Virus record (IMG/VR): IMGVR_UViG_3300034062_007329
Location: 14,787 to 78,786 of that record
DNA: 64,000 bases
Direction: 5' to 3' (one strand)
Origin: a virus
Shown here: in pieces, positions 1 to 64,000 of the stretch
Layout of the letters: each line of letters starts with the position of its first letter
Position numbering within the stretch: position 1 is the first letter of the stretch
The notes under the pieces: generated by a model
What the model was told of the DNA's origin: nothing
Databases searched by the model: none
What the model saw: the letters and a program-made list of their open reading frames with translations, nothing else
Position numbers and translations under genes: made by a program

Positions 1-1049
1 GAAAGAGTGTTGAAACCAGTTTAGATATAGTTGAAGGTTTCCAAGTTAATTCTGGCTATTTATCGCCACAATTTGTTACCGATGAAACAAGAGCCGTAAT
101 GCGATTTGATGATGCGCGGCTTCTTATTACAGACCATAGCATAGATAATTTAGATGATCTTTTTCCTGTTTTAGAGATTATGGCAAGAGAAAAGAAGCCA
201 TTCGTTATAATCGCTGAAAACGTAGAAGGTCAAGCTCTTGCAGCCTTGATCTTAAATGCTGTTCGTGGTAGTATGAAGATCGGCGTTATTAAAGCTCCTA
301 AGTATGGCGAGGAGCGTAGAAATATTATGAAAGATTTAGCCCTTGCAACTGGTGCCACATTCATTACACGCGAAAGTGGAAGACCATTACGTGATGCAAA
401 ATTAAAAGATTTAGGAACAGCTAAGACTGTAGAATCATTAAAGTTGCACACTACAATCGTCGGCGGTGGTGGTAATTATGAGGAAGTCGAGCGCCATATT
501 GAGAGATTAAAGCAGGAAATTTTGCAGACCGAAGACCTCGCGGAGTGCGAGCGCATCCAAGAAAGAATTACCAGACTCGCCAGCGGGGTCGCCATAATTC
601 GTGTGGGCGGTACGACTGAAGTAGACATGGTGGAGCGTAAACACCGCGTTGAAGATGCCCTTGAAGCTGTTAAATCAGCGCAACAAGAAGGTATTTTACC
701 AGGCGGCGGCGTTGCGCTTTTAAAGCTATCCAAGAATTTAGAAGAAGAAGTAACAGTAGACAACAGCGATGAACGGTTTGGTCTTAAGATCGTTCAGAGA
801 GCCTGTGAAGAACCTATCCGTAAGCTTTCTGAGAATTGTGGTGATAAGCCAGATGTTGTTGTCGATACAGTATTAAATAAATGCGGTGATGACATCTGGA
901 GTGGGCGTAATTTTTCAACTGGTGAATATGTAAATATGGATACGGCAGGGGTCATAGATCCAGCAAAAGTAACTCGTTGTGCGTTGCAAAATGCGGTTTC
1001 GGCTGCCTCAACATTATTAACTACCTCGCATGCAATTGTTGATACTTAA
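1..1049 (+). CDS. groEL: Chaperonin GroEL (5'-truncated by window edge)
   Basis: Frame open from window start (SLDIVEGFQVNSGYLSPQFVTD); GroEL motifs KAPKYGEERR, ERITRLASGVAIIRVGG, EGILPGGG, GVIDPAKVTRCALQNAVSAA. Confidence 0.97.
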   Translation, partial: KSVETSLDIVEGFQVNSGYLSPQFVTDETRAVMRFDDARLLITDHSIDNLDDLFPVLEIMAREKKPFVIIAENVEGQALAALILNAVRGSMKIGVIKAPKYGEERRNIMKDLALATGATFITRESGRPLRDAKLKDLGTAKTVESLKLHTTIVGGGGNYEEVERHIERLKQEILQTEDLAECERIQERITRLASGVAIIRVGGTTEVDMVERKHRVEDALEAVKSAQQEGILPGGGVALLKLSKNLEEEVTVDNSDERFGLKIVQRACEEPIRKLSENCGDKPDVVVDTVLNKCGDDIWSGRNFSTGEYVNMDTAGVIDPAKVTRCALQNAVSAASTLLTTSHAIVDT

Positions 1050-1084
1050 TACTATTTATTATTACAAACCGCGAGGAGCACCCG

Positions 1085-1405
1085 ATGCCATTATCAGATG
1101 AGAAAGTAATAGAATTAAATCAAAGCTTGAATGAGTTAAAAGTTAATACACATACGATTGTAGTAAAGATGGAACAAATTTATGATTCTATTGAAAAATT
1201 AGAAAAAACAGTAGAAACAATAAGCACGGCTGTCTCTTCTCAAGAAAAAAGATTAACTGTTTTAGAGCAATCAATGCCTAAAAATCTTATAGAAGATTTA
1301 GCCCTTCTTAAGAATTCTCAGGAAACATATAGTAAAATACTGTGGCTTGTCGGCGGTGGTGTTTTGGCTTCCTTAATGCAGTCTTTTTTTAAAGTTATTC
1401 CATAG
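1085..1405 (+). CDS. Coiled-coil protein with C-terminal hydrophobic helix
   Basis: Heptad-rich N-terminus, ILWLVGGGVLASLM C-terminal segment, GAGGAG RBS. Confidence 0.6.
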   Translation: MPLSDEKVIELNQSLNELKVNTHTIVVKMEQIYDSIEKLEKTVETISTAVSSQEKRLTVLEQSMPKNLIEDLALLKNSQETYSKILWLVGGGVLASLMQSFFKVIP

Positions 1406-1478
1406 CTTTACTTTTTTAAATTCTTGTGATAGATTGAAGGACAGATGAAAATCTGTCCTTTTTATTTGGAGAAAATAA

Positions 1479-3181
1479 ATGAATGCAAAAATAAAAATCA
1501 CGGTGCCAATAGATAAAGTACATCTAAAAATAGCTTCTATATTGAAAGAAGTTTGCGAAGAATTAAATATTACAGCTAAAGAAACAGCAGAAATCGCGGA
1601 ACAAACTTCAAAATCTCAAGATCTCTTACTACAGCTTGATAAAATTGATAAATTAAGAAAAAAAATGGCTCTTCTTGACTCGAACTTAGAAGACTGTTAT
1701 GATGTGATTGATGGTCTCGTAAAGTATAAAACAAACAATAAAGGGAAAGAGGATGCTAAGTCTTCAGCCGAATAGAGGAGATGTAGTTAAATTGCCTCAA
1801 GGAGTTATTGCATATCAGCTACGCGACAAAGATAAAACAGAGATGTCATTACTTTTTTTTGAAGAAATAAAAAAGCCATCAGTTGCAATTTTTGTTGAAA
1901 AATTTAATGATAGTGTTTCAAAATTGATTTATGGAGATAAAATTATTTACGTATATGACAGATGGATCTATAATTTAGAGGAAAAAGATGCTGATCAAGT
2001 TAGTTACAGTTAATGAAGAAATTGTAAATTTTAACAACTCACAGGGACATAAAAAATATTATGTTTCACAAGTTTATATTAACCCATATCACGTAGTAGT
2101 CTTGAAAGAAGATTTGCAGTATGTAGAGTTAAATGTAAAAAAGCATTTACCAGAAGGCTTTGAGAAAGACCAAAAATTTACAAGAGTTTTAATAAATCGC
2201 GGTAATATGGGCGAAGAATTTGTGGTAGTTGGAGATATAAAAGGAATTGCTTCAAAACTAAACGAGGGAATGCATGGCAATCAGACTAAGTAAAAACGGC
2301 AAGAGACTTGGAAGACCACCAAAAAATAAAAATAGTGGTGTCGTGTTCGTAAGTCCAGTAGAAATTAAAAAAGAAGAAACTTTTGTTGAGCCACCAGCTG
2401 ACGTGGATTCTGTTATAGAATGCGAATTTATGCCAATATCTCAATTTTCTCATGCCCCAACAGGAGAAAAAAAAGAAGGGCGCTATATGACCAGTATTTA
2501 TTCTATTGATGGTTTTGGAAAAAATAGATGGGTTGTTGGTGCTTATATAAAAGCCGACTTAGAAAAATATAAAATTCTAAGATGGCATGATAGTGAAATA
2601 GTTAAAAGATGCGTAAATTATCTTAATTCTATAGCTATTAATAAAAAAGGTAAGAAAAAATACGGAAATCTACAACTACATAAATTTAACAAAATTAATA
2701 AATTTGGTCAAGAAATTATAGTAGTTGAATTAATTACTGATGAAAGAAAAAACGAAAATTTCTGGGGCGAAGGAGAACGTATGTAATGCCTCCATCTAAA
2801 AAGAAAAAAACAGCAGTAAAATATTATACTATTGTATTTGAAAAATACATGGATATAGTCACGGAAGTAGACAAAACGTACCATATACTATCTGATAAAG
2901 TTAAAGAATTGGTGCAAGAAATCGATATAGAAGATTGGTACGATAGCAGCCTACCAGACTTTATTGAAATATTTTTATTAGTCGATACTTATAAAGAATT
3001 TTTGGATGACAAGATTAACAATCCTTCAGAAGAAGAGATACAAGTCACTGTAAAAAATAACATAAAAGATGTTTTATTTACTAAAGATCAATTGCAATAT
3101 ATGCAAGACTTATATTTTTCTTTAGAAATGAAAAAAGAATACTTATTATTTAAGTATAATTTTAGCTGTTCGCTAAATTAG
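1479..3181 (+). CDS. Five coupled hypothetical ORFs (1479-1775, 1753-2013, 1988-2293, 2274-2786, 2786-3181)
   Basis: Overlapping start/stop codons with RBS-like purine runs; no recognisable family. Confidence 0.6.
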
Positions 3182-3258
3182 TCCCTTGACAGCAAAAATG
3201 TATGTCTTATCTTATGATTGTCAGTGGGAAAACCGCTCTTAACCATAAGGAGAAAAAA

Positions 3259-3618
3259 ATGACACTACGTAATCCATATGAAAGATTGTTCAATGATATC
3301 ATGGGCGAATTTATCCACCCAGAGATGATTTCTGATACTTACCACACTTACTCTACAAAAGATGCTTATATTATTGAAATGCCATTAGTTGGAGCAACAA
3401 AAGAAGAGCTTAATATAAATGTAGAAGGAGACTTCTTAAAGATAGAAGCAAAACCATCTAAGAAATCAAAATTTGTTAAGAATACAGCAGTCCACTTCTC
3501 TTTAAGAGAAGATACGGACATCAACAACATCTCGGCAAAGTTAGAAAATGGTCTGCTGCTTGTGACAATCCCAAAAACAACTCCAGAAAAGAAAACAGTA
3601 AACATTAAAATAAACTAA
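3259..3618 (+). CDS. Small heat shock protein (Hsp20/alpha-crystallin)
   Basis: IEMPLVG..KEELNINVEGD.LKIEA and ISAKLENGLLLVTIPK motifs; AAGGAG RBS before ATG 3259. Confidence 0.93.
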   Translation: MTLRNPYERLFNDIMGEFIHPEMISDTYHTYSTKDAYIIEMPLVGATKEELNINVEGDFLKIEAKPSKKSKFVKNTAVHFSLREDTDINNISAKLENGLLLVTIPKTTPEKKTVNIKIN

Positions 3619-3640
3619 AACAAGATTTCATGTATAATAA

Positions 3641-3667
3641 GCGGGAGGCAGAAATGCCTCCCGTTTT
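3641..3667 (+). terminator. Rho-independent terminator
   Basis: GCGGGAGGCA-gaaa-TGCCTCCCGT hairpin followed by Ts, after Hsp20. Confidence 0.85.
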
Positions 3668-3691
3668 GCGTTATGTAAACTACTTATTTGT

Positions 3692-4507
3692 ATGATTAAG
3701 ATCAAAATAAATCACTCAAGAAATAGCCCACCAGTTGATACAACCGATGTGGAATTTAACACACAAAGCAAGATTAGCGGATTTGGTCTAACTACTCCTG
3801 ATAATGTTATTGGACCTGCTGGTGATCCTTTTAGGGCAAGTTCTGCTTTACCAAGACACGCGCTGGAAGAAGAAAGACCCGAAGATCGTCTACCAAGCGG
3901 CTACGAAAAACCAGGCTTTAGTATTTTTAAAGAAGATCATTGCGGGTGCCAATGCGAAGATTGTGCGGAAGAAGAAGGCGAAAGTGTAAAATATTTTGAT
4001 GAATATCTCGCAGAAGGTCTTGATGAATCGCTTTTATACGAAAAAAAGGATCGTTGTTATTATCAAGCTAAACAAAAATATGATGTGTTCCCAAGTGCAT
4101 ACGCTTCTGGTTATATAGTTCGCTGCCGAAAAGGCAAGGTTGGTCGTAAGCGTAAAAAAACAAAAGTAAAAGTACGTAAAAAGAAAACAAACGAGAATTT
4201 TGAGCTTGACATCGATGAACTATTAGAAGAGGGTACTTTTGATAAAGAAAAATCCCAAGGTTTGCATGGTTGGTTCGCCCGTAAAGGCGGTAAAGGCAAA
4301 AGCAAAGGCTGGGTAGATTGTAATACCTGTCGTACAAATCCAAAGACAGGGCGTAAAACTTGTAAAACATGCGGTAGACAAGCTGGTGAAAAGCGAAGCA
4401 AATACCCAGCATGTCGTCCAACTCCTTCTGCTTGTACCAGAACTGGAACCAGAAAAAAACGCGGTCCTATGAGAGTTTCTTGGAAAAAGAAGAAAAAAGA
4501 GGAATAA
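3692..4507 (+). CDS. Basic Cys-rich phage protein (FPSAYASG / GWVDC / YPACRP domains), probable virion-internal protein
   Basis: Motif set typical of T4-like/jumbo phage hypothetical proteins; ACTACTTA motif at 3679. Confidence 0.6.
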   Translation: MIKIKINHSRNSPPVDTTDVEFNTQSKISGFGLTTPDNVIGPAGDPFRASSALPRHALEEERPEDRLPSGYEKPGFSIFKEDHCGCQCEDCAEEEGESVKYFDEYLAEGLDESLLYEKKDRCYYQAKQKYDVFPSAYASGYIVRCRKGKVGRKRKKTKVKVRKKKTNENFELDIDELLEEGTFDKEKSQGLHGWFARKGGKGKSKGWVDCNTCRTNPKTGRKTCKTCGRQAGEKRSKYPACRPTPSACTRTGTRKKRGPMRVSWKKKKKEE

Positions 4508-4509
4508 AA

Positions 4510-4920
4510 ATGAAAATTTTAAAAGAAGAGTTGACAAAAATAATCGTAGAATCAATTCAAGAAGCGCTTATTGTAGAACAGATTGGCGACGAAACCGCCG
4601 TATTAGAAGACGGAACACCAGTTTGCGAAGGATGTTTGTATGAGGATTTAACATGTGGCTGCCCAGATAAGCTGGAAGAAGCAAAATATCAGGGCAGAAC
4701 TGTTCCATTAGGTAAGCCAATGCGTGGTGACGTTAAAAAGTTTAAAGTCTATGTTCGTGATCCATCGACTGGTAATGTTAAAAAAGTCAATTTTGGTGAT
4801 CCAAACATGAAGATTAAAAAAAGCAATCCAAAACGCCGCAAAAGCTTCCGCGCCCGTCATAATTGTGACAACCCAGGTCCAAGAACAAAGGCGCGCTATT
4901 GGTCATGCCGTAAGTGGTAA
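4510..4920 (+). CDS. Conserved phage protein (NFGDPNM..RRKSFRARHNC..ARYWSC..W domain) with MKI.KEEL N-terminus
   Basis: Domain recurrent in large phages; ATG at 4510 follows the previous stop. Confidence 0.7.
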   Translation: MKILKEELTKIIVESIQEALIVEQIGDETAVLEDGTPVCEGCLYEDLTCGCPDKLEEAKYQGRTVPLGKPMRGDVKKFKVYVRDPSTGNVKKVNFGDPNMKIKKSNPKRRKSFRARHNCDNPGPRTKARYWSCRKW

Positions 4921-6866
4921 AAACAATGAACAAAGAAAAATTTTATAAGTGGCTTTTTGAAGAAAAGAAAAAAGAACAAGACACAACAAAAAAATTCTTT
5001 GTTCTTGTTGGTCCTCCTGCTGTCGGTAAAACAAGCTGGATCAAGCATTTTATTGAAGAAAGCGGAGAAAGTTATACTGTAATAAGCAGAGACCAAATCA
5101 TCGAAGACCAGATATTTCCAAAATATAAATTAGCTAATAATGAACTATATGGTTTGGTGCCGCCAAAAGACGCAGAAGTGGGACAAATCGTAAACGGCTT
5201 TGAAAAATATGGTAAAGTTATAGAAGACCGCAAAGGTAGGAAAGCTTTTAAAAATATTCTTGAAGCAAATGAAGAAGTCGAAAAGCAAATCAAAAAACAA
5301 GTTGACGCTGCTCTGTCTAAAGAAGAAGAAACTCCTGACAATATAGTAATTGATGCTATTAATGGTACAGAACAAGAAAGAGCTAAAGCCCTTGGTTTGA
5401 TTACAGACCGACCAGAATACAAAAAAATAGCTGTATATTTTGAGTTTCAACCGTACAGAAAAGAAATAGAAACAAGAGCACATTTGAGAGCGCAACAAAT
5501 GAAAAAAGAATTAGGTGCAACTTTCGGCAGAGAAGTACCAAGCAAAGCGTATGATGCAATGTTTTCAAGAATAACAAAGCCACACAGTTCCGAAGGTTTC
5601 GATGAAATATCATCTTATGATAGTTTTAAGGGAGTTAAAACGCCAACAATGCAACCAACAGCAGAAAGTCTAACTTTAGGATTTAGAAAATATTTGAATG
5701 AAGAAATAAATGAAGAAAATTTTGGTGTTGTAAAAACTGGAAGTGGCTTAAATGTAAATTACGTTTTAATTGATACAAGCGCTTTACTAAAGCTGTATAA
5801 GTCATTAGACCCACAAAATCCTGACATTAGAAAAAAAGATCTAATCGATAACAATGTTGTTGTCAGCGCAATTAAAATAGCTGAAAATACTCAAGAATTA
5901 AAGGATGAATACGGTACCTGCATGAATGCAAGCCAAGTTAAGGTTTCTGCTGTTAATAAAAATTTAGCACGTAGAGGGTACGGAAAACGCTTATACAAGA
6001 TCATAATGTCTGAACATCCAGAAGGGTTATATCCTGATAGAGATTTTGTTAGCCCTAAAGCTGCGAATGCTTGGGTTGATATGTCTTCCGCTGGGGTTAA
6101 ATTTAAGGAAATTAAGGATGGGGATGACACCAGAGATGTTTTTGATGATAAAAATAATCCAAAAACACCAACACCAGAAGATGATTGTGTAATCCATCCA
6201 CGATATGACGGCGATCCTTTGAATAGAGCTTATACTCATGGAGCTGAAAATATCGATGTTTATCTTATGAAGGCTCATGAAGCCCTTGCTACTTGCGAAG
6301 AAATGATACCTGGCGGTTGGACGATTGAATCATTAGAAGATTTAATCGTTGATGCTGGTATGTCTCTTTATGATATAGCAATTGGATACGAAGGAGACTT
6401 ACAAGAGGCTCGCTTAAGTAAAGTATGGAAAAAGCGAGCAAAAGCCCGCGCTAATCGTCAACAAAGAGCTTACGATAAAACTGATTTAAAGTGGGCACAT
6501 AAACGACAATTTGAAATTCATAAAAAGTATCCAGAGCTTGAGCAAGAATATTTAAAAGAGATAGAAGCTGCCACGCAAGCTTCAAAAGCGGCAAAAGAAT
6601 ATCTTCTAAAAATTAGAGAATTAAGAAAAAAGAAAATGGAAGAAAAAAAGCAGGAAATGGTTGCTCCAACGGATAAAAATTTGAAGAAAAGACCTAAACC
6701 AGCAAACCCATACGCTGGCGAAGGACCAGAAACAAAAAATTTCCCTTATAAAAAAGCAAGAACTGGTGGTGTTGCTAAGGTTTATCAAAGAAGAGCAAGC
6801 AAGACACCATCCGCAGCCCCAGGTGAAGCTTGGGCTTTAGAAGAAGAAACCGAAAAAAAGGAATAA
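4914..6866 (+). CDS. Multidomain protein: P-loop kinase-like domain, GNAT-like domain and basic tail
   Basis: Walker A GPPAVGKT, ISRD, VIDAIN; acetyl-CoA-binding-like RRGYGKRLY. Confidence 0.65.
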   Translation: MVKTMNKEKFYKWLFEEKKKEQDTTKKFFVLVGPPAVGKTSWIKHFIEESGESYTVISRDQIIEDQIFPKYKLANNELYGLVPPKDAEVGQIVNGFEKYGKVIEDRKGRKAFKNILEANEEVEKQIKKQVDAALSKEEETPDNIVIDAINGTEQERAKALGLITDRPEYKKIAVYFEFQPYRKEIETRAHLRAQQMKKELGATFGREVPSKAYDAMFSRITKPHSSEGFDEISSYDSFKGVKTPTMQPTAESLTLGFRKYLNEEINEENFGVVKTGSGLNVNYVLIDTSALLKLYKSLDPQNPDIRKKDLIDNNVVVSAIKIAENTQELKDEYGTCMNASQVKVSAVNKNLARRGYGKRLYKIIMSEHPEGLYPDRDFVSPKAANAWVDMSSAGVKFKEIKDGDDTRDVFDDKNNPKTPTPEDDCVIHPRYDGDPLNRAYTHGAENIDVYLMKAHEALATCEEMIPGGWTIESLEDLIVDAGMSLYDIAIGYEGDLQEARLSKVWKKRAKARANRQQRAYDKTDLKWAHKRQFEIHKKYPELEQEYLKEIEAATQASKAAKEYLLKIRELRKKKMEEKKQEMVAPTDKNLKKRPKPANPYAGEGPETKNFPYKKARTGGVAKVYQRRASKTPSAAPGEAWALEEETEKKE

Positions 6867-6867
6867 A

Positions 6868-7392
6868 ATGAAAATCACAAAACACACATTAAGACAAATA
6901 ATTAAAGAAGAAATAGAAAAGCTTTTTGAAAACAAAAAAATAAAAACAGAAGATATTGCAGCAGGAATAAAAATTATAAACGAATATATTTTGCTTATAG
7001 ATAAATGCTCTCAATATAAAAAAGATGACTCTTCAAGTCTACAAATCACTATTGATAGCTTTAAAAAAGCATTAGGAAAAGGAAGCGAACTACATAAAGG
7101 TTTATTTCAAGAGAAAGAAATGAAACCAAATAGGATATATTATGTCCCCGCTAATAGCTTTAATCCATATCAAGCAGGCGTCTTCGAAAAACTTTTTGAT
7201 TTAGAAAAATATTGTATAGATTATATAAAAGGCGGTTGGGGTTTTAAGGGGTTTTTTGACTATCACCCTCATCTGTTTAAAGACAAAGGGCTCAGAGATC
7301 AAGAATCTTTTTTGCAAATTTTAAATGAATGTAGGGGCGTTTTAGAAAATTTTGCTGATCAATTTTCAACTGAAATTGATTTAGGAGTATAA
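6868..7392 (+). CDS. Hypothetical protein with MKITK..L..II.EE N-terminal motif
   Basis: N-terminus shared with 7396, 7668 and 29621. Confidence 0.7.
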   Translation: MKITKHTLRQIIKEEIEKLFENKKIKTEDIAAGIKIINEYILLIDKCSQYKKDDSSSLQITIDSFKKALGKGSELHKGLFQEKEMKPNRIYYVPANSFNPYQAGVFEKLFDLEKYCIDYIKGGWGFKGFFDYHPHLFKDKGLRDQESFLQILNECRGVLENFADQFSTEIDLGV

Positions 7393-7395
7393 ATA

Positions 7396-7650
7396 ATGAA
7401 AATCACAAAAAAATTATTAAAAGAAATGATTGAGGCGGAAATAACTAATTTAAAAGAAACTGACGACATGTTCCCAGAAATTAAGTTGGATAAGCAAGGA
7501 CAAAGTCTTCTTAGAGAAGTAGCGAATGCTTTAGGGGATGCAAACTTTTTATTAAATTATGTTAATTTTTCGACAAATGAACAGAAAGAAGCAGTAATCT
7601 ACATTAAAAATGTGCTTGAAAAAGTAAAGAGCCTTTTACAAACAAAATAA
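7396..7650 (+). CDS. Hypothetical protein with MKITK motif
   Basis: MKITKKLLKEMIEAE; AGGAG RBS. Confidence 0.7.
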   Translation: MKITKKLLKEMIEAEITNLKETDDMFPEIKLDKQGQSLLREVANALGDANFLLNYVNFSTNEQKEAVIYIKNVLEKVKSLLQTK

Positions 7651-7667
7651 ACAACAGGGATAAAATA

Positions 7668-8015
7668 ATGAAAATCACAAAACAACTGTTAAGAGAAATG
7701 ATTGAAGAAGAAATGAAAGTTATTCAATTGGGTCTTGGTCAGCCTCTACAAGCTCATGGATATATTGGCGGTGAACAAGGTATGGAAATCCAACCAAGTG
7801 AACCACAAATGGGTTATGAACAAGATCCAGATGGTTACGAAGGAAGTATGGCAAAAAATAACTTGTACAACTTAAAAAGTGATGCTATGATGCTCTGCGA
7901 ACTCATCGCAGAGGACGAGAATTTAGAGCCTTGGGTTGAGGAAAAGATCGCAGTTGCCGCCTCAATGTTAAACTCTGTGGCTCGTCACATGAAGGCAGAA
8001 AAAACAAGGATGTAA
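7668..8015 (+). CDS. Hypothetical protein with MKITK motif and EGSMAK..LEPWVEEKI domain
   Basis: N-terminal motif; C-terminal domain typical of large phage hypothetical proteins. Confidence 0.7.
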   Translation: MKITKQLLREMIEEEMKVIQLGLGQPLQAHGYIGGEQGMEIQPSEPQMGYEQDPDGYEGSMAKNNLYNLKSDAMMLCELIAEDENLEPWVEEKIAVAASMLNSVARHMKAEKTRM

Positions 8016-8528
8016 ATGATTAAGATCAGGATTGCTAATCAAAAATATTGCACAAAATTGTCTGTGTTTGATTTCGACGGAACTTTATTTAAAAGCCCAG
8101 ACAAACCAGAAGGCTACAAAGGTAACTGGTGGATTGAAGCTAAGTCCTTGAATCCGCCGGCAGTTCCTAAAAAACCTGGTGATCAATTCTGGAATTTAGA
8201 TGTCGTTGATGCCGCAATAAATGAATTAGCTAATCCTAAGAATTACGTGATATTAATGACTGGTCGTGTTGACCAGTTTTTTGAAGAACGTATAAATGAA
8301 TTAGTAAAGCAGAAGGGCTTGAACTTTAAACACGTATGGCTAAACCAATTTGGTAGAAGCACTGGTGAGTTTAAAGTAGAAAAGATACGCGAACTCTTGA
8401 AAAATAATCCTTCAATTAAAGAAATTGAAATGTGGGAAGACGAACAGGACAAGATCGAACTATATACTGAAGAATTTGGTAAGCAATATAAATTTAATAT
8501 AAATAAAATAAAAGGCAGGGAAAAATAA
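8016..8528 (+). CDS. HAD-superfamily phosphatase (Swiss-army-knife RNA-repair-like HAD)
   Basis: VFDFDGTLFKSP motif I, LMTGR motif II, FK motif III, MWEDE motif IV. Confidence 0.8.
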   Translation: MIKIRIANQKYCTKLSVFDFDGTLFKSPDKPEGYKGNWWIEAKSLNPPAVPKKPGDQFWNLDVVDAAINELANPKNYVILMTGRVDQFFEERINELVKQKGLNFKHVWLNQFGRSTGEFKVEKIRELLKNNPSIKEIEMWEDEQDKIELYTEEFGKQYKFNINKIKGREK

Positions 8529-8894
8529 ATGGATCCATTAATAGTTAATATGTTAGTAGGTATTGAACAACAGTTACGTATTCTTCATTGGCAAACAGAC
8601 AGTTTTGCTCAACATGAAGCATTTGGCAAAACTTATGCTGCTCTTGGAGATCTTATTGATGCATTTATGGAAGGCGTGATGGGAAAATATGGAAGATTCC
8701 AATTGCAAAGTAATTCTGTTCAAATCATTAATATGTCCGAATTAGATATAGCGGATTTCATTGATGGCAGCGCCCAGTTCTTCAGTGGTCTTTCCGAGCA
8801 ATTAGATCCAGAAACTGATACAGATTTATTAAACATTCGTGACGAAATGTTGGCAGCAATCAGCAAACTAAAATATCTGCTAACTCTTAAGTAA
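8529..8894 (+). CDS. Dps/ferritin-like four-helix protein
   Basis: LHWQT.SFAQHEAFG..Y..L..LID.FME and LLNIRDEM..KLKYLLTLK. Confidence 0.8.
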   Translation: MDPLIVNMLVGIEQQLRILHWQTDSFAQHEAFGKTYAALGDLIDAFMEGVMGKYGRFQLQSNSVQIINMSELDIADFIDGSAQFFSGLSEQLDPETDTDLLNIRDEMLAAISKLKYLLTLK

Positions 8895-8967
8895 TACATT
8901 CTTTACAACATAAAAAAAACATGCTATAAGTTTCTAAAGCTTATAGCTTTTTTATTGGAGAAAATAT

Positions 8968-9249
8968 ATGTGTGTAATTTGCCGTGGGCTAAAAAATCAC
9001 AAAATGACAATAGAGGAAGCAGAAGAAAAATATCAAGAGTTTTTAGAATTAGACTTGTTGGATGAAGACCATCAAGAAAAAGTCGAAGAACTAATTGCAG
9101 AAGCAGCTGATGAATTAGCTTATTGGGATCTTGCCAAGAGAGATGTCTTTAGAAGAGACTATGACGATGACATTGACGAAAATGAACTTGTGCATGATGA
9201 AGTTGACGACCCAGAAACAGATTATTCAGACGAACCAGATGATGATTAA
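8968..9249 (+). CDS. Acidic hypothetical protein with N-terminal CxxC
   Basis: ORF with GGAG RBS and very acidic C-terminus. Confidence 0.6.
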   Translation: MCVICRGLKNHKMTIEEAEEKYQEFLELDLLDEDHQEKVEELIAEAADELAYWDLAKRDVFRRDYDDDIDENELVHDEVDDPETDYSDEPDDD

Positions 9250-9948
9250 ATGAAAATAATTTATGATCATACGCATGGTTTTGGTAAAATGCGTGATCAA
9301 GCGTATATATACGCCCCAACAGGAGCCTTAGTTGAAGAAAAAGAGCATAAAGAAGCGCTGGAAACTGGTTGGTGTCCTTTATTAAATAATCTCTGGTTTC
9401 AAACAAGATCTACAAGAATAGATATAAAAAAGTATATACCAAATAAAAAGCTTTTAAAAAAAGCAAAACACATAAAACCATTTTATGGTGTATCACTTGA
9501 TAATACAAAGAAAGCAATTTTTTTTGAGATATTCCAAAAATATATTAAATACAAAAAATTTAAAAGTCAAGATTACTCACTCGACGATATAATCAATACA
9601 TCGAATGGCTACGTTTATTATGCATATGCAAATAAAATAATTGGTTTTTGTTTTTTCAAGATCTTAGCAAATAATATGTTTGCGGTTGAATTTGCTTGGG
9701 ATTATGAAGATCCGAAGCTTTCTCTTGGAAAGTTAAACATACATTTTCTTGCTTACTTTGCTAAAATGAAAAAGTATGATTGTGTATACCTTTCTTCGGG
9801 ATATGAAAGCTGCTCTATATACAAATCAGACTATGAAGGTTTCCAGTGGTGGACGGGAATGAAATGGTCAGAAGATGTTGAACACTTCAAGCGCCTGTGT
9901 TATAGTGATGATAAGGTGAAGATAGAGTTTGATTGGGAGAATATATGA
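9250..9948 (+). CDS. Aminoacyl-tRNA-protein transferase-like protein (ATE1/Bpt family)
   Basis: L..GW and RSTR N-terminal motifs; WDYEDPKLSLG, YL..GYE..S.YK..Y.GFQWW resemble the ATE C-terminal domain. Confidence 0.7.
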   Translation: MKIIYDHTHGFGKMRDQAYIYAPTGALVEEKEHKEALETGWCPLLNNLWFQTRSTRIDIKKYIPNKKLLKKAKHIKPFYGVSLDNTKKAIFFEIFQKYIKYKKFKSQDYSLDDIINTSNGYVYYAYANKIIGFCFFKILANNMFAVEFAWDYEDPKLSLGKLNIHFLAYFAKMKKYDCVYLSSGYESCSIYKSDYEGFQWWTGMKWSEDVEHFKRLCYSDDKVKIEFDWENI

Positions 9949-9986
9949 TTGACTATGCAGATGTTGTAGTAGATTTAGCTTGTTAA
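9945..9986 (+). pseudogene. purA: Orphaned 5' fragment of purA (MIDYADVVVDLAC*)
   Basis: Encodes the same 12 N-terminal residues as the intact purA at 10663; overlaps the upstream stop as ATGA. Confidence 0.9.
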
Positions 9987-10041
9987 AATGCTTATAATGG
10001 TCGTATGAACTACTTATTATATATGTCATGGAGGCTTTATA

Positions 10042-10656
10042 ATGAGTACAAAAAAATCTGGAATTTATCGTATTACCAATAAAGTAAATAATAAAATTTA
10101 TATTGGTTCTGCCTACAACTTATCTAATCGATTTTCTACACACAAATATTCTTTAAGAAATAATAAACATAAAAATCCACACCTACAAAGTGCTTGGAAT
10201 TTATATGACGAGAAAGATTTTATATTTGAAATTCTTGAAATCGTAGAAGATAAAACAAAAATTATTGAAAGAGAACAATATTATTTAGATTTATATAACC
10301 CATGCGATAATTCTATAGGCTATAATATTGCTAAAAAAGCTGGTAATACTGCTGGAGTTAAAGTATCTCTTGAAACAAGACAAAAACAAAGCGAATCAGC
10401 AAAAAAAAGACCAAAATATAAATGGACTGAAGAACAGAAACAAAATAGGAAAAAGACCCGCAAAGGTCAAGTAATGCCTTGGGCTAAATTAAACTGGGGG
10501 CTTGTAAACGAGATAAGAAAGTTGTATACTGATGGCGTCTTCCAAAGAGAAATAGCAAAAAAATATAATTTGGCACAAACGACTGTAAGTGAAATTATAA
10601 GAAATGTAATTTGGATCGATGAGTATTATGCCTACGAGCGTAGGAGAAACGGATAA
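10042..10656 (+). mobile_element. Free-standing GIY-YIG homing endonuclease (NUMOD3-like and HTH C-terminus)
   Basis: SGIYRITNKVNNKIYIGSA, R...H, EREQYYLD, GYNI motifs. Confidence 0.93.
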
Positions 10657-10662
10657 ATAATT

Positions 10663-11661
10663 ATGATAGATTATGCTGATGTAGTGGTTGATCTTGCGTA
10701 TGGGGATTCTGGAAAGGGAAAAGTTACACATCATTTAGCTAAAGTTGGGAACTATACTCACGTAATCAGGTTTTCTGGAGGCAATAACGCTGGACACACG
10801 ATTTACCACGAAGGCAAGAAGTTTATCACTCATTCTATTCCTTCTGGTGTATTTTATGGAATTCGAAGCATTATTGGACCTGGATGTGTACTTAATGTAG
10901 AGCATTTCTTTAATGAGATGAAGGAGTTGGAAGATGGTGGTGTCAGGTGTCAGGGCTTGGTATTTATTGCACGAAATGCTCATATCATCACCGATGAACA
11001 CGTTATGGAGGATCGACAAGATAACGTTATCGGGACAACAAAACGCGGCGTCGGTCAAGCCTATCGTGACAAGCACAGCCGCAAGGGCATACGAGCGGAA
11101 CAGGTAGAAAAGTTAAAACCATACCTAATTGATATGTATGAGGAGTTTTATAAACCTAATCAAATTAGTCGTATCCTTTTTGAAGGCGCTCAAGGATTTG
11201 GTCTTGATATCGATTGGGGAGATTACCCTTACGTTACTTCTTCTGGCTGCACTGTTGCTGCTGCAATTGCTAATGGAGTTCCTGCAAAGCGAATTCGCAA
11301 TGTTTGGGGAGTTGCGAAAGCTTATGAAACGTATGTTGGAATGAAGAAATTTGAACCAGATGAACCCGTGTTTAAAACAATGAGAGAAATTGGAAATGAA
11401 TACGGAGCAACAACTGGTCGTCCTCGTCAATGCAATTGGGTCAATGCAAAAAATCTTTTTAAAGCTATCGATCTAAACGGAGCTAACAAGATTGTATTTA
11501 ACAAGGTTGATATCTTGAGAGAGATTGGCTCTTGGAAGATCTATGATGAAGACGACAAACTTGTAGAGTTTAAGAGCGAAGAAGAAATGAAAACTTGGTT
11601 TGCTAATAAGCTCCCAAGATCAACTGAGATCTATTGGTCGGATTCACCGGAAAGACTATAA
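10663..11661 (+). CDS. purA: Adenylosuccinate synthetase (short form)
   Basis: GDSGKGK, GGNNAGHT, IGTTKRGVG, EGAQG..LDIDWGDYPYVTSS, EYGATTGRPR, NKVD. Confidence 0.96.
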   Translation: MIDYADVVVDLAYGDSGKGKVTHHLAKVGNYTHVIRFSGGNNAGHTIYHEGKKFITHSIPSGVFYGIRSIIGPGCVLNVEHFFNEMKELEDGGVRCQGLVFIARNAHIITDEHVMEDRQDNVIGTTKRGVGQAYRDKHSRKGIRAEQVEKLKPYLIDMYEEFYKPNQISRILFEGAQGFGLDIDWGDYPYVTSSGCTVAAAIANGVPAKRIRNVWGVAKAYETYVGMKKFEPDEPVFKTMREIGNEYGATTGRPRQCNWVNAKNLFKAIDLNGANKIVFNKVDILREIGSWKIYDEDDKLVEFKSEEEMKTWFANKLPRSTEIYWSDSPERL

Positions 11662-11891
11662 TGGAGACTATAAAAGTAAAGCAGGGAGAATTTGAGGCTA
11701 CAATATCGAAAGACCCAGAGAGGGTCTTCATAAGCTTTAATATCCCAATGAAAGAACAAGAAGGTTTCAACCCAAATGATTTTTCATATCTTATTGAGCA
11801 CATGATGTATCTGGCGATGAATAAAGATGGGAAATATGTCGTGGAATATCAGGGGCTTGACACGCCAATATCTGCGTGATAGAGTGTCTCT

Positions 11892-12221
11892 ATGCTGACG
11901 ACGACACCGAAGTACCCCGTAGAATCCACATATGATCCCTGCCTCCTTCGCGGGGCTGATGGTAAACAATTGTATGCAGTTGGAGGTGGTGAATGGCTAC
12001 CAGTTCCAGATGGTACAACAATGGTGAATGTTCATCTCTATATGAAAAGGAAAGAGTATGTCCCGAATCTCCCGATCAAAAGAATGCAAGTCACAATCAA
12101 AGGCAAGGGATACAAAGTCGAGGTGTGGAAAGACAAAACTATTACTTGCGAATGCACAGGATTCCGCTATCGAAAGACTTGTAAGCACGTTCAAGCAGTT
12201 CAAAAAGCGGTGAAGAATTGA
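11892..12221 (+). CDS. SWIM zinc-finger protein
   Basis: CECTGFRYRKTCKH; promoter TTGACA(11857)-17-TAGAGT, leaderless start. Confidence 0.8.
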   Translation: MLTTTPKYPVESTYDPCLLRGADGKQLYAVGGGEWLPVPDGTTMVNVHLYMKRKEYVPNLPIKRMQVTIKGKGYKVEVWKDKTITCECTGFRYRKTCKHVQAVQKAVKN

Positions 12222-12580
12222 AGAACAAATTCAAGATAGGCGATCTTGTTAAAATGAAGCGAGATAGGTTCTTTATCCATCGTTGGAAGAATACAGAAAA
12301 GCTGGCAACACTACCAGTTGCTGGTATGATTACAGCTATTAATATTGAAAGCTGGATTCATCCTTATTATGGCTTGTCTAAGCACTTTGAAAAGAAAGAA
12401 ATTGAAGTTGAAGTTGCAACAATCAAGTGGTTTGAGTATGAAATACCTGGTTTCGGATTCTCGGATGAATTTAATTTAGCTGAATATAATAAAAATTATA
12501 GTAAGATGCCAACCAAAAGTTTGGCAGATTTTAGCAAGTATCTCGCGGCTCTGAGGAAAAAGAAAGATCTTTACAAGTGA
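12218..12580 (+). CDS. SH3/KOW-like hypothetical protein
   Basis: KFKIGDLV...G.I..I...IKWF pattern. Confidence 0.5.
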   Translation: MKNKFKIGDLVKMKRDRFFIHRWKNTEKLATLPVAGMITAINIESWIHPYYGLSKHFEKKEIEVEVATIKWFEYEIPGFGFSDEFNLAEYNKNYSKMPTKSLADFSKYLAALRKKKDLYK

Positions 12581-12667
12581 GAGCGAGAGTGGTAGAGTAG
12601 TTCTACAAGGTGAGCCGAGAGATGACAGATCGGCTCCGATAACCGCCCAAAGTGGCAAGGAGAAAAT

Positions 12668-12979
12668 ATGTCAAGCCGTAACACTAAGTCAAACCGTTCA
12701 ACCCGCAACACTTCAACCCGCTCAACTGGTCGTGATCCAAACCGTACAGTGTTTGACCCAACCGATTATGATCGTGGTGTATACAAGGTTGAGCGCAAGC
12801 TAAAGCGTATCGGCATGGGTATTCGTCGCGGTGATACACGTCATGGTGATTATAGCAACGTAGTCCTGTGGAAGCCAAAGGATGCTCGAGGTGATTCACG
12901 TAGATTCACACTAACTCTTTCTGAAGCCCGTTCACTACAGGCTTTTTTGAATCGTGAACTCCAAGTCCGCGCTCGCTAA
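12668..12979 (+). CDS. Basic hypothetical protein
   Basis: AAGGAG RBS, Arg-rich, followed by a terminator. Confidence 0.7.
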   Translation: MSSRNTKSNRSTRNTSTRSTGRDPNRTVFDPTDYDRGVYKVERKLKRIGMGIRRGDTRHGDYSNVVLWKPKDARGDSRRFTLTLSEARSLQAFLNRELQVRAR

Positions 12980-13004
12980 ACTAAAATTTAAAATCTAAAC
13001 AGAA

Positions 13005-13040
13005 AAGCCTCCCGATAAAAAGGGAGGCTTCTTTCTTTTT
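13005..13040 (+). terminator. Rho-independent terminator
   Basis: AAGCCTCCC-gataaaaa-GGGAGGCTT followed by a T tract. Confidence 0.85.
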
Positions 13041-13607
13041 GACATCATAAATTTCCTGTGGTATAGTTTGTGGAGGAGGAGATATGTTATATACAATTTG
13101 TCCAAGAAATAGAGCTGGTGCTTTTGAACAAAAGTTTATGATTGATGGTGATTTTGAATTAGCTGTTCTTGTTGCTCGTCATACATTCCTTAGCAATAGC
13201 GTTCACCATGTAGAAATTTATGAAGGACGAGTGCCTGTAATGGATTGTTGGGGTAAGCCGAAACTATTTGTTTATAAGGACAATGTTTCAGAAACAAGGC
13301 TACATTGATAAGATCGATAAAGACGATATGGAGCAAGGCTTGCGAGACTTGCAGATAGGCGATTTAATTTTTGATCCTTGGTATGGCTTTGGTCTAATTA
13401 TATCTTTAGACCAAATAAATAATTTTCAAAGCGAAATAAGATTTTATGATAATCGAGAACAAAAATTCTTATTAGACATGGAACAGGCATATTTCTTGAA
13501 AAGAAACATACCAGTGCTTCTTCAAGTTTCAGATATGAATCCAAGAAGCGAAGATACGAGAAGAATATGGTCAGAAGAAATGTATTGTATATTTTAGGAG
13601 AATAATA

Positions 13608-13859
13608 ATGTCAAAAGGTGGAGTTCATAAAAAAGAAGAATCTGGATATGTTCATATAGGAGGTAGAATAGAACAGAGACCAGATCAAGCTTCAGGTATT
13701 TTTTGTTGTAAAACTTGTGAATACTTTCAAATAGAAAGGGATGCAAAGTATGGCGCTTGCACGATTGTAGAAGGAGAAATATATGGTGGTGATTGCTGTA
13801 ACTATTGGGAGCCAAAAGATAGTATAAGAGCAGCTTATAGCTTTACAATTTTTAAATAA
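13608..13859 (+). CDS. HiPIP-like small Cys-rich protein
   Basis: C..C.YF......GAC.IVEG.I....CC..W spacing. Confidence 0.5.
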   Translation: MSKGGVHKKEESGYVHIGGRIEQRPDQASGIFCCKTCEYFQIERDAKYGACTIVEGEIYGGDCCNYWEPKDSIRAAYSFTIFK

Positions 13860-14859
13860 CTTGATAGGATACAGTGGATGAGTACCACTACCATACTACC
13901 CCCCTACCCCCCCAGTGGGGGTCTACAACAAAATAAACAAGAAGAAGCAGTAGAAGAAAGTATCTTTTATTCTGGTGAAATTGTTTTAATGAGATCGCGC
14001 AGAATAAGCAAAGAAGAAGTAAAAAGATTTTATGATTTATATGGTGCTTCTCTTCCAACGGATGTTTGGTGGAGTTATCTTGGTAAAGACTACAATAAAA
14101 ACATAGAATATTGTAAAGACGCGGATGATAATAGCGCATATTACATGTTCCACAACAAATATATTGGAAAAGTTAAAGAACCAATGGTAATCAAAAAAAA
14201 TTATCACCCCGCTCAAACTTCTTTGTTTGAACAAAAACTTTTTATTGTTGAATGGGAAGTAAGAGACAATCAGATAATGCCTGGAGAATCTCTGACAAGA
14301 TTACAAGAGCACTACCCAGAAAGTCTAATCTCTATTTCTAAAATGACTGTTATGACGAAAGAAGAGATTTTGGAGGACGTTTTGCGCTGGGCGAGAGATA
14401 GAAATATCTATTCATCAGCCCCAGAAACAACAATTTGAATTTAAACAATTCGTTTTTTAGAATTGCCATAAATCATATTATATCACTATAAGTTACAATT
14501 AATTAGACTAAAGGAAGTGTTAAGTATAAAACAAAACAAATTGATTGTAAAAAACCTCGTCCTCTCTGCTACTTACACATTCCAATGATATAATAGAGAA
14601 ATAGCTGCGTGATCTCGCAGGGTTAGACACACTCTATCACCGCAATATTCCCGTGTCAACCAGCGTATATTTTCTTTGAATATGGCACACTCTATCCGTG
14701 GAGCTAAAAATATCGCTTGACACGGGACGCCCGTTGTAATAAGATGTTACTATGGAGGAGCGTTCAAAACCAGCCGCCATTTGCACTAATTACTTGCAAA
14801 TGCGGTAACCAGCCGCCGCGAATGTATTAGGGGGGCAACCTACCCCCTATTCAAACCTG

Positions 14860-14888
14860 TTGACACGTCCCTCCGCTTGTGGTACTCT
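14860..14888 (+). promoter_or_regulatory. sigma70-type early promoter, representative of about 30 (others at 11857, 14717, 15544, 16771, 18482, 18725, 20116, 22376, 30021, 31139, 32288, 35056, 35734, 35905, 36530, 37621, 38319, 38487, 38573, 39433, 39768, 40887, 41158, 41412, 42152, 54521, 57604, 61714)
   Basis: TTGACN-17 nt-TANNNT, usually with TG extended -10 and an upstream A-tract. Confidence 0.85.
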
Positions 14889-14927
14889 GTTCCTTGTTCG
14901 GCGTGGTGCCGATAGGAGAGGAAGCGT

Positions 14928-15509
14928 ATGCGTCATTGTCGTTATTGTGGAAATACTGGTCATAATCGTAGAACCTGCCCGTCCCGTTCGCCTGAAACGA
15001 AGAAGGCGGATAATGATTACCACAAGCGGTATCGTTCGCGTTCGCGTACTTGCCGCTATTGCCGTGGTAGCAATCACGATAGGCGCAAGTGTGATAAGCT
15101 TATTGCTGATCGTGCGGAATGGGTAACGCGCAATGCTGCTTTCCGCAAGCGTTTTCTTGAGGATGCCAAGAAAGAGGGTTGGGGTGTTGGCTGCGTAATT
15201 AAGATGTCGCATTGGAATAACGCTGAATATTTCTATCTTGTCACGAAGATTAACTGGGATGCTATTGTTGTAGACAATAGGTATGCTTACTCAATGGGCG
15301 TTTCACAGATCGGCGGTGACGATTGCACTAACTATAATCCTCCAAGGCATTTCGGCGTTGAGGATATCAATGATCGTGCATACTTCATGAAGAATTCGGA
15401 TACGATGGTTGAGAATCCTGTTTCAGTTGAATCTATCGAAAAAGCAATCCCCAGCAACTGGCTTTCTGGCGAGACTCCCAAAAACTATATGCCTGGATCT
15501 CTGAAGTAA
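14928..15509 (+). CDS. Double CCHC zinc-knuckle protein
   Basis: CRYCGNTGHNRRTC and CRYCRGSNHDRRKC. Confidence 0.8.
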   Translation: MRHCRYCGNTGHNRRTCPSRSPETKKADNDYHKRYRSRSRTCRYCRGSNHDRRKCDKLIADRAEWVTRNAAFRKRFLEDAKKEGWGVGCVIKMSHWNNAEYFYLVTKINWDAIVVDNRYAYSMGVSQIGGDDCTNYNPPRHFGVEDINDRAYFMKNSDTMVENPVSVESIEKAIPSNWLSGETPKNYMPGSLK

Positions 15510-15649
15510 CCGATAGGGTAGCAAAGAAAATAAATGCAGCCTGTTGACACGGGCGCTGTGCTGTGGTAGAGTAGTTAAGTAAGGTTGAGCGGCGAATGGG
15601 TCGCTGCTCAACAATAAACGCAAGTCGAATAAAAGGGTAGGTAATAAAA

Positions 15650-16711
15650 ATGGCTGTTGACTTCAAGACGTTCGCTAAGATTGTTCCCCATGTCACTAAG
15701 GTTAAGAAGCCCGTCCTGATTCGTGGTAAGCATGGTATCGGTAAGTCGGAGCAGGTTTATCAGTTTGCCGCTGCAATCGGTTTCCCCATTATTGAGCGTC
15801 GTGCATCGCAGATGACCGAAGGCGACCTTATCGGTCTGCCTTCGCTTGACGGCAATCGCACTCGCTGGAATCCGCCCGATTGGTACAAGACCGCTTGTGA
15901 GAAGCCCGTTGTGCTTTTCTTCGACGAGGTTGATCGTGCGGTTACTGAGGTTCGTCAGGGTCTTTTCGAGTTGACGGATTCCCGTAAGCTCAATGGTTTC
16001 CACCTCCATCCTGATACGCTGATCTTTGCTGCCGTTAATGGTGGGCAGCATGGTTCGCAGTATCAGGTTGGTGAAATGGACCCTGCTGAGTTGGATCGTT
16101 GGACGGTTTTCGATCTTGAGCCTACCGTTGAGGATTTCCTTGATTTCGCCAAGGACAAGCTGAATATGGTTGTTTGGGATTTCATCAACCAGAATCGCAT
16201 TCACCTTGAGCATAAGGGCGAGTTTGAGCCTAACAAGGTTTATCCTTCGCGGCGTTCGTGGTTCCGTCTTAACGAGTGTTTGACCTCTGCTGATATGCTT
16301 GGCAAGGAGAAGAATGAGCAGAAGCAGCATCTCCCTGCAATCTATGAGCTTGGTTGCGCCTTTATTGGTATGGAGGGTGCGGTTGCGCTTCGTGATTTCG
16401 TTGAGAAGTATGAGCGTCAGATTTCGATTGACGATATCTTCAACGGAAAGCATGATGCCCTTAAGGATCTGCCCGTGAACGATCACCTTGCTCTTATCGA
16501 GAAGATCCAGGCTTCCGATAAGCTTAAGACCAAGCTTGATGCCAAGCAGCTTAAGAACATTGCGGATTATATCCGAATGATCCCTGCGGAGGCTTCGATG
16601 AAGCTTTGGAAGATCGCTGGTAACGCGAACGTGTATAACGCTGTTGAGCTTCACAAGCTTTGCAACGACTACATCGTTTCGATTATGACGGGTGGTTCCA
16701 ACAAGAAGTAA
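15650..16711 (+). CDS. MoxR-like AAA+ ATPase
   Basis: GKHGIGKS Walker A, GDLIGLP, FFDEVDR Walker B, AAVN, MDPAELDRW, PSRRSW. Confidence 0.92.
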   Translation: MAVDFKTFAKIVPHVTKVKKPVLIRGKHGIGKSEQVYQFAAAIGFPIIERRASQMTEGDLIGLPSLDGNRTRWNPPDWYKTACEKPVVLFFDEVDRAVTEVRQGLFELTDSRKLNGFHLHPDTLIFAAVNGGQHGSQYQVGEMDPAELDRWTVFDLEPTVEDFLDFAKDKLNMVVWDFINQNRIHLEHKGEFEPNKVYPSRRSWFRLNECLTSADMLGKEKNEQKQHLPAIYELGCAFIGMEGAVALRDFVEKYERQISIDDIFNGKHDALKDLPVNDHLALIEKIQASDKLKTKLDAKQLKNIADYIRMIPAEASMKLWKIAGNANVYNAVELHKLCNDYIVSIMTGGSNKK

Positions 16712-16843
16712 AACCTAAACGGCAAAGGGGGCAAGCTGGAAACAGCTTCCCCCAACTGCTAATTCTACGCTTGACTCTCTCAGGCGTGCGTGATATACTA
16801 TTCTCTGTAAGGTGGCAATCCCGCCACGAAATGAGGTAATGAA

Positions 16844-18131
16844 GATGGCTACTAAGAAGAAGAATGTTGTGGATACCGATAAGCTGTTTGAGGATCACGT
16901 CAAGCGATTTGACGAGGTTAAGGAGCTTACTGCTAAGGGCGATATGAATGAGGGTCTGCGTCGTTTCGATATGAACGATCATATTCTCTCGTTGCTGGAA
17001 AGCGAGCCGTTCTTTGCCGCGATTTCGCGTCACGTTGCAAAGGTGCCTTCGCTTGCCCTGCCTACCGCTGGCATTAAGGTTTCCAGCGAGGGGCATTTTG
17101 AGATGATCTATAACCCTTATTTCTTTGCTGCGTTTGAGCCTAAGTATCGTTTGGGCGTTCTCAAGCATGAGTTTTATCATGCTATCTTTGAGCACGTTAC
17201 CACTCGTTTGCCCGATGCGGAAGATGGTTCGGGCACTAAGAAAATGAATCGTCTTTGGAATATTGCGACTGATCTTGCAATCAACTCGCATCTTCTTACT
17301 GAGATTCCCCTGTTCGGTTGTTTGCCCGAATATGGGCAACTTGCTGATATGCCTGCTGGCAAGACCGCTGAATGGTATTATGCGGAATTGAAGAAGAAGC
17401 AGGAGGAAAATGGTGGTGGCGATGGTGAAGGCGATGGCTTTGGTGATCCCTTTGACGATCACAGCGGTTGGGGTGAAGGCGATATCGACCCTTCCGTGAA
17501 GGAGATTGCCAAGCAGCGTCTTAAGGAGATGATGAAGCAAGCTGCGGAGGAAGCGAATAAGAAGTCGTGGGGTTCGATCTCTGCTGATATGCGTCAGGAT
17601 ATTCTTGACCGCATCTCCAACAAGGTCGATTGGCGTAACGTTCTGCGTTATTTCATTAAGACCTCGCAGCGTGCAAATAAGAATCATACGGTGAGGCGTC
17701 TTAACAAGCGTTTCCCCTATATTCACGCTGGCGCTAAGGTTGATCGTCGGGCAAACATTGCCATTTCGATTGACCAGTCGGGTTCGGTCAGCGATGAAAT
17801 GCTGGTTAAGTTCTTTGCAGAGTTGAATGGTCTTGCAAAGCTTGCCACTTTCACCGTTGTTCCGTTCGATACGGAGGTTGACGAGAAGTTGGTGTATGTC
17901 TGGAAGAAGGGCAAGCACCAAAAGGCAGAGCGTGTTAAGTGCGGTGGAACCGATTTCAACGCTCCCACGAAGTATGTGAATGAGCGTAAGTTTGATGGTC
18001 ACATCGTTCTTACCGATATGTACGCTCCGAAGCCCATTGCTTCGACTTGCCAGCGTATGTGGATGACTGATAAGGTTTGTGCGAACAATCCTTATTTCAC
18101 CACCACGGAGCGTGTTATTGCGGTAGACTAA
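16844..18131 (+). CDS. Metallopeptidase-like (HEXXH) plus VWA domain protein, MoxR partner
   Basis: LKHEFYH, WNIATDLAIN, MIDAS-like IDQSGSV, GGTDF, VLTD; start uncertain (16812-16844). Confidence 0.9.
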
Positions 18132-18806
18132 ACGAAACGCGGTTGGTTGGCAACTGGATAATCGGTTGCCAGCCGCCGCAAATCGGTTTGCAAAATGGCG
18201 AGGAATCTAAATAAACCAAGACTGGACCAATATAGGGTAGGGAGCATACTTAAGTTTCAACCAGGAAAAGATCTGGAATATGAATACTATTTGATCCTGC
18301 GTATTGATGCATTAAAGAAAAACAAACCAATACGGTATGCTGTGCATATGTGGAAGGTTGGTACAGAAGAACCAAAAGACATTTATCAAACCCCTTGGCA
18401 AAGCGCGGAAGCTATTAACCAAATGTTGGATAATGAGATGATGAGTGTTGAGTCTTATTAGAATCCCAGCAAAAATATTGCTTGACTCCCCCGCCCCGTT
18501 GTGATAGACTGTAAGAAGATAAGGAGAGAGATGATGCACAATAAGGAAGCCTGTAATCACTTTATGCAGTTAATCGGAAATGTTAAGGAGCTTTATTGGG
18601 AGCATGACGATATCCTTGTTCAGCGTGATGTAGAGAAATGGACTTGTGAGCTTTGCGGTGAAACCAAGTTTGCAATTCAGGAGAATGAACGTGAGTTAGT
18701 TGATAATCAGTAGAAAAAACCAGTTGACACTTAACCCTTAACCCTGTAAGATTAAGCAAGATTATTTAACCGCTCCATTGTGAGCAGAATAAAAGGATAA
18801 AAACAA

Positions 18807-19121
18807 ATGGCTACTATCAATAACATCGACGTTCTCGCTGCAATCCAGTCCTATCTCGATAGCAATAATCGCCCGTGTCCTGCCCATTATCTCAATGACA
18901 AGTTTGGTGATGATGTTGCAGAGAATATTACCAATCTCAAGAAGGATGGTAAGGTGGTTGGTCGTCGTGGTCGGAATGGTGGTATCGTGTTTCCTGATAC
19001 CGTGTTCAAGGATAAGGCGGATAGTTCTTCGCCTGTTGCCGCAAAGAAGGTTGCGGTTGACACGGAGGATTCCGATTCCGACAACGATTCCGATGTGGAG
19101 ATTGTCGATCTTCCCATCTAA
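18807..19121 (+). CDS. Winged-helix-like protein with acidic tail (paralog of 38677 and 41513)
   Basis: RPCP...GRRGRNGGI resembles the Rrf2 wing S.RG..GG. Confidence 0.55.
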   Translation: MATINNIDVLAAIQSYLDSNNRPCPAHYLNDKFGDDVAENITNLKKDGKVVGRRGRNGGIVFPDTVFKDKADSSSPVAAKKVAVDTEDSDSDNDSDVEIVDLPI

Positions 19122-19249
19122 TTAAATACAAACAAACGTAGCCAAAGCCCCTTCATTGGGGCTTTCGGCGTTAGAGGAGCATAACAAATGCTAATGATCA
19201 CTACTTGCATCGCAACACTTTTAATTGGCTTTGTATTGTCAATTGAGTA

Positions 19250-22200
19250 ATGGCTATGGCAGATCCAATGTCAGTAAAACCCGTAGTAACAACTACGTTA
19301 AGAGAATTAATGGGACCAAAGTGGCAACATAAAACAACGAATGGCAAGTATTGGGTTTCAACCAGCGATGTTATGTTTACTGGTTGGGAAACAATGGTAT
19401 TTGCAGTTCGATCAGATGGTGATATAGATTATGTAGGTTTAGACGAAGAAAGATATTCCAACGAAAATCAAGCGTATTGGGGTCATATCAAAATGTTCCA
19501 GAAGTGGGACGAAAAGGAGTAATATAAAATGGGTGTTCTAAAGTGTTTTGTTTGTGGTTGCTATCTTCACGATGACGAGGTTGTTTGGATTGAGTTAGAC
19601 GATAATCATTCAGCAGCTCATTGTGTCTCGTGTGCGCCAGAACAACCTGATTATGACGAAACTATGTGATTATTTCCAGATTGGTCATTTGTATGAAATA
19701 GAAATTAAGTCCTACGAAAATGGAGATATTCCAGAAATAACAAAAGCGGTCTTAGTTCTAAAGAATATTACAAAAGAACATAATGTTAAAATCTACGAAG
19801 GTAGAACCGCAATGCTACTATGCTATCTGGATGATCCATCCGAAACAACAATCACTTATCTTTATCGCGAGGAAAGTAGCCAATGGCTGAAAAAGATATC
19901 CTGAAAGAATATTTCCAGGTTGGTCACTTATACGAAGTGACATACAACAAGCTTTCGCAGATTAAAGAGAATGGTGGGATTGTAAAAAAAACCTTCTTGC
20001 TTAAACACATTAATCCATTTCTTAGCAAAGATATGTTGTTTGAGGATATCGAGAATGGCGAAGAACAATTCTTCTACTATGAAGAATACAACATAGATAC
20101 CCTCAAAAAAATCTCTTGACGGGCGACCCTGCGCGTGATAATATGTTCTTAACGCTGGTGGTCAGCGAGAAAAGGATATTATAAATGCGTTGGGGATATA
20201 ATCGTTTTGCAAAGCCCAAGGTTGTCGTGCAGAAGGTGAATGATCCTTCTATTCCCGCTCGCCTTGATGCTCTTATCAACAATGGCGTGATTACCACTAA
20301 CGATAAGGCTATCTGCGAATCGCTTAAGCAGGGTTGGGATCGCTATGGTTCAATCACCGCTGGTCAAAACGGATTGCTTCTTAAGATGGAGCAGCGTTAT
20401 GATGCAAGCGAGGTTGCCAAGCGAACCGCTGCACAAAGCGATTGGCTTTCTAACTTTACTCCCGAAATGCGTGCAAGGCTGAATGTTTGCGCGCAGTATT
20501 ACGTTACCACTCCGTATTTCCGTGATATCGCGGTTCGCGTTATGAACGAGCCTACTTGGACGCCCAGCGAAAAGCAGTATCGCGCTATGTGTGAAAACAA
20601 GTATGCCCAGCGGATCATGGAGAATATCGAAACGCCTGTTAAGTATCCTGTTGGTTCAATTGTAGAGATCCGCAAGACCGCTCGTTATTGGGGTGATAAC
20701 AAGATTTGTGCTGTTATCGCGTATGAGAACGCGGTTGGTCCTGCAAGGGGTTCGCGGCAATACACCTTGATGCCTTTTGGTGGTGATAACAAGATCACGA
20801 TGCCAGAGCGTGATATCAAGATTTACCGCGCAAAGCCCGAACACGAACAGGGGATTGAGGATGACAATGAAGATGCGCCCTTTTAATGATGTGAATGGTG
20901 TTTGGCACGATAGCGTCGGTGTGCCAATTGACAAACACGAAAGGGATAAGTGGGGAACCGAATGTGCTGAGTGGTTGGCAAAAGAGCCAAACGAGTATTT
21001 TGTTTATACCCGAAGCGGCGATACCATCGTAATTGGTATTCGTGACAGCGACGGCAACACCATCGAAATTTTTGATTGCAAAATCCGAAGGGATATGAGG
21101 TTCATTAATGAGTGATTCTAAGAAGATGACATATGAGCAGATGGAGTTTATGTACCAAACCGCAATTCAGGCAGCTACCAAAACGCTGTTTGAGGATCAT
21201 TACGCGGATCACGGATGGACGCAGAAGGAGTTTACCGAAACGATGCTTTGGACGATGAAGGCAGTTCAGGAGGGTAAGCTGCAAAGGTGGGTTAACTAAA
21301 TGGATGCTATTATGTCAAAGGTTGTGCAAATTAATCTAACTGGACAGGAAGTTCAGGATATGCTTATGCATAAGATTTATGCTAAGTATCCCGATCTTGC
21401 AGATGATACTAAGTGGTGTTGGGAGGATTTCTCTTTGAGTTTCAATAGCCAGAAACTTGAAGCCGGTGCCCTAAACATTATTTTTACTCAGAATAGTGAT
21501 TATTGTGAGGATAGCAAGGAAACTACTAATACCCCTATTACCTTCGTTGAAGGCGGTGGAATTTAATGTCTAATAAGAATAGCCACTATAAACTGGACTT
21601 CAAGATTAAGAGCAACGGCGGTAATCTGACGTTTCAGGATTTCCGTCGTAGGTATTACTGGACGGGAAGTAGCCAATGGAATGTTCCGTTTATTGAGCGT
21701 TTCCTTAATCAGCTTTATGTTGACAACAAGGTTTCTACGATTGTTCCAAAGGACATTAATATTGTCCAAACGGCGATTGATGCTGGTCTTGTGTTGAATA
21801 AAGAAGAGGTAATCGACTTTCATCGTTATGTCGCAGTTGGCAGAGAGGTTTGGTATAAGGATCTCCAAGACGAAACTGGAAGGTTGAAGAATCGACTTAT
21901 TACTTCAAGTTCGCGCGAGCGTTATGAGATAATTCTTTCCTATCTTGCAACGCAGACTCCAGAATTCCAGAGTTGTGAAGCGCAATTCCAAACGTGGCTT
22001 GCCAAGCGTCCAGGTTTGGTGGAAGTTTGGAATGAAGTTTTTGAGGAAAAGCCCACGCTTCTTAGGTTTGCAAGGGCTTCAAAGGATCATACTTTCCGAA
22101 CCAAGTTGGAAAATGCCCGTCCTCGCACTTTGAAGATTGGTACTCTTGTTCAGTTAAAGGATAAGTATATTAATAACAGGAGTCGAGATCCATTTTATTG

Positions 22201-24173
22201 GGAACAAGATTATAAGAGTTCTCCTCGACTTGGTATGATTGCTGGTTTCAACGAAGATAATGCATATGGTTATGGCTCACGATTGCTCAGGATTATGTGG
22301 ATCGCAAGCAGCCAAGAAACTACAATCATGGAACGCGACCTTAAGATCCTTAGTGAGTAAGTAGCAATTACCCTCTTGACTTGAGCGGGAGCCTATGGTA
22401 TCCTGTTCTTGTCATTTGGAGCGGAGAAAAAGAATGTGGCATCGAAGCAACCTTAGAGATCGTGATTACAAGTCCAGTTCATCTGTATACAAAAAGTATG
22501 CTAAACATATCGGCAAGCTTGTTGGTTGTGAATATTGGGCTGGTAAAACTGCTGAAAACGAGGAAGGGTGGAAAGTTAGAATCTATATGATCTCCGCTGT
22601 TACTCCGCAAAGGCATTACATGAATCGCTTCGCTTATAAGCTTATTGCAGTTGGGGATCATAACGATTGCGAGTATGGTTGTGCGGGTGTTTTGAAAGAT
22701 TTGCTCCGTAACAAGCATATTGCTGGTACGGATATGCAGATGAATAAAAAGAGCGGTTGGAGGTTCCTTGATTGATCCATATGAGTTGCCAGCCGCCGCA
22801 AATGTTATTGCGGAGGAAGTGGTCAAAACATTTACCTGCCTTAAGTGTAAGGGGGAGGTGGAGTATGATCAATTCTTCAAACACGATGATCCCACATTTG
22901 ACTATGGATTCTACGCGCTAAAGGATAGTGGATACGCAGTTGGTGTAGAAATTGTAAAGGGTATGGATCTTTGCGAATGGTGTGTACCTGTGATGTACCA
23001 CTCAACCGATAAAAAGGAAAACAATAATGACTAAGGAAAAGTTTTACGATACTGCTATGGTTGCTCTTGGATGTTTTATTGGCTTGGTTGTGATTGTGAT
23101 TCTTGCTCTTGGGTATAGCGCAAATAAAACACATCAGGAATTGCAGGAGGTTGAGAAAGGCATCTTTTTTAAGAAGTGTGCTGCCGCTTGTGCGCCTAAC
23201 GATGTTTATTCTACCAAGTATAATCGTTGTACCTGTAATGCTGCTGTAATCGTGAAGGAGATTAATTAAATGGCAAAGAGTGATTCTTTTGATCGCTTGA
23301 TGGATAAGCTGGATGCAATTCACCAACAGCTTAGTGATTTTGAGGCAACGATTACAACTGCCCTTATCAAGTTTGAGGGCAAGGTAGATAAGCCAAAGCC
23401 AAAGAAGGCAAAGGATTTGCCTATCGGCACTAAGGTGACAATTTATGGCTTGGACGAAGGGCGTGAAGCGGACGATATCTACGAAGTTATCGCACACTCT
23501 AAGACTTGCGATGATGTTGTTATCTTAGAAAATGGTAGTGGTGATATTACCACAGAAAATGCAGATGATCTGGAGATAGTTTAAAATAAGGTAAAACGAT
23601 ATGGGTCTTGATATGTATATTCACGACGAACATGGCAACGAGGTTGCATATTGGAGAAAGTTTAATGCCCTTCACGCTTGGTTTGTCACAAATCTCCAAG
23701 ATGGCGTAGATGAATGTCAGCGATCCAGAAGGATTACGAAGGAGGATATTGAACAAATTATCTATATCTTCAAGGCAATTGATGAAGCGCCAATGGCAGC
23801 TCAAGTTTTATTGCCGCCAAGGGATGGTTTCTTCTTTGGTTCTACCGCGTTTGATGAGTATTTGCTGAATGATGTAAGATCCTCAATCCCTGTGTTTGAG
23901 CGATTGCTGGAATCGGTGGATAGGGAGAAATTTTATTATCAGTCAAGTTGGTGACAAATGGAATACAGAGTTGGGGATATTGTAGAATTTACTTATGGAG
24001 CAGTAGAAGCAGGAATGTCTGGAACCAGAACCGTTTTGCTTTTGAGGAAACTGGAACAGAAAGATTGGTGGAGGGGAGAACTAATTAACGATTCCAATAA
24101 TTATTTGGGTAGCACTGGGGAGTTTTGTTTAGATCCAGGGGGACATAATAAACTGGTTTGGAGGCAAAGTTAG
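19250..24173 (+). CDS. Run of about 17 small early hypothetical ORFs, including paralogs 19652/19883 (YFQ.GHLYE), 20185-20886, 21566-22360 and the conserved phage protein 23601-23954 (MGLDMY..YWRK.N..H..F..FFFGS..YYQSSW)
   Basis: Contiguous, coupled + strand ORFs with RBSs and internal promoters. Confidence 0.6.
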
Positions 24174-24176
24174 TGC

Positions 24177-24448
24177 TTGACAAGCCCTTCGCTCCGTGAT
24201 AAGATGTCTTTAACGCTGGTGATCTGGTGTGAGCGAAACACAGAAGTCCAGCAAAAAAAGTGAAACGGGGCGCTTGACAACGGCTCGGAGTCGTGGTAGA
24301 CTGTTCTTCAAGGTGGCGCTGAGTGCGAGGCGCACCGACGAACGAAAGAAAAAAAGAGTGCTTGACAAGCCTGCCCGCGTGTGGTAGACTGAGCGGGTAA
24401 GGTTGAGAGGCGGTGGTTGTTGTTAGAAACCCCGCGTGTTCTTTAACA
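24177..24448 (+). promoter_or_regulatory. Three tandem sigma70 promoters (24177, 24274, 24362) followed by a boxA-like element TGTTCTTTAACA (24437-24448)
   Basis: Consensus -35/-10 pairs; boxA differs by 1 nt from rrn TGCTCTTTAACA; lies upstream of the tRNA cluster. Confidence 0.75.
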
Positions 24449-24796
24449 ATTGAATAACACCGTGATATTGTTTCTTTGAACAAAAGAGAAGGAACACAAA
24501 TGTCAAAAGTGCAAGTAGATATCACAAATCTTAAGCGGATTCTTCCTGCTTGTAGGCGATGCCGTGTTCGTAGTGACCAAATGCTGCGAGACAGCGAACA
24601 GCCAATGATTTGTGATAAATGTAGAGATGTAATTAAGAATGACTTTCCTCATATGGTTCCGCTTGAACCTATTCCTTTTGAGAGAGCGAGGGAATGTTTG
24701 TTCAACCATGAAAGAGAGTGCGAATGTTGGCAGGAAGGAATCGCGTTTCCTCCTGAGCCAGCGCATTGGAGAGTGAACGAGCTGTAACGCAATACT

Positions 24797-24873
24797 GGAC
24801 CTGTAGCTTAACTGGTTAAAGCACTCGACTTATAATCGAGAGAGTCTGGGATCGTTCCCCAGCGGGTCCACCA
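24797..24873 (+). tRNA. tRNA-Ile(UAU)
   Basis: Cloverleaf; anticodon arm CTCGA-CTTATAA-TCGAG; CCA encoded; atypical T-loop ATCGTTC. Confidence 0.85.
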
Positions 24874-24878
24874 ATTAC

Positions 24879-24967
24879 GGGGATGTGGCGGAATTGGCAT
24901 ACGCAAAGCACTTAAAATGCTTCGGGTCTTAGCGCCCATGTGGGTTCGACTCCCACCATCCCCACCA
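24879..24967 (+). tRNA. tRNA-Leu(UAA)
   Basis: AAGCA-CTTAAAA-TGCTT, long variable arm, GTTCGA, CCA. Confidence 0.95.
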
Positions 24968-25024
24968 ATTTTGTTAGTCGTTTCGTGGTAGAGACAACTA
25001 ATTATTATTACGAGGTGTCTCCCT

Positions 25025-25477
25025 ATGAAAACAAAAGAAGAAATAGAAGCAGCAGTAAGAGATAGTTTATCATACGCTCAAACGCTTTCTAAGTTAGATT
25101 TGAAGCCTATGGGTGGCAACTATCGAATCCTGAAACGCAAGATTGCAGAGTATCAAATAGATACAAAGCATTTTACTGGCAAGGGTCATTTAAAGAATAA
25201 AACGCACGACTGGTCTAAAAAGATTCCTCTTGTTGATATATTAAAAGAGGGAACAATCTATCAAAGTTTTAAGTTAAAAAATAGGTTGTTAAAAGAAAAG
25301 ATCATTGAAAACAAATGTAGTGAATGTGGTCTTGGTGATGAATGGTTTGGCAAGAAAATTAACCATCATTTAGATCACATAAACGGTGTCAACACTGATA
25401 ATAGGTTAGAGAATCTAAGATTGCTCTGCCCTAATTGTCATAGTCAAACTGATACTTATACTGGTAAGAATAAATAG
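25025..25477 (+). mobile_element. HNH homing endonuclease in the tRNA cluster
   Basis: CSEC..LDHING..TDNRLENLRLLCPNCHS. Confidence 0.92.
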
Positions 25478-25483
25478 TTTAGT

Positions 25484-25559
25484 TGGCGAGTAGCACAATG
25501 GCAGTCGCAGCGAGCTGTTAACTCGCAGGTTGCAGGTTCAAGTCCTGCCTCGCCAGCCA
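25484..25559 (+). tRNA. tRNA-Asn(GUU)
   Basis: GCGAG-CTGTTAA-CTCGC, T-arm, CCA. Confidence 0.95.
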
Positions 25560-25576
25560 ATTTATGTAATAATCAT

Positions 25577-25652
25577 GGGGAGTTAGCTCATCAGGTAGAG
25601 CAAAAGACTTTTAATCTTTTGGTGGACGGTTCGAGTCCGTCACTCCCTACCA
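25577..25652 (+). tRNA. tRNA-Lys(UUU)
   Basis: AAAGA-CTTTTAA-TCTTT, T-arm, CCA. Confidence 0.95.
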
Positions 25653-25682
25653 ATTTTCAAAGTAAGACTATTTAAGTATCAT

Positions 25683-25757
25683 GGCTCGTTCGTCTAATGG
25701 TTAGGACGGAAGCCTTTCAAGCTTCAAACAAGAGTTCAATTCTCTTACGAGTCACCA
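25683..25757 (+). tRNA. tRNA-Glu(UUC)
   Basis: GAAGC-CTTTCAA-GCTTC, CCA. Confidence 0.95.
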
Positions 25758-25771
25758 ATTTATATAAGGAC

Positions 25772-25908
25772 TATGCGGGCTTATTATTATAAGGTGTTCA
25801 ACTCTGCTGCGAACACCCAGTCAAGCGCGGAACCTTGAATTCCTTTGCTGAGATGGCATGATTATTAAAGCGCAGATAGTGGTTGGGTCGAGAAACCAAC
25901 CCCGCATA
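25772..25908 (+). ncRNA. Unassigned structured RNA between tRNA-Glu and tRNA-Gln
   Basis: Closing stem TATGCGGG/CCCGCATA; internal hairpins GGTGTTC/GAACACC and GGTTGG/CCAACC. Confidence 0.5.
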
Positions 25909-25917
25909 ATGTTTTAT

Positions 25918-25991
25918 TGGGAATTCGTCTAAGGGCAGGACGGCAGACTTTGAATCTGCCTATGGTGGTTCAAATCCATCATTCCCAACCA
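25918..25991 (+). tRNA. tRNA-Gln(UUG)
   Basis: GCAGA-CTTTGAA-TCTGC, CCA. Confidence 0.95.
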
Positions 25992-26003
25992 ATTTTGTTT
26001 TGC

Positions 26004-26080
26004 GGTCTGGTAGCTCAATTGGATAGAGCAAAGAGCTTCTACCTCTTAGGTTGGGGGTTCAAGTCCCTCCCAGATCGCCA
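26004..26080 (+). tRNA. tRNA-Arg(UCU)
   Basis: AAGAG-CTTCTAC-CTCTT, CCA. Confidence 0.95.
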
Positions 26081-26086
26081 ATTTGC

Positions 26087-26176
26087 AGAGGGTTGTGTGA
26101 GCGGTTGAAACAGCCAGACTTGAAATCTGGTATACCTTAACGGGTATCAAAGGTTCAAATCCTTTACCCTCTGCCA
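26087..26176 (+). tRNA. tRNA-Ser(UGA)
   Basis: CCAGA-CTTGAAA-TCTGG, long variable arm, CCA. Confidence 0.95.
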
Positions 26177-26187
26177 CTAATTAACAC

Positions 26188-26277
26188 GGATGTTTAGACC
26201 GCTAAAGTAGACGGGTCGCTCTGTAAAAGCGATATCCCTTGTGATCCGAGTGGGCGCGATTCCCTCAACATCCACCA
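26188..26277 (+). tRNA. tRNA-Tyr(GUA), atypical D and T arms
   Basis: TCGCT-CTGTAAA-AGCGA; acceptor GGATGTT/AACATCC; CCA. Confidence 0.85.
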
Positions 26278-26299
26278 ACCTGTAAGCAGGAGGCAACAA

Positions 26300-26479
26300 A
26301 TGAAGATCGTTCGTAATAGCGCGAAGTGTAAGAAGTGCGGGGACGAAATCGAAAGCAAGCATCGTCACGATTTTGTTTCTTGCAAGTGTGGTGAAATCTT
26401 TGTTGATGGTGGCAAGGATTATTTCCGTCGCGGTGCAAAGGATCTTGAGAATATCGTTGATACTTCTGTGAGTGTGTAA
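26300..26479 (+). CDS. Small Zn-ribbon phage protein (59 aa, not in ORF track)
   Basis: MKIVRNSAKCKKCGDEIESKHRHDFVSCKCG.IFVDGG; AGGAGG RBS. Confidence 0.8.
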   Translation: MKIVRNSAKCKKCGDEIESKHRHDFVSCKCGEIFVDGGKDYFRRGAKDLENIVDTSVSV

Positions 26480-26541
26480 TTCGATGGGAATGTCTCCCAT
26501 CCCTAACCGCTGGATATTCCAGCAGAGAGAGAAAGAAACAA

Positions 26542-26739
26542 ATGAAGATCGCTAATTCGCTGTGGGCTGTGGTTGAGCGTTCGGATGTTGATGGTGGCAG
26601 TTTCGTGATGCGCGAGGAGATTTTCAGTTCGCGTCAGGATGCCCGCGATTATCTTTCTGAGGTAAAGCGTAGTGGCGTTGTGGATCGCCCTCGTTCGCTG
26701 TTCATTCGCCAGTTGCGCGTTACTAACAAGCGTGGCTAA
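26542..26739 (+). CDS. Hypothetical protein
   Basis: ORF with early-type codon usage. Confidence 0.6.
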   Translation: MKIANSLWAVVERSDVDGGSFVMREEIFSSRQDARDYLSEVKRSGVVDRPRSLFIRQLRVTNKRG

Positions 26740-26822
26740 TTATTAAGAACGGTCTGTGATCGTTTGGGCTTTGGTGGTTGCGCCCGTGGGTTGTTCCATA
26801 AAGCAACCGCCCCAATTTTTAA

Positions 26823-26898
26823 GCCTATTTAGCTCAGTTGGTAGAGCACGTCACTTGTAATGATGAGGTCGCCCGTTCGATTCGGGCAATAGGCTCCA
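26823..26898 (+). tRNA. tRNA-Thr(UGU)
   Basis: CGTCA-CTTGTAA-TGATG, CCA. Confidence 0.95.
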
Positions 26899-26908
26899 AT
26901 TGTTGTAT

Positions 26909-26995
26909 GGGCGAATGGCGTAACAGGTAGCCGCGACAGACTCAAAATCTGTTTCCTGCAAAGGAGTGTCGGTTCGATTCCGACTTTGCCCACCA
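26909..26995 (+). tRNA. tRNA-Leu(CAA)
   Basis: ACAGA-CTCAAAA-TCTGT, variable arm, CCA. Confidence 0.95.
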
Positions 26996-27128
26996 ATCTA
27001 CACTACAGCAATAAACACAAGGTCTGTGGTTTCCAAAGTGGGTTGGAAATTATTGTTGAGCGAACTACAGGTTCTCTGGCATATCCTGTTGTAGAAAAAG
27101 CCAGACTTTTTATAAGGAATTAGCTGAA

Positions 27129-27683
27129 ATGCTTACGTCAAAAGCTGACCTGAAGCAATTAGTACGAACAAGAAAGTTGGTAAGGGAACAAGCAGAAACT
27201 TCTTATGAAGATCCAGAAGATTTTATATTTTTTTGCTACATTGCAAAGAACCCACAGTCTTATGGAAGTCTCTTGGAGAAAAGAATAAGAGAGAAGAACG
27301 GAATGATTAAAGTCGAAGCATCCCAAGAGAAAGGTGATGCTGTAGACGTGGATGGTAATTTTAAAGAGATTAAGTGCTCTATAAGTGATTGTGGTGTATT
27401 TAATGCAGTTCAAATTAGACCACACCACAATATTCATTCTTGTTTGCTTTTCTTTTTTGAAATTGATGATAGCACAAACGTCGTGAATCACTTCTTTGAA
27501 GTTCCAGAGAAAGATGTATTAACTTTTCCTGGTATCTCAATAGCTCATGGCGTTAAAGCAAACAAAAATTCTAAATCAGAGTATAGAATTACGTTTGATA
27601 AAAACAAAAAAAAGTCTGATACTGTTGCTGGTAGAGCATGGAATGAACTTCAAAAATATAAAATAAGCAACAAGATATTTTAA
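27129..27683 (+). CDS. Putative PD-(D/E)XK endonuclease
   Basis: E..I...GD......EIKCS, QIRP.H motif spacing. Confidence 0.55.
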   Translation: MLTSKADLKQLVRTRKLVREQAETSYEDPEDFIFFCYIAKNPQSYGSLLEKRIREKNGMIKVEASQEKGDAVDVDGNFKEIKCSISDCGVFNAVQIRPHHNIHSCLLFFFEIDDSTNVVNHFFEVPEKDVLTFPGISIAHGVKANKNSKSEYRITFDKNKKKSDTVAGRAWNELQKYKISNKIF

Positions 27684-27699
27684 AAGAATTGTTCTATTT

Positions 27700-27774
27700 G
27701 GGAATGTAGTTTAATGGTAAAACATCTGTCTCATACGCAGAATAGTGATGGTTCGATTCCATCCGTTCCCACCA
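27700..27774 (+). tRNA. tRNA-CAU (Met or Ile2)
   Basis: TCTGT-CTCATAC-GCAGA, CCA. Confidence 0.9.
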
Positions 27775-27780
27775 ATTTAC

Positions 27781-27854
27781 AGTCCCATAACTTAATGGTA
27801 AAGTAAAAGGCTCTTACCCTTTTAATGAGAGTTCGATTCTCTCTGGGACTACCA
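27781..27854 (+). tRNA. tRNA-Lys(CUU)
   Basis: AAAGG-CTCTTAC-CCTTT, CCA. Confidence 0.88.
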
Positions 27855-27862
27855 AATATATT

Positions 27863-27937
27863 TGCAAACTGGTATAGATTAACGGAAAAGCGTTGCGGCA
27901 GCAAAGATATGGGTTCAAATCCCATTGCCAGTTTGCA
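27863..27937 (+). ncRNA. tRNA-like remnant: long closing stem and intact T-arm, no anticodon arm or CCA
   Basis: TGCAAACTGG/CCAGTTTGCA; ATGGG-TTCAAAT-CCCAT. Confidence 0.5.
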
Positions 27938-27945
27938 TTTTAATT

Positions 27946-28024
27946 TTATGCGGTAGCAGGTTCGATTCCTGCCTGTCGCCCGCTAATATGGGAGGCGGAG
28001 AGCAGAATGGTTACTTTCGCATAA
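27946..28024 (+). ncRNA. Circularly permuted tRNA-mimic RNA (YrlA/Y-RNA-like), copy 1
   Basis: Order: closing stem, T-arm GCAGG-TTCGATT-CCTGC, capped acceptor-like stem, D-loop-like AATGGTT, closing stem. Confidence 0.65.
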
Positions 28025-28033
28025 TCCTTTCGT

Positions 28034-28109
28034 GTGTCCTTGTTGTATTTAGTTTGCATACCAGACTGTGACTCTGGCGGAATTGGTGCGAATCCAATAG
28101 GACACCCCA
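28034..28109 (+). tRNA. tRNA-His(GUG), atypical
   Basis: CCAGA-CTGTGAC-TCTGG; acceptor GTGTCCT/AGGACAC; C73; CCA. Confidence 0.85.
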
Positions 28110-28145
28110 ATTTGCTCCTTTCCCCTATAGCATCCTATTTACTTT

Positions 28146-28376
28146 ATGGAGGTAATAGCGATGGCTAAAACAAATCAAAAGGGAAAGGAGAGAGCAACAA
28201 AGAAAGATTCAGGCAACAAAGCATTTATAATTAGCATGATTGTATTTGCTGTTCTTGTTTCTGGGTGTGTCTCGTACTTATTATGGGATAGGAGCAATTC
28301 ACACCAATATGGTTGCATGGTATTAGGCGTTGACCAAGTATCTGGATTGGTTGGATTGGAATGTTACAAGAAATAA
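28146..28376 (+). CDS. Small membrane protein
   Basis: One hydrophobic helix. Confidence 0.6.
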   Translation: MEVIAMAKTNQKGKERATKKDSGNKAFIISMIVFAVLVSGCVSYLLWDRSNSHQYGCMVLGVDQVSGLVGLECYKK

Positions 28377-28377
28377 C

Positions 28378-28557
28378 ATGAAACTACCATATCCGCACGA
28401 TGAAACGTATCATAAAGAATTCATGGAGTATGATGATTTCTATGCTGCGTATTATTGCAAAAAATGTGATTTCTGGTTAGAAGATAAGTGCGAAGATCCC
28501 CTTTGCCTATTCTGCAAACAAAGACCAGAGAAGCCATCAAAAGTATTTTATAGTTGA
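28378..28557 (+). CDS. Cys-rich Zn-binding protein (paralog of 30838-31002)
   Basis: C..CD.WLE.KCED..C.FC..RP.KPS. Confidence 0.7.
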   Translation: MKLPYPHDETYHKEFMEYDDFYAAYYCKKCDFWLEDKCEDPLCLFCKQRPEKPSKVFYS

Positions 28558-28581
28558 AAACAATTTTAGTTTGAGATATAA

Positions 28582-29184
28582 ATGAAAAAAGATTTTACTA
28601 TTAAAGCGATAGCAAAAGAAGAAGCAAAGTCTATTTTAGAAAAATATCATTATCTATCTAAGATATCTCGCGGCTTTAAAAGCGGGTATAATTATGGATT
28701 ATACCACAAACAAACACTTTCTGGAGTTTCTATCTTTACTGGTCTACCAGTTCCAGAAGTCGCTAAAGGTTGCTTTGGTTTAGAGAGAAATGAACAGGAT
28801 GGGTTATTCGAATTATCCCGTCTGTGCCTCATACCAGAAGTTCAGCATAGTGAACATAACTTGGCTGGTTGGTTTTCTTCAAGAGCGATTAAGCAATTAC
28901 GGAAAGATGTAAATGTTCGTGCGATCCTGTCATATGCCGATAATGATTTCCATAGCGGAATTGTTTATGCTGCAACAAACTGGAAATACTATGGGTTAAC
29001 AGATCCAAAGAAAGATTTTTGGTTCAAGCAAGAGGATGGCACATACAAAAAGCATAACAGAGGAAAAATTAGTGGTTGCGAAGGCGAATGGAGAGATCGC
29101 AGCAGAAAGCATCGCTTTTTAAAAGTATTTGATCCATCTCTAAATGTTCTTTGGCAAGAACAAGAGTGGAAAAATAAAAGTTAG
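28582..29184 (+). CDS. Mom-like (GNAT-fold) DNA adenine modification protein
   Basis: YHYL, ELSRL, N.A.WF.SR.IK.L, ILSYAD..HSG.VY.ATNW.Y.G. Confidence 0.8.
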   Translation: MKKDFTIKAIAKEEAKSILEKYHYLSKISRGFKSGYNYGLYHKQTLSGVSIFTGLPVPEVAKGCFGLERNEQDGLFELSRLCLIPEVQHSEHNLAGWFSSRAIKQLRKDVNVRAILSYADNDFHSGIVYAATNWKYYGLTDPKKDFWFKQEDGTYKKHNRGKISGCEGEWRDRSRKHRFLKVFDPSLNVLWQEQEWKNKS

Positions 29185-29387
29185 TGTTTGGATAGGTGAA
29201 TATCAAAGAGAGGTGTTCCCCGTTGCAGATGAACCCCTTTCCGCTGCAAGACCAACGGATAAAATATAAATCGCAACTAAGTATGCAATCCGCTAAGAGA
29301 GGTTGCCCCAAAAAGGTAATGGCTGTGGATTGGAAACCCATTGCGGGTTCTTTACCTACCCGCCTTCGCATTATCTTCCAAACACTA
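29182..29387 (+). ncRNA. Unassigned structured RNA of about 205 nt upstream of tRNA-Ile
   Basis: 11-bp closing stem TAGTGTTTGGA/TCCAAACACTA, internal hairpins and possible pseudoknots. Confidence 0.55.
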
Positions 29388-29399
29388 TTTATGTATTAT

Positions 29400-29476
29400 G
29401 CGATAATAGCTCAGTTGGTTAGAGCATTCGCTTGATAAGCGAAAGGTCGTTGGTTCAAGTCCATCTTATCGCACCA
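29400..29476 (+). tRNA. tRNA-Ile(GAU)
   Basis: TTCGC-TTGATAA-GCGAA, CCA. Confidence 0.95.
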
Positions 29477-29485
29477 ATTTAGAAT

Positions 29486-29563
29486 CGGGGTATCGCCTAA
29501 CCTGGCATGGCACCAGTTTTGGGAACTGGCAAAATATTGGTTCAAATCCAATTACCCCGACCA
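29486..29563 (+). tRNA. tRNA-Pro(UGG)
   Basis: CCAGT-TTTGGGA-ACTGG, CCA. Confidence 0.95.
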
Positions 29564-29620
29564 ATTTTTTTTCTCTTATTCAGCTATATAACTATTTATA
29601 TACATTACAGGAGAAATCGT

Positions 29621-29887
29621 ATGAAAATTACCAAAGAGTATTTAAAAGAATTGATCAAAGAAGAACTCAGCGAGTCTGGGGAACCTTTTTCCAAGAGACA
29701 CAAACAGCAAGCCAGCAGAGTCTTAAAAAGCTTTTTACAAAAAAAAAGCAAAGCTCTAAGCCCACAAGTTGAAAATAAAGTAATAGAAATATTAGCCGAC
29801 AAAATTAATCAAAGCGAATATAGCGGTAGCGGTGGTACGCTTAGTGATTCCCATATAGCAATGGCTATATTAGATGTTGTTTTGTAG
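29621..29887 (+). CDS. Hypothetical protein with MKITKEYLKELIKEE motif
   Basis: AGGAG RBS; ACTATTTA at 29591. Confidence 0.75.
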   Translation: MKITKEYLKELIKEELSESGEPFSKRHKQQASRVLKSFLQKKSKALSPQVENKVIEILADKINQSEYSGSGGTLSDSHIAMAILDVVL

Positions 29888-30083
29888 TTATTTTAGAACA
29901 TACTTGTAGGTGTAAAGCCACAGATGATCCTTTCGTCTGTGGCATTTTATATCACGGTGTTATTCAAATGCGGTTTCCAGCCGCCCGCAACTTATTTCCC
30001 CGCAACCAACAATTAAACTCTTGACACGCTGCCCCTGCCGTGGTAGTATGGTATTAACGCTGATGGGCAGCGAGAGGAAATGA

Positions 30084-31002
30084 ATGTCACTTTATAGTGA
30101 ATGTGCGGATATCTACGCAGAATATGTTGAACCCTATTACTATGATGGGGACTATGATCTTGAGTTTATGCCTAAAATGAGGCAGCGTGCTGCAAAGGCA
30201 GTTGTTGAGTATGTGAAAAAGAATTATCCAGATACTCCCACAACCTATTGCAAGGCTTGTGACGAGATCCATCCATACACCAAGATTGTTTATGATTCTG
30301 GTGTTGCTGCCGATGTTTGTTTGGTTTGTGGTTATGGTGTAGTTCCGATTGAGGGGAAGTAAAAATGGAAAAGCGTTGCTCAAATTGTAAAAGCTATCTT
30401 ACTGATCTTGAAATTGAAGCTTGCGGTGGAATGTGTGCTGAATGTGAATTCTATTCAGTAGTTTTAATGGATGATGATAGTTTGGAGGAAGCGTAATGTC
30501 TAATATCTATATGATCCGCCGTAAGACCGATGGTAAGTATATTTGCGGAAGCGGTCGTTATCCTTGGTTTTCCGATGATATCGGTAGAACCTTCTATTCG
30601 CTCCATTCGGTTAAGATTTTCTTAACAAACTATCTCAAGTGTAATAAGATCAAGACTTGGGAGAATGGACGTTACAAGTTTAATGCTGGTGAGTTCTTTA
30701 CTCCAAGCAACATTCTTCTTAATTGTGAAGTTGTAGCGGTTGAGGTTAAGCCAAGTTCTATCCAAGACATTTTTGAGTTCTCCGCTCAAACTGAAATGGA
30801 GCGAAAGACAAAGAAGAAGAAGGCAAAGAAGTAAGCAATGTTCAAAGTAACTTGTAAGTTATATGAATTTCATAAAACTGACTATAGTTACGAATATGAT
30901 GCCTATTTCTGTTGCGATTGCGATGATTGGTTAGAAAAGAAATGTGAAGATCATCGCTGTAACTTTTGTCCAAAGCGCCCAGATAAGCCATCGCAAGTTT
31001 AG
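30084..31002 (+). CDS. Early operon of small ORFs (30084-30362, a short Zn-ribbon ORF, 30496-30834, 30838-31002)
   Basis: Promoter at 30021; coupled ORFs with CxxC motifs. Confidence 0.6.
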
Positions 31003-31093
31003 GAAACGTGGGTGAGAGGCTTAAACCAGCGGTTTGCTAAACCGCCGTAGGTGTAACAATCTACCGAAGGTTCAAATCCTTCCGTTTCCGCCA
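31002..31093 (+). tRNA. tRNA-Ser(GCU)
   Basis: GCGGT-TTGCTAA-ACCGC, long variable arm, CCA. Confidence 0.95.
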
Positions 31094-31173
31094 TTACAGC
31101 CAGTTGCCAATCAATTTTGGTAACTGGCTATTTTTTTGTTGACTCCTGCCCTCGCTTGTGATAGGATAAAAGA

Positions 31174-31979
31174 ATGGAACCCAAGGTTGGACAGATTTGG
31201 CGATATGCTACACCTTTCGATAATGGTGAAACCGTATATGAATATATTTTCATAACTGGGATCAAATCGAACGGACACGCAGTTCATTATTTTTCCTTTG
31301 ATGATCCAGAAAGACCCGTATGGGATTACGCACAATCGTTTGTGGAAAACAAAAGTTATGAATTTGTGAGTGGCTAATGAAACCCCAAATCAAGATCGGG
31401 CAAGTTTGGAAGTTCAAAGAAAGTTATGGCAGCGGTACAGATTATTACTTTGTTGTCAATCGTATCACGGAACAAGTGATCGGGTTTCAGTATTTGCACA
31501 AGGATTCAACTGGTTGGTGTTTTGAACGGGATTTTCATCGACAATATGAATTGGTGAGTGATGTATGAGAACTCCAATTCCTGGTGAATTGTGGAAAGAC
31601 GAACACAATAAAACGTTACTTATAAAAAGCGTAAGAGTAGATCATCCAGTAAGTCACGATTGGATTTATTATTATATCGTTGATTATGATATAGATAGTA
31701 ATTGTTCGCTTGCATCTTTCGTTAAATATTCAACGCTGGTGAGTGGATATTCTGATGGATAAAGTAAAAGTTGGACAAGTTTGGAAGATACTTGAAAGTA
31801 AGTTAGACCTCAAGGGAGGGAACCCAGAAGATTACCTAATCGTTATCACAAAGATTTATAAGAAAGGAATGGTTGCAGACTTCTTTTATCTTGATGGTTA
31901 TGATTCTGGTCGTGATGGTGAGGACGATATAAACATTCCTTGGCTACTCAAGAATGGACAATTGGAGAGTGATGTATGA
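31174..31979 (+). CDS. Four tandem SH3-like paralogs (K/P-(V/I/P)-G(Q/E)-(I/V/L)-W ... LVS(G/DV))
   Basis: 31174, 31377, 31565 and 31753 share N- and C-terminal motifs. Confidence 0.7.
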
Positions 31980-32322
31980 GTAAAGATTATGATAAGGGCT
32001 TCCAAGATGCAGTAAAAAAGATTAGCGATCTATTGCTTTCCGAATTTAAAGTATACAAAAAGGAAATAAAGGGATACGTTAAGGATACTGATTATCTTTC
32101 TGCTTACGAAAACAAGGTTCGCATGGAAGATGCTGATTTCTATTTCCACGAATTCCGTAAGATGGTTGTAGATAAAGCTGATAGCGATGAGCATAAAGCT
32201 TGCAATTGTTTAATCTGCAAAGGGGAATAAAATGGGTCGCTGCTGCACATAAAGGACGATGCTGTTTCGCAAGCAGCAAATAAGCTCTTGACTTCAAAGC
32301 CCACCTATGTTAGACTGTTCCT

Positions 32323-34880
32323 ATGGTCGAGCATAAGGTGGGCGAACTTGTTTTGATGGTTCTTAGGACTTATGAGAGAAGATACCAATACCTTGGTATC
32401 ATCAAAAAGGTTGATGACGGAATAATGATTGGTACAAAAGCCTATTTTGTCGAATGGAACGATGGACAAGACAATTGGTATTCCTCGGAAAGTATTGAGG
32501 AAATGAAAAGTGACCTCTGGACTTACTATGAATCACAAAATCGGTGATCTTATTTGGTCACAATCCGCACACGAAATTGCAATCATCGTTGGATACTTTC
32601 CAAATGGTTTGCACGGATCGGACAAGTTTAAATATTCCGTTTGCCACAGCTCTACTGGTAATCGGTTCTTCTACACGGAAGAAATGATTGAAACGGGCAA
32701 AAAGCAATTAGAGAAATTCTATGAACGCGAAGCATCAAATCGGTGATCCTGTATACAGCAATTCGTATGGTCTTGGATATATTTCTGATATTGAACCAAC
32801 CACTCTTCATGTGAAGCATCACGTTAAGTGGATGGACGATAATATGTTTCTTGCAGATGATAGATGGTATGAAGCAAAAGGCATTGACACTCTCAAGATG
32901 TTCCTGCGAATGAAATTGCGCGGTGAAGATATATGAAACATAAAGTTGGTGACCTTGTTTATTACAAAGCAAACAAGAAAGTGTTTGCAGACAAAAACCA
33001 ACCTTCAATTGGCATTATAGCCAAGTGCTTTCCAAGGAAAGATACTTATTGGATTGAATGGTTGAATGACAGCGATGTGCTTTATCAGAAATTAGTAATG
33101 ACAGAGTTTTCGGGTCAGGCGATTGGTTGGTTCAAAAGAGATTTGCAAGAGGTATTAGGGAATGACGGAACACAAAATCGGTGATCTTGTTTACCAGCTT
33201 GACAACAAAAGCATTGGCATCATCACAAAGATCACAGATGATGATAAGGAGAGTATGCCTCGTTACCGAATGATTTATATTATTGAATATGCAAATGGCA
33301 AAACTGGTCGTCATTCCGCTGCCGTCATTGATGGTATGAAAAGCAATCTACAAAACCACTTAAGGAAAGAAAATGGATCACAAAGTCGGTGATTTGATAT
33401 ATGACGATATTAGCGAAGCCATTGGAGTGATAAAGCGAATCCGTGAGGATGAAGAAAATGGAATACTCTATGATATCGAATGGAGTAGCGGAGAGGCATC
33501 AACTGGTATTCACGGACTTGCATCGGAATCAATTGACTATCTCAAGGATTTACTAAATGCAGAACTCAAAAGAGCACAACGTCGGTGATCTTGTTCTTGC
33601 TGGTGGTTTAGGGATCATAACAAAGATAGATAGGGATTTCCGTGCTGACTGGTATCACGTTGAATGGTGTTGCGAAGGAAATGAAGCCATCAGAAGCGCG
33701 TTTCAGGATAACGAGATCGCGTATTTTAAAGAGGCGTTGAATCGTGAATCACAAAGTCGGTGATCCTGTTTATTGCAATGGTAGTGTAGGAGCAATCAAG
33801 GCAACAAGCGAAGGGGTATATGGTCCCCAAGTAGTATTGCCAGAAACGGAGCGTAGTTATAGGATTGAATGGTTTGACGATAAACCATTTGCAAGTGGCT
33901 ACATCCGAAAGGTCTGGTTTAACTTTTATGAAGTTGCTTCCTTCAAAGAGCAATTGCGAGAGGCGTTAAATGAGCAATCATCAAGTAGGTGATTTGGTCT
34001 ACGATCCAGCATACCAAGATTTTGGCGTTATCACAAAGATATGGACAGAGGATGAATTAACAAAACTTGGAAAAGAACCTCCATATTACACAATCGAAGT
34101 GCGATTCCCAGATAGCAAGGTTATGCCAGTAGATAGATACAAGCCAAATACGATTGACAAGTTCAAACGGACATTGAAGGATATGTATGATGAATCATAA
34201 CGTTGGCGATCTTGTATTGCATAAGGCTCACACATTGAGGAATACTCTTGGATATATCAAAAAGATTAAAGCATATCGAGAGTACGAAGTCTATTGGTTC
34301 AATCCTTACTTGAAGCATCAAGATGACATATCGTTAGAGTCTGATGCGTCAATAAATTCGCTCAAAAGAAACCTACAGGAATATATGGATGAGCATCACT
34401 CATAAGGTAGGCGATCTGGTGATGGGCGTCAATGTGGACAACGAAACAATTTTGGGAGTAATAAAAAAGATTTCCATTGCAGACACTAATATTGTTGTTG
34501 ACAACAACGTGGAACGCTATTATGAAGGTGAACCCCATTACCAGATTGAATGGGCGAATGATCTCCACTCTAATGTTTGGTATAAGGAAAGCAATGTTAA
34601 TGCTTTCAAGATGACGTTTGATGAATATATGAGGAGAAAGAAAAAATAAATGGATGAGTATAAGATAGGCGATCTACTCATGATGCATCGGCTTTCACTA
34701 AAGCCAGTAATTGGAATCGTCAAGGATTGTAAAGTGGGGGATATTAGCAATAGTAAATATTACTTTGTAGAATGGATATCCGAAGATGCGGGGATTACAA
34801 CAAACGTTTGGTTTGCAGAATGTGATATACAATACTATAGGCAAGCGTATGTGCAGTATGCAGCGGATAATAGCCTTTAG
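32323..34880 (+). CDS. Tandem array of 12 paralogous 68-86 aa SH3/KOW-like ORFs
   Basis: All begin (H/Y)(K/Q/N)(V/I)G(D/E)(L/P), followed by G.I..I and mostly Y..EW; overlapping junctions. Confidence 0.85.
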
Positions 34881-35090
34881 ACACTTAAGGGGGATTAATA
34901 GGGGAGTGGGTATGTTGTATAGTGCGGTATGGAGTATAATAGGATGGACGCTGCCAACCCTGCGGAAAGTGGTATTAGCGCCACTATACCACAATATATA
35001 GTGGTGTGTAAAGCGTATCGCCTAAACCCCCGTAAATACAGGCAAAAAAACGTGCTTGACACGGTGCCTGATCCGTGGTAGGATGGTACT

Positions 35091-35429
35091 ATGATGCGAG
35101 AGTGCAGCGAATGTGGTGGTGAGTTTGATCCGCGAAGCAAGGCAAAGCGGATTGCTGGTGGTTTGTCAACCCATTGCCCCGATTGTTCGGAGGAAACGGA
35201 GGTACGGTATTTCGGTACCTCCGCAGGAGAGGGTAAGCAGGCAAGCGTGCAGGTATTGAAGTTTGCTTCCCAGAAGGATAGGGATGCATATCAGCGATAT
35301 TGGAAGGCATCATCAGGATTGAATACGGGCAAGCAATGCCAGATGGCATTCCGCGCTAATGAGATTGGCGTGCATTTCGAGACAAGGGCTACATTTACAG
35401 GCAATACTAACCATAAGGGGAAGGCATAA
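35091..35429 (+). CDS. Zn-ribbon hypothetical protein
   Basis: CSEC..HCPDC; leaderless after promoter 35056. Confidence 0.7.
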   Translation: MMRECSECGGEFDPRSKAKRIAGGLSTHCPDCSEETEVRYFGTSAGEGKQASVQVLKFASQKDRDAYQRYWKASSGLNTGKQCQMAFRANEIGVHFETRATFTGNTNHKGKA

Positions 35430-35787
35430 TGCAGTATATTATTGAACGTATGGATGCGGGTGGTAGGTGGACTAAGCATAGTTCGGCAAGCTCAGAAAGC
35501 GCAGCCAATGTTTCAGCCCGTAATCTAAAGGAAGTATACCCCAATTGGTCTATCCGAGTGGTGGATAGCGATGGGGATGTATGTAATATTCTGTAATCTA
35601 TACACTCCCAGGGTGGGGGGGGTCTGCGGTTTAAGATAAAAAGGGTACATATAAATTAACCAGCCGCCTGATAAGGCGGAATAGGGATTATACCCATATA
35701 GTAATACCCCAATTCCCCCCTGCGGGGGCTGGGCTTGACAAGGTTAGGGGGTACTGGTATAGTACTACCATAGAGGGGAGGTGTCAT

Positions 35788-35877
35788 ATGCCACATCCAC
35801 ACAAGAATCGACCACGCAAAGGTCGGCGTAAGATTGGTTCAAAAAAGCGTCGTAGCCGTAACATGAGAAAGAAGTAA
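35788..35877 (+). CDS. 29-aa highly basic peptide MPHPHKNRPRKGRRKIGSKKRRSRNMRKK
   Basis: Own promoter (35734), strong GGAGG RBS, tandem stops. Confidence 0.65.
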   Translation: MPHPHKNRPRKGRRKIGSKKRRSRNMRKK

Positions 35878-36616
35878 TAGGGCAAATGGGAGCGAATCTT
35901 GTGCTTGACACGGGGTTCGCTCCCTGCTATACTGTTTATATGGTGCGATGGAGCAGCGAACCATTAGATTGCCGCGTTGGTGATATTGTGGTTGAGAAGG
36001 TTAATGGGCAGAATCCAACTTATTGGGTTATATCAAAAGTAACAAAGAATGATAACCCAATACGATTTGGGCATACATACAAAGAAGTGTATGATATGTT
36101 TAATCTGGAGAATGATATGGATACAATAGAAAATGTTATGTTCCGCAATACGGAAGCAGTAACATATGAGATCATCCGTGGGTAATACATTCCGCGTCGG
36201 AGATCTTGTCGAATTTCAAAGCAAAGAGTCGCATTCGTTATTCCAGAAAAAAGTGTGGAATAACAAAATCGGCGTCATTTCTGCCATTAGAACAAAAGCC
36301 GAAATCGCATATATCAAATGGTCCGATTTGGACCTAAATGATGTATGGATTGCGTATGAAGATTTGAAGCTTCTAAACCGAGAGTAACAATCGGCAAGCG
36401 AAACGAAATAGTTCTACAAATAACATATGATATCTCGGGTAAACAGAACCATGTTATCACAAACCCGCCGCCGCTGTCAAGCATAAAAAGCGCCCCCTAA
36501 CCCCCTGTAACTACAGGCGAAAATAAAAGTTGACGGGGAACCCGTTTTCGGGTAGACTGTACTTGTTCGGTGGTCGTGAAGGCGTGTCGCCCGAAGCCAC
36601 TGATAGGGTGCAACCG

Positions 36617-37273
36617 ATGGCTAATGCTTATTACATGAAGTGGACTAAGGGTAACGAGAAGTTGCAAAAGGACAATGGTGGTGTTTATAACATCGTTGGT
36701 TTCGGCATCCCTGCCGATTATGATATGGGCAATGGGATGAATACGTGTCCTGGGGCGCTTGCTTGCCGTGCGGTTTGCTATGCAAAGCAGGGTCGTTATG
36801 CTATGCCCAACGTCATGAATGCGCGTATGCACAACCTTGAAATGTCGTTGCAGCCTGATTTCGTGGAAAACGTTGTTCGTGATCTTGACCGTATGCGAAA
36901 GGTTAACACGGTTCGTATTCACGATTCGGGTGATTTCTATTCGCAGGAGTATTATCGCAAGTGGTGCGATATCGCTCGGATGCTTCCCGATATCACGTTT
37001 TATGCATACACTAAGACCGTGAATATGGACCTGTTCGGGAATAAGCCCGATAACCTCCAGATCACGCAATCGCTTGGTGGCAAGCACGACGAGAGCGTGA
37101 ATATGGATATGCCCCATTCGCGCATCTTTGCAACCCATGAGGATCGCGTTCGTGCTGGATACGTCGACGGTAACGTGAATGACGTTCCTGCGATTGAGGG
37201 TTTGGTGCAAATCGGGTTGGTGTATCACGGGCAGCGCAAGTTGACGGAATCGCAGAAGCGTTATTTTGCTTAA
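36617..37273 (+). CDS. Gp88-like protein (radical-SAM-like Cys cluster)
   Basis: TCPGA.AC..VCYA..GRY, VRIHDSGDFYS..Y...W, FYAYTK. Confidence 0.8.
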   Translation: MANAYYMKWTKGNEKLQKDNGGVYNIVGFGIPADYDMGNGMNTCPGALACRAVCYAKQGRYAMPNVMNARMHNLEMSLQPDFVENVVRDLDRMRKVNTVRIHDSGDFYSQEYYRKWCDIARMLPDITFYAYTKTVNMDLFGNKPDNLQITQSLGGKHDESVNMDMPHSRIFATHEDRVRAGYVDGNVNDVPAIEGLVQIGLVYHGQRKLTESQKRYFA

Positions 37274-37283
37274 GAGGTAAACA

Positions 37284-37463
37284 ATGGCAAGGACAAAGAA
37301 AGATCGGAAGGCAAAGCATATTGACCCCAATAGCATTAAGACCCGTGATTGGTGTATGGTGCTAATCATCCAAGGGGTTACTAAGGCAGGGGTTATTCCT
37401 GATAGGCGCAAGGCACGGAATAAGTATCGGTGCCGTAATAGTAGGAATGGGGAGTGGGACTAA
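37284..37463 (+). CDS. Small basic protein (59 aa, not in ORF track)
   Basis: GAGG RBS; KAGV..DRRK..NK..CR. Confidence 0.6.
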   Translation: MARTKKDRKAKHIDPNSIKTRDWCMVLIIQGVTKAGVIPDRRKARNKYRCRNSRNGEWD

Positions 37464-37685
37464 CCCGTATTCCAGTAGGGTGGGGGGGTCTCAAATAATG
37501 TATTACAGGTAATGTATATCAGCCGCCCTTTAGGGCAATACCATTAGGATAATACCCCCCTAATAGGTATATGCCCAAATGCGGGCGGCTGACACTCTCG
37601 GGATAGAGCAAAGAAAAAAGTTGACGGCATCCCCTGTCCGTGGTAGACTGTTCTTAATGCTGGATGGTCCAGCGAGAGGTAAGCG

Positions 37686-37928
37686 ATGACGGATTATAAC
37701 GGTTGGGCAAACTACGAAACGTGGAATGTTGCTCTTTGGATTCAGAACGACGAGGGGCTTTATGCGCTTGCCAAGGAGATTGCCGAATCCAAGTATTCGC
37801 GTCCTTATCAGGGATTCGTGGATAACATGAAGGATTGCGATATTCATGCAACGCCTGATGGTGTTTCATACCAGGATCGTTTGCTTAATATCAAGGAACT
37901 GGATTCTATGATTAGGGAGCTTGCATAA
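37686..37928 (+). CDS. Conserved phage early protein (YNGW.NYETW.V.LW..ND)
   Basis: Motif recurrent in phage early regions. Confidence 0.75.
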   Translation: MTDYNGWANYETWNVALWIQNDEGLYALAKEIAESKYSRPYQGFVDNMKDCDIHATPDGVSYQDRLLNIKELDSMIRELA

Positions 37929-38381
37929 ATGATGATTCCAGGAAATAGTGTTTTTCATTGCCATTTGCCAGAACTTGGAAAGGGTGTGATTACTGCAATC
38001 CTTATGGACACCCAATCAGGAAAACCTATTGCCAAAGTTATGTGGGAATCACCAAAGCATGGTGTTGCCTCGCTTCACACATTCGACCATTTGAAGCGTA
38101 TCGATGAATGCACGGATGCCTATACCGCATTTCAGATGGTATTGCCGTTCATATGATGTTTGACGTTTGCCCTATTCCTTATTCTAAGGATAGAGGCGGC
38201 TGGCGAAGGTAATCAGTTCAGTTTACCATGCCAGCCCCCGCGTGTCAAGCGAAATCGACACGCCGATCCCCCAGGGCGATGCCCGCTAACCCCTTGAAAA
38301 GACTTGCGAAAAAAGAAGTTGCAAGCGGTTGGGGGTTGTGGTAGACTGTTCTTCGTTCGGTGGATGGTGTCTCGCCCCGAA

Positions 38382-38464
38382 AGAGTGTAGCGGTAGCGGG
38401 CTCGATCCCCGCACGCCAACCCTTGCGGGTATGGTGGAGACGGAACGGTTCCGCGCTACACTCT
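38382..38464 (+). ncRNA. Circularly permuted tRNA-mimic RNA (YrlA/Y-RNA-like), copy 2
   Basis: 11-bp closing stem AGAGTGTAGCG/CGCTACACTCT, T-arm GCGGG-CTCGATC-CCCGC, capped acceptor-like stem, D-like AACGGTT; own promoter at 38319. Confidence 0.65.
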
Positions 38465-38676
38465 AAGCGGGGAGCAAAGAAAAAAGTTGACGGGGCAAGC
38501 GAGGCATGATAGACTGTCTCTTGTAAGGTTGGCGATGCGGTACTGACGCCAGCGAGGGAACGAAAGAAAAAAGTTGACGCCCGATCGTGGGCATGGTAAG
38601 ATAGGCGGGTAAGGTTGAGAGAGGCAATATCGCCTCCCAACAACGCACCAAAGGTGCGGGAAGGTAAGCGTAACAC

Positions 38677-39030
38677 ATGGCTACTAACAAGGTTCTCGAC
38701 GTTGTGAAGTTCGTTCGTTCGTACATCGCGGAGAACGATCGCGGTTGCCCGAAGGGTGTGCTCCAGCACGTCGGTGGTTTCAAGGCTAAGGATATTGCCC
38801 TCGCCCTCGAAACGGGTCTGCTTGAGAGCGGTCGCGGTTCGGAGGGTGGTCTTTTCCCGAAGGGCGAGCGTCCCGCTCCGAAGGATCGGGTTGCGGTAAC
38901 GCTCAAGTCGCGCCTTGTCGATGCCCTTCGCGTGATTGCGACGGGTGGAACGCTGGATCGTGACTTCGCGGCAACGCTGGTTGCGGAGTATGACGCCGAG
39001 ATTGAGAAGCGTCGTGACGCTCAGGCGTAA
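38677..39030 (+). CDS. Winged-helix-like protein (paralog of 41513 and 18807)
   Basis: RGCPKGVL.HVGGFKAKDIA..L..G.LESGRGSEGG. Confidence 0.7.
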   Translation: MATNKVLDVVKFVRSYIAENDRGCPKGVLQHVGGFKAKDIALALETGLLESGRGSEGGLFPKGERPAPKDRVAVTLKSRLVDALRVIATGGTLDRDFAATLVAEYDAEIEKRRDAQA

Positions 39031-39498
39031 GTAAACAATCGGGTTGCCCCTCCGATAAAAGGGGCGCAATGTTTGGGTCCAACCTCTAACGCGAGGAGCG
39101 TCGAATCTAATGTCGGAACCGCTGTAAGAAGCAAAGATCTACATATGAAGGTTCGGGGTGAGCCTATATTAAAACCCCTTGTTTATTCCCGCAGGGAGAA
39201 ACGATAAATGCGACTCTTAGAATAACCGCCGAGCGAGGGGAAGGCGGGAACATAAATACCCCTCTCATATAATGCCAAGTGCGCGGAATCGCTGGGGAAA
39301 TCCCAGCCCCCGCGCCGAAGGCGCGGCTGGCATTCTACCACGCCCGCAACCCCACGTCAAGAGAAAAAGTGAAGGCACCACCCTCCAGGTCGAGTGCCCC
39401 TAACCCCCCGAAAACACACACGAAAATAAAAGTTGACCGCTGCCCCGACTTGGGGTATACTGTTTTTCAAGCTGGACGGTTCCAGCGGAGGCAAGTCG

Positions 39499-41403
39499 AT
39501 GGCAAAGTGTGAAGGCTGCGAGAAGGATTTCATTGTTTGCGCGCACAATGCTTGCGGTGACGATAAGGGTGGTTTCATTGTTACCCATCGCGATTGCGAC
39601 GAATGGGGTTGCGGTCTTTGCATGACCCGTTGCGATGAATCGCCAGACGAAGAGTATTGCATGGAATGCCTTACCAATAGTTCGCATAGCGGTATGGCGG
39701 ATCACTATACCCGTCGCATGGAAAATGGTTGGAGCGAGTAGTTCTAAGGGCAGAGCAAAGAAAAAACTTGACGCCCACGGTCGGGCATGATAGGATGGTC
39801 TACATGATGCAGGGTGAAACGATGATGACGGGCGCTGGCAAGGTTTGCGGCGATTGCAACGAGATTCCGCTTTGGGGCGTTTATCGTTCCGCTGCTGGAT
39901 ATTACGTTGGGACGTATTGCGGTTGCGGTCCCTATTCCCGCGAGAGCGGTTATTTCCAAACTCAGGAGTCGGCAAAGGTTTTGCTGGATTCCGTGCAGCG
40001 TTATTTCAACGCGGTGGAGGCGTAAGTAAATGGTGAAGCAATCGGACAATGCGGCGGTCGAAGCCTTCCTTAAGGCAAAGCGTGCGGTTGACCCTAACTA
40101 TGGAAAGGTCCGCAAGGCAAAGGCAAATGGCAAGAGCGTATTCATGCTTGAGCGTCAGATTGAGCAGAATATTATGATGGGTTTTGGTCCCATTCTCAAC
40201 GTCGATCTTTCAAAGAAGCAGCGTGCTGCAAAGCGTAGCGTAACCTTTATCACGGAGAAGAAGTAATATGGCAAAGCGAATCGTTGTTCTGGATGATGGA
40301 ACTTGGGAAACGCTTGGTGATGCTAAGGTTTACACTATCACCGACGAGGCATATGAGAAACTGCTAAACGGTGACGAACCGAAGCATTTGGAAACGGGCG
40401 ACGTTCTCGACACGCAGGAGATTCAGTAATATGCGAATGATGAAGGCAACCTGGATGAGCAAGCCCGTGAAGGTTTACGGTTGGGCAATCACCGCTCACG
40501 GTTGGGAGTATTATTTCCTCGACAATAAGAAGGGCGATATCCGCGAGGCATATGTTTGCGGACATGAGAACGAGCAGGGCGATGTTTCAATGAGCGAACT
40601 TAGCCCTTATATCCGATCCATTACTTTCGATGATGCGGATTTGCAGCGGTTGAATCCCGCTCCTGATTGTGTGTGGGTGGACTAACACCCCCAACCTGTA
40701 GGGTCTATCTCCAGAATAGTAGGGGGGGTCGGAACCTGTTGTTTTTACAGCGGATTCCAGCCCCCGCTCCAAAGGAGCGGCTGGCATTATAGCATGGCAG
40801 GGCAGGGCAGTCAAGAAAAAAAGTGAGGGGGTGGAGCCAGGGCGAGGGGGGTCTAACCTGTTGAGAACACTCACGAAAAAAAGATGTTGACGGCAACCTC
40901 GGGTTCCTGTATACTCTCTACATGATGAACGCTCACACGGAGGTTGGCAAGATGGACGGCAAGATGGTCACGGTTTGGATTGGCGAGTATCCCTTCATCG
41001 TCAACTATGATTTCGATATGGAGGGTTTCCACATCTATTCTATGATCGACAACAATGGCAAGGAGGTCCGCAAGTATTCCAATGTTTGGAATATCGTTAT
41101 GGACGATCTCGCGGGGCAGGAAACGGAGATCTTCTAAGCCAGGAACTAAAAAAAAGGTTGACGCGAGAGCGCGACCGTGGTAAAGTAGTTGAACACGATG
41201 CAGCGATGGTCGCTGCGAAGGGAAGCAGGATGCACAAGGTTGGCGATACGGTTTTCAAGGCGAACGGCAATGGTTACGATAAGGGCGTCGTCGTCCGTAT
41301 CACGCAGGGCAAGTGCCTTGTCAACTTCGGTTCGTTCACCTCGACGGTGAATGGCAAGAGCCTCTATACGCAGAAGCAGATCAGGCGCAGGAGCGTGAAG
41401 TAA
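39499..41403 (+). CDS. Small early ORFs each behind strong promoters (39499, 39804, 40030, 40268, 40431, 40922, 41230)
   Basis: Promoter with RBS or leaderless starts; several Cys-rich. Confidence 0.6.
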
Positions 41404-41512
41404 AAAAGAAGTTGACACCGACAAGGTGTCGTGGTAAGATGGTCAAGTAAGGTCGAGAGGGCAATATCGCCACTCCGACAACGCTCAGGAGAGCGGGAAG
41501 GTAAGAAAACAA

Positions 41513-41836
41513 ATGGCTAAGGACATTCTTTCGTTCGTGCGTGATTACTGCGATGAGAACGGTCGTGGTTGCCCCAAGGGCGTCCTGATTCACGTTGGCG
41601 GTTTCAAGGCGAAGGACATTGCCGCAATGCTTGACGCTGGCAAGCTGGAAAGCGGTCGTGGCAGCGAGGGTGGTATCTTCGTTGCGGGCAATAAGCCCTC
41701 GCCTAAGACCCGCGAGAGCGTTTCGCTTAAGTCCCGTATGGCAGACTTCCTGCGAACGGTTGACAGCCCCGTTGCGCGTATTCTTGTCGAGGAGTATGAC
41801 GCGGAGCTTCAGCGTCGTGCAGACGCGCAGGAGTAA
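41513..41836 (+). CDS. Winged-helix-like protein (paralog of 38677)
   Basis: Closely similar to 38677, with a shared 5' leader. Confidence 0.7.
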   Translation: MAKDILSFVRDYCDENGRGCPKGVLIHVGGFKAKDIAAMLDAGKLESGRGSEGGIFVAGNKPSPKTRESVSLKSRMADFLRTVDSPVARILVEEYDAELQRRADAQE

Positions 41837-42511
41837 TCATAACTCCATTCCACAATGAAGGTTCGGTGGTTCACAGCCGCCGCGCCTTCGGCGCGGCTGG
41901 TATTCTACCATGCCTCGCAGGGCAAGTCAACAAAAAAGATCATGAGTGAATCCAGGGGGTTGCAACCTCTAAGGAACTGGTTTCTTTTTTGTTGCACCCT
42001 GCCGCGAGTCGTGGTACTATGTCTGCATGATGATGACGCTGACGGACATGATGCTGGTTCTTTCAATCCTTCCCTTCTGGACGTTTGCCGCTTGCTATCG
42101 TGCAATGCTGCGCTATGACAAGGGACTCTAAGGGTAGACTAAAAAAAGATGTTGACGCGGGCATCGCGTCATGGTAAGATGCTCTAACACTTGGGGATGG
42201 TCCCCGCGAAAGGTGGAGAACAGATGGCTAAGGCGAAGATGGTCAAGAAGGAAATGCGAACCTACAAGGTTGTGGATGTTGCAGAGGCTAAGGAACTGGG
42301 AGCAAAGATGTTTAGCGAAAACCCCTATAACCGTTTTGCGCTTGTCGCTGTTCGTGGCAAGGTGCTTGACAATGTGATCGCTTGGGGCTTCAACCGTGAT
42401 CCCCTCGACAAGAAGGCAACGGAGCGAAACCGAGATATCGCCATGCTGGGTAAGATGATCGGCAAGGCGAACGAGATTGCGGATAAGGAGGAAAGCGAGG
42501 AGGCGTAATAT

Positions 42512-43058
42512 ATGAACGTGATGGCATTCGTTGTCGAGTTGTCGCTCATTCTTCCCTTTGGTTCCCTTGCCCTTGTTCGCTTCATTGAGAGGTTCTAAAT
42601 GAAAGATCTAATCGTAATCGTGTTATTGTTCGCGTCCTGCACGGGTTGCGTTGCTCTAAAGGTAGAGGATGCAAAACGTTGTGATCCCGTGTGTGCGCCT
42701 TATGCTTTCGAGTATACGTCTGCAAAGGGTGAGTGTGTTTGTAATCTCCAGAAGGTGAAGCGATAAATGGTGACAGAGTTTCTTATGGGTTTTCTTGCAG
42801 CTATTGCTTGCGGTGTTGCTGGTGCTGCGCTTGCGTTCTCTTTGCAGCGCGTGGTTGAAAACATCCTTGACCGAATGGGTATCTAAAGAATGATTGCATT
42901 CAGCTGGATCGTTGTGTCCCTTGCGTTCGCTGGTATCCTTTCAAACGAGGTTGCGTAATATGATGCGTGATGATGACTTCATGGTGTTCGTCAAGGCAGG
43001 GCTTGCGGTGTTCACGTTCGTCCTGTTCTTTATTGTGTGCAGCGCATTCTTTCCTTAG
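42512..43058 (+). CDS. Five tandem tiny hydrophobic ORFs (42512-42598, 42599-42766, 42767-42886, 42890-42958, 42960-43058)
   Basis: Stop-start adjacent, each preceded by a GAGG/AAGG/GGG-like RBS, each with one hydrophobic helix. Confidence 0.6.
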
Positions 43059-43288
43059 AGTTTGCGGTGGCTGAACTTGTAAAGCGAGAAACGCTTTTGC
43101 TTTTGCAAACGCAAAGGCTTGTGTGACCCCCTCCCCCTCCCCCCTATAGGTTGCGTTTATACGGAAAACAAGTCTGCCGATGAAAGTGTTATGTGCAAAA
43201 CAAAGCTAAGGTCGTTTTTAAACTCGGGACCAATTTTCCAGATTTCTTAATCCCACGCCGTTTTTAACACGCCGTAACTATTTAAGAT

Positions 43289-44071
43289 ATGTTAAAAATC
43301 CGTATACTAAAAGAAGCCAAGGAAGCTCCCCTTAACCAAATTCAACAACACAACTTAAACTTCCTAATGAATAATAGCGAGGTGGCAGCAGACCTTGGCG
43401 AATTAGACATTTATGACGCCGAGGACTTTGTTAAGCTTGTTAAAGCAATCCCTGCTCTTGGCAGTGCAAAATTAGTTAAATATATAACTGGCAGGAGTTT
43501 TGGCAAAGTGTTCAAGTTAGACAACGATCACATTTTTAAAATGTTTTCGAATTCAATTGGACCCGATGAAGATTATGAATGGTACAGAAACGCATCGCTC
43601 GTCCTGCATCGCGGTTGGGCAAAAAACACAACCCTTCCTGTTTATGAAACAGGTGTGAAAAAAATTGTTGGTAAACCTATTTTTTGGGTTGAAATGGCGG
43701 AACTTATCCCTCTTGATAAGTGGCTTGACCAAACTGGTCGTTCTGCTGCCATTCACACGGAAATTTCCGTCCTTATTGATTATGCTAAGGGTGAAACATC
43801 AATAAAAATATTAGATTTTGGTAAATGGTTATTTAAGGAAATAAAACGCAAGTCACTGCGTTTTCCAGATATTAAAAAACAAATGTATGCCAAGCTTCTT
43901 CGTAAAGAAAGCTCGGCACAGCTAACAGGCGCTGAGATGATGGCTATGATTAGGGCTATCAAGGAAATCTTGGATAGTGGTTTAACACTAAGGGATATTC
44001 TTCCACGCAACATTGGATACGTAAGGCAAAGCCGTCCAGATAAACCAGTGTTTGTTATATTTGATAATTAA
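43289..44071 (+). CDS. Protein-kinase-like fold protein
   Basis: GRSFGKVFKL, IFK, VEMAEL, RDILPRNIG catalytic loop, VIFD. Confidence 0.75.
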   Translation: MLKIRILKEAKEAPLNQIQQHNLNFLMNNSEVAADLGELDIYDAEDFVKLVKAIPALGSAKLVKYITGRSFGKVFKLDNDHIFKMFSNSIGPDEDYEWYRNASLVLHRGWAKNTTLPVYETGVKKIVGKPIFWVEMAELIPLDKWLDQTGRSAAIHTEISVLIDYAKGETSIKILDFGKWLFKEIKRKSLRFPDIKKQMYAKLLRKESSAQLTGAEMMAMIRAIKEILDSGLTLRDILPRNIGYVRQSRPDKPVFVIFDN

Positions 44072-44136
44072 AAATATCCACAAAAAATTTCCGGAAGCAA
44101 ATTTTCAGATTTTTTATTCCATGATATAATATATAC

Positions 44137-44560
44137 ATGGAAGAACGTCATTATAACAATAAACGTCAGTGGGAATGCAATGTTCCCATAGGCTCAATTG
44201 TTGAATTAACAATTGACAATGGGGACGGAGGAATTGGTGTTGTCCTCCGTAATGACGACAATTTCCGTTATAAAATATATCGAATAACACACGGCGACAT
44301 CATACTGGTGTACTCGTTTGAAATGTATGTTACATGGAGTCCATAATTAACTATTTATACTTATGGCTGTTGGTGAACAAAGCAAAGTAAAAATAGGCAG
44401 CATAGTTTTTCTTACGCTAACCGAACAGGAGAACGGTGGGATCGCAATCGTATTGCGCTATAGCAAAAAGAAAAATATGTACTGGGTTTACCGTATAGGC
44501 GATGGTCACCAAATGTGGGTTGAACATTGGGAAATGCACGTCCATTGGAGCCCCAAGTAA
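44137..44560 (+). CDS. Two tandem SH3-like paralogs (44137-44346, 44363-44560)
   Basis: IGSIV.LT.....GGI..VLR...YRI..G....EM.V.WSP in both. Confidence 0.7.
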
Positions 44561-44589
44561 CTATTTATGTTTGTAAAAGGAGAATAATT

Positions 44590-45435
44590 ATGTCAAAAGA
44601 TATGAAGTTGATCATGGAAAACTGGCGCAAGTTTTCAAAATTGGTTGAAGCAGAAGAGTCTGAATTTGTGAAACGTCGCAGGGCGCAGCTTGCAGCAGAA
44701 AAACCAGAAGATAAAGGTGATGATACAAAGGTTTTAAAATTTGGTAAAAAGTCTGAGGAAGAACCACAAGGTTTTCAAGATCCATTAGCCGATTATTTCC
44801 CAGCGGGTAGCAAGTACAATCTACAAGGTTATGTCGATCCAGACCCAGATCCAGACCGTGACCCACTCCCCGGGGAAAGCGAAGAGGATTATATAAAACA
44901 CTTGGTCACAACTGGTGAAAAAATGATGCCAGATCCATTTGCATATGTTGGTCCAGAAGATGGCGGTCCAACTGATGAAGAAGCCGAAGAATCCGAAATA
45001 GAGGCGGAAAAAGAAGCTTCTACAAGAGAATCGGAATTAGAAAAAAGTTTGTTCGACATTAAACCATTCCGTGATCCGGAAGATTTTTATGGAAACGCGG
45101 TTCCAGCGTTGACAACACAAAAAGCGGATATGATTGATGAGTTATCAAAAAATCCAATTCCAACAACAAGCAAGTTATTTGCAAGAGGCTTGAAATCATT
45201 CCGTAACGATAAAGAAAAGGTTACCCGTTGGACTAACGAAATAAAAACAATGTTGGCTGGTAACGAAAATATTTATAAACCAGAAAATAGAGAAGCTCTT
45301 TTGAATGTAATTAAATACGGAGTAACACAAGATCCAAGAGGCTTTATTCTTAACCGTATCCGTAGAGAAGTACAAGAACGAGGCATCGATGATCCAAGAG
45401 TGCTAAAGGCGATACCTCCAAAGCAAATAAAATAA
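44590..45435 (+). CDS. Acidic hypothetical protein with MKLIMENWRKF N-terminus
   Basis: AGGAG RBS; ACTATTTA at 44560. Confidence 0.7.
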   Translation: MSKDMKLIMENWRKFSKLVEAEESEFVKRRRAQLAAEKPEDKGDDTKVLKFGKKSEEEPQGFQDPLADYFPAGSKYNLQGYVDPDPDPDRDPLPGESEEDYIKHLVTTGEKMMPDPFAYVGPEDGGPTDEEAEESEIEAEKEASTRESELEKSLFDIKPFRDPEDFYGNAVPALTTQKADMIDELSKNPIPTTSKLFARGLKSFRNDKEKVTRWTNEIKTMLAGNENIYKPENREALLNVIKYGVTQDPRGFILNRIRREVQERGIDDPRVLKAIPPKQIK

Positions 45436-45463
45436 CCTAACTAATAAAAGTTAAATTATACCT

Positions 45464-45495
45464 TGTCGGGGCTTCGCCCCGACATTTTATTTTTT
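45464..45495. terminator. Terminator between convergent genes
   Basis: TGTCGGGGC-ttc-GCCCCGACA followed by a T tract. Confidence 0.8.
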
Positions 45496-46110
45496 TGCTG
45501 TGCATTCTGGTACTCTTGCAGTGACCATTTTTCTAATTTGGTCTATCTTTTGAAATTTATGATTGATTTTTAAGATAGACCAATAAGCACGCTTTTCTAT
45601 AACTATCTTGTGATGTTTTTTTATTTGATTTGCAAGAATCCCTATGCCACATTCTAAATTATTTTTAGGGTTGAGAATTGTTGTTACAGTTGGATTGTTT
45701 TTGTTATCTTCTTCCCAATTAAAGTTGCACCATTTTGCCCATTTTGTGTCGCCATAGCTTAACTGTAACAAGCCTTCGGAAGTCACAATCTTACCAGTTA
45801 CTGAGTCCTTGCCGAGTGATATTTCTGTTAATTGTGAATATGGATTCCATCCGCTTTCATAAAAAGCCATCGATGATACGAACTCAGACCAAAACAATTT
45901 TTTTGTTTCGTCCTTTAAGAAAGTGTATTCTGGACAAAATAATTCCGTGTCTTCCGCTAAGTTTAGTTTTTGAAAGTGCTTTTCAATTGCAGCTACTGTG
46001 ATTTTTGTCCACATGGCGTTAGTTGGATGTTTTGTTTCCCAGCTTAGATTTATTTCGGCATAAGCATATTTTGTGATTAACATAGCAATTAAAATTATTG
46101 TATACTTCAT
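45487..46110 (-). CDS. Secreted lytic transglycosylase (SLT-like)
   Basis: Signal peptide; MAFYESGWNP, SEGLLQLS, NPKNNLECG motifs. Confidence 0.8.
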   Translation of the reverse strand: MKYTIILIAMLITKYAYAEINLSWETKHPTNAMWTKITVAAIEKHFQKLNLAEDTELFCPEYTFLKDETKKLFWSEFVSSMAFYESGWNPYSQLTEISLGKDSVTGKIVTSEGLLQLSYGDTKWAKWCNFNWEEDNKNNPTVTTILNPKNNLECGIGILANQIKKHHKIVIEKRAYWSILKINHKFQKIDQIRKMVTARVPECTAKK

Positions 46111-46531
46111 TGTGTTTCTCCCTTGTTCCAATGTAGCTGATCTATATTTTCTTGTTCAGGACAAAGTAGAGCTGGACATCCGCCTCCTATCGTGGTAAGA
46201 TCTTCTTTTATAGGAGAATTAACATGAAAATGGCTGTGATTTTCGCTGCCCTGTTCTTTTTTGTCGCTTGGGCTTTTGGTCACTTTATAAGGTAAAATAA
46301 TGGAAGAAGAAACTTATAAAGTTGGTGATTTTGTATGTAGAACTACAGTATATACAGAGTATTTCTTAAAAGACAAGAAGATAAAGAAAGAAGTATTTAA
46401 TAGAATGGTTGGAACAGTTGTAGAAAAAAATAGTTTTGTTTTAACAGTTAAATTATTAAATGACAGAATTGTTTTTGGATCCAATGGCACTTTTATGCTG
46501 TTAAACAAAAAAATGGCAGAAAGATTAGAAT

Positions 46532-46867
46532 TTGATGAGTAATAATAATATATTAAAAATTGTTTTTTCTGCATTTATATTAATTTTAAATGGAGTAGTC
46601 GCAGCGTACAATACTAAATGGATACGAAATGGTATCTCTCCACTATGGACTGGTTATATTTTTTCTTTTATTAGTGCCACAATGTATATCTACATGACAA
46701 AAGAAAAATTATTTTCCATGACGTATACTTCCGCATTTCAAACTTTTATGTTTCATAGTGCTTGGTATATTACTACACTGCTTGTTATTGGTGAAAGTCT
46801 GGCAGCCCACCGCTTGCTGGGATTGTTTTTTGTTTTTGGCGGCATGATACTTATGAGTATCAAATAG
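46532..46867 (+). CDS. Four-TM small membrane protein (SMR/EamA-like)
   Basis: Four hydrophobic segments; GE.L...LLG..FV..G..L C-terminus. Confidence 0.5.
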   Translation: MMSNNNILKIVFSAFILILNGVVAAYNTKWIRNGISPLWTGYIFSFISATMYIYMTKEKLFSMTYTSAFQTFMFHSAWYITTLLVIGESLAAHRLLGLFFVFGGMILMSIK

Positions 46868-46878
46868 GAGAATATAAA

Positions 46879-47103
46879 ATGAATATTGATAATAATCAAC
46901 CAAGAATTCGACCACAAGATTTAAAAAACGCAAAAGATGTAGTATGTGAAAGTTGCGGACATAATGTTTTTGTACCAGGCTTTTATATTAAAGTTTTATC
47001 TGCATTGGTCTCACCGAATGGTAGAGAAATGCATTTCCCAATTCAGACCTTTGCATGTGCAAAATGCAATATAGTAAACAAAGATTTTGAGCCTAATTTT
47101 TAA
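46879..47103 (+). CDS. Zn-ribbon protein
   Basis: CESC..CAKC. Confidence 0.7.
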   Translation: MNIDNNQPRIRPQDLKNAKDVVCESCGHNVFVPGFYIKVLSALVSPNGREMHFPIQTFACAKCNIVNKDFEPNF

Positions 47104-47157
47104 CAGTTGACTCGGGCTGGACTATGTAGTAGTATGGAGCCTATAGAAAGGAATTAC

Positions 47158-47670
47158 ATGAGAGTACTTACACTTGCACCTAATTATGAACCTATAGGCA
47201 CTATTTCTTGGAAAAAAGCAGTTGCTTTAGTATTTTTAAATAAAGTTACTACTCTTCAAGAGTATGAAGAAGAAATTAGATCAGTTAACTTTACGATGAA
47301 AATACCATCCGTTATTGTGTTAAAAAGCGGTAAAATGAAGCGTATCAACTCAGTAAGATTTTCCAGAAGAAATATCTGGCTAAGAGACGAGGGTAAGTGT
47401 CAGTATTGCAATAAAAATGTAAACATCAAACAATTTACAATCGATCATGTACATCCAAAACATGCTGGTGGCAAAACCTCTTGGGAAAATGTTGTTGTTT
47501 CGTGCTATGAATGTAATCAAAAAAAAGGTGAAAAGTCACTAAAAGATTCTGGATTTAAGTTAAGTAAAACACCAAGAAAACCTATTTCTCTTCCATATGT
47601 AAATGAAATTGTTGGTTTTTTTGATGATAACTACTTACATCCATCTTGGAAATTTTGGTTAAATAGGTAA
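47158..47670 (+). CDS. HNH endonuclease (McrA/HNH_5-like)
   Basis: FSRRNI.LRD...CQYC..TIDHVHP..GG..WENVV.SC..CN.KKG. Confidence 0.9.
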   Translation: MRVLTLAPNYEPIGTISWKKAVALVFLNKVTTLQEYEEEIRSVNFTMKIPSVIVLKSGKMKRINSVRFSRRNIWLRDEGKCQYCNKNVNIKQFTIDHVHPKHAGGKTSWENVVVSCYECNQKKGEKSLKDSGFKLSKTPRKPISLPYVNEIVGFFDDNYLHPSWKFWLNR

Positions 47671-47677
47671 ATAAAAC

Positions 47678-48265
47678 ATGAAACTTTTAGTACTCGACAC
47701 GGAAACAACTGGTCTTGATATGACAAGACATGAAATAATTCAAATTGGTTTTCTTCTTATGGAATTTGATGGAGATCAAAAATTTGAATTGATCTCCGAA
47801 TCTGAAATAAAAATTAGACCTCTGCATTTAGAAACTGCCGAACCAGCTGCACTTGCAGTTAATGGTTTTACTGCATATGGCTGGAAGGACACAAAACCAA
47901 TAAATGAACACTTTGAAGAAATTAAACAGAAAATAGAAAATGCCGATTTAATGCTCGGACAAAATCTTGTATTTGACCTCAGATTTATAAAACAAGCTTA
48001 TGAGAATTTGAATGCAGTCCCACCAGCCTTTCCACAATATATTGATACTAAATGGATGGCAACACAGCTTTTAAAAGAAGGAAAATTAAAAAGTACTTCA
48101 ATGGATAAAATGTGCAAACACTTCAATATAAAAATTGAAGGCAAGGCACACACTGCGTTAGTAGATTGTAAAAGAACATTAGAAGTTTATAAGCTATTAG
48201 CTAAACAAGTTGCAGACATTACTAAATTTACATTTATAAAATATTATGATCCTTTTGAGCGTTAA
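47678..48265 (+). CDS. DEDDh 3'-5' exonuclease (DnaQ-like)
   Basis: LDTETTGL, QNL.FD..F, IDT, AHTALVD. Confidence 0.92.
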   Translation: MKLLVLDTETTGLDMTRHEIIQIGFLLMEFDGDQKFELISESEIKIRPLHLETAEPAALAVNGFTAYGWKDTKPINEHFEEIKQKIENADLMLGQNLVFDLRFIKQAYENLNAVPPAFPQYIDTKWMATQLLKEGKLKSTSMDKMCKHFNIKIEGKAHTALVDCKRTLEVYKLLAKQVADITKFTFIKYYDPFER

Positions 48266-48760
48266 GGAAAAAATCTAATGAAGCTTGGTGATATGGTTAA
48301 GCAACAATTTACTGACAGTATCGAACGTTATGGTATTATAGTAGAAGATCCATTAGAAAGATATATCGGCGTCCTCCCAGTAACTAAAAAGTATTTTAAA
48401 ATAAAATATCTTCCCCATCCAGATTTACCGTTTCATGGCGGTGATATGTACAGCGAATATACGGTAGAAGATACTTTAACTGTTGTTTCTTCCGTTGAGT
48501 AAAATACTCACTAAATAATATAGGAGGTATTTTACGGAGGAAACTTACATGAGCAAGCAAAAACCTCAAGAAAGCCCTGTACAGATACAATTAGAATTAC
48601 CAGATTATTCGCAAATGTACTATGAATACATGAAGAAAAAAGAAGAAAAAACAGAAGAAGAAACAGTTGTTATTATAGAAATTTACTAATTATTACATTT
48701 AATCAGTCTAAGAACTACTTATGTCATAAGGCATAGGTAGTTTTTTTATTGGCTAAAAAC

Positions 48761-49750
48761 ATGTTATTATTAGAAAATATATCTCACGAAGATCTTAAAA
48801 AATATTTAAAAGAATTTTATACTTATGCTTTGGAGCGTTTGAAAAAAATAGATCGTGATCCAAAAGTTATATTTAAATATGATCAAAAGAACGCTGATAA
48901 TTTTTTTGGAAAAACTGGTTATTACGACCCTGACGAAGAAAAAATAGTTCTTTATGTGAGTGATCGTCATGCAAAGGATGTACTTAGATCCTTTGCTCAT
49001 GAATTAATACACCATTATCAGAAATGCACTGGAGAAAGCGATACTGTAGACTTAAGCGCCACATCTGATCCATCATATGCATTACACAATGATGGTCTAA
49101 GAGAGATGGAAAAAATGGCGTTTAAGTGGGGAAATATGTTATTTAGAGATTGGTGTGACATTAAAAAAATGGAGAGGAAAAACAATATGACAGAATCAAA
49201 AAAAGATTTAGTTGAATTAGTTCTTGAAAGAGTAACAGAACGCTTAATAACCGAATCAAAAGGCACAGACATTCCAAAAAAAGACGAACCAGAATTCAAA
49301 AAGAAGAAAAAACAAATTCATAAAGCAATAGCTAAAAAAGGTGGTAAAAAACCAAAAGATTCATGGGCAGTAGCATCTGAAAAAGCCGCTGAATTTGTTG
49401 GAGCAAAACCAAAAGGCACCGATAAGCCAACAGTTAAAAAAGAAGAAAAATTTCCAAAATCAATGTCTTTAGAAAAAGCTAAAGAGATGGGAATCCCGCC
49501 AGAAGCAGACGTAAAAGATGACGATAGAATTGAAGGCTGGGAAGCTGCAAGAAGCGAAAAGATACAAAAAAGTCTAAAAAAAGAAGATGATAGTTTCACT
49601 AATGACGAAAGAAAAGAAAAATTAGAAGAGGCAGTAGCCCACCCATACCCAGAATTATTAAATAAAAAAGAAAGATTATTTTCTGAAAGATTTTCACAAT
49701 ACGAACAGTGGAAGTTTGAAGAATTATTAAAACGAGCCATTAAAAAATAA
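48761..49750 (+). CDS. HEXXH metallopeptidase-like domain with low-complexity tail
   Basis: GYYDP, DVLRSFAHELIHH.Q. Confidence 0.65.
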   Translation: MLLLENISHEDLKKYLKEFYTYALERLKKIDRDPKVIFKYDQKNADNFFGKTGYYDPDEEKIVLYVSDRHAKDVLRSFAHELIHHYQKCTGESDTVDLSATSDPSYALHNDGLREMEKMAFKWGNMLFRDWCDIKKMERKNNMTESKKDLVELVLERVTERLITESKGTDIPKKDEPEFKKKKKQIHKAIAKKGGKKPKDSWAVASEKAAEFVGAKPKGTDKPTVKKEEKFPKSMSLEKAKEMGIPPEADVKDDDRIEGWEAARSEKIQKSLKKEDDSFTNDERKEKLEEAVAHPYPELLNKKERLFSERFSQYEQWKFEELLKRAIKK

Positions 49751-49913
49751 ATATGAGTAGAGAATTTATAATTACAGCTATAAGTTCTTCAAATGAGCAA
49801 TTTAATAAATCAATTGCACAAGTTCCTATTGCATTGTCAGTACCTGGAGTAATTTCTTTGCATGAGCGACCTTTTTCATATGATATAATTGTAAATAAAA
49901 AAGGATAATAGAT

Positions 49914-52160
49914 ATGGTAAAAAATTTATTAAATGAGGGCGGGGCGGCTGGTCATATGAACCATTTATATGACAATGGAGAACTCACTTTTGCAAAAATT
50001 AAAGAAATATTTACAGCGGCGGCTAATGGAAAATTAGTGGGTACCGAAAAAACAGACGGACAGAATCTTATGGTTTCCTTCTCTGTAGAAGATGGAAGAG
50101 CAAAAGGGGTGAGAAACAAATCAGAAATTAAAGGTGGAGGTCTAACGCCAGAACAATTAGCCGAAAAATTTGCGGATAGACCAAACCCAGCACTAAAAGA
50201 TACATTTACTGATGCTTTAAAAATTTTTGAAAAAGCAGTCCAAGACTTAGATCATAAAACACAAATAGAATTATTTGGTCCAGATACAAGCATTTATTAC
50301 AATGCAGAAGTTATGGACCCAAGAACGCCAAACGTAATTAATTACGATGTGAAATCTCTTGTAATACATCGCGTCGGTCACGCGCAGTTCGACAGAGCTA
50401 CTGGAAAACCAGTAGCAAATTCTGAATTGACAGAAAAGGCTTTAAAATTAGAAAAAATAATAAACGCAGCTCAAGAAAAAATAAAAGATGAAAATTATGG
50501 TTTACAAGTTAATGCTATAAAAACGCTTGAAGCATTAACAAATAAAGAACCTTTGCAAAAAGCAATTATTTCAATAGATAGAATTTTGAGTGCTACAAAT
50601 TATTCTGGTAAAAAAATTCTTAATGATGATTCAACTATTGATGATTTTATGTTAGCGAGAGTAAAAATTTTAGTTAATTCTATTTTAAATAAAGGAGAAT
50701 ACCAAATTGGCTCAATAAAGCCAATAATTAGTTTAAATATAGCAAAAAAAATTTTAGGAATTAGTGATTTAAAATTACCGCAAATTTATAAAGATTTAAC
50801 TCCAAAAGAAAAAGAATATGTTAAAAGTACGATATTTAACGGAGAGACCCCATCGGAAATTTTAAAGAGAGCCATAGCGCCCTTAGAAGATATCGTGTCA
50901 GACTTCGCTTCAGAGATGCTGAAAGGACTGCAAAGCGCCTTTGTTTTAGACAATTCTAAAGAAGTTAAAAGGCTGCAAGCAGAAATTAATACAGCAATTA
51001 ATGCTATAAAATCTTCTGGTAATGAAGAAGCGATGGCTATCTTAAAACGTCAAATGGAAAAACTAAAAAATGCAGAAAAAATAACAGCAGCAGCGGAAGG
51101 ATTTGTTTTTGATTACGATGGCGTCACTTATAAATTTACTGGTAATTTTGCACCAGCAAACCAAATTTTAGGATTATTTAAGTATGGCAGAGGAAACGTT
51201 CCTGCGATGAAAAAAGAGATAACAGAAGTCGCTAAGGAAAAACAAAAAACAGCTGTCAACAATTCGGTAAAAAGAGTAATTGCTGTTTATGCTGGCAGAT
51301 TCCAGCCAATGGGAAGGCATCATGTTGAGGTTTTTAAATCTGCTCAACAAGAATTTGGAGAAGAAAATACATACGTGGTAACTTCAGATATTGTAAAATT
51401 GCCAAAAAGTCCTCTAAATTTTTCAGAGAAAAAATCAATAATGGTGCAGCAAGATATACCAGCAGATAAAATAATAGAAGAAAATAATCCCTACAAGCCA
51501 ACAAATTTTTTAAAGCAATTCGATCAAGCTACCACAGCCGTTGTTTATATAATTGGGCAAAAAGATATGGTTGGCGAAGATGGAAAAGCGCCAAGATTTA
51601 AAGTAACTGATAATAATAATTATGAGACTAATAAAGGAGCTATGAGACCATTGCAAGAGGGGCAGAGCGCTTACTATGTATACGTAGCGCCTCATGTCAT
51701 CAGCTCAGTCTCAGTCAGCGACGAAAAAGGAAAAAAACAAAATATCAAGTTTGACTCTGGGACGCAAATAAGAAAATTAATTGCTCAAGGAGATAAAAAT
51801 ATCTTTAAGGCAATTTTAGGTGTCTATAACAAAAATTTGTATAATTTTTTGGTTAATAAATTTAGAGAATCAGAAGCCTATGTAGAACCAGAGGGTAAAA
51901 AAAATAAAAAATCAGTAACAGAAACCTACATACATGGTATGATTGAACAGCTATTAACTGAGCACATAAGAAAAAAAGGAAATAAATATTGTTTATTGTC
52001 TAAGAAAGAAAATAAAAATTTAGGATGCTATAAAACAAAATCCGCCGCTAAGGAAAGAGAAAGACAAGTTCAGTACTTTAAGCGCCTAAAAGAAATGTCG
52101 ACAGCCGCATCAGTAGTTGGATATGTGGTTAAAAATATAGACAAAAAAGAGGAAAATTAG
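49914..52160 (+). CDS. Large phage protein: ligase-like N-terminal domain plus cytidylyltransferase-like domain
   Basis: AAGHM.H, TEKTDG, EGFVF..YKFTG.FAP.NQ; GRFQPMGRHH HxGH-like motif. Confidence 0.7.
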   Translation: MVKNLLNEGGAAGHMNHLYDNGELTFAKIKEIFTAAANGKLVGTEKTDGQNLMVSFSVEDGRAKGVRNKSEIKGGGLTPEQLAEKFADRPNPALKDTFTDALKIFEKAVQDLDHKTQIELFGPDTSIYYNAEVMDPRTPNVINYDVKSLVIHRVGHAQFDRATGKPVANSELTEKALKLEKIINAAQEKIKDENYGLQVNAIKTLEALTNKEPLQKAIISIDRILSATNYSGKKILNDDSTIDDFMLARVKILVNSILNKGEYQIGSIKPIISLNIAKKILGISDLKLPQIYKDLTPKEKEYVKSTIFNGETPSEILKRAIAPLEDIVSDFASEMLKGLQSAFVLDNSKEVKRLQAEINTAINAIKSSGNEEAMAILKRQMEKLKNAEKITAAAEGFVFDYDGVTYKFTGNFAPANQILGLFKYGRGNVPAMKKEITEVAKEKQKTAVNNSVKRVIAVYAGRFQPMGRHHVEVFKSAQQEFGEENTYVVTSDIVKLPKSPLNFSEKKSIMVQQDIPADKIIEENNPYKPTNFLKQFDQATTAVVYIIGQKDMVGEDGKAPRFKVTDNNNYETNKGAMRPLQEGQSAYYVYVAPHVISSVSVSDEKGKKQNIKFDSGTQIRKLIAQGDKNIFKAILGVYNKNLYNFLVNKFRESEAYVEPEGKKNKKSVTETYIHGMIEQLLTEHIRKKGNKYCLLSKKENKNLGCYKTKSAAKERERQVQYFKRLKEMSTAASVVGYVVKNIDKKEEN

Positions 52161-53274
52161 ATGGATGATTTAAGTGTATTACGTGAATACGTAAGAAATG
52201 TTTTGCGACAAACAAAAAAAATTCAAAAAAAAGAATTTTTACAAGAACGTTTAGAAGAAAATAGATTAAGAAAAATGATTCGCAAACTTATTCGCGAAGC
52301 AGAAGACGTAGTTACTCATGAATCAACTGGTATAAATGTCTTGGCAGATCTTTTAGAAACGATCATTCCTATTCTTAAGTCTTATTATAAAAAACTTGGC
52401 ACAGATATACAGCAAAGAAAAAGCTTTAGAGCACATATAATTAAAAGTGTAGAAAATATGCTTACTCCTATTTCCATGATGTTTAAGGCAGGAGGACATG
52501 CTGGGAAGCCGATAACAGTCAGCAAAGAAAAACCAGAGCAAAGCCCAGACGAAGAATTAGAAGAAAAAATTGAAGTAAAGATAGACGGTCCAGAAGCTGA
52601 TCCATCTTTTATTCCACTTAAAGCAGATAGAAAAGAGAAAGAAGAGTCAGAAAAAGAAAAAGAATCAAATGCCGAACCTAAGCCAGAAGACGCTTTCGTA
52701 GAGATAGAAGGCGAAGATGAAACTGGTAGAAATATTGCTCTTCAAGCTTTTAAGAGAGTAGAGAAACAAATAAGAGAAGCTTATTCTATTCTTGCTAATG
52801 AAGAAGATAGAGATTTATTTTATAAGTATTTAATTACAAACTTGAAACTTTATTTTGATAAATTCGAAGACGAATTGCAGACTACGGTGCCAGAGCCAAC
52901 GACTCCTGAATACGAAGAGGAAAAGAAGAACAAGGAGCAAATGAATGGTAACCAAGAGGCAGAAGTAGGCGCACAATTAGAACCAGAAAAAGAAACGGAG
53001 GAGATATAAAATGAACGCTCATAGACGTAAAAAAATAGCAAAATTACTTGCATCAAAACAAGAAAAAACAGTAGAGAAAAAAGAACAAGAAAAAAGTTTG
53101 CCATTAGGTCTCAAGGAAATTTCTGAAATCTCGGAAGAGGCTGTAGCATTAGAAGTAATAGAAAAAAAACAAGAAGTGTCTGTAGAAGTAGAAGAAAAAG
53201 CAGAGCAAGCTGTTGTTGAATTTGAACCTACCGAAGCAGAAAAGACTTCTTCAAAAAAGAAGAAAAAGGTTTAA
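52161..53274 (+). CDS. Two charged hypothetical proteins (52161-53009, 53011-53274)
   Basis: Coupled ORFs. Confidence 0.65.
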
Positions 53275-53304
53275 CTAAATAAAAACTTGTGATAGATTGT
53301 CTTT

Positions 53305-53637
53305 ATGAGCACATATAAAGAGATCGGTACGCAAGTTGGTGAATTAGTAGACCAAAAAAATGCTGCATATGGCAGCTCTTTTGCTGAATGTCACAAGATC
53401 TTGAGCGTTCTATATCCGAATGGGATTCAACCCAATCAATATACGGACGCTCTTGCTATTATAAGAGTTATTGATAAACTTTTCCGTATAGCAAACAAAA
53501 AAGACGCTTTTGATGAATCACCGTGGCGTGATATTGCAGGTTATGCTCTTTTAGGATTACATAATGACCAAGAAGAATACTACAATAAATCGCTACTCTC
53601 TCTCCAAGATATTAAGAGAAAAAAAGAAGAGCAATGA
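53305..53637 (+). CDS. Nucleotide-modification-associated all-alpha protein (DUF1599-like)
   Basis: KNAAYGSSF, R..DKL.RI, W.DIAGY. Confidence 0.65.
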   Translation: MSTYKEIGTQVGELVDQKNAAYGSSFAECHKILSVLYPNGIQPNQYTDALAIIRVIDKLFRIANKKDAFDESPWRDIAGYALLGLHNDQEEYYNKSLLSLQDIKRKKEEQ

Positions 53638-53920
53638 ATATTTTGAGACCTTGTTAGCAAATCTAACAATGGAAGAAGTTATTGGTCTTAAATTAGAACT
53701 TGCCTTATCAAAAAATCCTACATCGCTATTATGCCTTCCTGTTTGGAAGTCAACTCCTAAATTTGTTCGTGATGCCATGTTTAAAGCAGCTCTTGGCATT
53801 GCTGGAACAAAAAAAGGAGCTATGCGTATTTTAGGAATGAACGCAAGAGTTTTTAATAACTACTTAAGTAAGTTAGATATTTTAAGCTATTATAAGGAGA
53901 AGGGAGATGAAATTAACTGA
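53564..53920 (+). CDS. Hypothetical protein with possible C-terminal Fis-like HTH
   Basis: AL......K.A.RILG. Confidence 0.45.
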   Translation: MTKKNTTINRYSLSKILREKKKSNEYFETLLANLTMEEVIGLKLELALSKNPTSLLCLPVWKSTPKFVRDAMFKAALGIAGTKKGAMRILGMNARVFNNYLSKLDILSYYKEKGDEIN

Positions 53921-54485
53921 GCAAGAATTAAAACAAATATTTCCAAAAGCTCCAATAGATAAATTAAAATTGTATGCGCCAATTTTATTAAATACATGTA
54001 GCCAAATGGGATTTGATACTCCAAAACGAATCGCTGCCCTATTAGGACAAATTGCTGTCGAGAGTGGAGAATTAAAATACGATAAAGAGCTACCAAGTAA
54101 ATGGAATAAAAAAAACCCAAACGATCCAAATGAACCAGTTGGGACGCTTTATGAAGGACGTAAAAATTTAGGAAATATTAAAACTGGTGATGGACCAAGA
54201 TATATTGGTAGAGGTTTATTGCAACTAACTGGACGCGCCAATTATTTTGATTATGGTAAAAAAATTGCCGTGGATTTAGTGAACAATCCAGACCTCGCCT
54301 GCGATCCAACGATATCAGTTAAAATTGCTTGTCAATATTTTATAGATCGTAAATTAATTGAAGCTGCTGATAAATGGGATCTTGCAACAATAACAAAACG
54401 AGTAAATGGAAGCGCTATGTTACATCACGACAAAAGAGTAGCCTATTCAGAAAAAGCTTTGAAAGTTTTAGAAGGAAGCGTTTAA
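53907..54485 (+). CDS. GH19 family endolysin
   Basis: AALLGQ..VES, YEGR.NLGN...GDG.RY.GRG.LQLTGRANY, ITKRVNG. Confidence 0.93.
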   Translation: MKLTEQELKQIFPKAPIDKLKLYAPILLNTCSQMGFDTPKRIAALLGQIAVESGELKYDKELPSKWNKKNPNDPNEPVGTLYEGRKNLGNIKTGDGPRYIGRGLLQLTGRANYFDYGKKIAVDLVNNPDLACDPTISVKIACQYFIDRKLIEAADKWDLATITKRVNGSAMLHHDKRVAYSEKALKVLEGSV

Positions 54486-54555
54486 AAAACTTAACTCCAC
54501 CAAATAATGCCACAGACCGCTTGACAACAAGGGGCGTCTGTGGCATACTTGTTTC

Positions 54556-54910
54556 TACGAGCAAAATAATCGGGAGGTCGGATTAAGAGTGTCCATCCTT
54601 TAAAGAGTGCGGCGAAATCCACGGAGCGCGGCAATTTTCCGATAGGGACATTATGCGAAAGCGGATCTAAAAAGGCTAAGGATAATCCAACCCTGTTATA
54701 TAGATTATCTACGTTGAGTGTGAAAACGAGCTACGGCTCCACATAAATAGAATCCAAATGTCGATTGCCTTAATTGTGAATAAACCAAACGCTCTGTGGT
54801 TGGGGAATAGGAGAAATGTATCGGTGCAGCGGTCCAGAATAATGGAGTAACCGATAAAAAGGTGAAAGCTGCAATGCAATGGGATTCCGCTTTGGTGTAG
54901 CAACACACCT
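54556..54910 (+). ncRNA. Unassigned structured RNA of about 350 nt
   Basis: Own promoter (TTGACA 54521, CATACT 54544), no credible ORF, many stems and pseudoknots. Confidence 0.6.
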
Positions 54911-55267
54911 ATTATTTTGTTCTTTACAAGTTTATTCTGCTCTGGTAGAGTGTTCTTATAGCCGTCTGGAATGACGAAGGAGGGTCGTAAAATGGAAGAA
55001 ACAACAAAGCAAGTTCAAGGTGAACCTTGGAAAAACGAAAGCTATTTTGACTCATTTGAAGAAGCTGATGCTCTTCGTAAGTCATTACGAGCAAATGACA
55101 AAACTGGTACAACTCAATTCAAAGTAAAGCGTTGTGGTGTCGCTGGTACACAATACGTTGTAAAAAGTCGTGTAGACCCATCATTGAAAGCTGCTCTTGA
55201 AGAAATCGAAGAAAAGATGCTTCGTAAAAAGTCTGAAAAGAAGAGCAAGAAATAACAATGGTGACAT

Positions 55268-55867
55268 ATGAAAAATATGTATATTCTGGCAAGTAAGCCA
55301 ACGGCAGAAGAAAATGATAATGATGATAGCAACGAAGTGCAACAAATTAGCAACTCTATCTTTTTCTACACCGATGTCAATAAACAATCTATTCTTAATC
55401 TCAATCAAAAACTTAAAACGATTGGAGCAGATTTAAACGCCACAGCTATGGTTCTGGATATACCAGTTCCTGAACTAAAATTACATATCAATAGTAATGG
55501 CGGTAGTCTATTAGATGGTTTTGCTGCTGTAGACTATGTAAGAAATTGCAAAGCGCCCGTCCATTCTATTATTGAAGGTTCTGCTGCTTCTGCCGCAACC
55601 CTTATTTCAGTTGTTGCAAAGAAGAGGTCAATCAGCAAAAATTCATTCATGCTTATTCACCAACTTTCTGGTGGTATGTGGGGAAAGTTTGAAAGCATGA
55701 AAGATGATATGCAAAATTGCAATTTGTTCATGGATCGAATCAACGAGATTTATGGGCAATATACGAAAATTCCAAAAAATGTCTTAAAAGACATCTTAAA
55801 ACGTGATATATATATGGATGCTAAAACTTGTCTCAAGTATGGTCTTGTAGACAAAATTATTGAATAG
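55268..55867 (+). CDS. ClpP-like protease
   Basis: INSNGG, G.AASAA (Ser), LIHQ (His), RD.YM.A...YGLVD. Confidence 0.9.
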   Translation: MKNMYILASKPTAEENDNDDSNEVQQISNSIFFYTDVNKQSILNLNQKLKTIGADLNATAMVLDIPVPELKLHINSNGGSLLDGFAAVDYVRNCKAPVHSIIEGSAASAATLISVVAKKRSISKNSFMLIHQLSGGMWGKFESMKDDMQNCNLFMDRINEIYGQYTKIPKNVLKDILKRDIYMDAKTCLKYGLVDKIIE

Positions 55868-55876
55868 GAGAATAAT

Positions 55877-56128
55877 ATGAAGACACTAATCGCTGTAATT
55901 GCTCTATCAACCGCTGTTGCTTGTGGTAAGAAGGTTGAAGCCGTGCAAACCCCAACCACCGCTGTAGTTGAACCTGCTAAGGTAGAAGCTGTGTCAACCG
56001 AAGCTGTTAAGGTTGTTTCTGGTGTTCAATCACCAGTGGTTGTTGAAGTTGTTGATGGCGGATCAGTAACACCATCAGAAACTCCAGCTCCAGTTGTTCC
56101 AGCTCCACCAGCTTCACCAGTAAAGTAA
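55877..56128 (+). CDS. Small lipoprotein
   Basis: Lipobox-like AVAC after a signal peptide; Pro/Val-rich. Confidence 0.7.
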   Translation: MKTLIAVIALSTAVACGKKVEAVQTPTTAVVEPAKVEAVSTEAVKVVSGVQSPVVVEVVDGGSVTPSETPAPVVPAPPASPVK

Positions 56129-56178
56129 AATAAGTAAAGAGTTTTTGGTTGTTCTCTATAAAAACAACCTACTTATAT

Positions 56179-56253
56179 GCGGGTATAGCTCAATGGTAGA
56201 GCTTCTGCCTTCCAAGCAGAATGTTGCAAGTTCAAATCTTGTTGCCCGCTCCA
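56179..56253 (+). tRNA. tRNA-Gly(UCC)
   Basis: TCTGC-CTTCCAA-GCAGA, CCA. Confidence 0.95.
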
Positions 56254-56256
56254 AAC

Positions 56257-56811
56257 TTAGACGGCAGCCTTTTCGGGGGTTGCCGTTTTTGTTTTCCATT
56301 TTCCATCCTTACTTAAGAAATGCTCTTCCATATGACAAGTCGGACAAACAACTACTAAGTTTTCTATAGCGTTATTGTTCCTATTACGATCTTTATGGTG
56401 TACTTCTAAGATTTCAGAGTATTTATTATATCCGCATAATTCACAAATTTTTGGTTTTGTTCTAAATGTAATCTCTCGGTAGTGAGAATCTCCAGACCCA
56501 TAATGAGAAGGCTGTAGTTCTTTTAAACCAAATTCTATTCTTTGGGCTAAATCTTTATGTTCCCTGCAACAAAAATGTAAATTTTTTTTAGAGTTTTCTT
56601 TTTGCGAAGCATTTTTATAGAATATTTTCTTACAATATGAACACTCAATATTCGGAGCGTTTATTTTAGCACTGCGTTCCAGTAGTTTCTTTTTCACACC
56701 TTCAGCAGAACATTTCTTTGAACAATATTTTGCGTTGCCTCTATTTACTTCACGAAGCTGTGCTTCAAAATTTTCTTTACAAGTCTGACAAGCTTGTGTT
56801 ATAGTTTTCAT
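56257..56811 (-). mobile_element. HNH homing endonuclease with Zn-finger repeats
   Basis: CELC..LEVHHKD.NR.NN..ENL..VCPTCH..EH. Confidence 0.88.
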
Positions 56812-56825
56812 GTTGTCTCCATCGT

Positions 56826-56903
56826 GGGGCTTGGGATTGCATAGAGTGATCGCCTGCTTTGCAAGCAGGATTCAGCCGGGGGCGGTACCCGGAAGCTCCA
56901 CCA
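56826..56903 (+). tRNA. tRNA-Ala(UGC), atypical D and T loops
   Basis: CCTGC-TTTGCAA-GCAGG; G3:U70 in GGGGCTT/AAGCTCC; CCA. Confidence 0.85.
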
Positions 56904-57638
56904 AATATAAATAGTGTAGACCTTTTAATTTGCACCAAAAAAAGTGTTCTCCACCAATAAAGGTAGCCATATGAAATGTGAATGCTGCCACAAAGAAGGT
57001 TTTGTTTACGAAAGAAAAATCGTAGACGAAACCTTTCTTCTTTGTGAAGAATGCGATTGGTCACCAGAAGATATTGAAGTGGCAAACGCAGTTGGAACTT
57101 TTATGATGGACTTAATCATAAAGGATATAAAAAATGGAAAACACCAACCAAACTAATATGTTCGGTGGTCTTCTTATTGTCAAAGAAGTAATTGATAATC
57201 CTGATGGTTCTGCTACTGTAGTATTTGAAGCAGATAAGGATTTTCGTAAAGGTTTTAAAGAATACTTTGGTTTGAAGCGCTGGTCACAAAAACGTTTTGA
57301 TAAGTTTATGTGTGAAGCAATAGAAAGCTCAGTAAAATATTATAAGGATCAAGAAGCAAATGACCAACTTAAGAAGAATCAAGATTAAAAAAGAAAAGTT
57401 TCATTTCTTAAAAGATGTGCAACGTATACATCTAATTTTAGTTGAAAAAGGCTTTTTTTCTACGCTTGAAGAATGCGATGAGCTTTGGAGAATGTATTCT
57501 GAGGATCATTATTGCGCTGGTTGGGTTTCTATGCAAGGAAGCTCAGATCAAGAAATTTTTGATTGCATCCGTCCATATTTTGAGCCAATTGACAATTTCA
57601 GTCTTGACACAAAATTTATCTGATGGTATAGTTTCTGT

Positions 57639-58196
57639 ATGAACACAGACACCCGCAACATTTCAGACAAATACAAGCATGATCGTTTGACCAAGTGGAC
57701 AACAGAATTAATTAAAAAAGATCTTCAGCAAAAAGCTTTTCCGTATGCAGTTCTTATGGAAAACTTTGCTGGAGATTTTAATATTGGAACCGTGGTAAGA
57801 AACGCAAATGCGTTCAATGCCCGTTGTGTCTACTATTTAGGTAACAAGCACTATGATCGTAGAGGTACGGTGGGAACCCATCACTATACAGATGTAATTC
57901 GTTTAAAGGCGCGAGAAGAACTTATCAAACTCAAGGAGGAATACACGCTTGTTGGCGTTGAGAATAGCGTTAGCTCTGCTATCTCTCTGGATAAGTTTGA
58001 ATGGGATAGCAATACTCTACTTATCATTGGTGAAGAAGGCGTCGGAATCACATCAGAAACGCTTGAACTTTGTGATCGTTTTGTTTATATTCCTCAATTC
58101 GGTAGCGTCAGAAGTCTTAATGCTGGCGTGGCTTCTGGGATTGTTATGAATGATTTAGTGACAAAGATCGGAGCTAAAAGTGTTATCGCCACTTGA
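57639..58196 (+). CDS. SpoU/TrmH-family RNA methyltransferase
   Basis: N.G...R.A.AF, IIGEEG.GI, IPQ.G..RSLNAGVA. Confidence 0.9.
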   Translation: MNTDTRNISDKYKHDRLTKWTTELIKKDLQQKAFPYAVLMENFAGDFNIGTVVRNANAFNARCVYYLGNKHYDRRGTVGTHHYTDVIRLKAREELIKLKEEYTLVGVENSVSSAISLDKFEWDSNTLLIIGEEGVGITSETLELCDRFVYIPQFGSVRSLNAGVASGIVMNDLVTKIGAKSVIAT

Positions 58197-59460
58197 TGAT
58201 CGGTATTTTGAAAAAGTTCGTGAACTCCACGATTATTTTAGTGAAGACGCGCAACTAAAGTTTAAAACTGAAATTGAGATTGATTATTTTGTTGCTCTTT
58301 GCGAAGAACTTGACTTAGAGCTTTCAGAAGAAGATCATCATTGGATTACAGATCTTTATAAAGATATTCAACCAATACATATTAAAGTTATTGAAGAAAA
58401 AACAAAACACGATATTAAAGCTATTGAGTATTATTTACGTGAAAGATTTAAAAATTATGGTATTCCTCACGATCACATGATTCATTTTGGTTTGACATCA
58501 CAAGATATTAACAGCCTTGCAACAAGTATCGCTCTTGATCGCTTTAATCAAAGTGAAATGTCATACTATATGAATGAAATTATTAATGCTCTCCATTATT
58601 TCAGCGAAAGAAACAAATGCGTATTTCCTGCGCGTACTCATGGGCAATTAGCAGTTCCAACTCTTTTTGAAAAAGAAATGCAAGTGTTTATCTCCAGAAT
58701 TGACGCCATCTGGAATGAGACTACAGATTTTCATTTTAAAGCTAAATTTGGTGGAGCAGTTGGAAATTTAAGCGCTCACTATATTGCATACCCAAATCAT
58801 GACTGGAAAGATTTCATGGATAGATTCCTTAGAAGATATGATATTGATCCAGAGCCTTATACAACACAAGTTGCAAATAATAAAAGCATCAGCGAATATT
58901 TTGATCGTATTCGCATGACAAACAATATTTTGATTGATCTATGCCGTGATATCTGGATGTATAATTCTTATGGATACTTTAATCAAAAAGTTACAACGGA
59001 TGAAGTTGGTTCTTCAACGATGCCACAAAAAGTTAATCCAATCCGTTTTGAGAATGCAGAAGGCAACCTTGAATTAGCAAATTGTTTGTTATCTTTTATG
59101 TCTGACAAGTTACAAATCTCAAGAATGCAACGCGACCTTTCTGATACAACCATCGTAAGGAACATCGGCGTTGCCATCGGGCATTCAGTAGTAGCCTATA
59201 AATCGCTGCTAACGGGTCTACAAGCGCTTTCAATTAATCGGACGGCAGTTGATAGGGATCTTTCTAACAGAGGGCTTCTGGCAGAGGCTTATCAAATTAT
59301 CTTGAAGAAAGAAAATATTAAAGATGGGTACGAACTAATTAAAACGATGGAACGTGATGAGAAAAGCATTGATGATTTAAAAATCTCAGACGAGTTGAAA
59401 CAAAAACTAAAAGATGTTACAATATATCATTACGTCACCCACATAAGGGAAACCAATTAA
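58180..59460 (+). CDS. purB: Adenylosuccinate lyase
   Basis: LSPLD.RY, TKHDIKAIEY, HFGLTSQDIN, ARTHGQ, GSSTMPQKVNP..FENAEGN. Confidence 0.96.
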   Translation: MLSPLDDRYFEKVRELHDYFSEDAQLKFKTEIEIDYFVALCEELDLELSEEDHHWITDLYKDIQPIHIKVIEEKTKHDIKAIEYYLRERFKNYGIPHDHMIHFGLTSQDINSLATSIALDRFNQSEMSYYMNEIINALHYFSERNKCVFPARTHGQLAVPTLFEKEMQVFISRIDAIWNETTDFHFKAKFGGAVGNLSAHYIAYPNHDWKDFMDRFLRRYDIDPEPYTTQVANNKSISEYFDRIRMTNNILIDLCRDIWMYNSYGYFNQKVTTDEVGSSTMPQKVNPIRFENAEGNLELANCLLSFMSDKLQISRMQRDLSDTTIVRNIGVAIGHSVVAYKSLLTGLQALSINRTAVDRDLSNRGLLAEAYQIILKKENIKDGYELIKTMERDEKSIDDLKISDELKQKLKDVTIYHYVTHIRETN

Positions 59461-60773
59461 TGTCAAAAAAAATCTATGTATTAGATACAAACGTTCTACT
59501 TAGCGATTTTAATGCACTATATGCATTCAAAAGTAATGACGTAGTGATTCCTCTAAAAGTTTTAGAAGAAATTGATAAACATAAAAAACGTCAAGATGGT
59601 GTTGGCGCTAACGCAAGACAAGTAATTCGCGAGTTAGATAAATTAAGAGAAAAAGGATCTCTTGCCGAAGGCGTTAAGCTTGGTGGTAAAAAAGGAGTAT
59701 TGCGAGTAAAAAATTATGGAGATTGCAAACTTCCAAGCGATATGAGCATGGAAGACCCAGACAATCAAATACTTGCAACTGTTTTTAATGCCTCTGTCGG
59801 TGAAAACAGTAGTGTAAGAGTCGTACTTGTGTCCCAGGATATCAACGTTCGTGTTAAAGCAGATGCTTTAGGTCTTACGGCAGAAGATTACACTACTAAT
59901 CAAATCGTAGATAAAGCTGAAGAAGTATACACTGGTTTTGCTCAACATTTAGTTGATGATGCAATCATTGATCGTTTTTATGCTGGCGAGAAACTTTCGT
60001 TGGAAGAAAAAGATATTAAGTTGCACCCAAATCAATATGTAATGCTTGTATCAAATGCAAACGAAAAAAAGACAGCATTGGCAAAGTTTAAAAACTATAA
60101 TCATCCGCTTTCTAAGGTAAAAGAATACAAAGAAGGTATTTGGGATGTTCGTCCTAAAAATAAAGAGCAACAATTTGCTTTTGATCTGCTAATGGATCAA
60201 GATGTTAAGATTGTTTCACTCGTTGGTCGTGCAGGATGTGGTAAAACATTGATCGCATTGGCGGCTGGTCTGAAGCAAATTCTTGACGATAGAACATATA
60301 AGAAGCTTATTGTTTCCCGTCCTGTCCAACCAATGGGTAGAGATATTGGATTTTTGCCTGGAACCTTAGAAGAAAAGATGATGCCTTGGATTGCGCCAAT
60401 TCAAGATAACTTAGAATTCCTTATGGGCGATGATAAAGAGCATATGAAGATGTTACAAGAGCAAGGAACAATTGAAATTGAAGCTCTAACGTTTATTCGT
60501 GGTCGCTCAATTTCAAATGCTTTCATTATCATCGATGAAGCCCAAAACTTAACAATGCATGAATTAAAGACTATTATTACAAGAGTTGGTGAAGGAACAA
60601 AAATTATTTTGACAGGTGATATTGATCAAATAGATTCTGCGTTCCTTGACGCAACAAACAATGGCTTAACTTATGCAGTGGAAAAATTCAAGCCATTTGA
60701 ATTAGCTGGTCATATTTCATTACAAAAAGGCGAACGCTCTGCGGTCGCCAGTTTGGCTGCCAGCGTTTTATAG
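59460..60773 (+). CDS. phoH: PIN-PhoH family protein
   Basis: VLDTNVL PIN domain; GRAGCGKT, GFLPG, RGRS, DEAQN, TGD..Q. Confidence 0.93.
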   Translation: MSKKIYVLDTNVLLSDFNALYAFKSNDVVIPLKVLEEIDKHKKRQDGVGANARQVIRELDKLREKGSLAEGVKLGGKKGVLRVKNYGDCKLPSDMSMEDPDNQILATVFNASVGENSSVRVVLVSQDINVRVKADALGLTAEDYTTNQIVDKAEEVYTGFAQHLVDDAIIDRFYAGEKLSLEEKDIKLHPNQYVMLVSNANEKKTALAKFKNYNHPLSKVKEYKEGIWDVRPKNKEQQFAFDLLMDQDVKIVSLVGRAGCGKTLIALAAGLKQILDDRTYKKLIVSRPVQPMGRDIGFLPGTLEEKMMPWIAPIQDNLEFLMGDDKEHMKMLQEQGTIEIEALTFIRGRSISNAFIIIDEAQNLTMHELKTIITRVGEGTKIILTGDIDQIDSAFLDATNNGLTYAVEKFKPFELAGHISLQKGERSAVASLAASVL

Positions 60774-61050
60774 AGGAAAATATGGAAAGCGTAGAAAATC
60801 CAACACTAAAAGAAACAGTTCAAAAAGATACAGAGTTAAAAACTTGGCTCGTAAATTATGTTGGTAATAAATTAAATCCTGCTGATGGAAATATTACAGT
60901 TGAAATGATTGTAGAAGTTATCGCCAAAGAATTTCCAGAATTTCTAATGGTTGTAGCAGAGGAAAATTTTATTCGTGGTTATGAACAAGCTGCCTTAGAT
61001 TTTGAAACAGCGAATCAAAAAGGTAAAAAGCTTAATAAGCGCAACAAAAA

Positions 61051-61728
61051 ATGAGCAACGTAAAAGCAATATTAGAATCATATAATAAAATGAAAAAAGC
61101 TCGTAAAGAATTTTTTATAAATGGCGTTCTTTTTTTTGTAAGTGATCCATTACCCGATGGGGTTGAACCTTTAGCAGTTAAAAAACGAATAGAAAAAAAA
61201 ATACCAAAAAGATTATTTCAAAACTTAGATTATATTTTTGTTGGAGATTTTCCTGAATTAAAATTACGCGACGTTCAGTCAGTCTATATGCGTGGAGCAA
61301 TTTATATTAATCACGAAAATCAAACAGAAGATGGATTGTACAAAGCAATAATTCATGAATTAGCACATTCCATAGAAACAACTTTTGGCTCTAAAATATA
61401 TGAAGACAATGAAGTTGCTGCTGAATTTGTTGGCAAAAGAAAACAGTTGAGATCAATTTTAAAAACTCAAGGACACGAACTAAAAGATCCCACGATATTT
61501 ATTAGAGCAGAGTATAATCCAGAGTTCGATAACTTCTTATATAAAGAAGTTGGATATGATAAATTAAATCAATTATGCACTGGTTTGTTTGCTTCTCCGT
61601 ACGGTGCTACTTCTTTAAGAGAATATTTTGCTAATGGATTTGAACATTTTTTCCTCAACGACCCAGAGTATCTATCTAAAATTAGTCCAAAGCTATATTC
61701 AAAAATTTTAAGCTTGACAAGTAAATAA
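61051..61728 (+). CDS. Zincin-like protein
   Basis: IHELAH and Y.....REYFA.GF. Confidence 0.6.
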   Translation: MSNVKAILESYNKMKKARKEFFINGVLFFVSDPLPDGVEPLAVKKRIEKKIPKRLFQNLDYIFVGDFPELKLRDVQSVYMRGAIYINHENQTEDGLYKAIIHELAHSIETTFGSKIYEDNEVAAEFVGKRKQLRSILKTQGHELKDPTIFIRAEYNPEFDNFLYKEVGYDKLNQLCTGLFASPYGATSLREYFANGFEHFFLNDPEYLSKISPKLYSKILSLTSK

Positions 61729-61762
61729 TTCTCCGCTATACTGTAGGCAGAGGATGAATGCT

Positions 61763-62536
61763 ATGTCACATATTTCTTATTCTGCACTTAAAGTTTTTAA
61801 TGAATGCCCTTACAAATTTAAATTATTATATGAAGACAAGGTTCCAAGAGCCAACGGATCTGAGTATACTGCGTTTGGAACGTCTTTACATGAAGCAGCT
61901 GAATTAAAAGTTCAAGACGCTTCTGTAAATGAAATTGATGTTTTTATAAACAAGTTTGAGTCCGAGATCAAGCTTCTAAAAGACCAAAACGTTCCTGTTG
62001 ATGAAAATCTTTTAATTGAAATGCGCGAGCAAGGTAAAAAACTTGCTCCAATGATTATTCCTGCATTGACAAAACAGTTTGGTGAGTTTACATTAATGGC
62101 TGCGGAGGAAGATATTCTGGAGGCTATTAAAGAAATTCCTGAGCTGAATTACAACTTCAAAGGTTTTATTGATTTAATTATTAAAACTCCTGACGATAGA
62201 ATTCATATTCTTGACTGGAAAAGTTGTGCTTGGGGCTGGGATCAAAAAAAGAAAAGCGATCCTATGGTTACATATCAGCTAACATTTTATAAGCATTTCT
62301 ACTCCCAGAAACATAACGTTGATCCAAAAAATATTGAAACCTATTTTGCTCTTCTTAAAAGAACTGCAAAAAAAGATAATGTAGAAATCTTCCGTGTTAC
62401 CAGCGGTTCTAAAAAAACACAAAATGCGTTTAACATGTTAAAGAAGGCTCTCTATAATATTGATAAAAAGAACTTTCCAAGAAATCGCATGAGTTGCACC
62501 TATTGCGAGTTTAAGAAAACACAACATTGTCCATAG
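61763..62536 (+). CDS. PD-(D/E)XK exonuclease (RecB-like)
   Basis: SYS....F.ECP, FG..LH, GFIDL, LDWKS, QL..Y, C.YC.F...C. Confidence 0.88.
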   Translation: MSHISYSALKVFNECPYKFKLLYEDKVPRANGSEYTAFGTSLHEAAELKVQDASVNEIDVFINKFESEIKLLKDQNVPVDENLLIEMREQGKKLAPMIIPALTKQFGEFTLMAAEEDILEAIKEIPELNYNFKGFIDLIIKTPDDRIHILDWKSCAWGWDQKKKSDPMVTYQLTFYKHFYSQKHNVDPKNIETYFALLKRTAKKDNVEIFRVTSGSKKTQNAFNMLKKALYNIDKKNFPRNRMSCTYCEFKKTQHCP

Positions 62537-62683
62537 AAAAATATAGAGTAGTTTTTTTTATAATAGAAACTGAGCCTCCAATTCACATGGAGGTTCTTTC
62601 TACAGAAAAACAAATTAATGAAATTCTAAGTGTATTAGGAAATTATTATAAATCCGTCAAAATAGACGTTATAAAGGTTTAAT

Positions 62684-63661
62684 ATGAAAACAGCTGTTAT
62701 TACAGGCATTACTGGTCAGGATGGAAGTTTTTTGGCTGAACTTTTGTTACAAAAAAATTATAAAGTAATAGGTCTTGTAAGGCGGTCTTCTATGGAAGAC
62801 AAAAAATTCTATAACATAGAGCACCTGTTAGACAACAAGAACTTGATTATAGAAAATGGCGATCTAACAGATAGCGCATCAATTTGGAGATTAATGCAAA
62901 AATATCTACCAGATGAGTTTTATAATCTCGCAGCGCAAAGTCACGTAGGAGCATCTTTTACCTCACCAGAAAGTACGTTTGAAATAAATGCTACTGGTGT
63001 TCTAAACTGTTTGGAAGCGATAAGGACAATATCACCGTCTACTAAATTTTACCAAGCAAGCACAAGTGAGATGTTTGGTGATAATCACAACGCTCCACAA
63101 GATGAAAATACGCCGTTTTCCCCAGTATCTCCATACGCTTGTGCAAAAGTAGCAGCACATAATCTTGTTATTAATTATCGAAAAGCTTATGGACTTTTTA
63201 CCTGTAGTGGGATTTTATTTAATCATGAAAGTGAGCGCCGTGGAGAACAATTTGTAACACGTAAAATTACAAAAGCAGCTGCGCGCATCAAGCTTGGACT
63301 TCAAAAAGAATTGCGCTTGGGAAACCTTGAAGCAAAACGCGATTGGGGTTATGCTAAAGAATATGTTGAAGCAATGTGGAAAATGTTACAACATGACGTA
63401 CCCGATGATTATGTTATAGGAACTGGAAAAACTTACACAATTCGTGATTTTATCTCTTGTGTTTCGGAGATCGCTGGTTATAATTTAATGGATCATGTAG
63501 TGATCGATGATTCCTTTAAGCGCCCCAGTGAAGTTCCTTTGCTTTTAGCAAATGCTTCTAAAGCAGAAAAAATTTTGAGTTGGAAGCCAGCTGTAGAGCT
63601 AAAAGAACTCGCTACGATAATGTATAATCATGATATCAAAAAGGAAAAAGAAAATGTCTGA
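62684..63661 (+). CDS. gmd: GDP-mannose 4,6-dehydratase
   Basis: ITGITGQDGS, NLAAQSHV, YQASTSEMFG, SPYA.AK, LFNHES, GNL.AKRDWG. Confidence 0.96.
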   Translation: MKTAVITGITGQDGSFLAELLLQKNYKVIGLVRRSSMEDKKFYNIEHLLDNKNLIIENGDLTDSASIWRLMQKYLPDEFYNLAAQSHVGASFTSPESTFEINATGVLNCLEAIRTISPSTKFYQASTSEMFGDNHNAPQDENTPFSPVSPYACAKVAAHNLVINYRKAYGLFTCSGILFNHESERRGEQFVTRKITKAAARIKLGLQKELRLGNLEAKRDWGYAKEYVEAMWKMLQHDVPDDYVIGTGKTYTIRDFISCVSEIAGYNLMDHVVIDDSFKRPSEVPLLLANASKAEKILSWKPAVELKELATIMYNHDIKKEKENV

Positions 63662-64000
63662 TAAAAAAATGAAAGTTTTAGTACTTAGCGATCATCCGTT
63701 TTCACCTTCTGGTGTCGGAACTCAAACTAAGTATATGATTGATTCTTTGTTAAAAACTGGTAAATATAAATTTTTATGCCTTGGTGGCGCAGTAAAACAC
63801 CAAGATTACAGACCAATGAAAACTGAAGAATGGGGTGACGATCTCATCATTTTACCAGTTGATGGCTATGGCACCCCAGATCAAATAAGAACTCTTTTAA
63901 CACAATTTAAACCAGATATTTTATGGTTTATGACAGACCCAAGATTTTATGTTTGGCTTTGGAATTTTGCTCAAGAAGTTAGACCAAATGTTCCTATGGT
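63654..64000 (+). CDS. Glycosyltransferase (GT4-like N-terminus; 3'-truncated by window edge)
   Basis: KVLVLSDHPFSPSGVGTQ..., KPDILW; coupled to gmd. Confidence 0.7.
   Translation, partial: MSDKKMKVLVLSDHPFSPSGVGTQTKYMIDSLLKTGKYKFLCLGGAVKHQDYRPMKTEEWGDDLIILPVDGYGTPDQIRTLLTQFKPDILWFMTDPRFYVWLWNFAQEVRPNVPM

Follow-up and report, generated by a model that had tools for sequence, protein, structure and literature searches.

How can a homing endonuclease gene occupy the interior of a protein-coding gene that nevertheless remains intact? To our knowledge, homing endonucleases are thought to persist within genes only where an intron or intein shields them, and otherwise to reside between genes. The question is raised by a 64,000-nt stretch of DNA from an uncultured phage (the window; positions 14,787-78,786 of IMG/VR record IMGVR_UViG_3300034062_007329), in which a GIY-YIG endonuclease gene lies between a short, stranded purA start (the stub) and a complete purA (Table 1). 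We hold with considerable confidence that this is a free-standing homing endonuclease cassette inside the 5' part of the phage purA, carrying a substitute gene start with it; cleavage of purA and immunity of the cassette's own copy are presumed components of this reading. The original prediction had proposed replacement of the gene start without splicing, a part that stands, together with an insertion point immediately before the P-loop and a protective role for synonymous recoding, neither of which is supported.

Table 1. Features of the purA locus, in coordinates of the window, with the basis of each assignment
Feature	Coordinates	Strand	Basis and remarks
Upstream gene, 232 aa	9250..9948	+	ORF list; stop TGA 9946-9948 overlaps stranded purA start
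purA stub (stranded native start)	9945..9986	+	ORF and alignment; 12 purA codons, Cys, stop TAA
Cassette leader	9982..10041	+	8 nt filler, conserved element 9990-10022, GGAGG 10030-10034
GIY-YIG endonuclease gene, 204 aa	10042..10656	+	Free-standing ORF; Pfam, PDB and PHROG matches
Replacement purA 5' segment, codons 1-42	10663..10788	+	End at 10788 placed by homology with L104 and L186
Remaining purA	10789..11661	+	Pfam Adenylsucc_synt 5e-82

The intact purA (10663-11661, 332 aa) opens with MIDYADVVVDLAYGDSGKG, and its product matches Pfam PF00709 and contains the motifs YGDSGKGK and NNAGHT. By homology it is an adenylosuccinate synthetase of the short, phage-specific type, and viral contigs supplied 358 relatives of it. 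We rejected an identity as PurZ of the aminoadenine phages, because the product matches PurA chains in PDB (5e-55) far more closely than it matches PurZ (5e-19 to 7e-15). The stub ORF, of 13 codons, reads MIDYADVVVDLAC followed by a stop; the ribosome-binding site of this native start, GGGAG at 9935-9939, falls within the last codons of the upstream gene, 5 nt before the ATG. The upstream gene itself has a weak Pfam match to ATE_C (22.3 bits, under the cutoff of 25).

The endonuclease consists of an N-terminal GIY-YIG domain (Pfam PF01541, 54.5 bits against a cutoff of 22.6) and a C-terminal helix-turn-helix DNA-binding domain (a weak Pfam HTH_7 match). It aligns with the catalytic domain of I-TevI (1MK0/1LN0, E=1e-10), whose catalytic Arg, Glu and Asn it retains, and it matches PHROG homing endonuclease families; Tyr, Tyr, Arg, His, Glu and Asn at the conserved positions place it among the I-TevI-like members of the GIY-YIG superfamily. 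The family that we assembled around it contains 33 proteins at 53-100% identity, in which G7 I8 Y9, Y20 G22, R30, H34, E78 and N95 are invariant, and the closest relatives (P0002-P0011) are 70-94% identical. The named phage collection had nothing close to the PurA (41% at best) or to the endonuclease (about 50% at best), the genome collection contained no full-length member of the endonuclease family, and a metagenome scan for the endonuclease gave, among the matches listed, relatives at 62% identity or less only.

Every distinct full-length family member for which DNA context is available (7/7: the window, L103, L104/L105, L183, L184, L185 and L186) directly precedes a purA start, and this linkage is constant despite unrelated upstream genes. 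No purA homologue was found near the more distant GIY-YIG relatives in the fetched loci (2.5-3 kb flanks). The target probably does not lie at the break before the P-loop, as the tract that is replaced in related loci ends some 30 codons further on (see below). The endonuclease is sporadic: of the first 80 purA loci retrieved, 77 do not have it. It is also missing from the same site in relatives: L002 lacks it, and L282-284 and L298-302 are without it where L104 and L186 carry one.

The two purA starts of the window encode the same first 12 residues with 8 of 12 codons differing, as had been noted in the original prediction, and this identity is not explicable by chance. Between the copies, 9 of 36 bases differ (eight third positions and the first base of a Leu codon), all of them synonymously, and over the slightly longer alignment of the stub from 9945 with 10663-10699, 28 of 37 bases are identical. 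Because the differences are all synonymous, the copies appear to have diverged while functional in different genomes and to have been brought together recently. The number of differing codons is itself ordinary: independent encodings of the peptide under the genome's codon usage differ at a mean of 6.2 of 12 codons (P(>=8) = 0.21), so the copies are saturated at synonymous sites and not unusually recoded. The codon log-likelihood of the new start lies at the 55th percentile, and we rejected exceptional recoding of the 12 codons on both grounds. The proposal that synonymous recoding confers immunity is accordingly unsupported, the divergence being what one would expect of a donor about 20-25% different.

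The stub resembles the native purA more than the functional copy does. Against five endonuclease-free relatives, the stub shares 34, 33, 31, 32 and 30 of 37 bases and the new start 28, 30, 27, 26 and 27 (a small sample, of 37 nt); for the native start of L002 the counts are 34/37 with the stub and 28/37 with the new start. On these counts the remnant is closer than the functional copy to endonuclease-free relatives, as in gene-end replacement of the type brought about by fungal mitochondrial mORFs. L002, the best endonuclease-free comparator (same neighbouring genes, PurA 82% identical, 74% nucleotide identity), has the arrangement that had been anticipated for an empty site: the homologue of the upstream gene overlaps purA directly, by ATGA, and the stub codons continue straight into the purA body. 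Had the duplication arisen independently of the endonuclease, stubs might occur without it; we found none among 77 endonuclease-free purA loci, and stubs stand only beside endonuclease genes.

Within the endonuclease family, stubs range from 7 nt to 46 codons. The stub of L184 is complete at 46 codons, and the L185 contig begins inside its stub; both end exactly after the N42 codon. In L104 and L186 only 7 nt are left: their endonuclease-free relatives start purA with a ribosome-binding site and TTG ATT ACC, which is cut to TTGATTA, and the new purA copy brings its own ribosome-binding site and ATG. For these two loci the replaced tract could be mapped against nearly isogenic, endonuclease-free genomes (L104 against L282-284, L186 against L298-302). 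The flanks of L104 and L284 are 94-95% identical, and L104 differs from L282-284 at 27 positions in purA nt 1-120 and at about five or fewer in the next ~680 nt; between L186 and L301, identity is 79% over the 126 nt that precede the boundary and 95% over the 300 nt that follow it. The tract replaced in both lineages is 40 codons, ending at the N/AGHT codon boundary, which is equivalent to 10788/10789 in the window. For the window itself we infer the extent of the tract by homology, because its best endonuclease-free relative is just 74% identical in nucleotides. Synonymous divergence between the window and L002, which is not a close comparator, shows a modest excess in the first 60-90 codons (64% versus 46%, p=0.02-0.03), and at the protein level the first 60 residues of the window's PurA are still closest to L002 and L003.

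These boundaries bear on where the cassette entered. An insertion at codon 12/13, before the P-loop, with only 12 codons substituted and synonymous recoding giving resistance to cleavage, would fit the homology of the stub to native purA, which does stop after 9981, one base past codon 12 and just ahead of the P-loop as originally described, and it would fit the greater distance of the new start from the five relatives. We consider it unlikely all the same, given the 40-codon tracts of L104 and L186 running to N/AGHT, the long stubs of L184 and L185 that end there as well, and a count of differing codons that matches random expectation. Since stub lengths vary so widely within one endonuclease family, the end of a stub is no marker of the site; the insertion site of the cassette is probably about 30 codons downstream of the stub end. 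From the tract ends in the related loci and the stub ends of L184 and L185, the 12-codon stub is most likely a truncated or eroded remainder. A stub that ends at codon 12, not 42, demands a truncated join or a later deletion. At the other extreme, the endonuclease might have arrived with a complete foreign purA, the resident gene being reduced to its first 12 codons. Something of this kind fits L031, which, like L032, carries a 56-codon stub beside an unrelated EndoVII/HNH-type endonuclease: the L031 stub is 96% identical in amino acids to its sister L030 (70% between the two copies of L031), and its new purA is uniformly about 68% identical to L030, against 78% for the stub and 77% for the downstream flank. 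For the window a whole-gene exchange is less likely still, because the synonymous divergence of its purA from L002, at 0.49, falls inside the 0.39-0.52 spanned by ten flanking genes, its PurA is closest to L002/L003 in 5/5 segments tested, and the family members with close comparators show just the 40-codon tract.

We give almost no credence to the two remaining alternatives. The first is that about 9981 is joined to about 10700, with the stub as exon 1, by a group I intron or some other device for splicing or bypass; the catalytic domain has its closest solved relative in I-TevI, an intron-encoded enzyme, and database labels of family members read 'group I intron endonuclease'. The evidence from the locus is against it. 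Across 9600-11100, no Rfam match to a group I intron reached even E<=10, non-coding DNA around the endonuclease gene amounts to 55 nt on one side and 6 nt on the other, the stub ends in a stop, and the leader has no supported RNA structure. Splicing would, moreover, add nothing, because the downstream purA has its own ATG and a complete N-terminus. Nor is there an intein, because the endonuclease is a separate ORF bounded by stops, with its own Shine-Dalgarno sequence and ATG. Intron, intein and bypass were all rejected on these grounds (ORF stops and the Rfam and leader-structure nulls), in agreement with the intron-less and intein-less arrangement first proposed. The second, a tandem duplication that arose locally without the endonuclease and then drifted, has nothing in its favour beyond the existence of a direct repeat and is every bit as improbable: all nine differences are synonymous, as is not expected of a drifting stub (24% of single base changes in the 12 codons are synonymous, and nine random base changes kept the peptide unchanged in 0/200,000 simulations), and stubs occur solely beside endonuclease genes. 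In-situ duplication with drift was rejected on the simulations.

The leader of the cassette contains a conserved element, GCTTATAATGGTCGTATGAAC plus TACTTATTATAT, that is retained in L103, L104, L186, L183 and L184 (23/24 bases identical to the L184 leader). Its bases 9990-10010 resemble purA codons 36-42; an exact CGTTATAAYGG occurs in three leaders as well as in codons 36-39 of native purA, and in a position-weight-matrix test the best match fell in the same register in 5/6 leaders tested, with per-leader p values of 0.01-0.09, so that we regard the likeness as only moderately significant. Possible readings of this segment are a left half-site preserved as a fossil or an operator mimicking the target. 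The only RNA structure found in the conserved leader was a 6-bp hairpin with no covariation, a promoter and terminator scan gave nothing above shuffled expectation, and a scan of viral contigs with the leader pattern returned one unrelated chance match (L279). Upstream of the leader, an AGATTTA motif is common to the window, L103 and L183, with bases between that are not alignable; the shared motif hinted at a common eroded stub.

Amino-acid changes close to the junction are better candidates for a source of cleavage immunity than is recoding. Codons 37-38 of the window (TTT TCT, 10771-10776) encode Phe-Ser where relatives have Tyr-Asn. Residue 38 is Asn in 74/78 endonuclease-free purA genes and Ser, Gly or Ala in 5/7 endonuclease-linked ones, an association with a naive Fisher p of 4e-7 that ignores phylogenetic non-independence; the linked genes are dispersed over the PurA tree, and Asn38 is retained in L002 and L003, the sisters of the window. 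There are exceptions on both sides (linked L104 and L184 keep Asn, and endonuclease-free L034 has Ser). Substitutions at codons 38 and 41 occur in linked alleles, and changes at codons 37-41, such as Asn38 to Ser, are therefore the candidates that we propose. Together with the sharp tract boundary at N/AGHT, these substitutions point, if indirectly, to a site-specific cut in the endonuclease-free allele and to resistance of the linked one. An I-TevI-style CNNNG cleavage motif at the N/AGHT boundary was not evident by eye.

In the cassette model that we favour, the mobile unit would comprise the leader, the endonuclease gene, a ribosome-binding site and substitute purA codons 1 to ~40-42, joining the resident purA at N/AGHT. 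The substitute 5' end restores purA to full length behind the endonuclease gene and so makes an intron or intein unnecessary; upstream, the 5' end of the resident gene would remain stranded as a non-functional, decaying stub. During co-infection, the enzyme would cut a purA that lacks the endonuclease within, or close to, the conserved stretch encoding R-[YF]-N-G-G-x-N-A-G-H-T. Repair would copy the cassette from the donor; its right arm would be the purA sequence downstream of that cut, and its left arm could be supplied by the upstream gene, by the stub of the donor or by microhomology. The copy that travels with the endonuclease would resist cutting because of differences beside the junction (codons 37-41; here Tyr37Phe and Asn38Ser). 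More tentatively, and as a possibility that we think rather doubtful, the diverged 5' segment and the stub could be adaptive parts of the element and not scars: the changes at codons 37-41 would give immunity, the 20-25% divergence from resident 5' ends would suppress endonuclease-free repair and direct-repeat deletion, and the stub would move with the cassette as a portable left homology arm. If so, the cassette could enter any purA regardless of the upstream gene, which would give homing endonucleases a self-contained, splicing-free means of colonising the interiors of phage protein-coding genes.

The purA locus and its relatives would represent a third route in phages beside the intron or intein shield and the intergenic site, in which the element brings a substitute gene start with it. 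As a series, the loci provide an almost unbroken natural history (intact empty sites, fresh insertions whose stubs are full, stubs that have eroded and a probable loss scar), an exact tract boundary at a catalytic-motif codon, and a small enzyme with a candidate target of roughly 30 bp. The cassette can account for local mosaicism in purA, a widespread phage auxiliary metabolic gene, and it carries a warning for annotation: a short ORF that repeats the start of a gene and precedes an endonuclease gene is to be read as a scar and not as a gene. We found no published phage description of such a gene-start-replacing endonuclease cassette.

The nearest parallels come from fungal mitochondria, where mORFs make gene hybrids of atp6 in Allomyces macrogynus and of atp6, atp9, cox2 and nad3 in Glomus sp. 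(PMC3630166), and where C-terminal duplications of atp6 and cob lie beside GIY-YIG/LAGLIDADG ORFs in Endoconidiophora (PMC6279837). As in those systems, one end of the target gene moves with the endonuclease gene as a foreign copy; this copy is the functional one, and the native end is a remnant nearer to endonuclease-free relatives. The differences are largely synonymous, and there is no intron or intein. Unlike the mORFs, which replace the 3' end, the purA cassette replaces the 5' end and must therefore also bring a ribosome-binding site and a start codon; its host is a phage genome and not mitochondrial DNA, its endonuclease is a separate ORF that is never fused in frame, and its stubs are found at several stages of decay.

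Among phages, the Seg proteins are free-standing GIY-YIG endonucleases of T4-like phages whose genes sit between genes. Intronless homing by SegF and SegG was described by Belle et al. 2002 (as cited in PMC12724721). The purA enzyme is like Seg in being free-standing, with a C-terminal DNA-binding domain and a sporadic distribution among syntenic phages, and in that it would cut a conserved adjacent gene and spread with co-conversion of flanking sequence; it differs in that its cassette lies within the coding sequence of the target, duplicating and replacing the first 40 codons. With I-TevI, the endonuclease of the T4 td intron, it shares the order of catalytic domain, linker and helix-turn-helix, but it has no intron, is shorter (204 aa versus 245 aa), and has another DNA-binding domain and another target. 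The MobA/gene 60 bypass cassette of T4-like phages (bioRxiv 10.1101/2022.08.31.505936, citing Bonocora et al. 2011) is likewise a phage homing endonuclease within a gene that moves with accessory sequence, which keeps the gene functional and protects it from re-cutting (for the purA cassette, such protection is predicted). MobA, however, splits a topoisomerase gene into two polypeptides and needs ribosomal bypassing, whereas in the purA cassette the duplicate gene start restores one intact polypeptide.

Every gene of the region in which the purA start is duplicated lies on the + strand of a 78.8-kb IMG/VR virus record (estimated completeness 35%). The 204-aa protein has a GIY-YIG domain (Pfam, 54.5 bits) and a weak helix-turn-helix match at its C-terminus, and its N-terminal domain resembles the catalytic domain of I-TevI (1MK0, 1LN0; E = 1e-10), whose active-site Arg, Glu and Asn are all kept. 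The 332-aa protein matches adenylosuccinate synthetase (Pfam, 5e-82); among solved chains, PurA matches it far better than does PurZ, the aminoadenine-phage enzyme (5e-55 versus 5e-19), which rules out PurZ and points to a short PurA.

Genes of the duplicated purA start and its endonuclease (window coordinates)
Feature	Position	Strand	Remarks
232-aa gene	9250-9948	+	TGA stop overlaps the ATG at 9945
13-codon ORF (stub, the stranded native purA start), MIDYADVVVDLAC then stop	ATG 9945, end 9986	+	
204-aa ORF, endonuclease	10042-10656	+	55 nt past the stub ORF
332-aa ORF, purA, first residues MIDYADVVVDLAYGDSGKGK	10663-11661	+	6 nt past the endonuclease ORF

For the 232-aa gene, the one Pfam match, to the C-terminal domain of arginyl-tRNA-protein transferase, stays below threshold (22.3 bits against a cutoff of 25), and no PHROG family fits. 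The gene adjoins purA in four related viral-contig loci (L002, L004, L005 and L008); in L007 its position is downstream of purA. At 6868-8015, three small genes in a row share the initial motif MKITK.LL(R/K).(I/M)I(K/E)EE and look like a local paralogue family.

The closest of 358 viral-contig relatives of the window PurA, L002 (PurA 82% identical), has identical gene neighbours on both sides and lacks the endonuclease gene. Its upstream gene and purA share an ATGA overlap, and from a common GGGAG ribosome-binding site the stub codons run directly into TAT GGA GAT of the P-loop, the fusion to the purA body that the original prediction expected of an endonuclease-free relative. The stub is closer to L002 (34/37 bases identical) than is the new start (28/37), and it is also the nearer of the two in four further relatives. 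Stubs were found only next to endonuclease genes (0 in 77 endonuclease-free purA loci).

The intron-less, intein-less layout originally proposed was borne out: no group I intron was matched in Rfam even at E<=10, the non-coding flanks of the endonuclease gene are just 55 and 6 nt, and the downstream purA is complete by itself, requiring nothing from the stub, so that an intron or intein is excluded. The cassette leader likewise gave no supported RNA structure. The codons that had been listed do differ between stub and new start (8 of 12), through nine base changes that are all synonymous. Because nine random changes preserved the peptide in 0 of 200,000 simulated trials, the copies diverged while each was a functional gene under selection, in separate genomes, and came together recently. 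The idea of a specially recoded start did not survive, since two encodings drawn independently from the codon usage of this genome differ on average at 6.2 codons (P(>=8) = 0.21) and the new start has no unusual codon choice; synonymous sites are saturated between the two copies.

The window endonuclease belongs to a purA-specific family. About 35 full-length relatives (52-94% identity) are conserved end to end, including the DNA-binding end, and in all six further members whose DNA context was examined (L103, L104/L105, L183, L184, L185 and L186; 59-64% identical) the endonuclease gene either stops a few bases short of the purA start or overlaps it, with upstream genes that differ among loci. 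More distant GIY-YIG genes had no purA homologue in loci with 2.5-3 kb flanks. A quick PurA tree scatters the endonuclease-linked genes.

The extent of the mobile unit could be mapped exactly in two lineages, using near-isogenic endonuclease-free relatives found by a search with the L104 PurA. Compared with L284, L104 carries a 652-bp insertion, both sides of which are 94-95% identical; compared with L282-284, its purA has 27/120 differences in the first 120 bases and about 5 or fewer in the next ~680, the last of the 5' differences falling at the third position of the codon for Asn in N-A-G-H-T. Between L186 and L301, identity is 79% over 126 nt left of this boundary and 95% over 300 nt right of it. 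The endonuclease-free relatives of both begin purA with AAGGAGGAAAC followed by TTG ATT ACC; in L104 and L186 TTGATTA alone is left of the native start, the cassette follows, and the new copy has a ribosome-binding site and ATG of its own. The mobile unit therefore comprises leader, endonuclease gene, ribosome-binding site and purA codons 1-40, joined to the resident gene at AAY/GCN (equivalent to window 10788/10789). In a large clade (L282-L330, about 1490-1510 in each) the native purA start is TTG behind a strong AAGGAGG, the endonuclease-borne start being ATG.

The stubs of L184 (46 codons) and L185 end at the same residue, precisely at the boundary codon, and that of L185 has amino-acid differences from its new copy. 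In the window, codons 1-12 are followed by 8 odd bases and then a possible fossil of codons 36-42, an arrangement with the look of a 42-codon stub that was cut short or has eroded. In L308 and L310, which have no endonuclease gene, a 55-nt stretch separating purA from a ClpP-like gene (L308:1445-1510) resembles GIY-YIG 3'-end codons (IW.DE.Y.Y.KKK) and is probably the scar of a lost endonuclease gene; an ATG start and the 'GGP' allele follow, otherwise seen in endonuclease-linked L104.

An independent second case in purA is L031 (3236-5005; also L032), where a 56-codon stub precedes an unrelated 181-aa EndoVII/HNH-type endonuclease (phrog_1035, 4e-26) and a full purA. Its new purA is uniformly more diverged from sister L030 (68% identical) than are the stub (78%) and downstream flank (77%), and so looks like a whole-gene replacement. 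Unlike L031, the window does not indicate such a replacement from a distant donor: relative to L002 (there is no closer comparator) its purA is about 74% identical throughout, with a synonymous divergence (0.49) that matches the ten genes flanking it (0.39-0.52). In the first 60-90 codons, synonymous differences from L002 are more frequent (64% versus 46%; p about 0.02-0.03), and several clades are almost equally distant (71-75%) from the first 270 purA bases. Within purA, ~145 nt (10934-11077) are about 96% identical to L003, flanking parts being 67-83%, and synonymous differences switch sharply at codon 90/91 (codons 61-90, 17/25; codons 91-120, 0/26); this segment reflects a recent exchange by recombination between phage lineages and is distinct from the stub. 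The 5' excess, the near-equidistance and the switch at 10934 fit a donor tract over the 5' part, without fixing its boundary.

We compared the 5' regions of 7 endonuclease-linked and 78 free purA genes column by column. This singled out the Asn of R-[YF]-N-G-G, present in 74 of the free genes and replaced by Ser in the window, L183 and L186, Gly in L103 and Ala in L185; L184 keeps it but reads NSGHS (naive Fisher 4e-7, uncorrected for phylogeny). A second column, usually Cys, differs as well (Pro in L104), and the window has Phe-Ser where sisters L002 and L003 have Tyr-Asn. Lying at most 15 bases from the boundary, these substitutions are by association better immunity candidates than the first 12 codons. 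The same rare Ser (R-F-S-G-S-N-N-A-G-H-T) occurs in L034 (3464-4489), an endonuclease-free sister of L183, which may be a resistant empty allele.

The leader (window 9990-10022) is more strongly conserved across the family than the endonuclease coding sequence (window versus L184: 23/24 bases and 68% identical, respectively). Over its first 21 bases it is similar to purA codons 36-42: three leaders contain CGTTATAAYGG without a mismatch, as does native purA at that spot, where most further occurrences in the ~3 Mb searched also fall, and a position-weight matrix gave its best match in one common register in 5 of 6 leaders tested (per-leader p 0.01-0.09). These similarities are suggestive: the leader could be a relic of the left half-site in a previous host, or else an operator with a likeness to the target, as is known for I-TevI.

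Sequence comparison establishes what the cassette is composed of, where it ends in two lineages, that it is sporadically distributed and that it is linked to purA. Homing proceeds by double-strand-break repair from an endonuclease-bearing donor during co-infection. We propose that the enzyme cuts free purA near codons 36-46 and that invasion from the right end takes place in donor purA immediately beyond the cut; this would account for the almost complete lack of co-conversion on the right. On the left, resection would have to pass the resident 5' codons before reaching homology, which lies in the upstream gene, the stub being inherited (L104 and L186), or the end would join via short homology, leaving the resident stub (window, L184 and L185). 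More speculatively, because the substitute segment is 20-25% diverged, repair events that leave out the endonuclease gene would be less favoured.

A limited full-text literature search found no published case of gene-start replacement by a phage endonuclease. The nearest described phage relatives of the purA cassette are the intergenic Seg endonucleases, which carry out intronless homing, and the MobA/gene 60 cassette. In the latter, ribosomal bypass keeps the target gene functional (bioRxiv 10.1101/2022.08.31.505936). The purA cassette mirrors the design of fungal mitochondrial mobile endonuclease ORFs, which supply atp6, atp9, cox2 or nad3 with a C-terminus of foreign origin while the native one is stranded, the copies differing mostly synonymously and the remnant being closest to endonuclease-free relatives (PMC3630166; see also PMC6279837).

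Follow-up and report, generated by a model that had tools for sequence, protein, structure and literature searches.

In bacteriophages T4 and RB69, the operator of gene 43 is a hairpin with a conserved UAAC-type loop that lies next to the ribosome-binding site, and the protein bound there blocks initiation (PMC3014915). PeSL stem-loops lie upstream of an early promoter and act as terminators (PMC4122927). The window analysed here, a stretch of 64,000 nucleotides (positions 14,787 to 78,786 of IMG/VR record IMGVR_UViG_3300034062_007329), comes from an uncultured aquatic T4-like myovirus in which a short hairpin probably begins 8 of about 30 sigma70-type early transcripts, roughly one in four. 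The sequence comparisons presented below give good support to the view that this element is a signal in structured RNA (or in single-stranded form) whose loop is under selection.

Hairpins at the predicted 5' ends of early transcripts

All eight hairpins that the original prediction had placed near early promoters (8/8) are present in the window, with exact coordinates (Table 1). The promoter ahead of each is strong, of the form TTGAC-N17-(TG)n-TAnnnT, mostly with an extended -10 element (TGnTAnnnT). Across the eight sites, stems start 8-13 nt past the -10 hexamer and loops 14-24 nt past it. Most hairpins were also said to sit just before the ribosome-binding site, and the Shine-Dalgarno sequence (SD) does begin 0-8 nt past the stem in 7/8 sites; the hairpin 3' end is 11-18 nt from the start codon at seven sites and 37 nt from it at 15584. 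No U-run follows the hairpin, its place being taken by the purine-rich SD. Stems in the window are 4-12 bp long, and the loops are GUGGU, AUGGU, AUGGG and CGGU. The near-constant core UGG of the predicted loop consensus holds, but RUGGK proved too narrow, with (R)YGGK needed to admit the CGGU tetraloops.

Eight leaderless genes share the same promoter set, each with its ATG 6-7 nt past the -10 box, and at least two of these starts remain coding in relatives, where the 11857 site differs by synonymous changes. Because the leaderless ATGs sit there, transcription probably starts 7 nt past the -10 box. Reckoned from that position, the hairpins would begin at about +2 to +7, that is, 1-7 nt from the predicted 5' end, five of them with an overhang of 1-3 nt before the stem and the other three with one of 5-7 nt. 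The variable spacing between hairpin and -10 box argues against a fixed promoter DNA element. That variability, the variable distance to the SD and the lack of a half-site common to the copies argue against a double-stranded DNA operator.

Table 1. Promoters, leader hairpins and the zinc-knuckle gene in the window (window coordinates).
Feature	Position	Strand	Remark
Promoter of zinc-knuckle gene, sigma70-type extended -10, TTGACA-N17-TACTCT	14860..14888	+	
Leader hairpin TCGGC-GTGGT-GCCGA, SD 1 nt further on	14898..14912	+	Orthologues with covarying closing pair
Gene for 193-aa protein, two CX2CX4HX4C zinc knuckles and small C-terminal beta-barrel (model)	14928..15509	+	
Promoter of MoxR/CobS-like ATPase gene	15544..15572	+	
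Leader hairpin, 12 bp, GTTGAGCGGCGA-ATGGG-TCGCTGCTCAAC	15584..15612	+	Folding z = -5.3
Promoter of 233-aa gene	20116..20144	+	
Leader hairpin CGCTG-GTGGT-CAGCG	20153..20167	+	
Promoter	30021..30049	+	
Leader hairpin CGCTG-ATGGG-CAGCG	30058..30072	+	
Promoter of DUF7249 gene	37621..37649	+	
Leader hairpin GCTGG-ATGGT-CCAGC	37659..37673	+	
Promoter TTGACC-N17-TATACT, without TG	39433..39461	+	
Leader hairpin GCTGGA-CGGT-TCCAGC, tetraloop variant	39471..39486	+	
Promoter	41158..41186	+	
Leader hairpin GCAGCG-ATGGT-CGCTGC	41200..41216	+	
Promoter	42152..42180	+	
Leader hairpin GGGG-ATGGT-CCCC, 5 bp with flanking U-G pair counted	42193..42205	+	

Recurrence beyond chance

The whole 78.8-kb record was searched for [AG]TGG[GT] loops closed by a Watson-Crick stem of 4 bp or longer. 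The expectation that such hairpins outnumber those of shuffled sequence was borne out, with eight matches on the plus strand, where about one is expected, and one on the minus strand; first-order shuffles gave 1.9 +/- 1.3 matches with both strands summed. Relaxing the search to allow G-U pairs and 4-nt loops added only AT-rich or G-U-rich matches inside coding DNA, while the GC-rich copies in the record are all promoter-proximal. When 502 distinct promoters from all the loci compared were considered together, 45 had a GC-rich hairpin that starts 4-16 nt past the -10 box. In 17 of these 45 the loop was ATGGT, GTGGT, ATGGG or CGGT, where about 0.7 would be expected, a count that includes some orthologues and so is not one of independent cases. 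Single-sequence folding z-scores are modest, from -0.5 to -2.8 apart from the 15584 hairpin. The case for the element is one of recurrence and covariation, not of thermodynamics.

Rfam covariance models run against window positions 11000-44000 at E <= 1 returned only tRNAs and chance matches antisense to tRNAs, and no close DNA relatives were found among annotated phage records. A scan of viral contigs with CGCTGRTGGKCAGCGAG gave more than 100 matches, nearly all of them chance occurrences in high-GC coding DNA; the genuine ones were confined to two relatives, G001 and G002. The motif is limited to one narrow clade.

Conservation and covariation in related phages

Across 13 distinct hairpins, all five stem pairs are altered on both sides, while U7, G8 and G9 of the loop are invariant; the loop GG is kept in 16 different hairpins. 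The figure of 100% pairing is circular, since hairpins were picked for pairing, but the invariance of the loop is not. Orthologous leaders, which were not picked for pairing, keep the hairpin nevertheless. Orthologues of the zinc-knuckle leader read TCGGA-CGGT-TCCGA (G001, L109, L110) and TCGGG-CGGT-CCCGA (L108), so that the closing pair may be C-G, A-U or G-C. The ATPase leader (15584) has orthologues in G001, L108, L109, L111, L002, L004 and L025, with other stems and ATGGT, GTGGT or ATGGG loops; the stems in L002, L004 and L025 are wholly different, with GTGGT or ATGGG loops. Proteins from adjacent genes are only 41-66% identical between these phages. The 20153 hairpin is identical in G001 and L109/L110, where the promoter spacer and the SD spacer differ.

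The closer relative G002, 80-94% identical, has unchanged hairpins at 4/5 sites, set among substitutions and indels in the promoter and SD spacers. The 37659 hairpin is the same with its flanks altered, the 41200 hairpin is the same with both spacers altered, and the 42193 hairpin is likewise the same. At the 39471 site the stem is retained and the loop has gone from CGGU to ACGGACA, leaving only GG; the loop is not absolutely fixed. G002 also has an extra site in which a new stem, GAGGG/CCCTC, carries an ATGGT loop. The promoter, hairpin and SD of 30021-30081 recur in G002 without change and are joined there to the gene that starts at window position 30496; window positions 30084-30484 are missing, and a cassette junction is found right behind the hairpin and SD. 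What these alignments establish is a structured element of defined position, under selection in its loop, that spreads as a module with its promoter cassette.

Proposed mechanism and alternatives

We infer an action at the RNA level, a reader of the loop, and an effect in the direction of repression or timing. The stem, 4-12 bp long and free to vary while paired, would cap the 5' end of the mRNA and lies directly against the SD; the (R)YGGK loop with its UGG core, which is kept constant, would be the docking site. A single trans-acting factor shared by all copies would dock on it, and a phage or host protein is the likeliest candidate. The hairpin is placed where the 30S binding site begins on its 5' side, and a docked factor would therefore govern translation initiation and, by way of initiation, also the decay of the tagged subset of early messages. 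We give this hairpin-operator regulon, in which a cis-acting 5'-end hairpin offers its loop to a common trans-acting factor, about an even chance on the sequence patterns described. The original prediction spoke of a protein-recognised RNA operator; of this, the structured RNA with a selected loop stands, and a trans-acting reader is the best interpretation of it.

A narrower version, held tentatively, makes the loop an address tag by which one dedicated factor, of the phage or hijacked from its host, would read a UGG loop at the 5' end of a chosen subset of early mRNAs and switch them together. Such a tag would do with a hairpin what the RegA/RegB shut-off of early genes does in T4. A search for RegA (PF01818) detected nothing in either G000 or G001 (92% complete), a weak result given that control genomes were likewise silent. 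A trans RNA bearing an anti-loop (MCCAY) hairpin was also sought, with no candidate common to G000 and G001.

Very little is known of early-gene control in T4-like phages beyond the coliphages. The UGG-loop tag, if true, would constitute a post-transcriptional regulon over several unrelated early mRNAs. A loop-specific tag would help to track down a new RNA-binding factor and would supply expression control with a compact part of 15 nt.

What counts against docking is that a short hairpin at the 5' end could protect or insulate without any reader. The hairpin would then be a passive 5'-terminal stabiliser that shields the message from RNase E/RppH or RNase J-type decay, or an insulator that keeps the SD of a shuffled cassette clear of interference from the downstream gene, its loop being retained for structural or compositional reasons. 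Emory, Bouvet and Belasco are said to have shown in 1992 that 5'-terminal stem-loops stabilise E. coli mRNAs (ompA). If transcription starts where predicted, the present stems would, as in stabilisers of the ompA type, stand only a few nucleotides into the transcript and would hinder 5'-end-dependent decay. Most early leaders checked by eye open with a feature that would protect the 5' end: a hairpin, a leaderless AUG, or an SD no more than about 10-15 nt from the start. In RNAfold predictions the AUGGU and GUGGU loops close into a UGG triloop through an A-U or G-U pair, and the modular cassette of G002, set before another gene, suits an insulator. The ompA-type stabilisers, however, make no demand on the sequence of the loop, and in the present element nothing is more conserved than the loop. 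Selection for structure alone predicts that the loop should drift faster than the stem, and the reverse is seen in the 13 hairpins. To our knowledge, UGG-type loops are not among the known extra-stable ones, and leftward transcripts of the early region make do with ordinary GAAG, UUCG or UUUG hairpin loops. We regard a purely passive role as rather unlikely.

Among possible readers of the UGG loop, the original prediction singled out the protein encoded at 14928, which on this account would bind G-rich loops, that of its own mRNA included, and repress tagged early messages. The knuckles of retroviral NC and of Lin28 hold on to unpaired G residues within the loops of hairpins. Both CX2CX4HX4C knuckles of the phage protein are invariant over 17 homologues and lie in a very basic N-terminal half; a confident structural model (pLDDT 89.7) contains, besides the knuckles, one helix and a small beta-barrel, the latter of a type able to bind nucleic acids. 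A fold search with this model gave only weak Tudor, PWWP or SH3-like matches (E about 0.1), and the Pfam knuckle match falls below its curated cut-off. Two of the homologues, P0002 and P0003, are 85-92% identical. The two hairpin sites kept most widely belong to this gene's leader and to that of the ATPase gene which follows it. Against a specific role, the gene is far commoner than the motif: 64/80 related loci have it in synteny with MoxR-like ATPase and VWA genes, most of them without the motif, and the hairpin precedes the ATPase gene in only about six. Distant homologues have no hairpin in their own leaders. Phages that lack the motif conserve the knuckles just as well as those that have it. 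The protein thus does not go along with the hairpin, and we consider it an improbable reader.

Antitermination, also raised in the original prediction, fares worse still and is highly improbable. The hairpin would be a nut- or put-like processive signal that loads a factor onto RNA polymerase or acts on it directly. Its site just past early promoters and its build, a pentaloop on a stem of 5 bp, recall lambda boxB, likewise found in several copies past early promoters with a loop read by a small basic protein, and the phage has a boxA-like GTTCTTTAACAA ahead of its tRNA cluster. No CGCUCUUA-like boxA is transcribed upstream of the hairpin, however; the GTTCTT(AA) before it falls between the -10 box and the presumed start, with at most 1-2 nt transcribed. 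None of the loops is GNRA-like (GAAAA, GAAGA or GACAA), and no ORF for an N-like arginine-rich small protein was obvious. The early region, 30 kb long, has only three convincing plus-strand intrinsic terminators, all of them shortly before a promoter, and most transcription units comprise one to a few genes with a promoter of their own. Unlike a lambdoid nut site, the hairpin has no evident terminator to override and abuts the SD of the first gene.

A DNA-level element, whether the operator of a dimeric repressor, a site for cassette-shuffling recombination or a Chi-like signal, could draw on the classic operator position of an inverted repeat at +2 to +20, on the G002 junction and on the E. 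coli Chi sequence GCTGGTGG within the 20153 copy, yet is scarcely credible: half-sites differ wholly between copies around a conserved asymmetric centre, the opposite of a dimer operator, and every copy lies on the transcribed sense strand. Exact Chi occurs four times on the plus and three times on the minus strand, which is no enrichment, and its presence at 20153 is put down to chance.

Three other uses of the loop were rejected. Its AUG or GUG as the start of a uORF or as an alternative start is in frame with the main AUG in 5/7 cases in the window, but the frame and stop relations are not kept in G002. Inspection of the sequences shows that only the GUGGU loops could form a pseudoknot with early coding sequence or pair to the 3' tail of 16S rRNA, so that neither is general. 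The notion of a tRNA anticodon mimic or of a T-box-like partner for the tRNA 3'-NCCA has no support.

Comparison with known systems

The element has no Rfam match and belongs neither to the PeSL stem-loops nor to the boxB or CsrA sites. CsrA/RsmE hairpins (A(N)GGA) resemble it in having GG in the loop of a short hairpin near the SD of several genes. The analogy that the original prediction drew with CsrA breaks down in that no loop has GGA, the triplet appearing at the stem-loop edge in three copies only (37659, 39471, 42193). The loops, unlike CsrA sites, have no A after GG (UGGU, UGGG, CGGU), and the SD lies outside the hairpin. No CsrA family is among the 25 listed of the 45 Pfam families matched by 126 window ORFs.

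The PeSL cassettes of T4-type phages (PMC2839356, PMC4122927) share with this region strong sigma70-like early promoters, an A-rich upstream region, a hyperplastic setting of small genes, and the occurrence of a cassette before different genes in close relatives, as found in G002. The hairpin itself differs from PeSL: it lies between the -10 box and the SD, not upstream of the promoter as a terminator, lacks a U-run and has a conserved loop. What is shuffled here is the promoter together with its leader hairpin and SD, and the PeSL picture is extended accordingly.

The gene 43 operator is likewise a small T4-type leader hairpin directly 5' of the ribosome-binding site, and in both elements loop bases count and not the sequence of the stem. 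That operator is a single autoregulatory site for one gene, whereas the UGG element tags at least eight unrelated early genes. The UGG-core hairpin further differs in its loop, in standing at what is probably the very 5' end of the transcript and in that its binder is hypothetical. A loop that stays the same on freely changing stems suggests that the UGG-loop hairpin is an undescribed docking tag for a factor beside the ribosome-binding site.

Leader hairpins behind early promoters

On the plus strand between 11.8 and 42.2 kb, the window carries about 30 near-consensus sigma70 promoters of the form TTGAC-N17-TGnTAnnnT. The original prediction described eight leader hairpins with variable stems and a near-constant loop, lying close behind the -10 box. 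All eight were found, with sequences as first written, and are listed in the table. The stem starts 8-13 nt past the -10 hexamer at each site, and the loop 14-24 nt past the -10 box, a spacing that is not constant between copies. As had been claimed, most sit directly before the ribosome binding site: a purine-rich Shine-Dalgarno (SD) sequence begins 0-8 nt after the stem in seven of eight.

The motif is enriched. Counting stems of four or more Watson-Crick pairs around an [AG]TGG[GT] loop gives eight on the plus strand and one on the minus strand, where about 1.9 would be expected on both strands combined. Looser hairpin rules added matches that were all intragenic and either AT-rich or G-U-rich; no GC-rich copy away from a promoter was found by these rules, each sitting directly behind one. 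Across all loci examined, a GC-rich hairpin follows 45 of 502 distinct promoters; 17 of these 45, some of them orthologous, have an ATGGT, GTGGT, ATGGG or CGGT loop, against an expectation below one.

Features of early leaders in the window
Feature	Window position	Description
Leader hairpins with UGG-core loop	14898, 15584, 20153, 30058, 37659, 39471, 41200, 42193	
Leaderless-looking gene starts	11892, 31174, 32323, 35091, 35940, 39804, 40922, 57639	ORFs of 67-185 aa
Other leader hairpin	16800-16825, after promoter 16771	GGTGGC-AATCCC-GCCAC, loop AAUYCM
Paralogous leader hairpin	38603-38640, promoter 38574	loop AAUAUC
Paralogous leader hairpin	41441-41480, promoter 41412	loop AAUAUC

Transcript starts and leaderless genes

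Eight early genes behind consensus promoters lack an SD, their ATG coming 6-7 nt past the -10 hexamer. The leaderless start behind promoter 11857 is also present in the IMG/VR relative G001 and in metagenome contigs L108 and L110, with synonymous codon changes there; the one behind promoter 57604 is present in G001 and in G002, a second IMG/VR relative. Since at least two such starts recur in relatives, these genes are taken to be really leaderless, and the position of the ATG then places the transcription start about seven bases downstream of the -10 box. Counted from this inferred start, the hairpins begin at +2 to +7, and the 5' overhang would be 1-3 nt long at five of them and 5-7 nt at the other three. 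Leaderless early mRNAs this numerous seem unusual in a T4-like phage.

Source phage and relatives

The source record is a linear virus sequence of 78.8 kb, a fragment with a CheckV completeness estimate of 35%; the window covers its positions 14787-78786. Gene content in the window, including a GroEL-like chaperonin, PhoH with a PIN domain, purA, purB, Clp protease, a MoxR/CobS-like ATPase with a VWA partner and 17 tRNAs, points to a large aquatic myovirus, T4-like or cyanophage-like. A search for a close DNA-level relative among annotated phage records found none. G001 is 168 kb long and 92% complete, with an ATPase 90% identical to that of the window; G002 (47 kb) has 80-94% nucleotide identity across window 30.0-42.3 kb. 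The metagenome contigs L108-L111, L002, L004 and L025 share 41-66% protein identity with the window phage.

In G002, about 5.9 kb of the promoter-rich region seems to be duplicated (8706-12900 versus 14579-18800), with identical flanks within each of the promoter pairs 8706/14579 and 12564/18437; it could be a true duplication or an assembly artefact. Two small genes at window 30084-30484 are missing from G002 (positions 1-70), where the junction lies directly behind the common promoter, hairpin and SD (GAGGAAAT). The difference illustrates how genes are gained or lost by way of such cassettes.

Covariation around a conserved loop

Thirteen different hairpins were aligned without gaps. Each of the five inner pairs varies on both sides, while U, G and G of the loop never change. 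Because these sequences were chosen as hairpins, their 100% pairing is in part circular, and orthologous leaders are the stronger test. The zinc-knuckle gene leader has C-G as its closing pair in the window, whereas G001, L109 and L110 have A-U and L108 has G-C. ATPase gene leaders in L002, L004 and L025 have unrelated stems with GTGGT or ATGGG loops, and the leader of a 233-aa gene keeps the same hairpin in three phages despite differing promoter and SD spacers. Four of five orthologous hairpins in G002 are unchanged, with substitutions and indels falling in the spacers; the remaining site retains its stem but has ACGGACA in place of the CGGU loop. An extra G002 site carries an ATGGT loop on a new stem, GAGGG/CCCTC. 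Single-sequence folding energies are unremarkable, a 12-bp hairpin excepted.

Half-sites differ wholly between copies around a constant asymmetric centre, all copies lie on the sense strand, and spacing from the -10 box varies. This pattern fits a folded single strand, more probably an RNA element than a double-stranded DNA site, and is not what a promoter element or dimer operator would show.

Proposed function and candidate reader

The stem would cap the mRNA at its 5' end, at the 5' edge of the 30S binding site, and the conserved UGG loop would be the docking site for one common, putative factor that sets translation of the tagged early messages and, through translation, their decay. We put the chances of this reading at about even. 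The main rival is a leader hairpin that acts only as a passive stabiliser or insulator. It fits a pattern seen by eye, in which most of the early leaders inspected open with a hairpin, a nearby SD or a leaderless AUG. It leaves unexplained the conservation of the loop, which exceeds that of any other part of the hairpin, and we consider it unlikely. A search for a partner RNA antisense to the loop found none.

The double CCHC zinc-knuckle protein encoded at 14928 had been proposed as a candidate reader. It has two invariant CX2CX4HX4C knuckles within its basic N-terminal half as well as a small beta-barrel that is predicted with confidence; matches to known folds are weak. Its gene adjoins the MoxR-like ATPase gene in 64 of 80 related loci, the hairpin precedes the ATPase gene in only about six of those loci, and it is missing from the own leaders of distant zinc-knuckle homologues. 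The protein thus follows the ATPase/VWA module, not the motif, and is a possible reader without specific support. At window 14928-18131 it forms a trio with the MoxR/CobS-like ATPase and a DUF2201 protein (metallopeptidase-like plus VWA); the three lie side by side in most of the 80 loci, from marine and freshwater phages.

Other leader and promoter elements

Other leader hairpins in the window phage also keep their loops, so it may have several hairpin tags with distinct loops. Orthologues of the 16771 leader have the loop AATTCC, and L111 has GGTAGC-AATTCA-GCTAC, with a compensatory stem change. The 38574 and 41412 leaders both open with GUAAGGUYGAG; the SD-like GUAAGGU start is repeated at many leader 5' ends throughout the wider clade.

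Window 24177-24450 holds three promoters in tandem, spaced by about 90 nt. A hairpin and an A-rich tract follow each of them, and the array runs into a boxA-like GTTCTTTAACAA at 24438, just before a 16-tRNA cluster. The arrangement recurs in G001 and L109. The L004 counterpart of the element is TGCTCTTTAACAA, the E. coli rrn boxA. This suggests a phage tRNA operon under rrn-type antitermination.

Leftward consensus promoters at 39360, 40814, 41930 and 38248 (minus strand) have no gene ahead. Three begin a conserved hairpin, GCCAGCCGCGCC-(GAAG, UUCG or UUUG)-GGCGCGG..GGCUGG, also found in G002. Among the rightward promoters, several contain a palindromic -35/spacer region that reads as a hairpin plus U-run on the minus strand (e.g. 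42171-42153, 39788-39771), and so could terminate leftward transcripts. A CCAGCCGCC repeat followed by a short hairpin occurs in four copies upstream of early promoters (14752-14830, 18157, 22777, 29965). The first lies inside an 18-codon "leaderless" frame that begins with GTG in relatives, and so may be a small RNA or terminator, not a gene.

Comparison with known systems

A search of Rfam gave no match to the leader hairpins. Antitermination, the other role first proposed, gained no support: a boxB reading is disfavoured by a loop that is not GNRA-like, the lack of a transcribed boxA and the scarcity of terminators. A CsrA site is excluded because the loop lacks GGA. The PeSL stem-loops of T4-type phages are positioned upstream of a promoter and act as transcription terminators (PMC4122927), whereas the window hairpin is placed downstream of the -10 box and ahead of the SD, and lacks a U-run. 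Like PeSL, the window cassette is shuffled, an identical promoter, hairpin and SD being fused to another gene in G002.

What the first reader, a model, noticed from the sequence alone, without database searches (positions are those of the whole stretch)
27946..38464. Two circularly permuted, anticodon-less tRNA-mimic RNAs (YrlA/Y-RNA-like) sharing one architecture
Seen: 27946-28024 and 38382-38464 both read closing stem-GCG-GTA-T-arm (GCAGG-TTCGATT-CCTGC vs GCGGG-CTCGATC-CCCGC, a compensatory change), then an acceptor-like stem closed by a loop, GG(C/T)G-GAG-A, a D-loop-like A.GGTT, and the closing stem. The T-arm therefore precedes the D-arm, the acceptor end is capped, and the anticodon arm is replaced by the 5'/3' stem. 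One copy sits inside the tRNA operon; the other has its own strong early promoter (38319). Established: bacterial YrlA Y RNAs have this permuted tRNA-like module and normally accompany Ro60/Rsr. No Ro60 gene is in this window. Inference: these are phage tRNA-elbow mimics that could titrate host Rsr/PNPase, tRNA-targeting toxins or nucleases, or T-box-like sensors.
Basis: partly seen in the sequence, partly recalled or inferred. Interest (0 to 1): 0.85.

Follow-up and report, generated by a model that had tools for sequence, protein, structure and literature searches.

The report
Back-to-front tRNA look-alike RNAs in phage
Two ~80-base stretches of this uncultured large phage are real copies of one rare small-RNA design, a tRNA rebuilt in rearranged order with no anticodon and a sealed acceptor end. 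It resembles the tRNA-like part of bacterial YrlA Y RNAs but lacks their Ro60 docking part, and no Ro60 gene was found.

Summary
Elements A (27946-28024) and B (38382-38464) share one layout: closing helix, GGUA, canonical T arm, 8-9-bp acceptor-like helix closed by a loop, purine linker, D arm with an AAYGGUU loop, closing helix. A covariance model built from A and a homologue in another phage finds B at 31.7 bits (E 4e-7); the window's real tRNAs score 16.7 bits or less.

Wide scans found few relatives: an A-type copy in a 162-kb phage, one in a 4.7-kb contig, and a more distant version in another phage's tRNA cluster. Helices change sequence but stay paired. The element is nearly identical where its flanks are only about 72% identical. 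Both halves of A best match the phage's own tRNA-Asn, so it is a permuted tRNA descendant.

It is not a YrlA family member. Rfam YrlA gives 12 bits against a cut-off of 69. The 5' Ro60 motif, the UA linker and the Levitt pyrimidine are missing. No TROVE/Ro60 gene was found in this record or in two near-complete related phages.

The closest relative lacks A and keeps only a remnant of B, so the elements are accessory. Best reading, at moderate confidence: trans-acting tRNA-elbow mimics, acting as decoy or adaptor. The partner is unknown. This scan has noted similar permuted tRNA mimics in other phages.

The parts
27946..28024 (+). Element A, whole permuted tRNA-like module (79 nt), lying between tRNA-like element C and tRNA-His
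   Evidence: (109.9 bits to R1)
27946..27952 (+). A: closing helix, 5' strand (equivalent to the anticodon stem); pairs with 28018-28024
   Evidence: 7 bp; compensatory changes against the L009/L080 copies and B
27956..27972 (+). A: T arm GCAGG-UUCGAUU-CCUGC
27973..27998 (+). A: acceptor-like helix (5 bp, G.A mismatch, 3 bp) closed by an 8-nt loop
   Evidence: the cap differs in every homologue (UUCG in L080, UUGC in B)
28002..28017 (+). A: D arm with a weak stem and the loop AAUGGUUA (tRNA-like A14, R15, G18, G19, A21 pattern)
   Evidence: aligns to the D arm of the phage tRNA-Asn
28018..28024 (+). A: closing helix, 3' strand
38319..38347 (+). Promoter-like site before B: TTGCAA, 17 nt, TAGACT, with a TG and an upstream A-tract
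   Evidence: same hexamers and spacing in G003; 8 of 12 to consensus, so not listed
38375..38379 (+). B: outer helix CCCCG, pairing with CGGGG at 38468-38472 and extending the terminal stem across an internal loop
   Evidence: 106-nt fold
38382..38464 (+). Element B, whole permuted tRNA-like module (83 nt)
   Evidence: z -4.4; 31.7 bits, E 3.6e-7; the MFE is the tRNA-like fold
38396..38412 (+). B: T arm GCGGG-CUCGAUC-CCCGC (C in place of U54)
38414..38436 (+). B: acceptor-like helix, 9 bp with a bulged A, capped by a UUGC tetraloop
38441..38453 (+). B: D arm, CGG/CCG stem around AACGGUU
38468..38472 (+). B: outer helix, 3' strand CGGGG

Best explanation
A and B belong to a small, rare family of phage RNA modules that descend from a tRNA gene by circular permutation. 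The anticodon loop is opened, so the 5' and 3' ends form what was the anticodon stem. The acceptor end is sealed by a loop. The T arm and a D arm with the GG loop are kept.

Shown here:
- Both copies share this architecture.
- Helices are kept by compensatory change across three lineages.
- The element is conserved well above its flanks.
- A resembles the phage's own tRNA-Asn in both halves.
- The module sits in three unrelated transcript contexts: a tRNA operon, just after a promoter, and the 3' end of a two-gene unit.

Inferred:
- The modules are released as stable RNAs of about 80-110 nt. A would be freed by the enzymes that cut out the neighbouring tRNAs, B from its own promoter.
- Sequence conservation sits in the T loop, the D-loop GG and the junctions, while the acceptor cap and closing helix vary freely. 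The selected surface is therefore probably the tRNA elbow and core.
- The RNAs can be neither charged nor decoded. They most likely act in trans as tRNA look-alikes that occupy a factor reading the tRNA elbow, either as a decoy for a host tRNA-directed enzyme or defence nuclease, or as an adaptor for a phage or host RNA-repair or tRNA-modifying protein.
- This is the working principle proposed for the tRNA-like module of YrlA, but here without the Ro60 handle.
- They are accessory. The closest relative has lost both.
For: - Model R1, built from A plus the L009 copy, finds B at E 3.6e-7; tRNAs score 16.7 bits or less.
- Homologues: G001 (162 kb), L080, and a distant L010 type.
- Covariation on four sequences: 96.7% of cells paired against 42-57% when partners are slid; 4 of 7 closing-helix pairs and 1 T-stem pair changed on both sides.
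- Cross-lineage helix tables show the acceptor-like and D stems differ in sequence but stay paired, with the AAYGGUU loop conserved.
- L080 and G001 flanks are 72.5% identical in DNA and neighbouring proteins 55% and 84% identical. The element is identical outside the acceptor cap.
- Element lengths of 79, 78 and 77 nt exclude a conserved coding frame.
- Between L080 and the window only the element aligns (84.5%).
- Both halves of A best match tRNA-Asn: 28 of 32 and 16 of 18 aligned positions.
- Caps include the stable tetraloops UUCG and UUGC.
- Contexts: operon; promoter; 3' end of a unit.
- The phage has a tRNA-centred gene set: 18 tRNA or tRNA-like genes, a HAD_SAK_1 RNA-repair phosphatase domain, an AAA_33 kinase, a SpoU methylase and a PhoH-PIN protein.
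Against: - There are no expression, end-mapping, binding or probing data.
- Only five distinct sequences exist in three lineages, so the covariation statistics are thin. The shuffle control is also inflated by relatedness.
- For A-type copies the thermodynamic model prefers a rod-like alternative by 8-9 kcal/mol, and RNAalifold on the four-sequence alignment picks that rod.
- Core tertiary contacts of tRNA and YrlA are not preserved: no U8 equivalent, and a purine at position 48. B has C at position 54.
- Close relative G003 lacks A and keeps only a remnant of B. G005 (92% complete) has neither. Any function is therefore dispensable.
- No partner protein is identified.
- B has no terminator and could simply be part of a long leader.
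Confidence: 0.45

Rival explanations
1. They are true Y RNAs of the YrlA kind. They would bind a Ro60/Rsr protein, encoded by the host or in the missing ~65% of this phage genome, and tether it to an effector through the tRNA-like domain.
For: - The arm order is the same as in YrlA (PMC4201824; Rfam consensus).
- B has a long terminal stem interrupted by an internal loop, with CCCGAAAG in its 5' strand, one mismatch from GNCGAAN0-1G.
- The record is only 35% complete.
- Some jumbo phages carry TROVE proteins with a tRNA-like partner (PMC7824862).
Against: - Rfam YrlA gives 12.2 bits for A and no hit for B, against a cut-off of 69.
- No TROVE gene is found in G000, G001 (89% complete, carries an A-type copy), G002, G003, G004 or G005 (92% complete).
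- A-type copies have only a 7-8-bp closing helix, no Ro60 motif, and a closing-helix sequence that varies.
- The near-motif next to B is not kept in G003.
- The UA linker and Levitt pyrimidine of YrlA are absent (10.1101/312249 compared).
Confidence: 0.12
2. They are cis-acting structural modules. A compact tRNA-shaped fold would mark processing sites or block exonucleases, stabilising the transcript in which it sits, with no trans partner.
For: - In G001 and L080 the module sits 3 nt after a stop codon, at the 3' end of a two-gene unit.
- A lies in a polycistronic tRNA operon.
- B lies in a leader with no terminator.
Against: - An ordinary hairpin would do for stability. The strict conservation of T-loop and D-loop letters across lineages is not explained.
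- A capped acceptor helix lacks the free end that RNase P and RNase Z normally use.
- The three contexts (5', internal, 3') have no common cis logic.
Confidence: 0.15
3. They are non-functional relics of tRNA-gene rearrangement, for example the 3' half of one tandem tRNA copy joined to the 5' half of the next. They would be slowly decaying.
For: - A matches tRNA-Asn in both halves, in exactly the 'dimeric tRNA' topology that PMC4201824 warns about.
- A-type copies have a weak D stem and a competing rod fold.
- Both elements are lost in G003.
- tRNA clusters of these phages gain and lose genes freely.
Against: - The element is far better conserved than its flanks and than the neighbouring proteins.
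- Compensatory changes occur in all helices.
- Stable tetraloop caps have been acquired.
- The same module occurs in unrelated genomic contexts of diverged phages that share 65-77% DNA identity in common genes.
Confidence: 0.15
4. They are precursors of a working adaptor: a permuted tRNA gene matured by circularisation, or the tRNA-like half of a two-piece (permuted) tmRNA.
For: - The gene order (T arm, acceptor 3' strand, intervening loop, acceptor 5' strand, D region) is that of permuted tRNA and two-piece tmRNA genes (my own knowledge).
- Relatives G003, G004 and G005 carry tmRNA-type 3' ends, with a full tmRNA call in G005 only, whereas the window has no tmRNA.
Against: - The flanks contain no anticodon-loop letters.
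- There is no CCA and no G3.U70 pair. The acceptor helix is paired through positions -1 to -3 and capped by tetraloops.
- No tag reading frame follows. A is followed 9 nt later by tRNA-His, and B by promoters.
- ARAGORN, which also searches for permuted tmRNA, finds none in the window.
Confidence: 0.03

Closest known systems
YrlA (Y RNA-like A; Rfam RF02553; Salmonella, M. smegmatis, 22 Ro60-encoding phages; PMC4201824; structure in 10.1101/312249)
   Same: - Same permuted order: terminal helix in place of the anticodon arm, short variable-loop linker, T arm, loop-capped acceptor-like stem of variable length, D arm.
- T-loop plus D-loop GG, as needed for a tRNA elbow.
- No free CCA end.
- Probable tRNA ancestry.
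   Different: - No Ro60 gene within 4 kb or anywhere in the records held.
- No GNCGAAN0-1G motif in A-type copies.
- A terminal helix of only 7-11 bp.
- An AGA/GAGA linker instead of the conserved UA.
- A purine instead of the pyrimidine that makes the Levitt pair.
- A different D-arm sequence.
- Far below the Rfam cut-off (12 bits against 69).
Permuted tRNA genes (red alga Cyanidioschyzon merolae and some archaea; from my own knowledge, not checked in a paper here)
   Same: The 3' half of a tRNA is encoded upstream of the 5' half, and the acceptor strands are joined by an intervening loop. The origin is a normal tRNA.
   Different: Those mature into decoding tRNAs through circularisation by the splicing machinery, and they keep the anticodon loop. 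Here no anticodon letters exist and the cap is a stable tetraloop in two members.
tRNA-like domain of tmRNA, especially two-piece (permuted) tmRNA
   Same: A T arm, acceptor helix and D-loop analogue with a helix in place of the anticodon arm. The permuted gene order is the same.
   Different: There is no CCA, no G3.U70 alanine identity pair, no tag reading frame and no pseudoknots. ARAGORN is negative.
Other stable non-tRNA RNAs in phage or viral tRNA clusters (T4 species 1 and 2 RNAs; gammaherpesvirus 68 tRNA-like RNAs; from my own knowledge)
   Same: Small non-decoding RNAs that are co-transcribed and processed with viral tRNAs.
   Different: Those keep the normal tRNA arm order and free acceptor ends. 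They are unrelated in sequence.
Permuted tRNA mimics noted earlier in this scan in other phages (unchecked AI notes; for those beside Ro60-like genes and for those beside DUF7873)
   Same: The same general design, often in phage tRNA clusters.
   Different: Those are reported next to a Ro60-like or DUF7873 gene, or as parts of RNAs of about 380 nt. Here the modules are single, about 80 nt, and no TROVE gene is found. The ORFs next to A and B that were scanned gave no DUF7873 match. No look-alike sequence was found in the scan index.

Membership tests
YrlA / bacterial Y RNA (RF02553) | Scores at or above the Rfam gathering threshold (69 bits) | tested here: not met
   A scores 12.2 bits (E 7.4) over the T arm only. 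B has no hit at E up to 10. The genome's own tRNAs reach 21 bits.
YrlA / bacterial Y RNA (RF02553) | Encoded within about 4 kb of a Ro60/Rsr (TROVE) gene on the same strand (PMC4201824) | tested here: not met
   No TROVE match at E up to 1 in G000 (78.8 kb), G001 (89% complete), G002, G003, G004 or G005 (92% complete). G000 is only 35% complete, so a distant gene cannot be excluded.
YrlA / bacterial Y RNA (RF02553) | GNCGAAN0-1G motif near the 5' end (Ro60 contact) | tested here: not met
   Absent from A, L009 and L080. B has CCCGAAAG in its 5' flank, one mismatch, and G003 does not keep it.
YrlA / bacterial Y RNA (RF02553) | tRNA-like domain in the order T stem-loop, acceptor-like stem-loop, D stem-loop | tested here: met
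YrlA / bacterial Y RNA (RF02553) | Conserved core: a UA dinucleotide between the acceptor-like stem and the D stem-loop, and a pyrimidine at the last variable-loop position making the Levitt pair (10.1101/312249) | tested here: not met
   The linker is AGA (A type), GAGA (B) or AA (L010 type). The last variable-loop letter is A in GGUA.
YrlA / bacterial Y RNA (RF02553) | Binding by Ro60 and tRNA-type modifications (TruB, DusA) | not testable with these tools
   Needs biochemistry.
Canonical tRNA | Cloverleaf in the normal order with an anticodon arm and free acceptor ends | tested here: not met
   Not called by ARAGORN or by Rfam tRNA. The arm order is permuted and there is no anticodon loop.
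tmRNA (standard or two-piece) | G3.U70 pair, CCA end, resume codon with a tag reading frame, pseudoknots | tested here: not met
   ARAGORN and Rfam are negative in the window. The 3:70 pair is G-C. tRNA-His or promoters follow directly.
Permuted tRNA gene that matures into a decoding tRNA | Anticodon-loop halves at the two ends of the gene and a motif for circularisation | tested here: not met
   The flanks UUUUAAU / AAUCCUUU (A) and CCCCGAA / AAGCGGGG (B) carry no anticodon-loop halves.

The most novel reading that the evidence does not exclude
A Ro60-independent class of phage tRNA-elbow decoys. These would be small, mobile, anticodon-less permuted tRNAs that phages pass around and use to soak up or misdirect a host factor that reads the tRNA elbow. 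Examples are a tRNA-cleaving defence nuclease or its sensor. Alternatively they could scaffold the phage's own RNA-repair or tRNA-modifying enzymes.
Probability: 0.2. Interest if true: 0.8.

Novelty: new variant of a known kind. Interest (0 to 1): 0.55.

Why it matters
YrlA-type tRNA mimics have so far been defined by their link to Ro60. Here the same permuted tRNA body appears without the Ro60 handle or gene. It is conserved above its surroundings and moves between unrelated contexts in diverged phages. This suggests the tRNA-like body has a use of its own.

If the partner is a tRNA-directed defence or repair factor, this would add a non-coding, non-decodable RNA to the known ways in which phages defend the tRNA pool. 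It also gives a clear example of how such mimics arise: by permutation of an ordinary phage tRNA gene, here one like tRNA-Asn.

Tried and rejected
- **Rfam.** The gathering search over the window gave only tRNAs. The permissive search gave only a weak YrlA hit on A's T arm and nothing for B.
- **Cultured phages.** blastn against 50,697 phage records found no match to A or B.
- **Pattern scans.** The metagenome scan gave 72 loci, the species-genome scan 63 loci, and two further viral scans were run. Apart from L009=L053, L080 and L010=L030=L042=L046, all hits were chance matches in GC-rich coding DNA, ordinary tRNAs or other sequences without the permuted layout. L011 is an orphan T arm outside ARAGORN's tRNA call followed by a gene start, perhaps a tRNA 3'-end remnant, and L071 looks like a tRNA 3' end followed by a chance motif; neither has the permuted layout.
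- **Dimeric-tRNA hits.** Hits of R1 such as L156 3323-3388 were rejected as dimeric tRNAs.
- **MAFFT alignment of all five lineages.** It put B and L010 out of register, so cross-lineage pair tables were made by script instead.
- **Candidate hidden Ro60.** The 521-aa orphan protein of G000 is nearest to uncharacterised viral proteins, with no Ro60-like hit.
- **ORFs next to A and B.** They gave no informative family except DUF7249, Mom and HNH.
- **ORFs next to the G001/L080 copies.** They have no homologue in the window.
- **Donor tRNA for the L010 type.** None is clear.
- **Scan index.** A sequence look-up found no look-alike.

Full report
**Setting.** The window is bases 14787-78786 of a 78.8-kb IMG/VR virus record. 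CheckV estimates it as 35% complete, so it is probably a fragment of a phage of about 200 kb. It has no close cultured relative: its PhoH protein is at most 40% identical to any deposited phage. All genes run on the + strand.

- A tRNA cluster of 16 ARAGORN-called tRNAs lies at 24.8-31.1 kb (a 17th, tRNA-Gly, lies at 56.2 kb), behind three tandem promoters.
- Rfam adds one more tRNA-like hit, element C, at 27868-27933.
- A GC-rich early region at 37.5-42.5 kb is full of near-identical promoters, each with an A-tract, TTGAC, 17 nt and TAGACT or TAAGAT.

- Element A is 79 nt. It has a closing helix of 7 bp, then GUA, then a textbook T arm (27956-27972). Next come an acceptor-like helix of 5 bp, a G.A mismatch and 3 bp under an 8-nt loop, then the linker AGA. 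A D arm follows whose loop AAUGGUUA has the tRNA pattern A14, R15, G18, G19, A21. The 3' strand of the closing helix ends it.
- Element B is 83 nt and has the same parts. The closing helix is 11 bp, the T arm has one compensatory pair change, the acceptor-like helix is 9 bp with a bulged A under a UUGC tetraloop, the linker is GAGA, and the D arm is CGG/CCG around AACGGUU. A further 5-bp outer helix lengthens the terminal stem.

B adopts this fold as its minimum-energy structure (z -4.4; mean pair probability 0.83). Neither element is called a tRNA.

**Beyond chance.** I built covariance model R1 from A and its homologue in another phage, without B. In 81 kb it finds B at 31.7 bits, E 3.6e-7. 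The best true tRNA of the window reaches 16.7 bits. A scan for orphan T arms finds four in the window: C, A, B and one probable chance hit inside a gene.

**Relatives.** I ran pattern scans of IMG/VR (five), the metagenome collection (one) and 185,579 species genomes (one), each filtered with R1 or by script. They yielded very few true members.

- An A-type copy lies in G001, a 162-kb phage contig that is 89% complete. L009 and L053 are the same record.
- An A-type copy lies in L080, a 4.7-kb contig.
- A more distant form, the L010 type, is identical in four contigs and sits in the 21-tRNA cluster of another phage. It has the same T arm, an 8-bp capped acceptor helix, GGGUGGAGA, and a D arm GCC/GGC around GAACGGUUCA. 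It also has an extra hairpin where the anticodon arm would be. It folds this way by minimum energy.

No bacterial genome has the pattern with a T arm. The family is therefore real but rare, and so far confined to phages.

**Evidence for selection on structure.**

- On the four sequences aligned by the model, 96.7% of cells pair, against 42-57% when partners are slid. Four of seven closing-helix pairs and one T-stem pair changed on both sides.
- Across the three lineages the acceptor-like helix and the D stem have different letters but remain paired. One example is the third acceptor pair: G-C in the A type, C-G in the L010 type and G.U in B.
- G001 and L080 are 72.5% identical over the 670 nt that align around the element. 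Their neighbouring proteins are 55% and 84% identical. The element itself is identical except in the acceptor cap and one linker base.
- Between L080 and the window nothing but the element aligns, at 84.5%.
- Lengths of 79, 78 and 77 nt rule out a conserved reading frame.

**Caveats on the fold.** For A-type copies the energy model prefers a rod-like alternative by 8-9 kcal/mol, and RNAalifold on the four-sequence alignment, which is dominated by A-type copies, picks it. B and the L010 type do not favour that rod. The double change in the T stem is explained only by the tRNA-like fold. With five distinct sequences, though, this is not settled.

**Origin.** Both halves of A best match the phage's own tRNA-Asn (25484-25559). 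The stretch from GGUA through the T arm into the acceptor 3' strand matches positions 44-74 at 28 of 32 aligned positions. The acceptor 5' strand through the D loop matches positions 1-18 at 16 of 18. A is therefore a circular permutation of an Asn-like tRNA, opened at the anticodon loop and closed at the acceptor end. This is the topology one gets from the junction of two tandem tRNA copies.

**Context and dispensability.**

- A lies between element C and tRNA-His, so the enzymes that excise its neighbours would free it. This is inference.
- B follows a promoter-like site whose hexamers and spacing are the same in relative G003. No terminator follows, only two more promoters and then a small gene.
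- In G001 and L080 the module sits 3 nt after the stop codon of a two-gene unit, before a strong hairpin and the next promoter.
- G003 is about 90% identical to the window. It keeps element C at 97% but lacks A, tRNA-His, tRNA-Met, tRNA-Lys(CUU) and a 184-aa ORF. At B's site, within the same promoter array and outer helix, it keeps only short remnants.
- G005, 92% complete, has neither element.

The elements are thus accessory modules that are gained, moved and lost, as phage tRNAs and counter-defence genes are.

**Comparison with YrlA.** The published family is defined by three things: closeness to rsr/Ro60, a 5' GNCGAAN0-1G motif, and T, acceptor-like and D stem-loops in this same order (PMC4201824). 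Its crystal structure shows a conserved UA linker and a Levitt pair made by a pyrimidine at the end of the variable loop (10.1101/312249).

Here only the arm order and the elbow letters are met.

- The Rfam model gives 12 bits against a cut-off of 69.
- No TROVE gene is found in six related records, two of them near-complete.
- The 5' motif is absent from A-type copies.
- The linker is purine-only.
- The variable-loop position is A.

I therefore describe the elements as working like the tRNA-like module of YrlA, but not as members of that family. Readings as tmRNA or as a maturing permuted tRNA fail on every defining feature.

**Most likely mechanism.** Sequence conservation is concentrated in the T loop, GGUA, GGYGGAGA and the AAYGGUU loop, which in a tRNA fold surround the elbow and core. 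The acceptor cap, twice a stable tetraloop, and the closing helix vary freely. The RNA cannot be charged or decoded. The most economical reading is a stable, trans-acting mimic of the tRNA elbow that occupies a protein or RNA reading that surface.

The phage's gene set is tRNA-centred. It has a HAD_SAK_1 RNA-repair phosphatase domain (8016-8525), an AAA_33 kinase protein (4914-6863), a SpoU-family methylase (57639-58193), a PhoH-PIN protein and RNase T. This fits a role in the contest over tRNA described for jumbo phages (PMC7824862). Which partner is involved, whether a host defence nuclease, a host Ro60, or a phage repair or modifying enzyme, is not shown.

I give the trans-acting mimic reading 0.45. 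The rivals are a true Ro60-dependent Y RNA (0.12), a cis-acting stability or processing module (0.15), a decaying relic (0.15) and an adaptor precursor (0.03).

**Novelty.** I found no paper or Rfam family describing Ro60-independent permuted tRNA mimics in phages. Earlier unchecked notes of this same scan report similar designs in other phages, mostly beside Ro60-like or DUF7873 genes. No sequence look-alike of B is in that index. I class this as a new variant of a known kind, of moderate interest.

Noticed in passing
window 27863-27938: Element C is a tRNA-like RNA just upstream of A (Rfam tRNA 45.4 bits; missed by ARAGORN). It has a normal arm order and T arm, but its anticodon arm is reduced to a 4-bp stem with a 4-nt loop. 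Its acceptor stem is extended to 12 bp by leader-trailer pairing, and it has no CCA. It is 97% conserved in G003, with two A-U to G.U changes in stems.
   Followed up: partly
window 54475-54495 compared with L157 11635-12937 (G003), L159 17715-17731 (G004) and L168 14576-14865 (G005): ARAGORN calls a tmRNA in G005 (tag ANEDVEFESYALAA), and G003 and G004 carry tmRNA-type T-arm/CCACCA 3' ends at the matching place. The window has only a 20-nt gap at the syntenic place, and no tmRNA was detected in it.
   Followed up: partly
window 4914-6863 and 8016-8525: A 650-aa protein has an N-terminal AAA_33 (polynucleotide-kinase-like) domain. A 170-aa protein matches HAD_SAK_1, the phosphatase domain of 'Swiss Army Knife' RNA-repair proteins. 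Together they may form an RNA-repair set. No ligase was identified.
   Followed up: partly
window 57639-58193 and 59460-60770: A SpoU-family RNA 2'-O-methylase and a PhoH protein with a PIN domain lie downstream of tRNA-Gly. SpoU/TrmH enzymes methylate G18 in the tRNA D loop, the GG that the mimics keep (from my own knowledge). No link was tested.
   Followed up: no
window 9250-9945: A 232-aa protein has a weak, sub-threshold match to the C-terminal domain of arginyl-tRNA-protein transferase (ATE_C, E 2e-4). G001 has a homologous stretch.
   Followed up: no
window 25025-25474 and 28582-29181: An HNH endonuclease and a Mom-family protein are embedded in the tRNA cluster. The Mom gene is absent from G003.
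   Followed up: no
window 38487-38602, 24177-24390; L156 15275-15505: Two or three near-identical promoters stand in tandem about 90 nt apart, each followed by a short leader hairpin but no gene. B sits between the first and second of such a run.
   Followed up: no
L230 about 6790-6850 (IMGVR_UViG_3300042564_002819): A mini tRNA-like element: an 8-bp acceptor-type helix and a T arm joined by a short linker, with no D or anticodon arm.
   Followed up: no
L161 1079-1095 (G005, minus strand): An orphan T arm (AUGGG-UUCAAGU-CCCAU) lies between tRNA-Trp and tRNA-Phe and resembles the T arm of element C. It may be a C-type homologue.
   Followed up: no
L155 517-1105: ARAGORN calls a permuted tmRNA that overlaps tRNA-Leu in G003. 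This is probably a false positive.
   Followed up: no

Follow-up and report, generated by a model that had tools for sequence, protein, structure and literature searches.

We propose that positions 54559-54922 (plus strand) of a 64-kb stretch of phage DNA, here called the window, encode a stand-alone, stable RNA that rebuilds the GTPase-associated centre (GAC) of bacterial 23S rRNA away from the ribosome and likely serves as a uL11-binding decoy, a reading to which our sequence comparisons lead us to give a probability of roughly 0.85. The GAC, which comprises the top of helix 42 together with helices 43 and 44 (E. coli positions 1051-1108), is the minimal domain that binds uL11 and thiostrepton. 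Judged by alignment, the conserved core of the phage RNA is a copy of E. coli 23S positions 1052-1105 that is split by a 286-nt insert. The RNA has a defined anatomy, its fold contacts are conserved, it belongs to a family of phage RNAs, it is linked to tRNA and tmRNA genes and it is preceded by a promoter-type sequence. Its long closing stem and the split, near base-for-base copy of the 23S GAC are points that a preliminary description of the same locus did not contain.

Locus and secondary structure

The window covers the final 64 kb of an IMG/VR virus record, which is 78.8 kb long and estimated to be about 35% complete, and it carries 17 tRNA genes (ARAGORN). The RNA is housed in a 485-nt gap between an endolysin ORF (53907-54485; PHROG 181, E 1e-47) and a 94-aa ORF (54971-55255), which has no assigned function, does not encode a ribosomal protein and is followed by the gene for a ClpP-like prohead protease. 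There is no conserved ORF in the gap, and its GC content is 0.42-0.47 compared with about 0.33 in both flanks, which bears out the earlier impression of an ORF-free, GC-richer island. The promoter that had been proposed for the RNA, TTGACA-17-CATACT, is also confirmed as a sequence (54521-54549): it is of the sigma-70 type, TG-extended, matches the consensus at 10 of 12 positions, is conserved in four related loci (L002-L005) and predicts a transcription start at about 54556. Its -35 box lies within an inverted repeat, CCACAGAC (54510-54517) / GTCTGTGG (54536-54543). We further observed that a perfect 8-bp inverted repeat enclosing the -35 element TTGACA and ending right at the -10 element is found both here (CCACAGAC/GTCTGTGG-CATACT) and in the tmRNA promoter of L002 (L002:2190-2235; CCACGGGA..TTGACA..TCCCGTGG-TATTCT). 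This repeat-enclosed design could be an operator, or a hairpin-forming promoter, specific to the stable-RNA genes of this phage group.

In the model summarized in Table 1, the two ends of the RNA would form stem P1, on top of which would sit helices 43 and 44, with loops of the 1067 and the 1095 type, respectively, together with the UUUAAAGAGU junction, while a clade-specific domain of 286 nt (P2, P3 and a pseudoknot) would be spliced in before the equivalent of G1091. P1 takes the place where helix 42 closes the rRNA domain.

Table 1. Features of the RNA locus, in positions of the 64-kb window.
Feature	Position	Strand	Remarks
RNA promoter	54510-54549	+	-35 TTGACA 54521-54526, -10 CATACT 54544-54549, spacing 17, TG-extended
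RNA gene	about 54559-54922	+	~365 nt; from closing stem and covariation
P1, 5' strand	54559-54573	+	GAGCAAAATAAT-c-GG; pairs with 54908-54922
5' GAC block	54570-54608	+	corresponds to E. coli 23S 1052-1090
Helix 43	54575-54583 / 54591-54599	+	1067-type loop 54584-54590
Junction TTTAAAGAGT	54599-54608	+	part of 5' GAC block
P2, 5' strand GCGG	54609-54612	+	pairs with CCGC 54887-54890; base of inserted domain
P3	54619-54628 / 54790-54799	+	CCACGGAGCG / CGCTCTGTGG; encloses 161-nt variable region with hairpin 54718-54744
Junction TTGGGGAATAGGAGAAATG	54800-54818	+	nearly invariant in 13 clade members
3' H-type pseudoknot	54819-54873	+	stem A 54819-54824/54851-54856; crossing helix 54825-54830/54868-54873
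Pseudoknot inner hairpin TCCA-GAATAA-TGGA	54833-54846	+	pairs 54833-54836/54843-54846
Pseudoknot A-rich linker	54857-54867	+	
P2, 3' strand CCGC	54887-54890	+	3 of 4 P2 pairs with compensatory changes (six clade sequences)
3' GAC block	54891-54909	+	linker TTTG, then 23S 1091-1105 equivalent, GTAGCA loop; A1095 equivalent 54899
Helix 44	54895-54898 / 54903-54906	+	within 3' GAC block
P1, 3' strand	54908-54922	+	CC-t-ATTATTTTGTTC
Second promoter, for downstream 94-aa ORF	54923-54951	+	TTTACA-17-TAGAGT; marks 3' edge of RNA cassette

Across six sequences of the clade, 92.3% of the cells in the 55 pairs of the model are paired, compared with 40-54% when the partners are slid by 1-3 columns, and both-side changes occur in 22 pairs, compared with 2-6 after sliding; the observed values for pairing and covariation were not attained in any of 500 shuffles. 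The fold of minimum free energy computed from the single sequence is ordinary (z = -0.62), so that the evidence for the structure is comparative and not thermodynamic; it was gathered with block profiles (nhmmer) and direct pair counts in place of a full-length covariance model. In the same six sequences, 8 of the 14 bp of P1 have changed on both sides with 96% of cells paired, and the five junction-proximal bp of P3 covary; the sequence that P3 encloses differs between the window and L002 on one side and L003 and L004 on the other. A T-run near the 3' end was considered as a terminator tail and rejected, as it is the 3' strand of P1.

Several pairings put forward in the preliminary description agree with this model. 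The 3' pseudoknot, TATCGG/CCGATA crossed by TGCAGC/GCTGCA, shows covariation in six clade members, with both-side changes in three of the six pairs of the crossing helix and 97% of its cells paired, and the inner hairpin GTGTG..GAGC-tacg-GCTC..CACAT (54718-54744) retains its pairs through compensatory changes in L002. The terminal GTGT/ACAC hairpin is likewise kept in six clade members, but it is invariant and hence carries no covariation information. A supposed 5' pseudoknot (ATCGGGA/TTCCGAT crossed by GTGTCC/GGACAT) is contradicted, as only 69% and 64% of its cells are paired and its bases are taken up by P1 and helix 43, where 96-100% of cells are paired. The pairing GAATCC/GGATTC, with 81% of cells paired, overlaps P2. 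As for the extent given earlier (54556-54910), the locus was right and the true span, 54559-54922, is wider.

Known RNA classes do not account for the region. A cmscan search with the 4227 families of Rfam 15 returned nothing at the gathering thresholds, and at E<=10 only two chance-level matches on the minus strand (E 5-7); there was no match in the region to RNase P, tmRNA, group I or II introns, GOLLD, ROOL, HEARO or OLE, nor to raiA, 6S, SRP, YrlA or ribosomal protein leaders. ARAGORN called no tmRNA or tRNA within the gap, and a BLAST search with the whole gap against 50,697 phage records gave no match. These results agree with the earlier statement that RNase P, tmRNA and intron signatures are lacking. 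The Rfam search and a search for homologs in phage metagenomes had both been suggested at that stage, and the latter yielded 116 distinct, covarying relatives. The idea of a large structured non-coding RNA of a possibly undescribed class thus holds, the RNA being conserved, covarying, absent from Rfam 15 and without a literature description that we could find. In some relatives, the motifs 'AGGAAAGTC' and 'ACAGAA' invite an RNase P-like reading, which we rejected: they are not conserved clade-wide and form a local hairpin.

Correspondence to the GTPase-associated centre

The likeness to rRNA came to light when a BLAST search with a short member of the family matched, besides isolate phages that carry the RNA, 'phage' contigs that are true 23S rRNA, and blocks were then aligned with annotated E. 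coli 23S rRNA (L192) and a piece of Staphylococcus 23S rRNA (L191). As a separate observation, contiguous genuine 23S rRNA lies in unannotated stretches of Paenibacillus phage Pd_22F (L196; MZ092003.1, about 83.4-85.2 kb) and of unverified Staphylococcus/Listeria phage 'Kay' contigs (L191; OR845016.1 and similar records); these stretches are probably host contamination or misassembly and can yield false phage matches.

When applied to the window, the family profiles of the 5' and the 3' block each produced one significant nhmmer match, at 54570-54608 (E 3.8e-11) and 54891-54909 (E 2.4e-5), respectively. Conversely, the profile of the window's clade matches the E. coli rrn operon solely at the GAC (E 8e-7), and cmscan places the member from Cronobacter phage GAP32 on positions 1096-1145 of LSU_rRNA_bacteria, which span helices 43 and 44 (E 7.4e-5). 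The identity of the window blocks to E. coli 23S rRNA is low (26/39 in the 5' block and 9/15 in the 3' block), and the window member is assigned on the strength of the family profile and of compensatory changes. The differences are indeed mostly compensatory: pair 1058-1080 has changed from U-A to G-C, pair 1064-1074 from C-G to A-U, and position 1072 from C to U jointly with the change of pair 1092-1099 from C-G to U-A, so that the predicted triple consists of U at 54590 and U-A at 54896/54903. Helix 43 retains pairs 1057-1081, 1058-1080, 1059-1079 and 1062-1076 to 1065-1073, with U1060 and 1061/1077 left unpaired, and equivalents of U1060, A1088, G1071 and G1091-C1100 are present, with their contacts predicted from sequence alone. 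The insert sits between 54608 and 54895, just before the G1091 equivalent, and when it was compared with the E. coli rrn operon by blastn-short and nhmmer, no other rRNA-like module came to light. Given the 286-nt insert, the lack of flanking rRNA and the lack of any LSU rRNA match in the window (cmscan), the window RNA is a mimic and not an rRNA gene or a fragment of one.

The family to which this RNA belongs was collected by exact-pattern scans with conserved 3' and 5' motifs followed by profile searches, which gave 150 paired matches in viral contigs and 117 loci with distinct cores; one empty edge case was set aside, leaving 116 sequences of 95-418 nt for analysis. All follow one plan, in which a long P1 of variable sequence is formed from the flanks and is followed by a 39-nt 5' block, P2, a variable insert and a 19-nt 3' block, and the inserts fall into 89 unrelated types. 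Cultured carriers, in which the RNA occupies unannotated gaps, are Ralstonia phage RSP15, Cronobacter phage GAP32, Aeromonas phage 4_4572, Pseudomonas phage pf16, Acinetobacter phage ME3 and Vibrio phage 2.275.O.

Within the 116 members, U1060 and A1088, which form a tertiary pair in the rRNA domain, are invariant, as is A1077, and A1077, U1078, C1079 and G1059 are all nearly fixed (G1059-C1079 in 114). G1071 and the pair G1091-C1100 are each found in 115 members; some positions of the 3' block were partly set by the way in which members were collected, while the named pairs and the triple were free to vary. Pair 1058-1080 is GC in 55, AT in 33 and TA in 12 members, and pair 1064-1074 is CG in 106, GC in 6 and AT in 4. 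The first three pairs of P2 are formed in 112, 110 and 105 of the 116 sequences, compared with 52-65 when partners are shuffled. At 1072/(1092-1099), 64 members have U/U-A and 48 have C/C-G, with four exceptions, and both states recur in dozens of insert types that are unrelated to one another. Within the ribosome, C1072 touches both C1092 and G1099 and is stacked on the G1071/(G1091-C1100) triple (PMC2952862, PMC8614978). The three-way covariation at 1072/1092/1099 is difficult to account for without a docking of helices 43 and 44 in the phage RNA like that in rRNA, and it is from this covariation that we infer the tertiary fold, since the chain is interrupted by a large insert.

The phage RNA resembles the 23S GAC in its helix 43, complete with a bulged U1060 and the unpaired U.U and N.A, in the UUUAAAGAGU junction, which is identical to the Staphylococcus rRNA in L191, in pairs G1087-C1102 and G1091-C1100, in the 1071/1072 triple partners with their identical covariation rule, in the G.A at 1056/1103 and in a closing stem at the position of helix 42. 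It departs from the GAC in being a free RNA of 95-418 nt instead of part of a 2.9-kb rRNA, in having its chain opened before G1091 to take in P2 and a variable domain (286 nt in the window), in having A at position 1101 in 114/116 members where the rRNA has U, and in its variable loop bases 1067-1070 (A1067 in 86/116) and a closing stem without conserved sequence.

These features bear on the possibility that the phages merely picked up a fragment of a host 23S rRNA gene that has no function. True rRNA pieces do exist in phage databases (Pd_22F, L196; the 'Kay' contigs, L191). However, the family copies positions 1052-1105 only, has a constant split point, adds P1 and P2 and preserves its pairs through compensatory changes; the U/U-A triple prevails in more than half of the members, in contrast to C/C-G in the E. 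coli and Staphylococcus 23S rRNAs, the two that were compared; and there are 116 distinct members, with a promoter of its own in the case of the window. We therefore consider functionless debris extremely improbable. The family belongs to phages, since one true member stood among the at least 120 matches listed when the 3' motif was run against 185,579 genomes of bacteria and archaea. No homolog of the T4 stable RNAs C and D was recognized, as T4-group phages gave no match beyond chance matches inside a peptidase gene.

Genomic setting and probable gain or loss of the RNA cassette

Many members of the family lie near genes for stable RNAs. The distance from the RNA to a tRNA or tmRNA gene is at most 100 nt in 52 of the 117 loci and at most 300 nt in 68 (58%), and 431 of the 435 nearby tRNA and tmRNA genes are on the same strand; the copy in phage pf16, for example, sits between tRNA-Asn and tRNA-Pro. 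When the 2,798 neighbouring ORFs of the 117 loci were clustered, no shared protein partner was found, only homing endonucleases and clade synteny, with HNH endonuclease genes as the commonest neighbours (12/117 loci). In the window, a minus-strand HNH homing-endonuclease gene (56257-56811) abuts tRNA-Gly (56179-56253).

A search of IMG/VR with the flanking 94-aa protein identified seven loci (L002-L008). The gap is homologous in four of them, with 93% identity in L002 and with conserved ends and a diverged middle in L003 and L004, and L006-L008 hold a shorter, far more diverged copy of the RNA. In L002-L004 and L006-L008 the RNA is located directly 3' of a phage tmRNA gene (tag ...YALAA). The window has no tmRNA upstream of the RNA, and its nearest tRNA gene is the tRNA-Gly at 56179, 1.26 kb downstream. 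Compared with L002 (2170-2535), it lacks, at 54486-54510, the 290-nt tmRNA gene (tag VNDDVEFESYALAA) together with its promoter, and a remnant persists as the last eight bases, CTCCACCA (54495-54502); no tmRNA was found elsewhere in the 78.8-kb record, where the sole match is a tRNA. L005 (2900-3005, set against window 54510-54975) has the tmRNA and one promoter, apparently a hybrid of the two in the window, and lacks the RNA. This arrangement suggests that the RNA is a cassette between two similar promoters (54521-54549 and 54923-54951), which can be lost or gained by recombination between them. One branch of the clade (L006:2765-3000, L020, L083, L089, L091, L141) has a small ORF of about 80-100 aa, with the N-terminus M(A/K)KK.K(I).HWNYR.., that starts 20-30 nt past the RNA and is absent in the window.

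The same observations speak to the possibility that the RNA acts in cis as a 5' leader controlling the 94-aa gene behind it, as the rRNA-mimicking leaders of ribosomal protein genes do. Imitation of rRNA is a known principle of such leaders (PMC7247131), and an ORF follows the RNA on the same strand. Yet P1 closes the RNA on itself, a separate promoter (54923-54951) precedes the ORF, L005 has the ORF and a promoter without the RNA, other phages have the RNA between tRNA genes with no ORF behind it, and the downstream gene does not encode a ribosomal protein. Taken together, we regard a cis-regulatory leader as very unlikely.

Proposed function and significance

According to our main reading, that of a free GAC mimic, the RNA would be made, be stable and fold like the rRNA domain, and it would bind whatever recognizes the GAC fold, with ribosomal protein uL11 as the first candidate. 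The C-terminal domain of uL11 reads the part that is best conserved in the family, namely 1058-1062/1076-1080 and the tertiary core. As the best-conserved bases coincide with this site whereas the factor loops are looser, uL11 is the most likely direct partner, and the nearly fixed uL11 site beside variable positions 1067-1070 fits recognition of the fold and by uL11 better than recognition through the factor loop. No uL11 gene was found in the 78.8-kb record. The particle of RNA and uL11 might act as a decoy or titrator of a GAC-directed toxin, defence enzyme, translation factor or stringent-response factor that docks at the stalk base. We rank a decoy for a GAC-directed enzyme first, followed by titration of a factor or of uL11 itself. 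A consideration against any decoy is that each cell contains tens of thousands of ribosomes, with which it would be in competition.

The inserts of some long members provide a further hint. A scan for the hairpin AGUA-C-GNRA-G-GA(A/C) in the insert detected copies of the sarcin-ricin loop (SRL) in seven members of 364-409 nt (L036, L045, L066, L072, L080, L103 and L221). These members carry one or two hairpins each, AGUACGAGAGGA with a flanking stem, as in ...AUAGUACGAGAGGAGCC... compared with ...CUAGUACGAGAGGACCG... in E. coli, and L066 additionally has a T-arm-like GGTTCGAGTCC. The inserts of the long members look like a kit of translation-machinery mimics, and the SRL copies point to a recognizer of the whole factor-binding site. 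The motif scan found no SRL module in the window member. Just 3' of the GAC-mimic RNA of Ralstonia phage RSP15 (L189:2830-3050), we noted an unannotated stretch that ends in a tRNA-like T-arm and an acceptor-like strand (..GCGGGTTCGATTCCCGCATCCACTAC..); ARAGORN called it neither tRNA nor tmRNA, and a further stable RNA, tRNA-like or permuted, may be encoded there.

In a more specific form of the main reading, which we consider less likely than not, the RNA would be a decoy substrate or inhibitor for a translation-shutoff enzyme and, alone or together with uL11, would sequester a toxin, from a host defence or a competitor, whose action is to modify or cleave the GAC; the long relatives would then cover the SRL too. 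A precedent for such an enzyme is the Tre23 toxin, which ADP-ribosylates helix 44 at 1095-1098 and blocks EF-G (PMC8661411). In line with this, the 1095-type loop is fairly well kept in the family (G1093 in 116/116, U1094 in 115/116, A1095 in 103/116 and A1098 in 114/116), seven long members add SRL copies such as ...AGUACGAGAGGA..., and the location of the RNA among tRNA genes has a parallel in phage tRNAs that counter tRNA-cutting defences. On the other hand, a catalytic toxin would be hard to titrate and the window member is without an SRL module; moreover, among the defences that act during phage infection we know of none directed at the GAC.

Alternatively, the RNA-uL11 particle could be a sponge or platform that binds EF-G, EF-Tu, IF2 or RelA-type enzymes and thereby adjusts translation or (p)ppGpp signalling in the infected host. 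In vitro, EF-G is bound by oligonucleotides that represent the GAC or the SRL alone, and RelA activation depends on uL11. GAC and SRL together form the factor-binding site (PMC8661411), and some members carry both. However, the factor-contacting loop 1067-1070 is the least conserved part of the mimic, and most members, that of the window included, have no SRL copy, which makes a sponge for GTPases rather unlikely in our view. In its broadest form, our proposal is that a modular RNA carried in the tRNA arrays of large phages, with the GAC as its constant part and the SRL as an addition in some members, assembles with host uL11, and perhaps with stalk proteins, into a free-floating copy of the factor-binding site that captures GTPases, stringent-response enzymes or defence toxins, a picture that we offer as a possibility to which we would give somewhat less than even odds.

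Some aspects of the GAC mimic have counterparts in known systems. The leaders of ribosomal protein operons (L20, S15, S4, L10; PMC7247131, PMC11633770) are likewise extra-ribosomal RNAs that imitate the rRNA site of a ribosomal protein, but they are short cis-acting mRNA leaders of cellular operons that keep few contact nucleotides, whereas the phage RNA is self-closed, has its own promoter-type site, lies among tRNA genes and reproduces a complete tertiary domain; a survey of rRNA-mimicking leaders (PMC7247131) includes none for uL11. The pseudo-ToxI antitoxin mimic of phage phiTE (PMC3475682) is also a phage non-coding RNA that imitates a host RNA, and phage tRNA genes whose products stand in for, or protect, tRNAs under attack from host defences (PMC13096335) share the genomic home of the GAC mimic. 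In contrast to both, the RNA described here imitates a piece of ribosomal RNA, and a role in counter-defence is hypothetical. Similarly, the Y RNAs (YrlA; PMC4201824) are modular stable RNAs with an end-to-end closing stem that mimic a translation RNA and occur in phages, but YrlA mimics tRNA and binds Ro60, while the module of the phage RNA is the GAC and is not tRNA-like. We found no published description of a phage GAC mimic in the searchable literature, and the family is apparently an undescribed, new kind of RNA.

Finally, imitation of rRNA has so far been known only for the short mRNA leaders by which ribosomal proteins limit their own synthesis, whereas the free RNA described here is viral and reproduces an entire functional domain of the ribosome, including a covarying base triple, and does so in more than 100 distinct forms in phages of Ralstonia, Cronobacter, Pseudomonas, Acinetobacter, Aeromonas and Vibrio and in many uncultured phages. 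To this family the window adds a tmRNA-linked clade, a member with its own promoter, a presence/absence polymorphism between two promoters and an insert pseudoknot supported by covariation. As several of the carriers are cultured phages, the proposal is directly testable. If true, it would establish a new viral class of host-takeover or counter-defence RNA that imitates part of the ribosome, and it would provide natural, varied scaffolds of a classic RNA-protein and thiopeptide antibiotic binding site. Should the RNA bind uL11 or act as a decoy for GAC-directed enzymes, a new chapter would begin in our understanding of how phages deal with the translation apparatus and the defences of their hosts.
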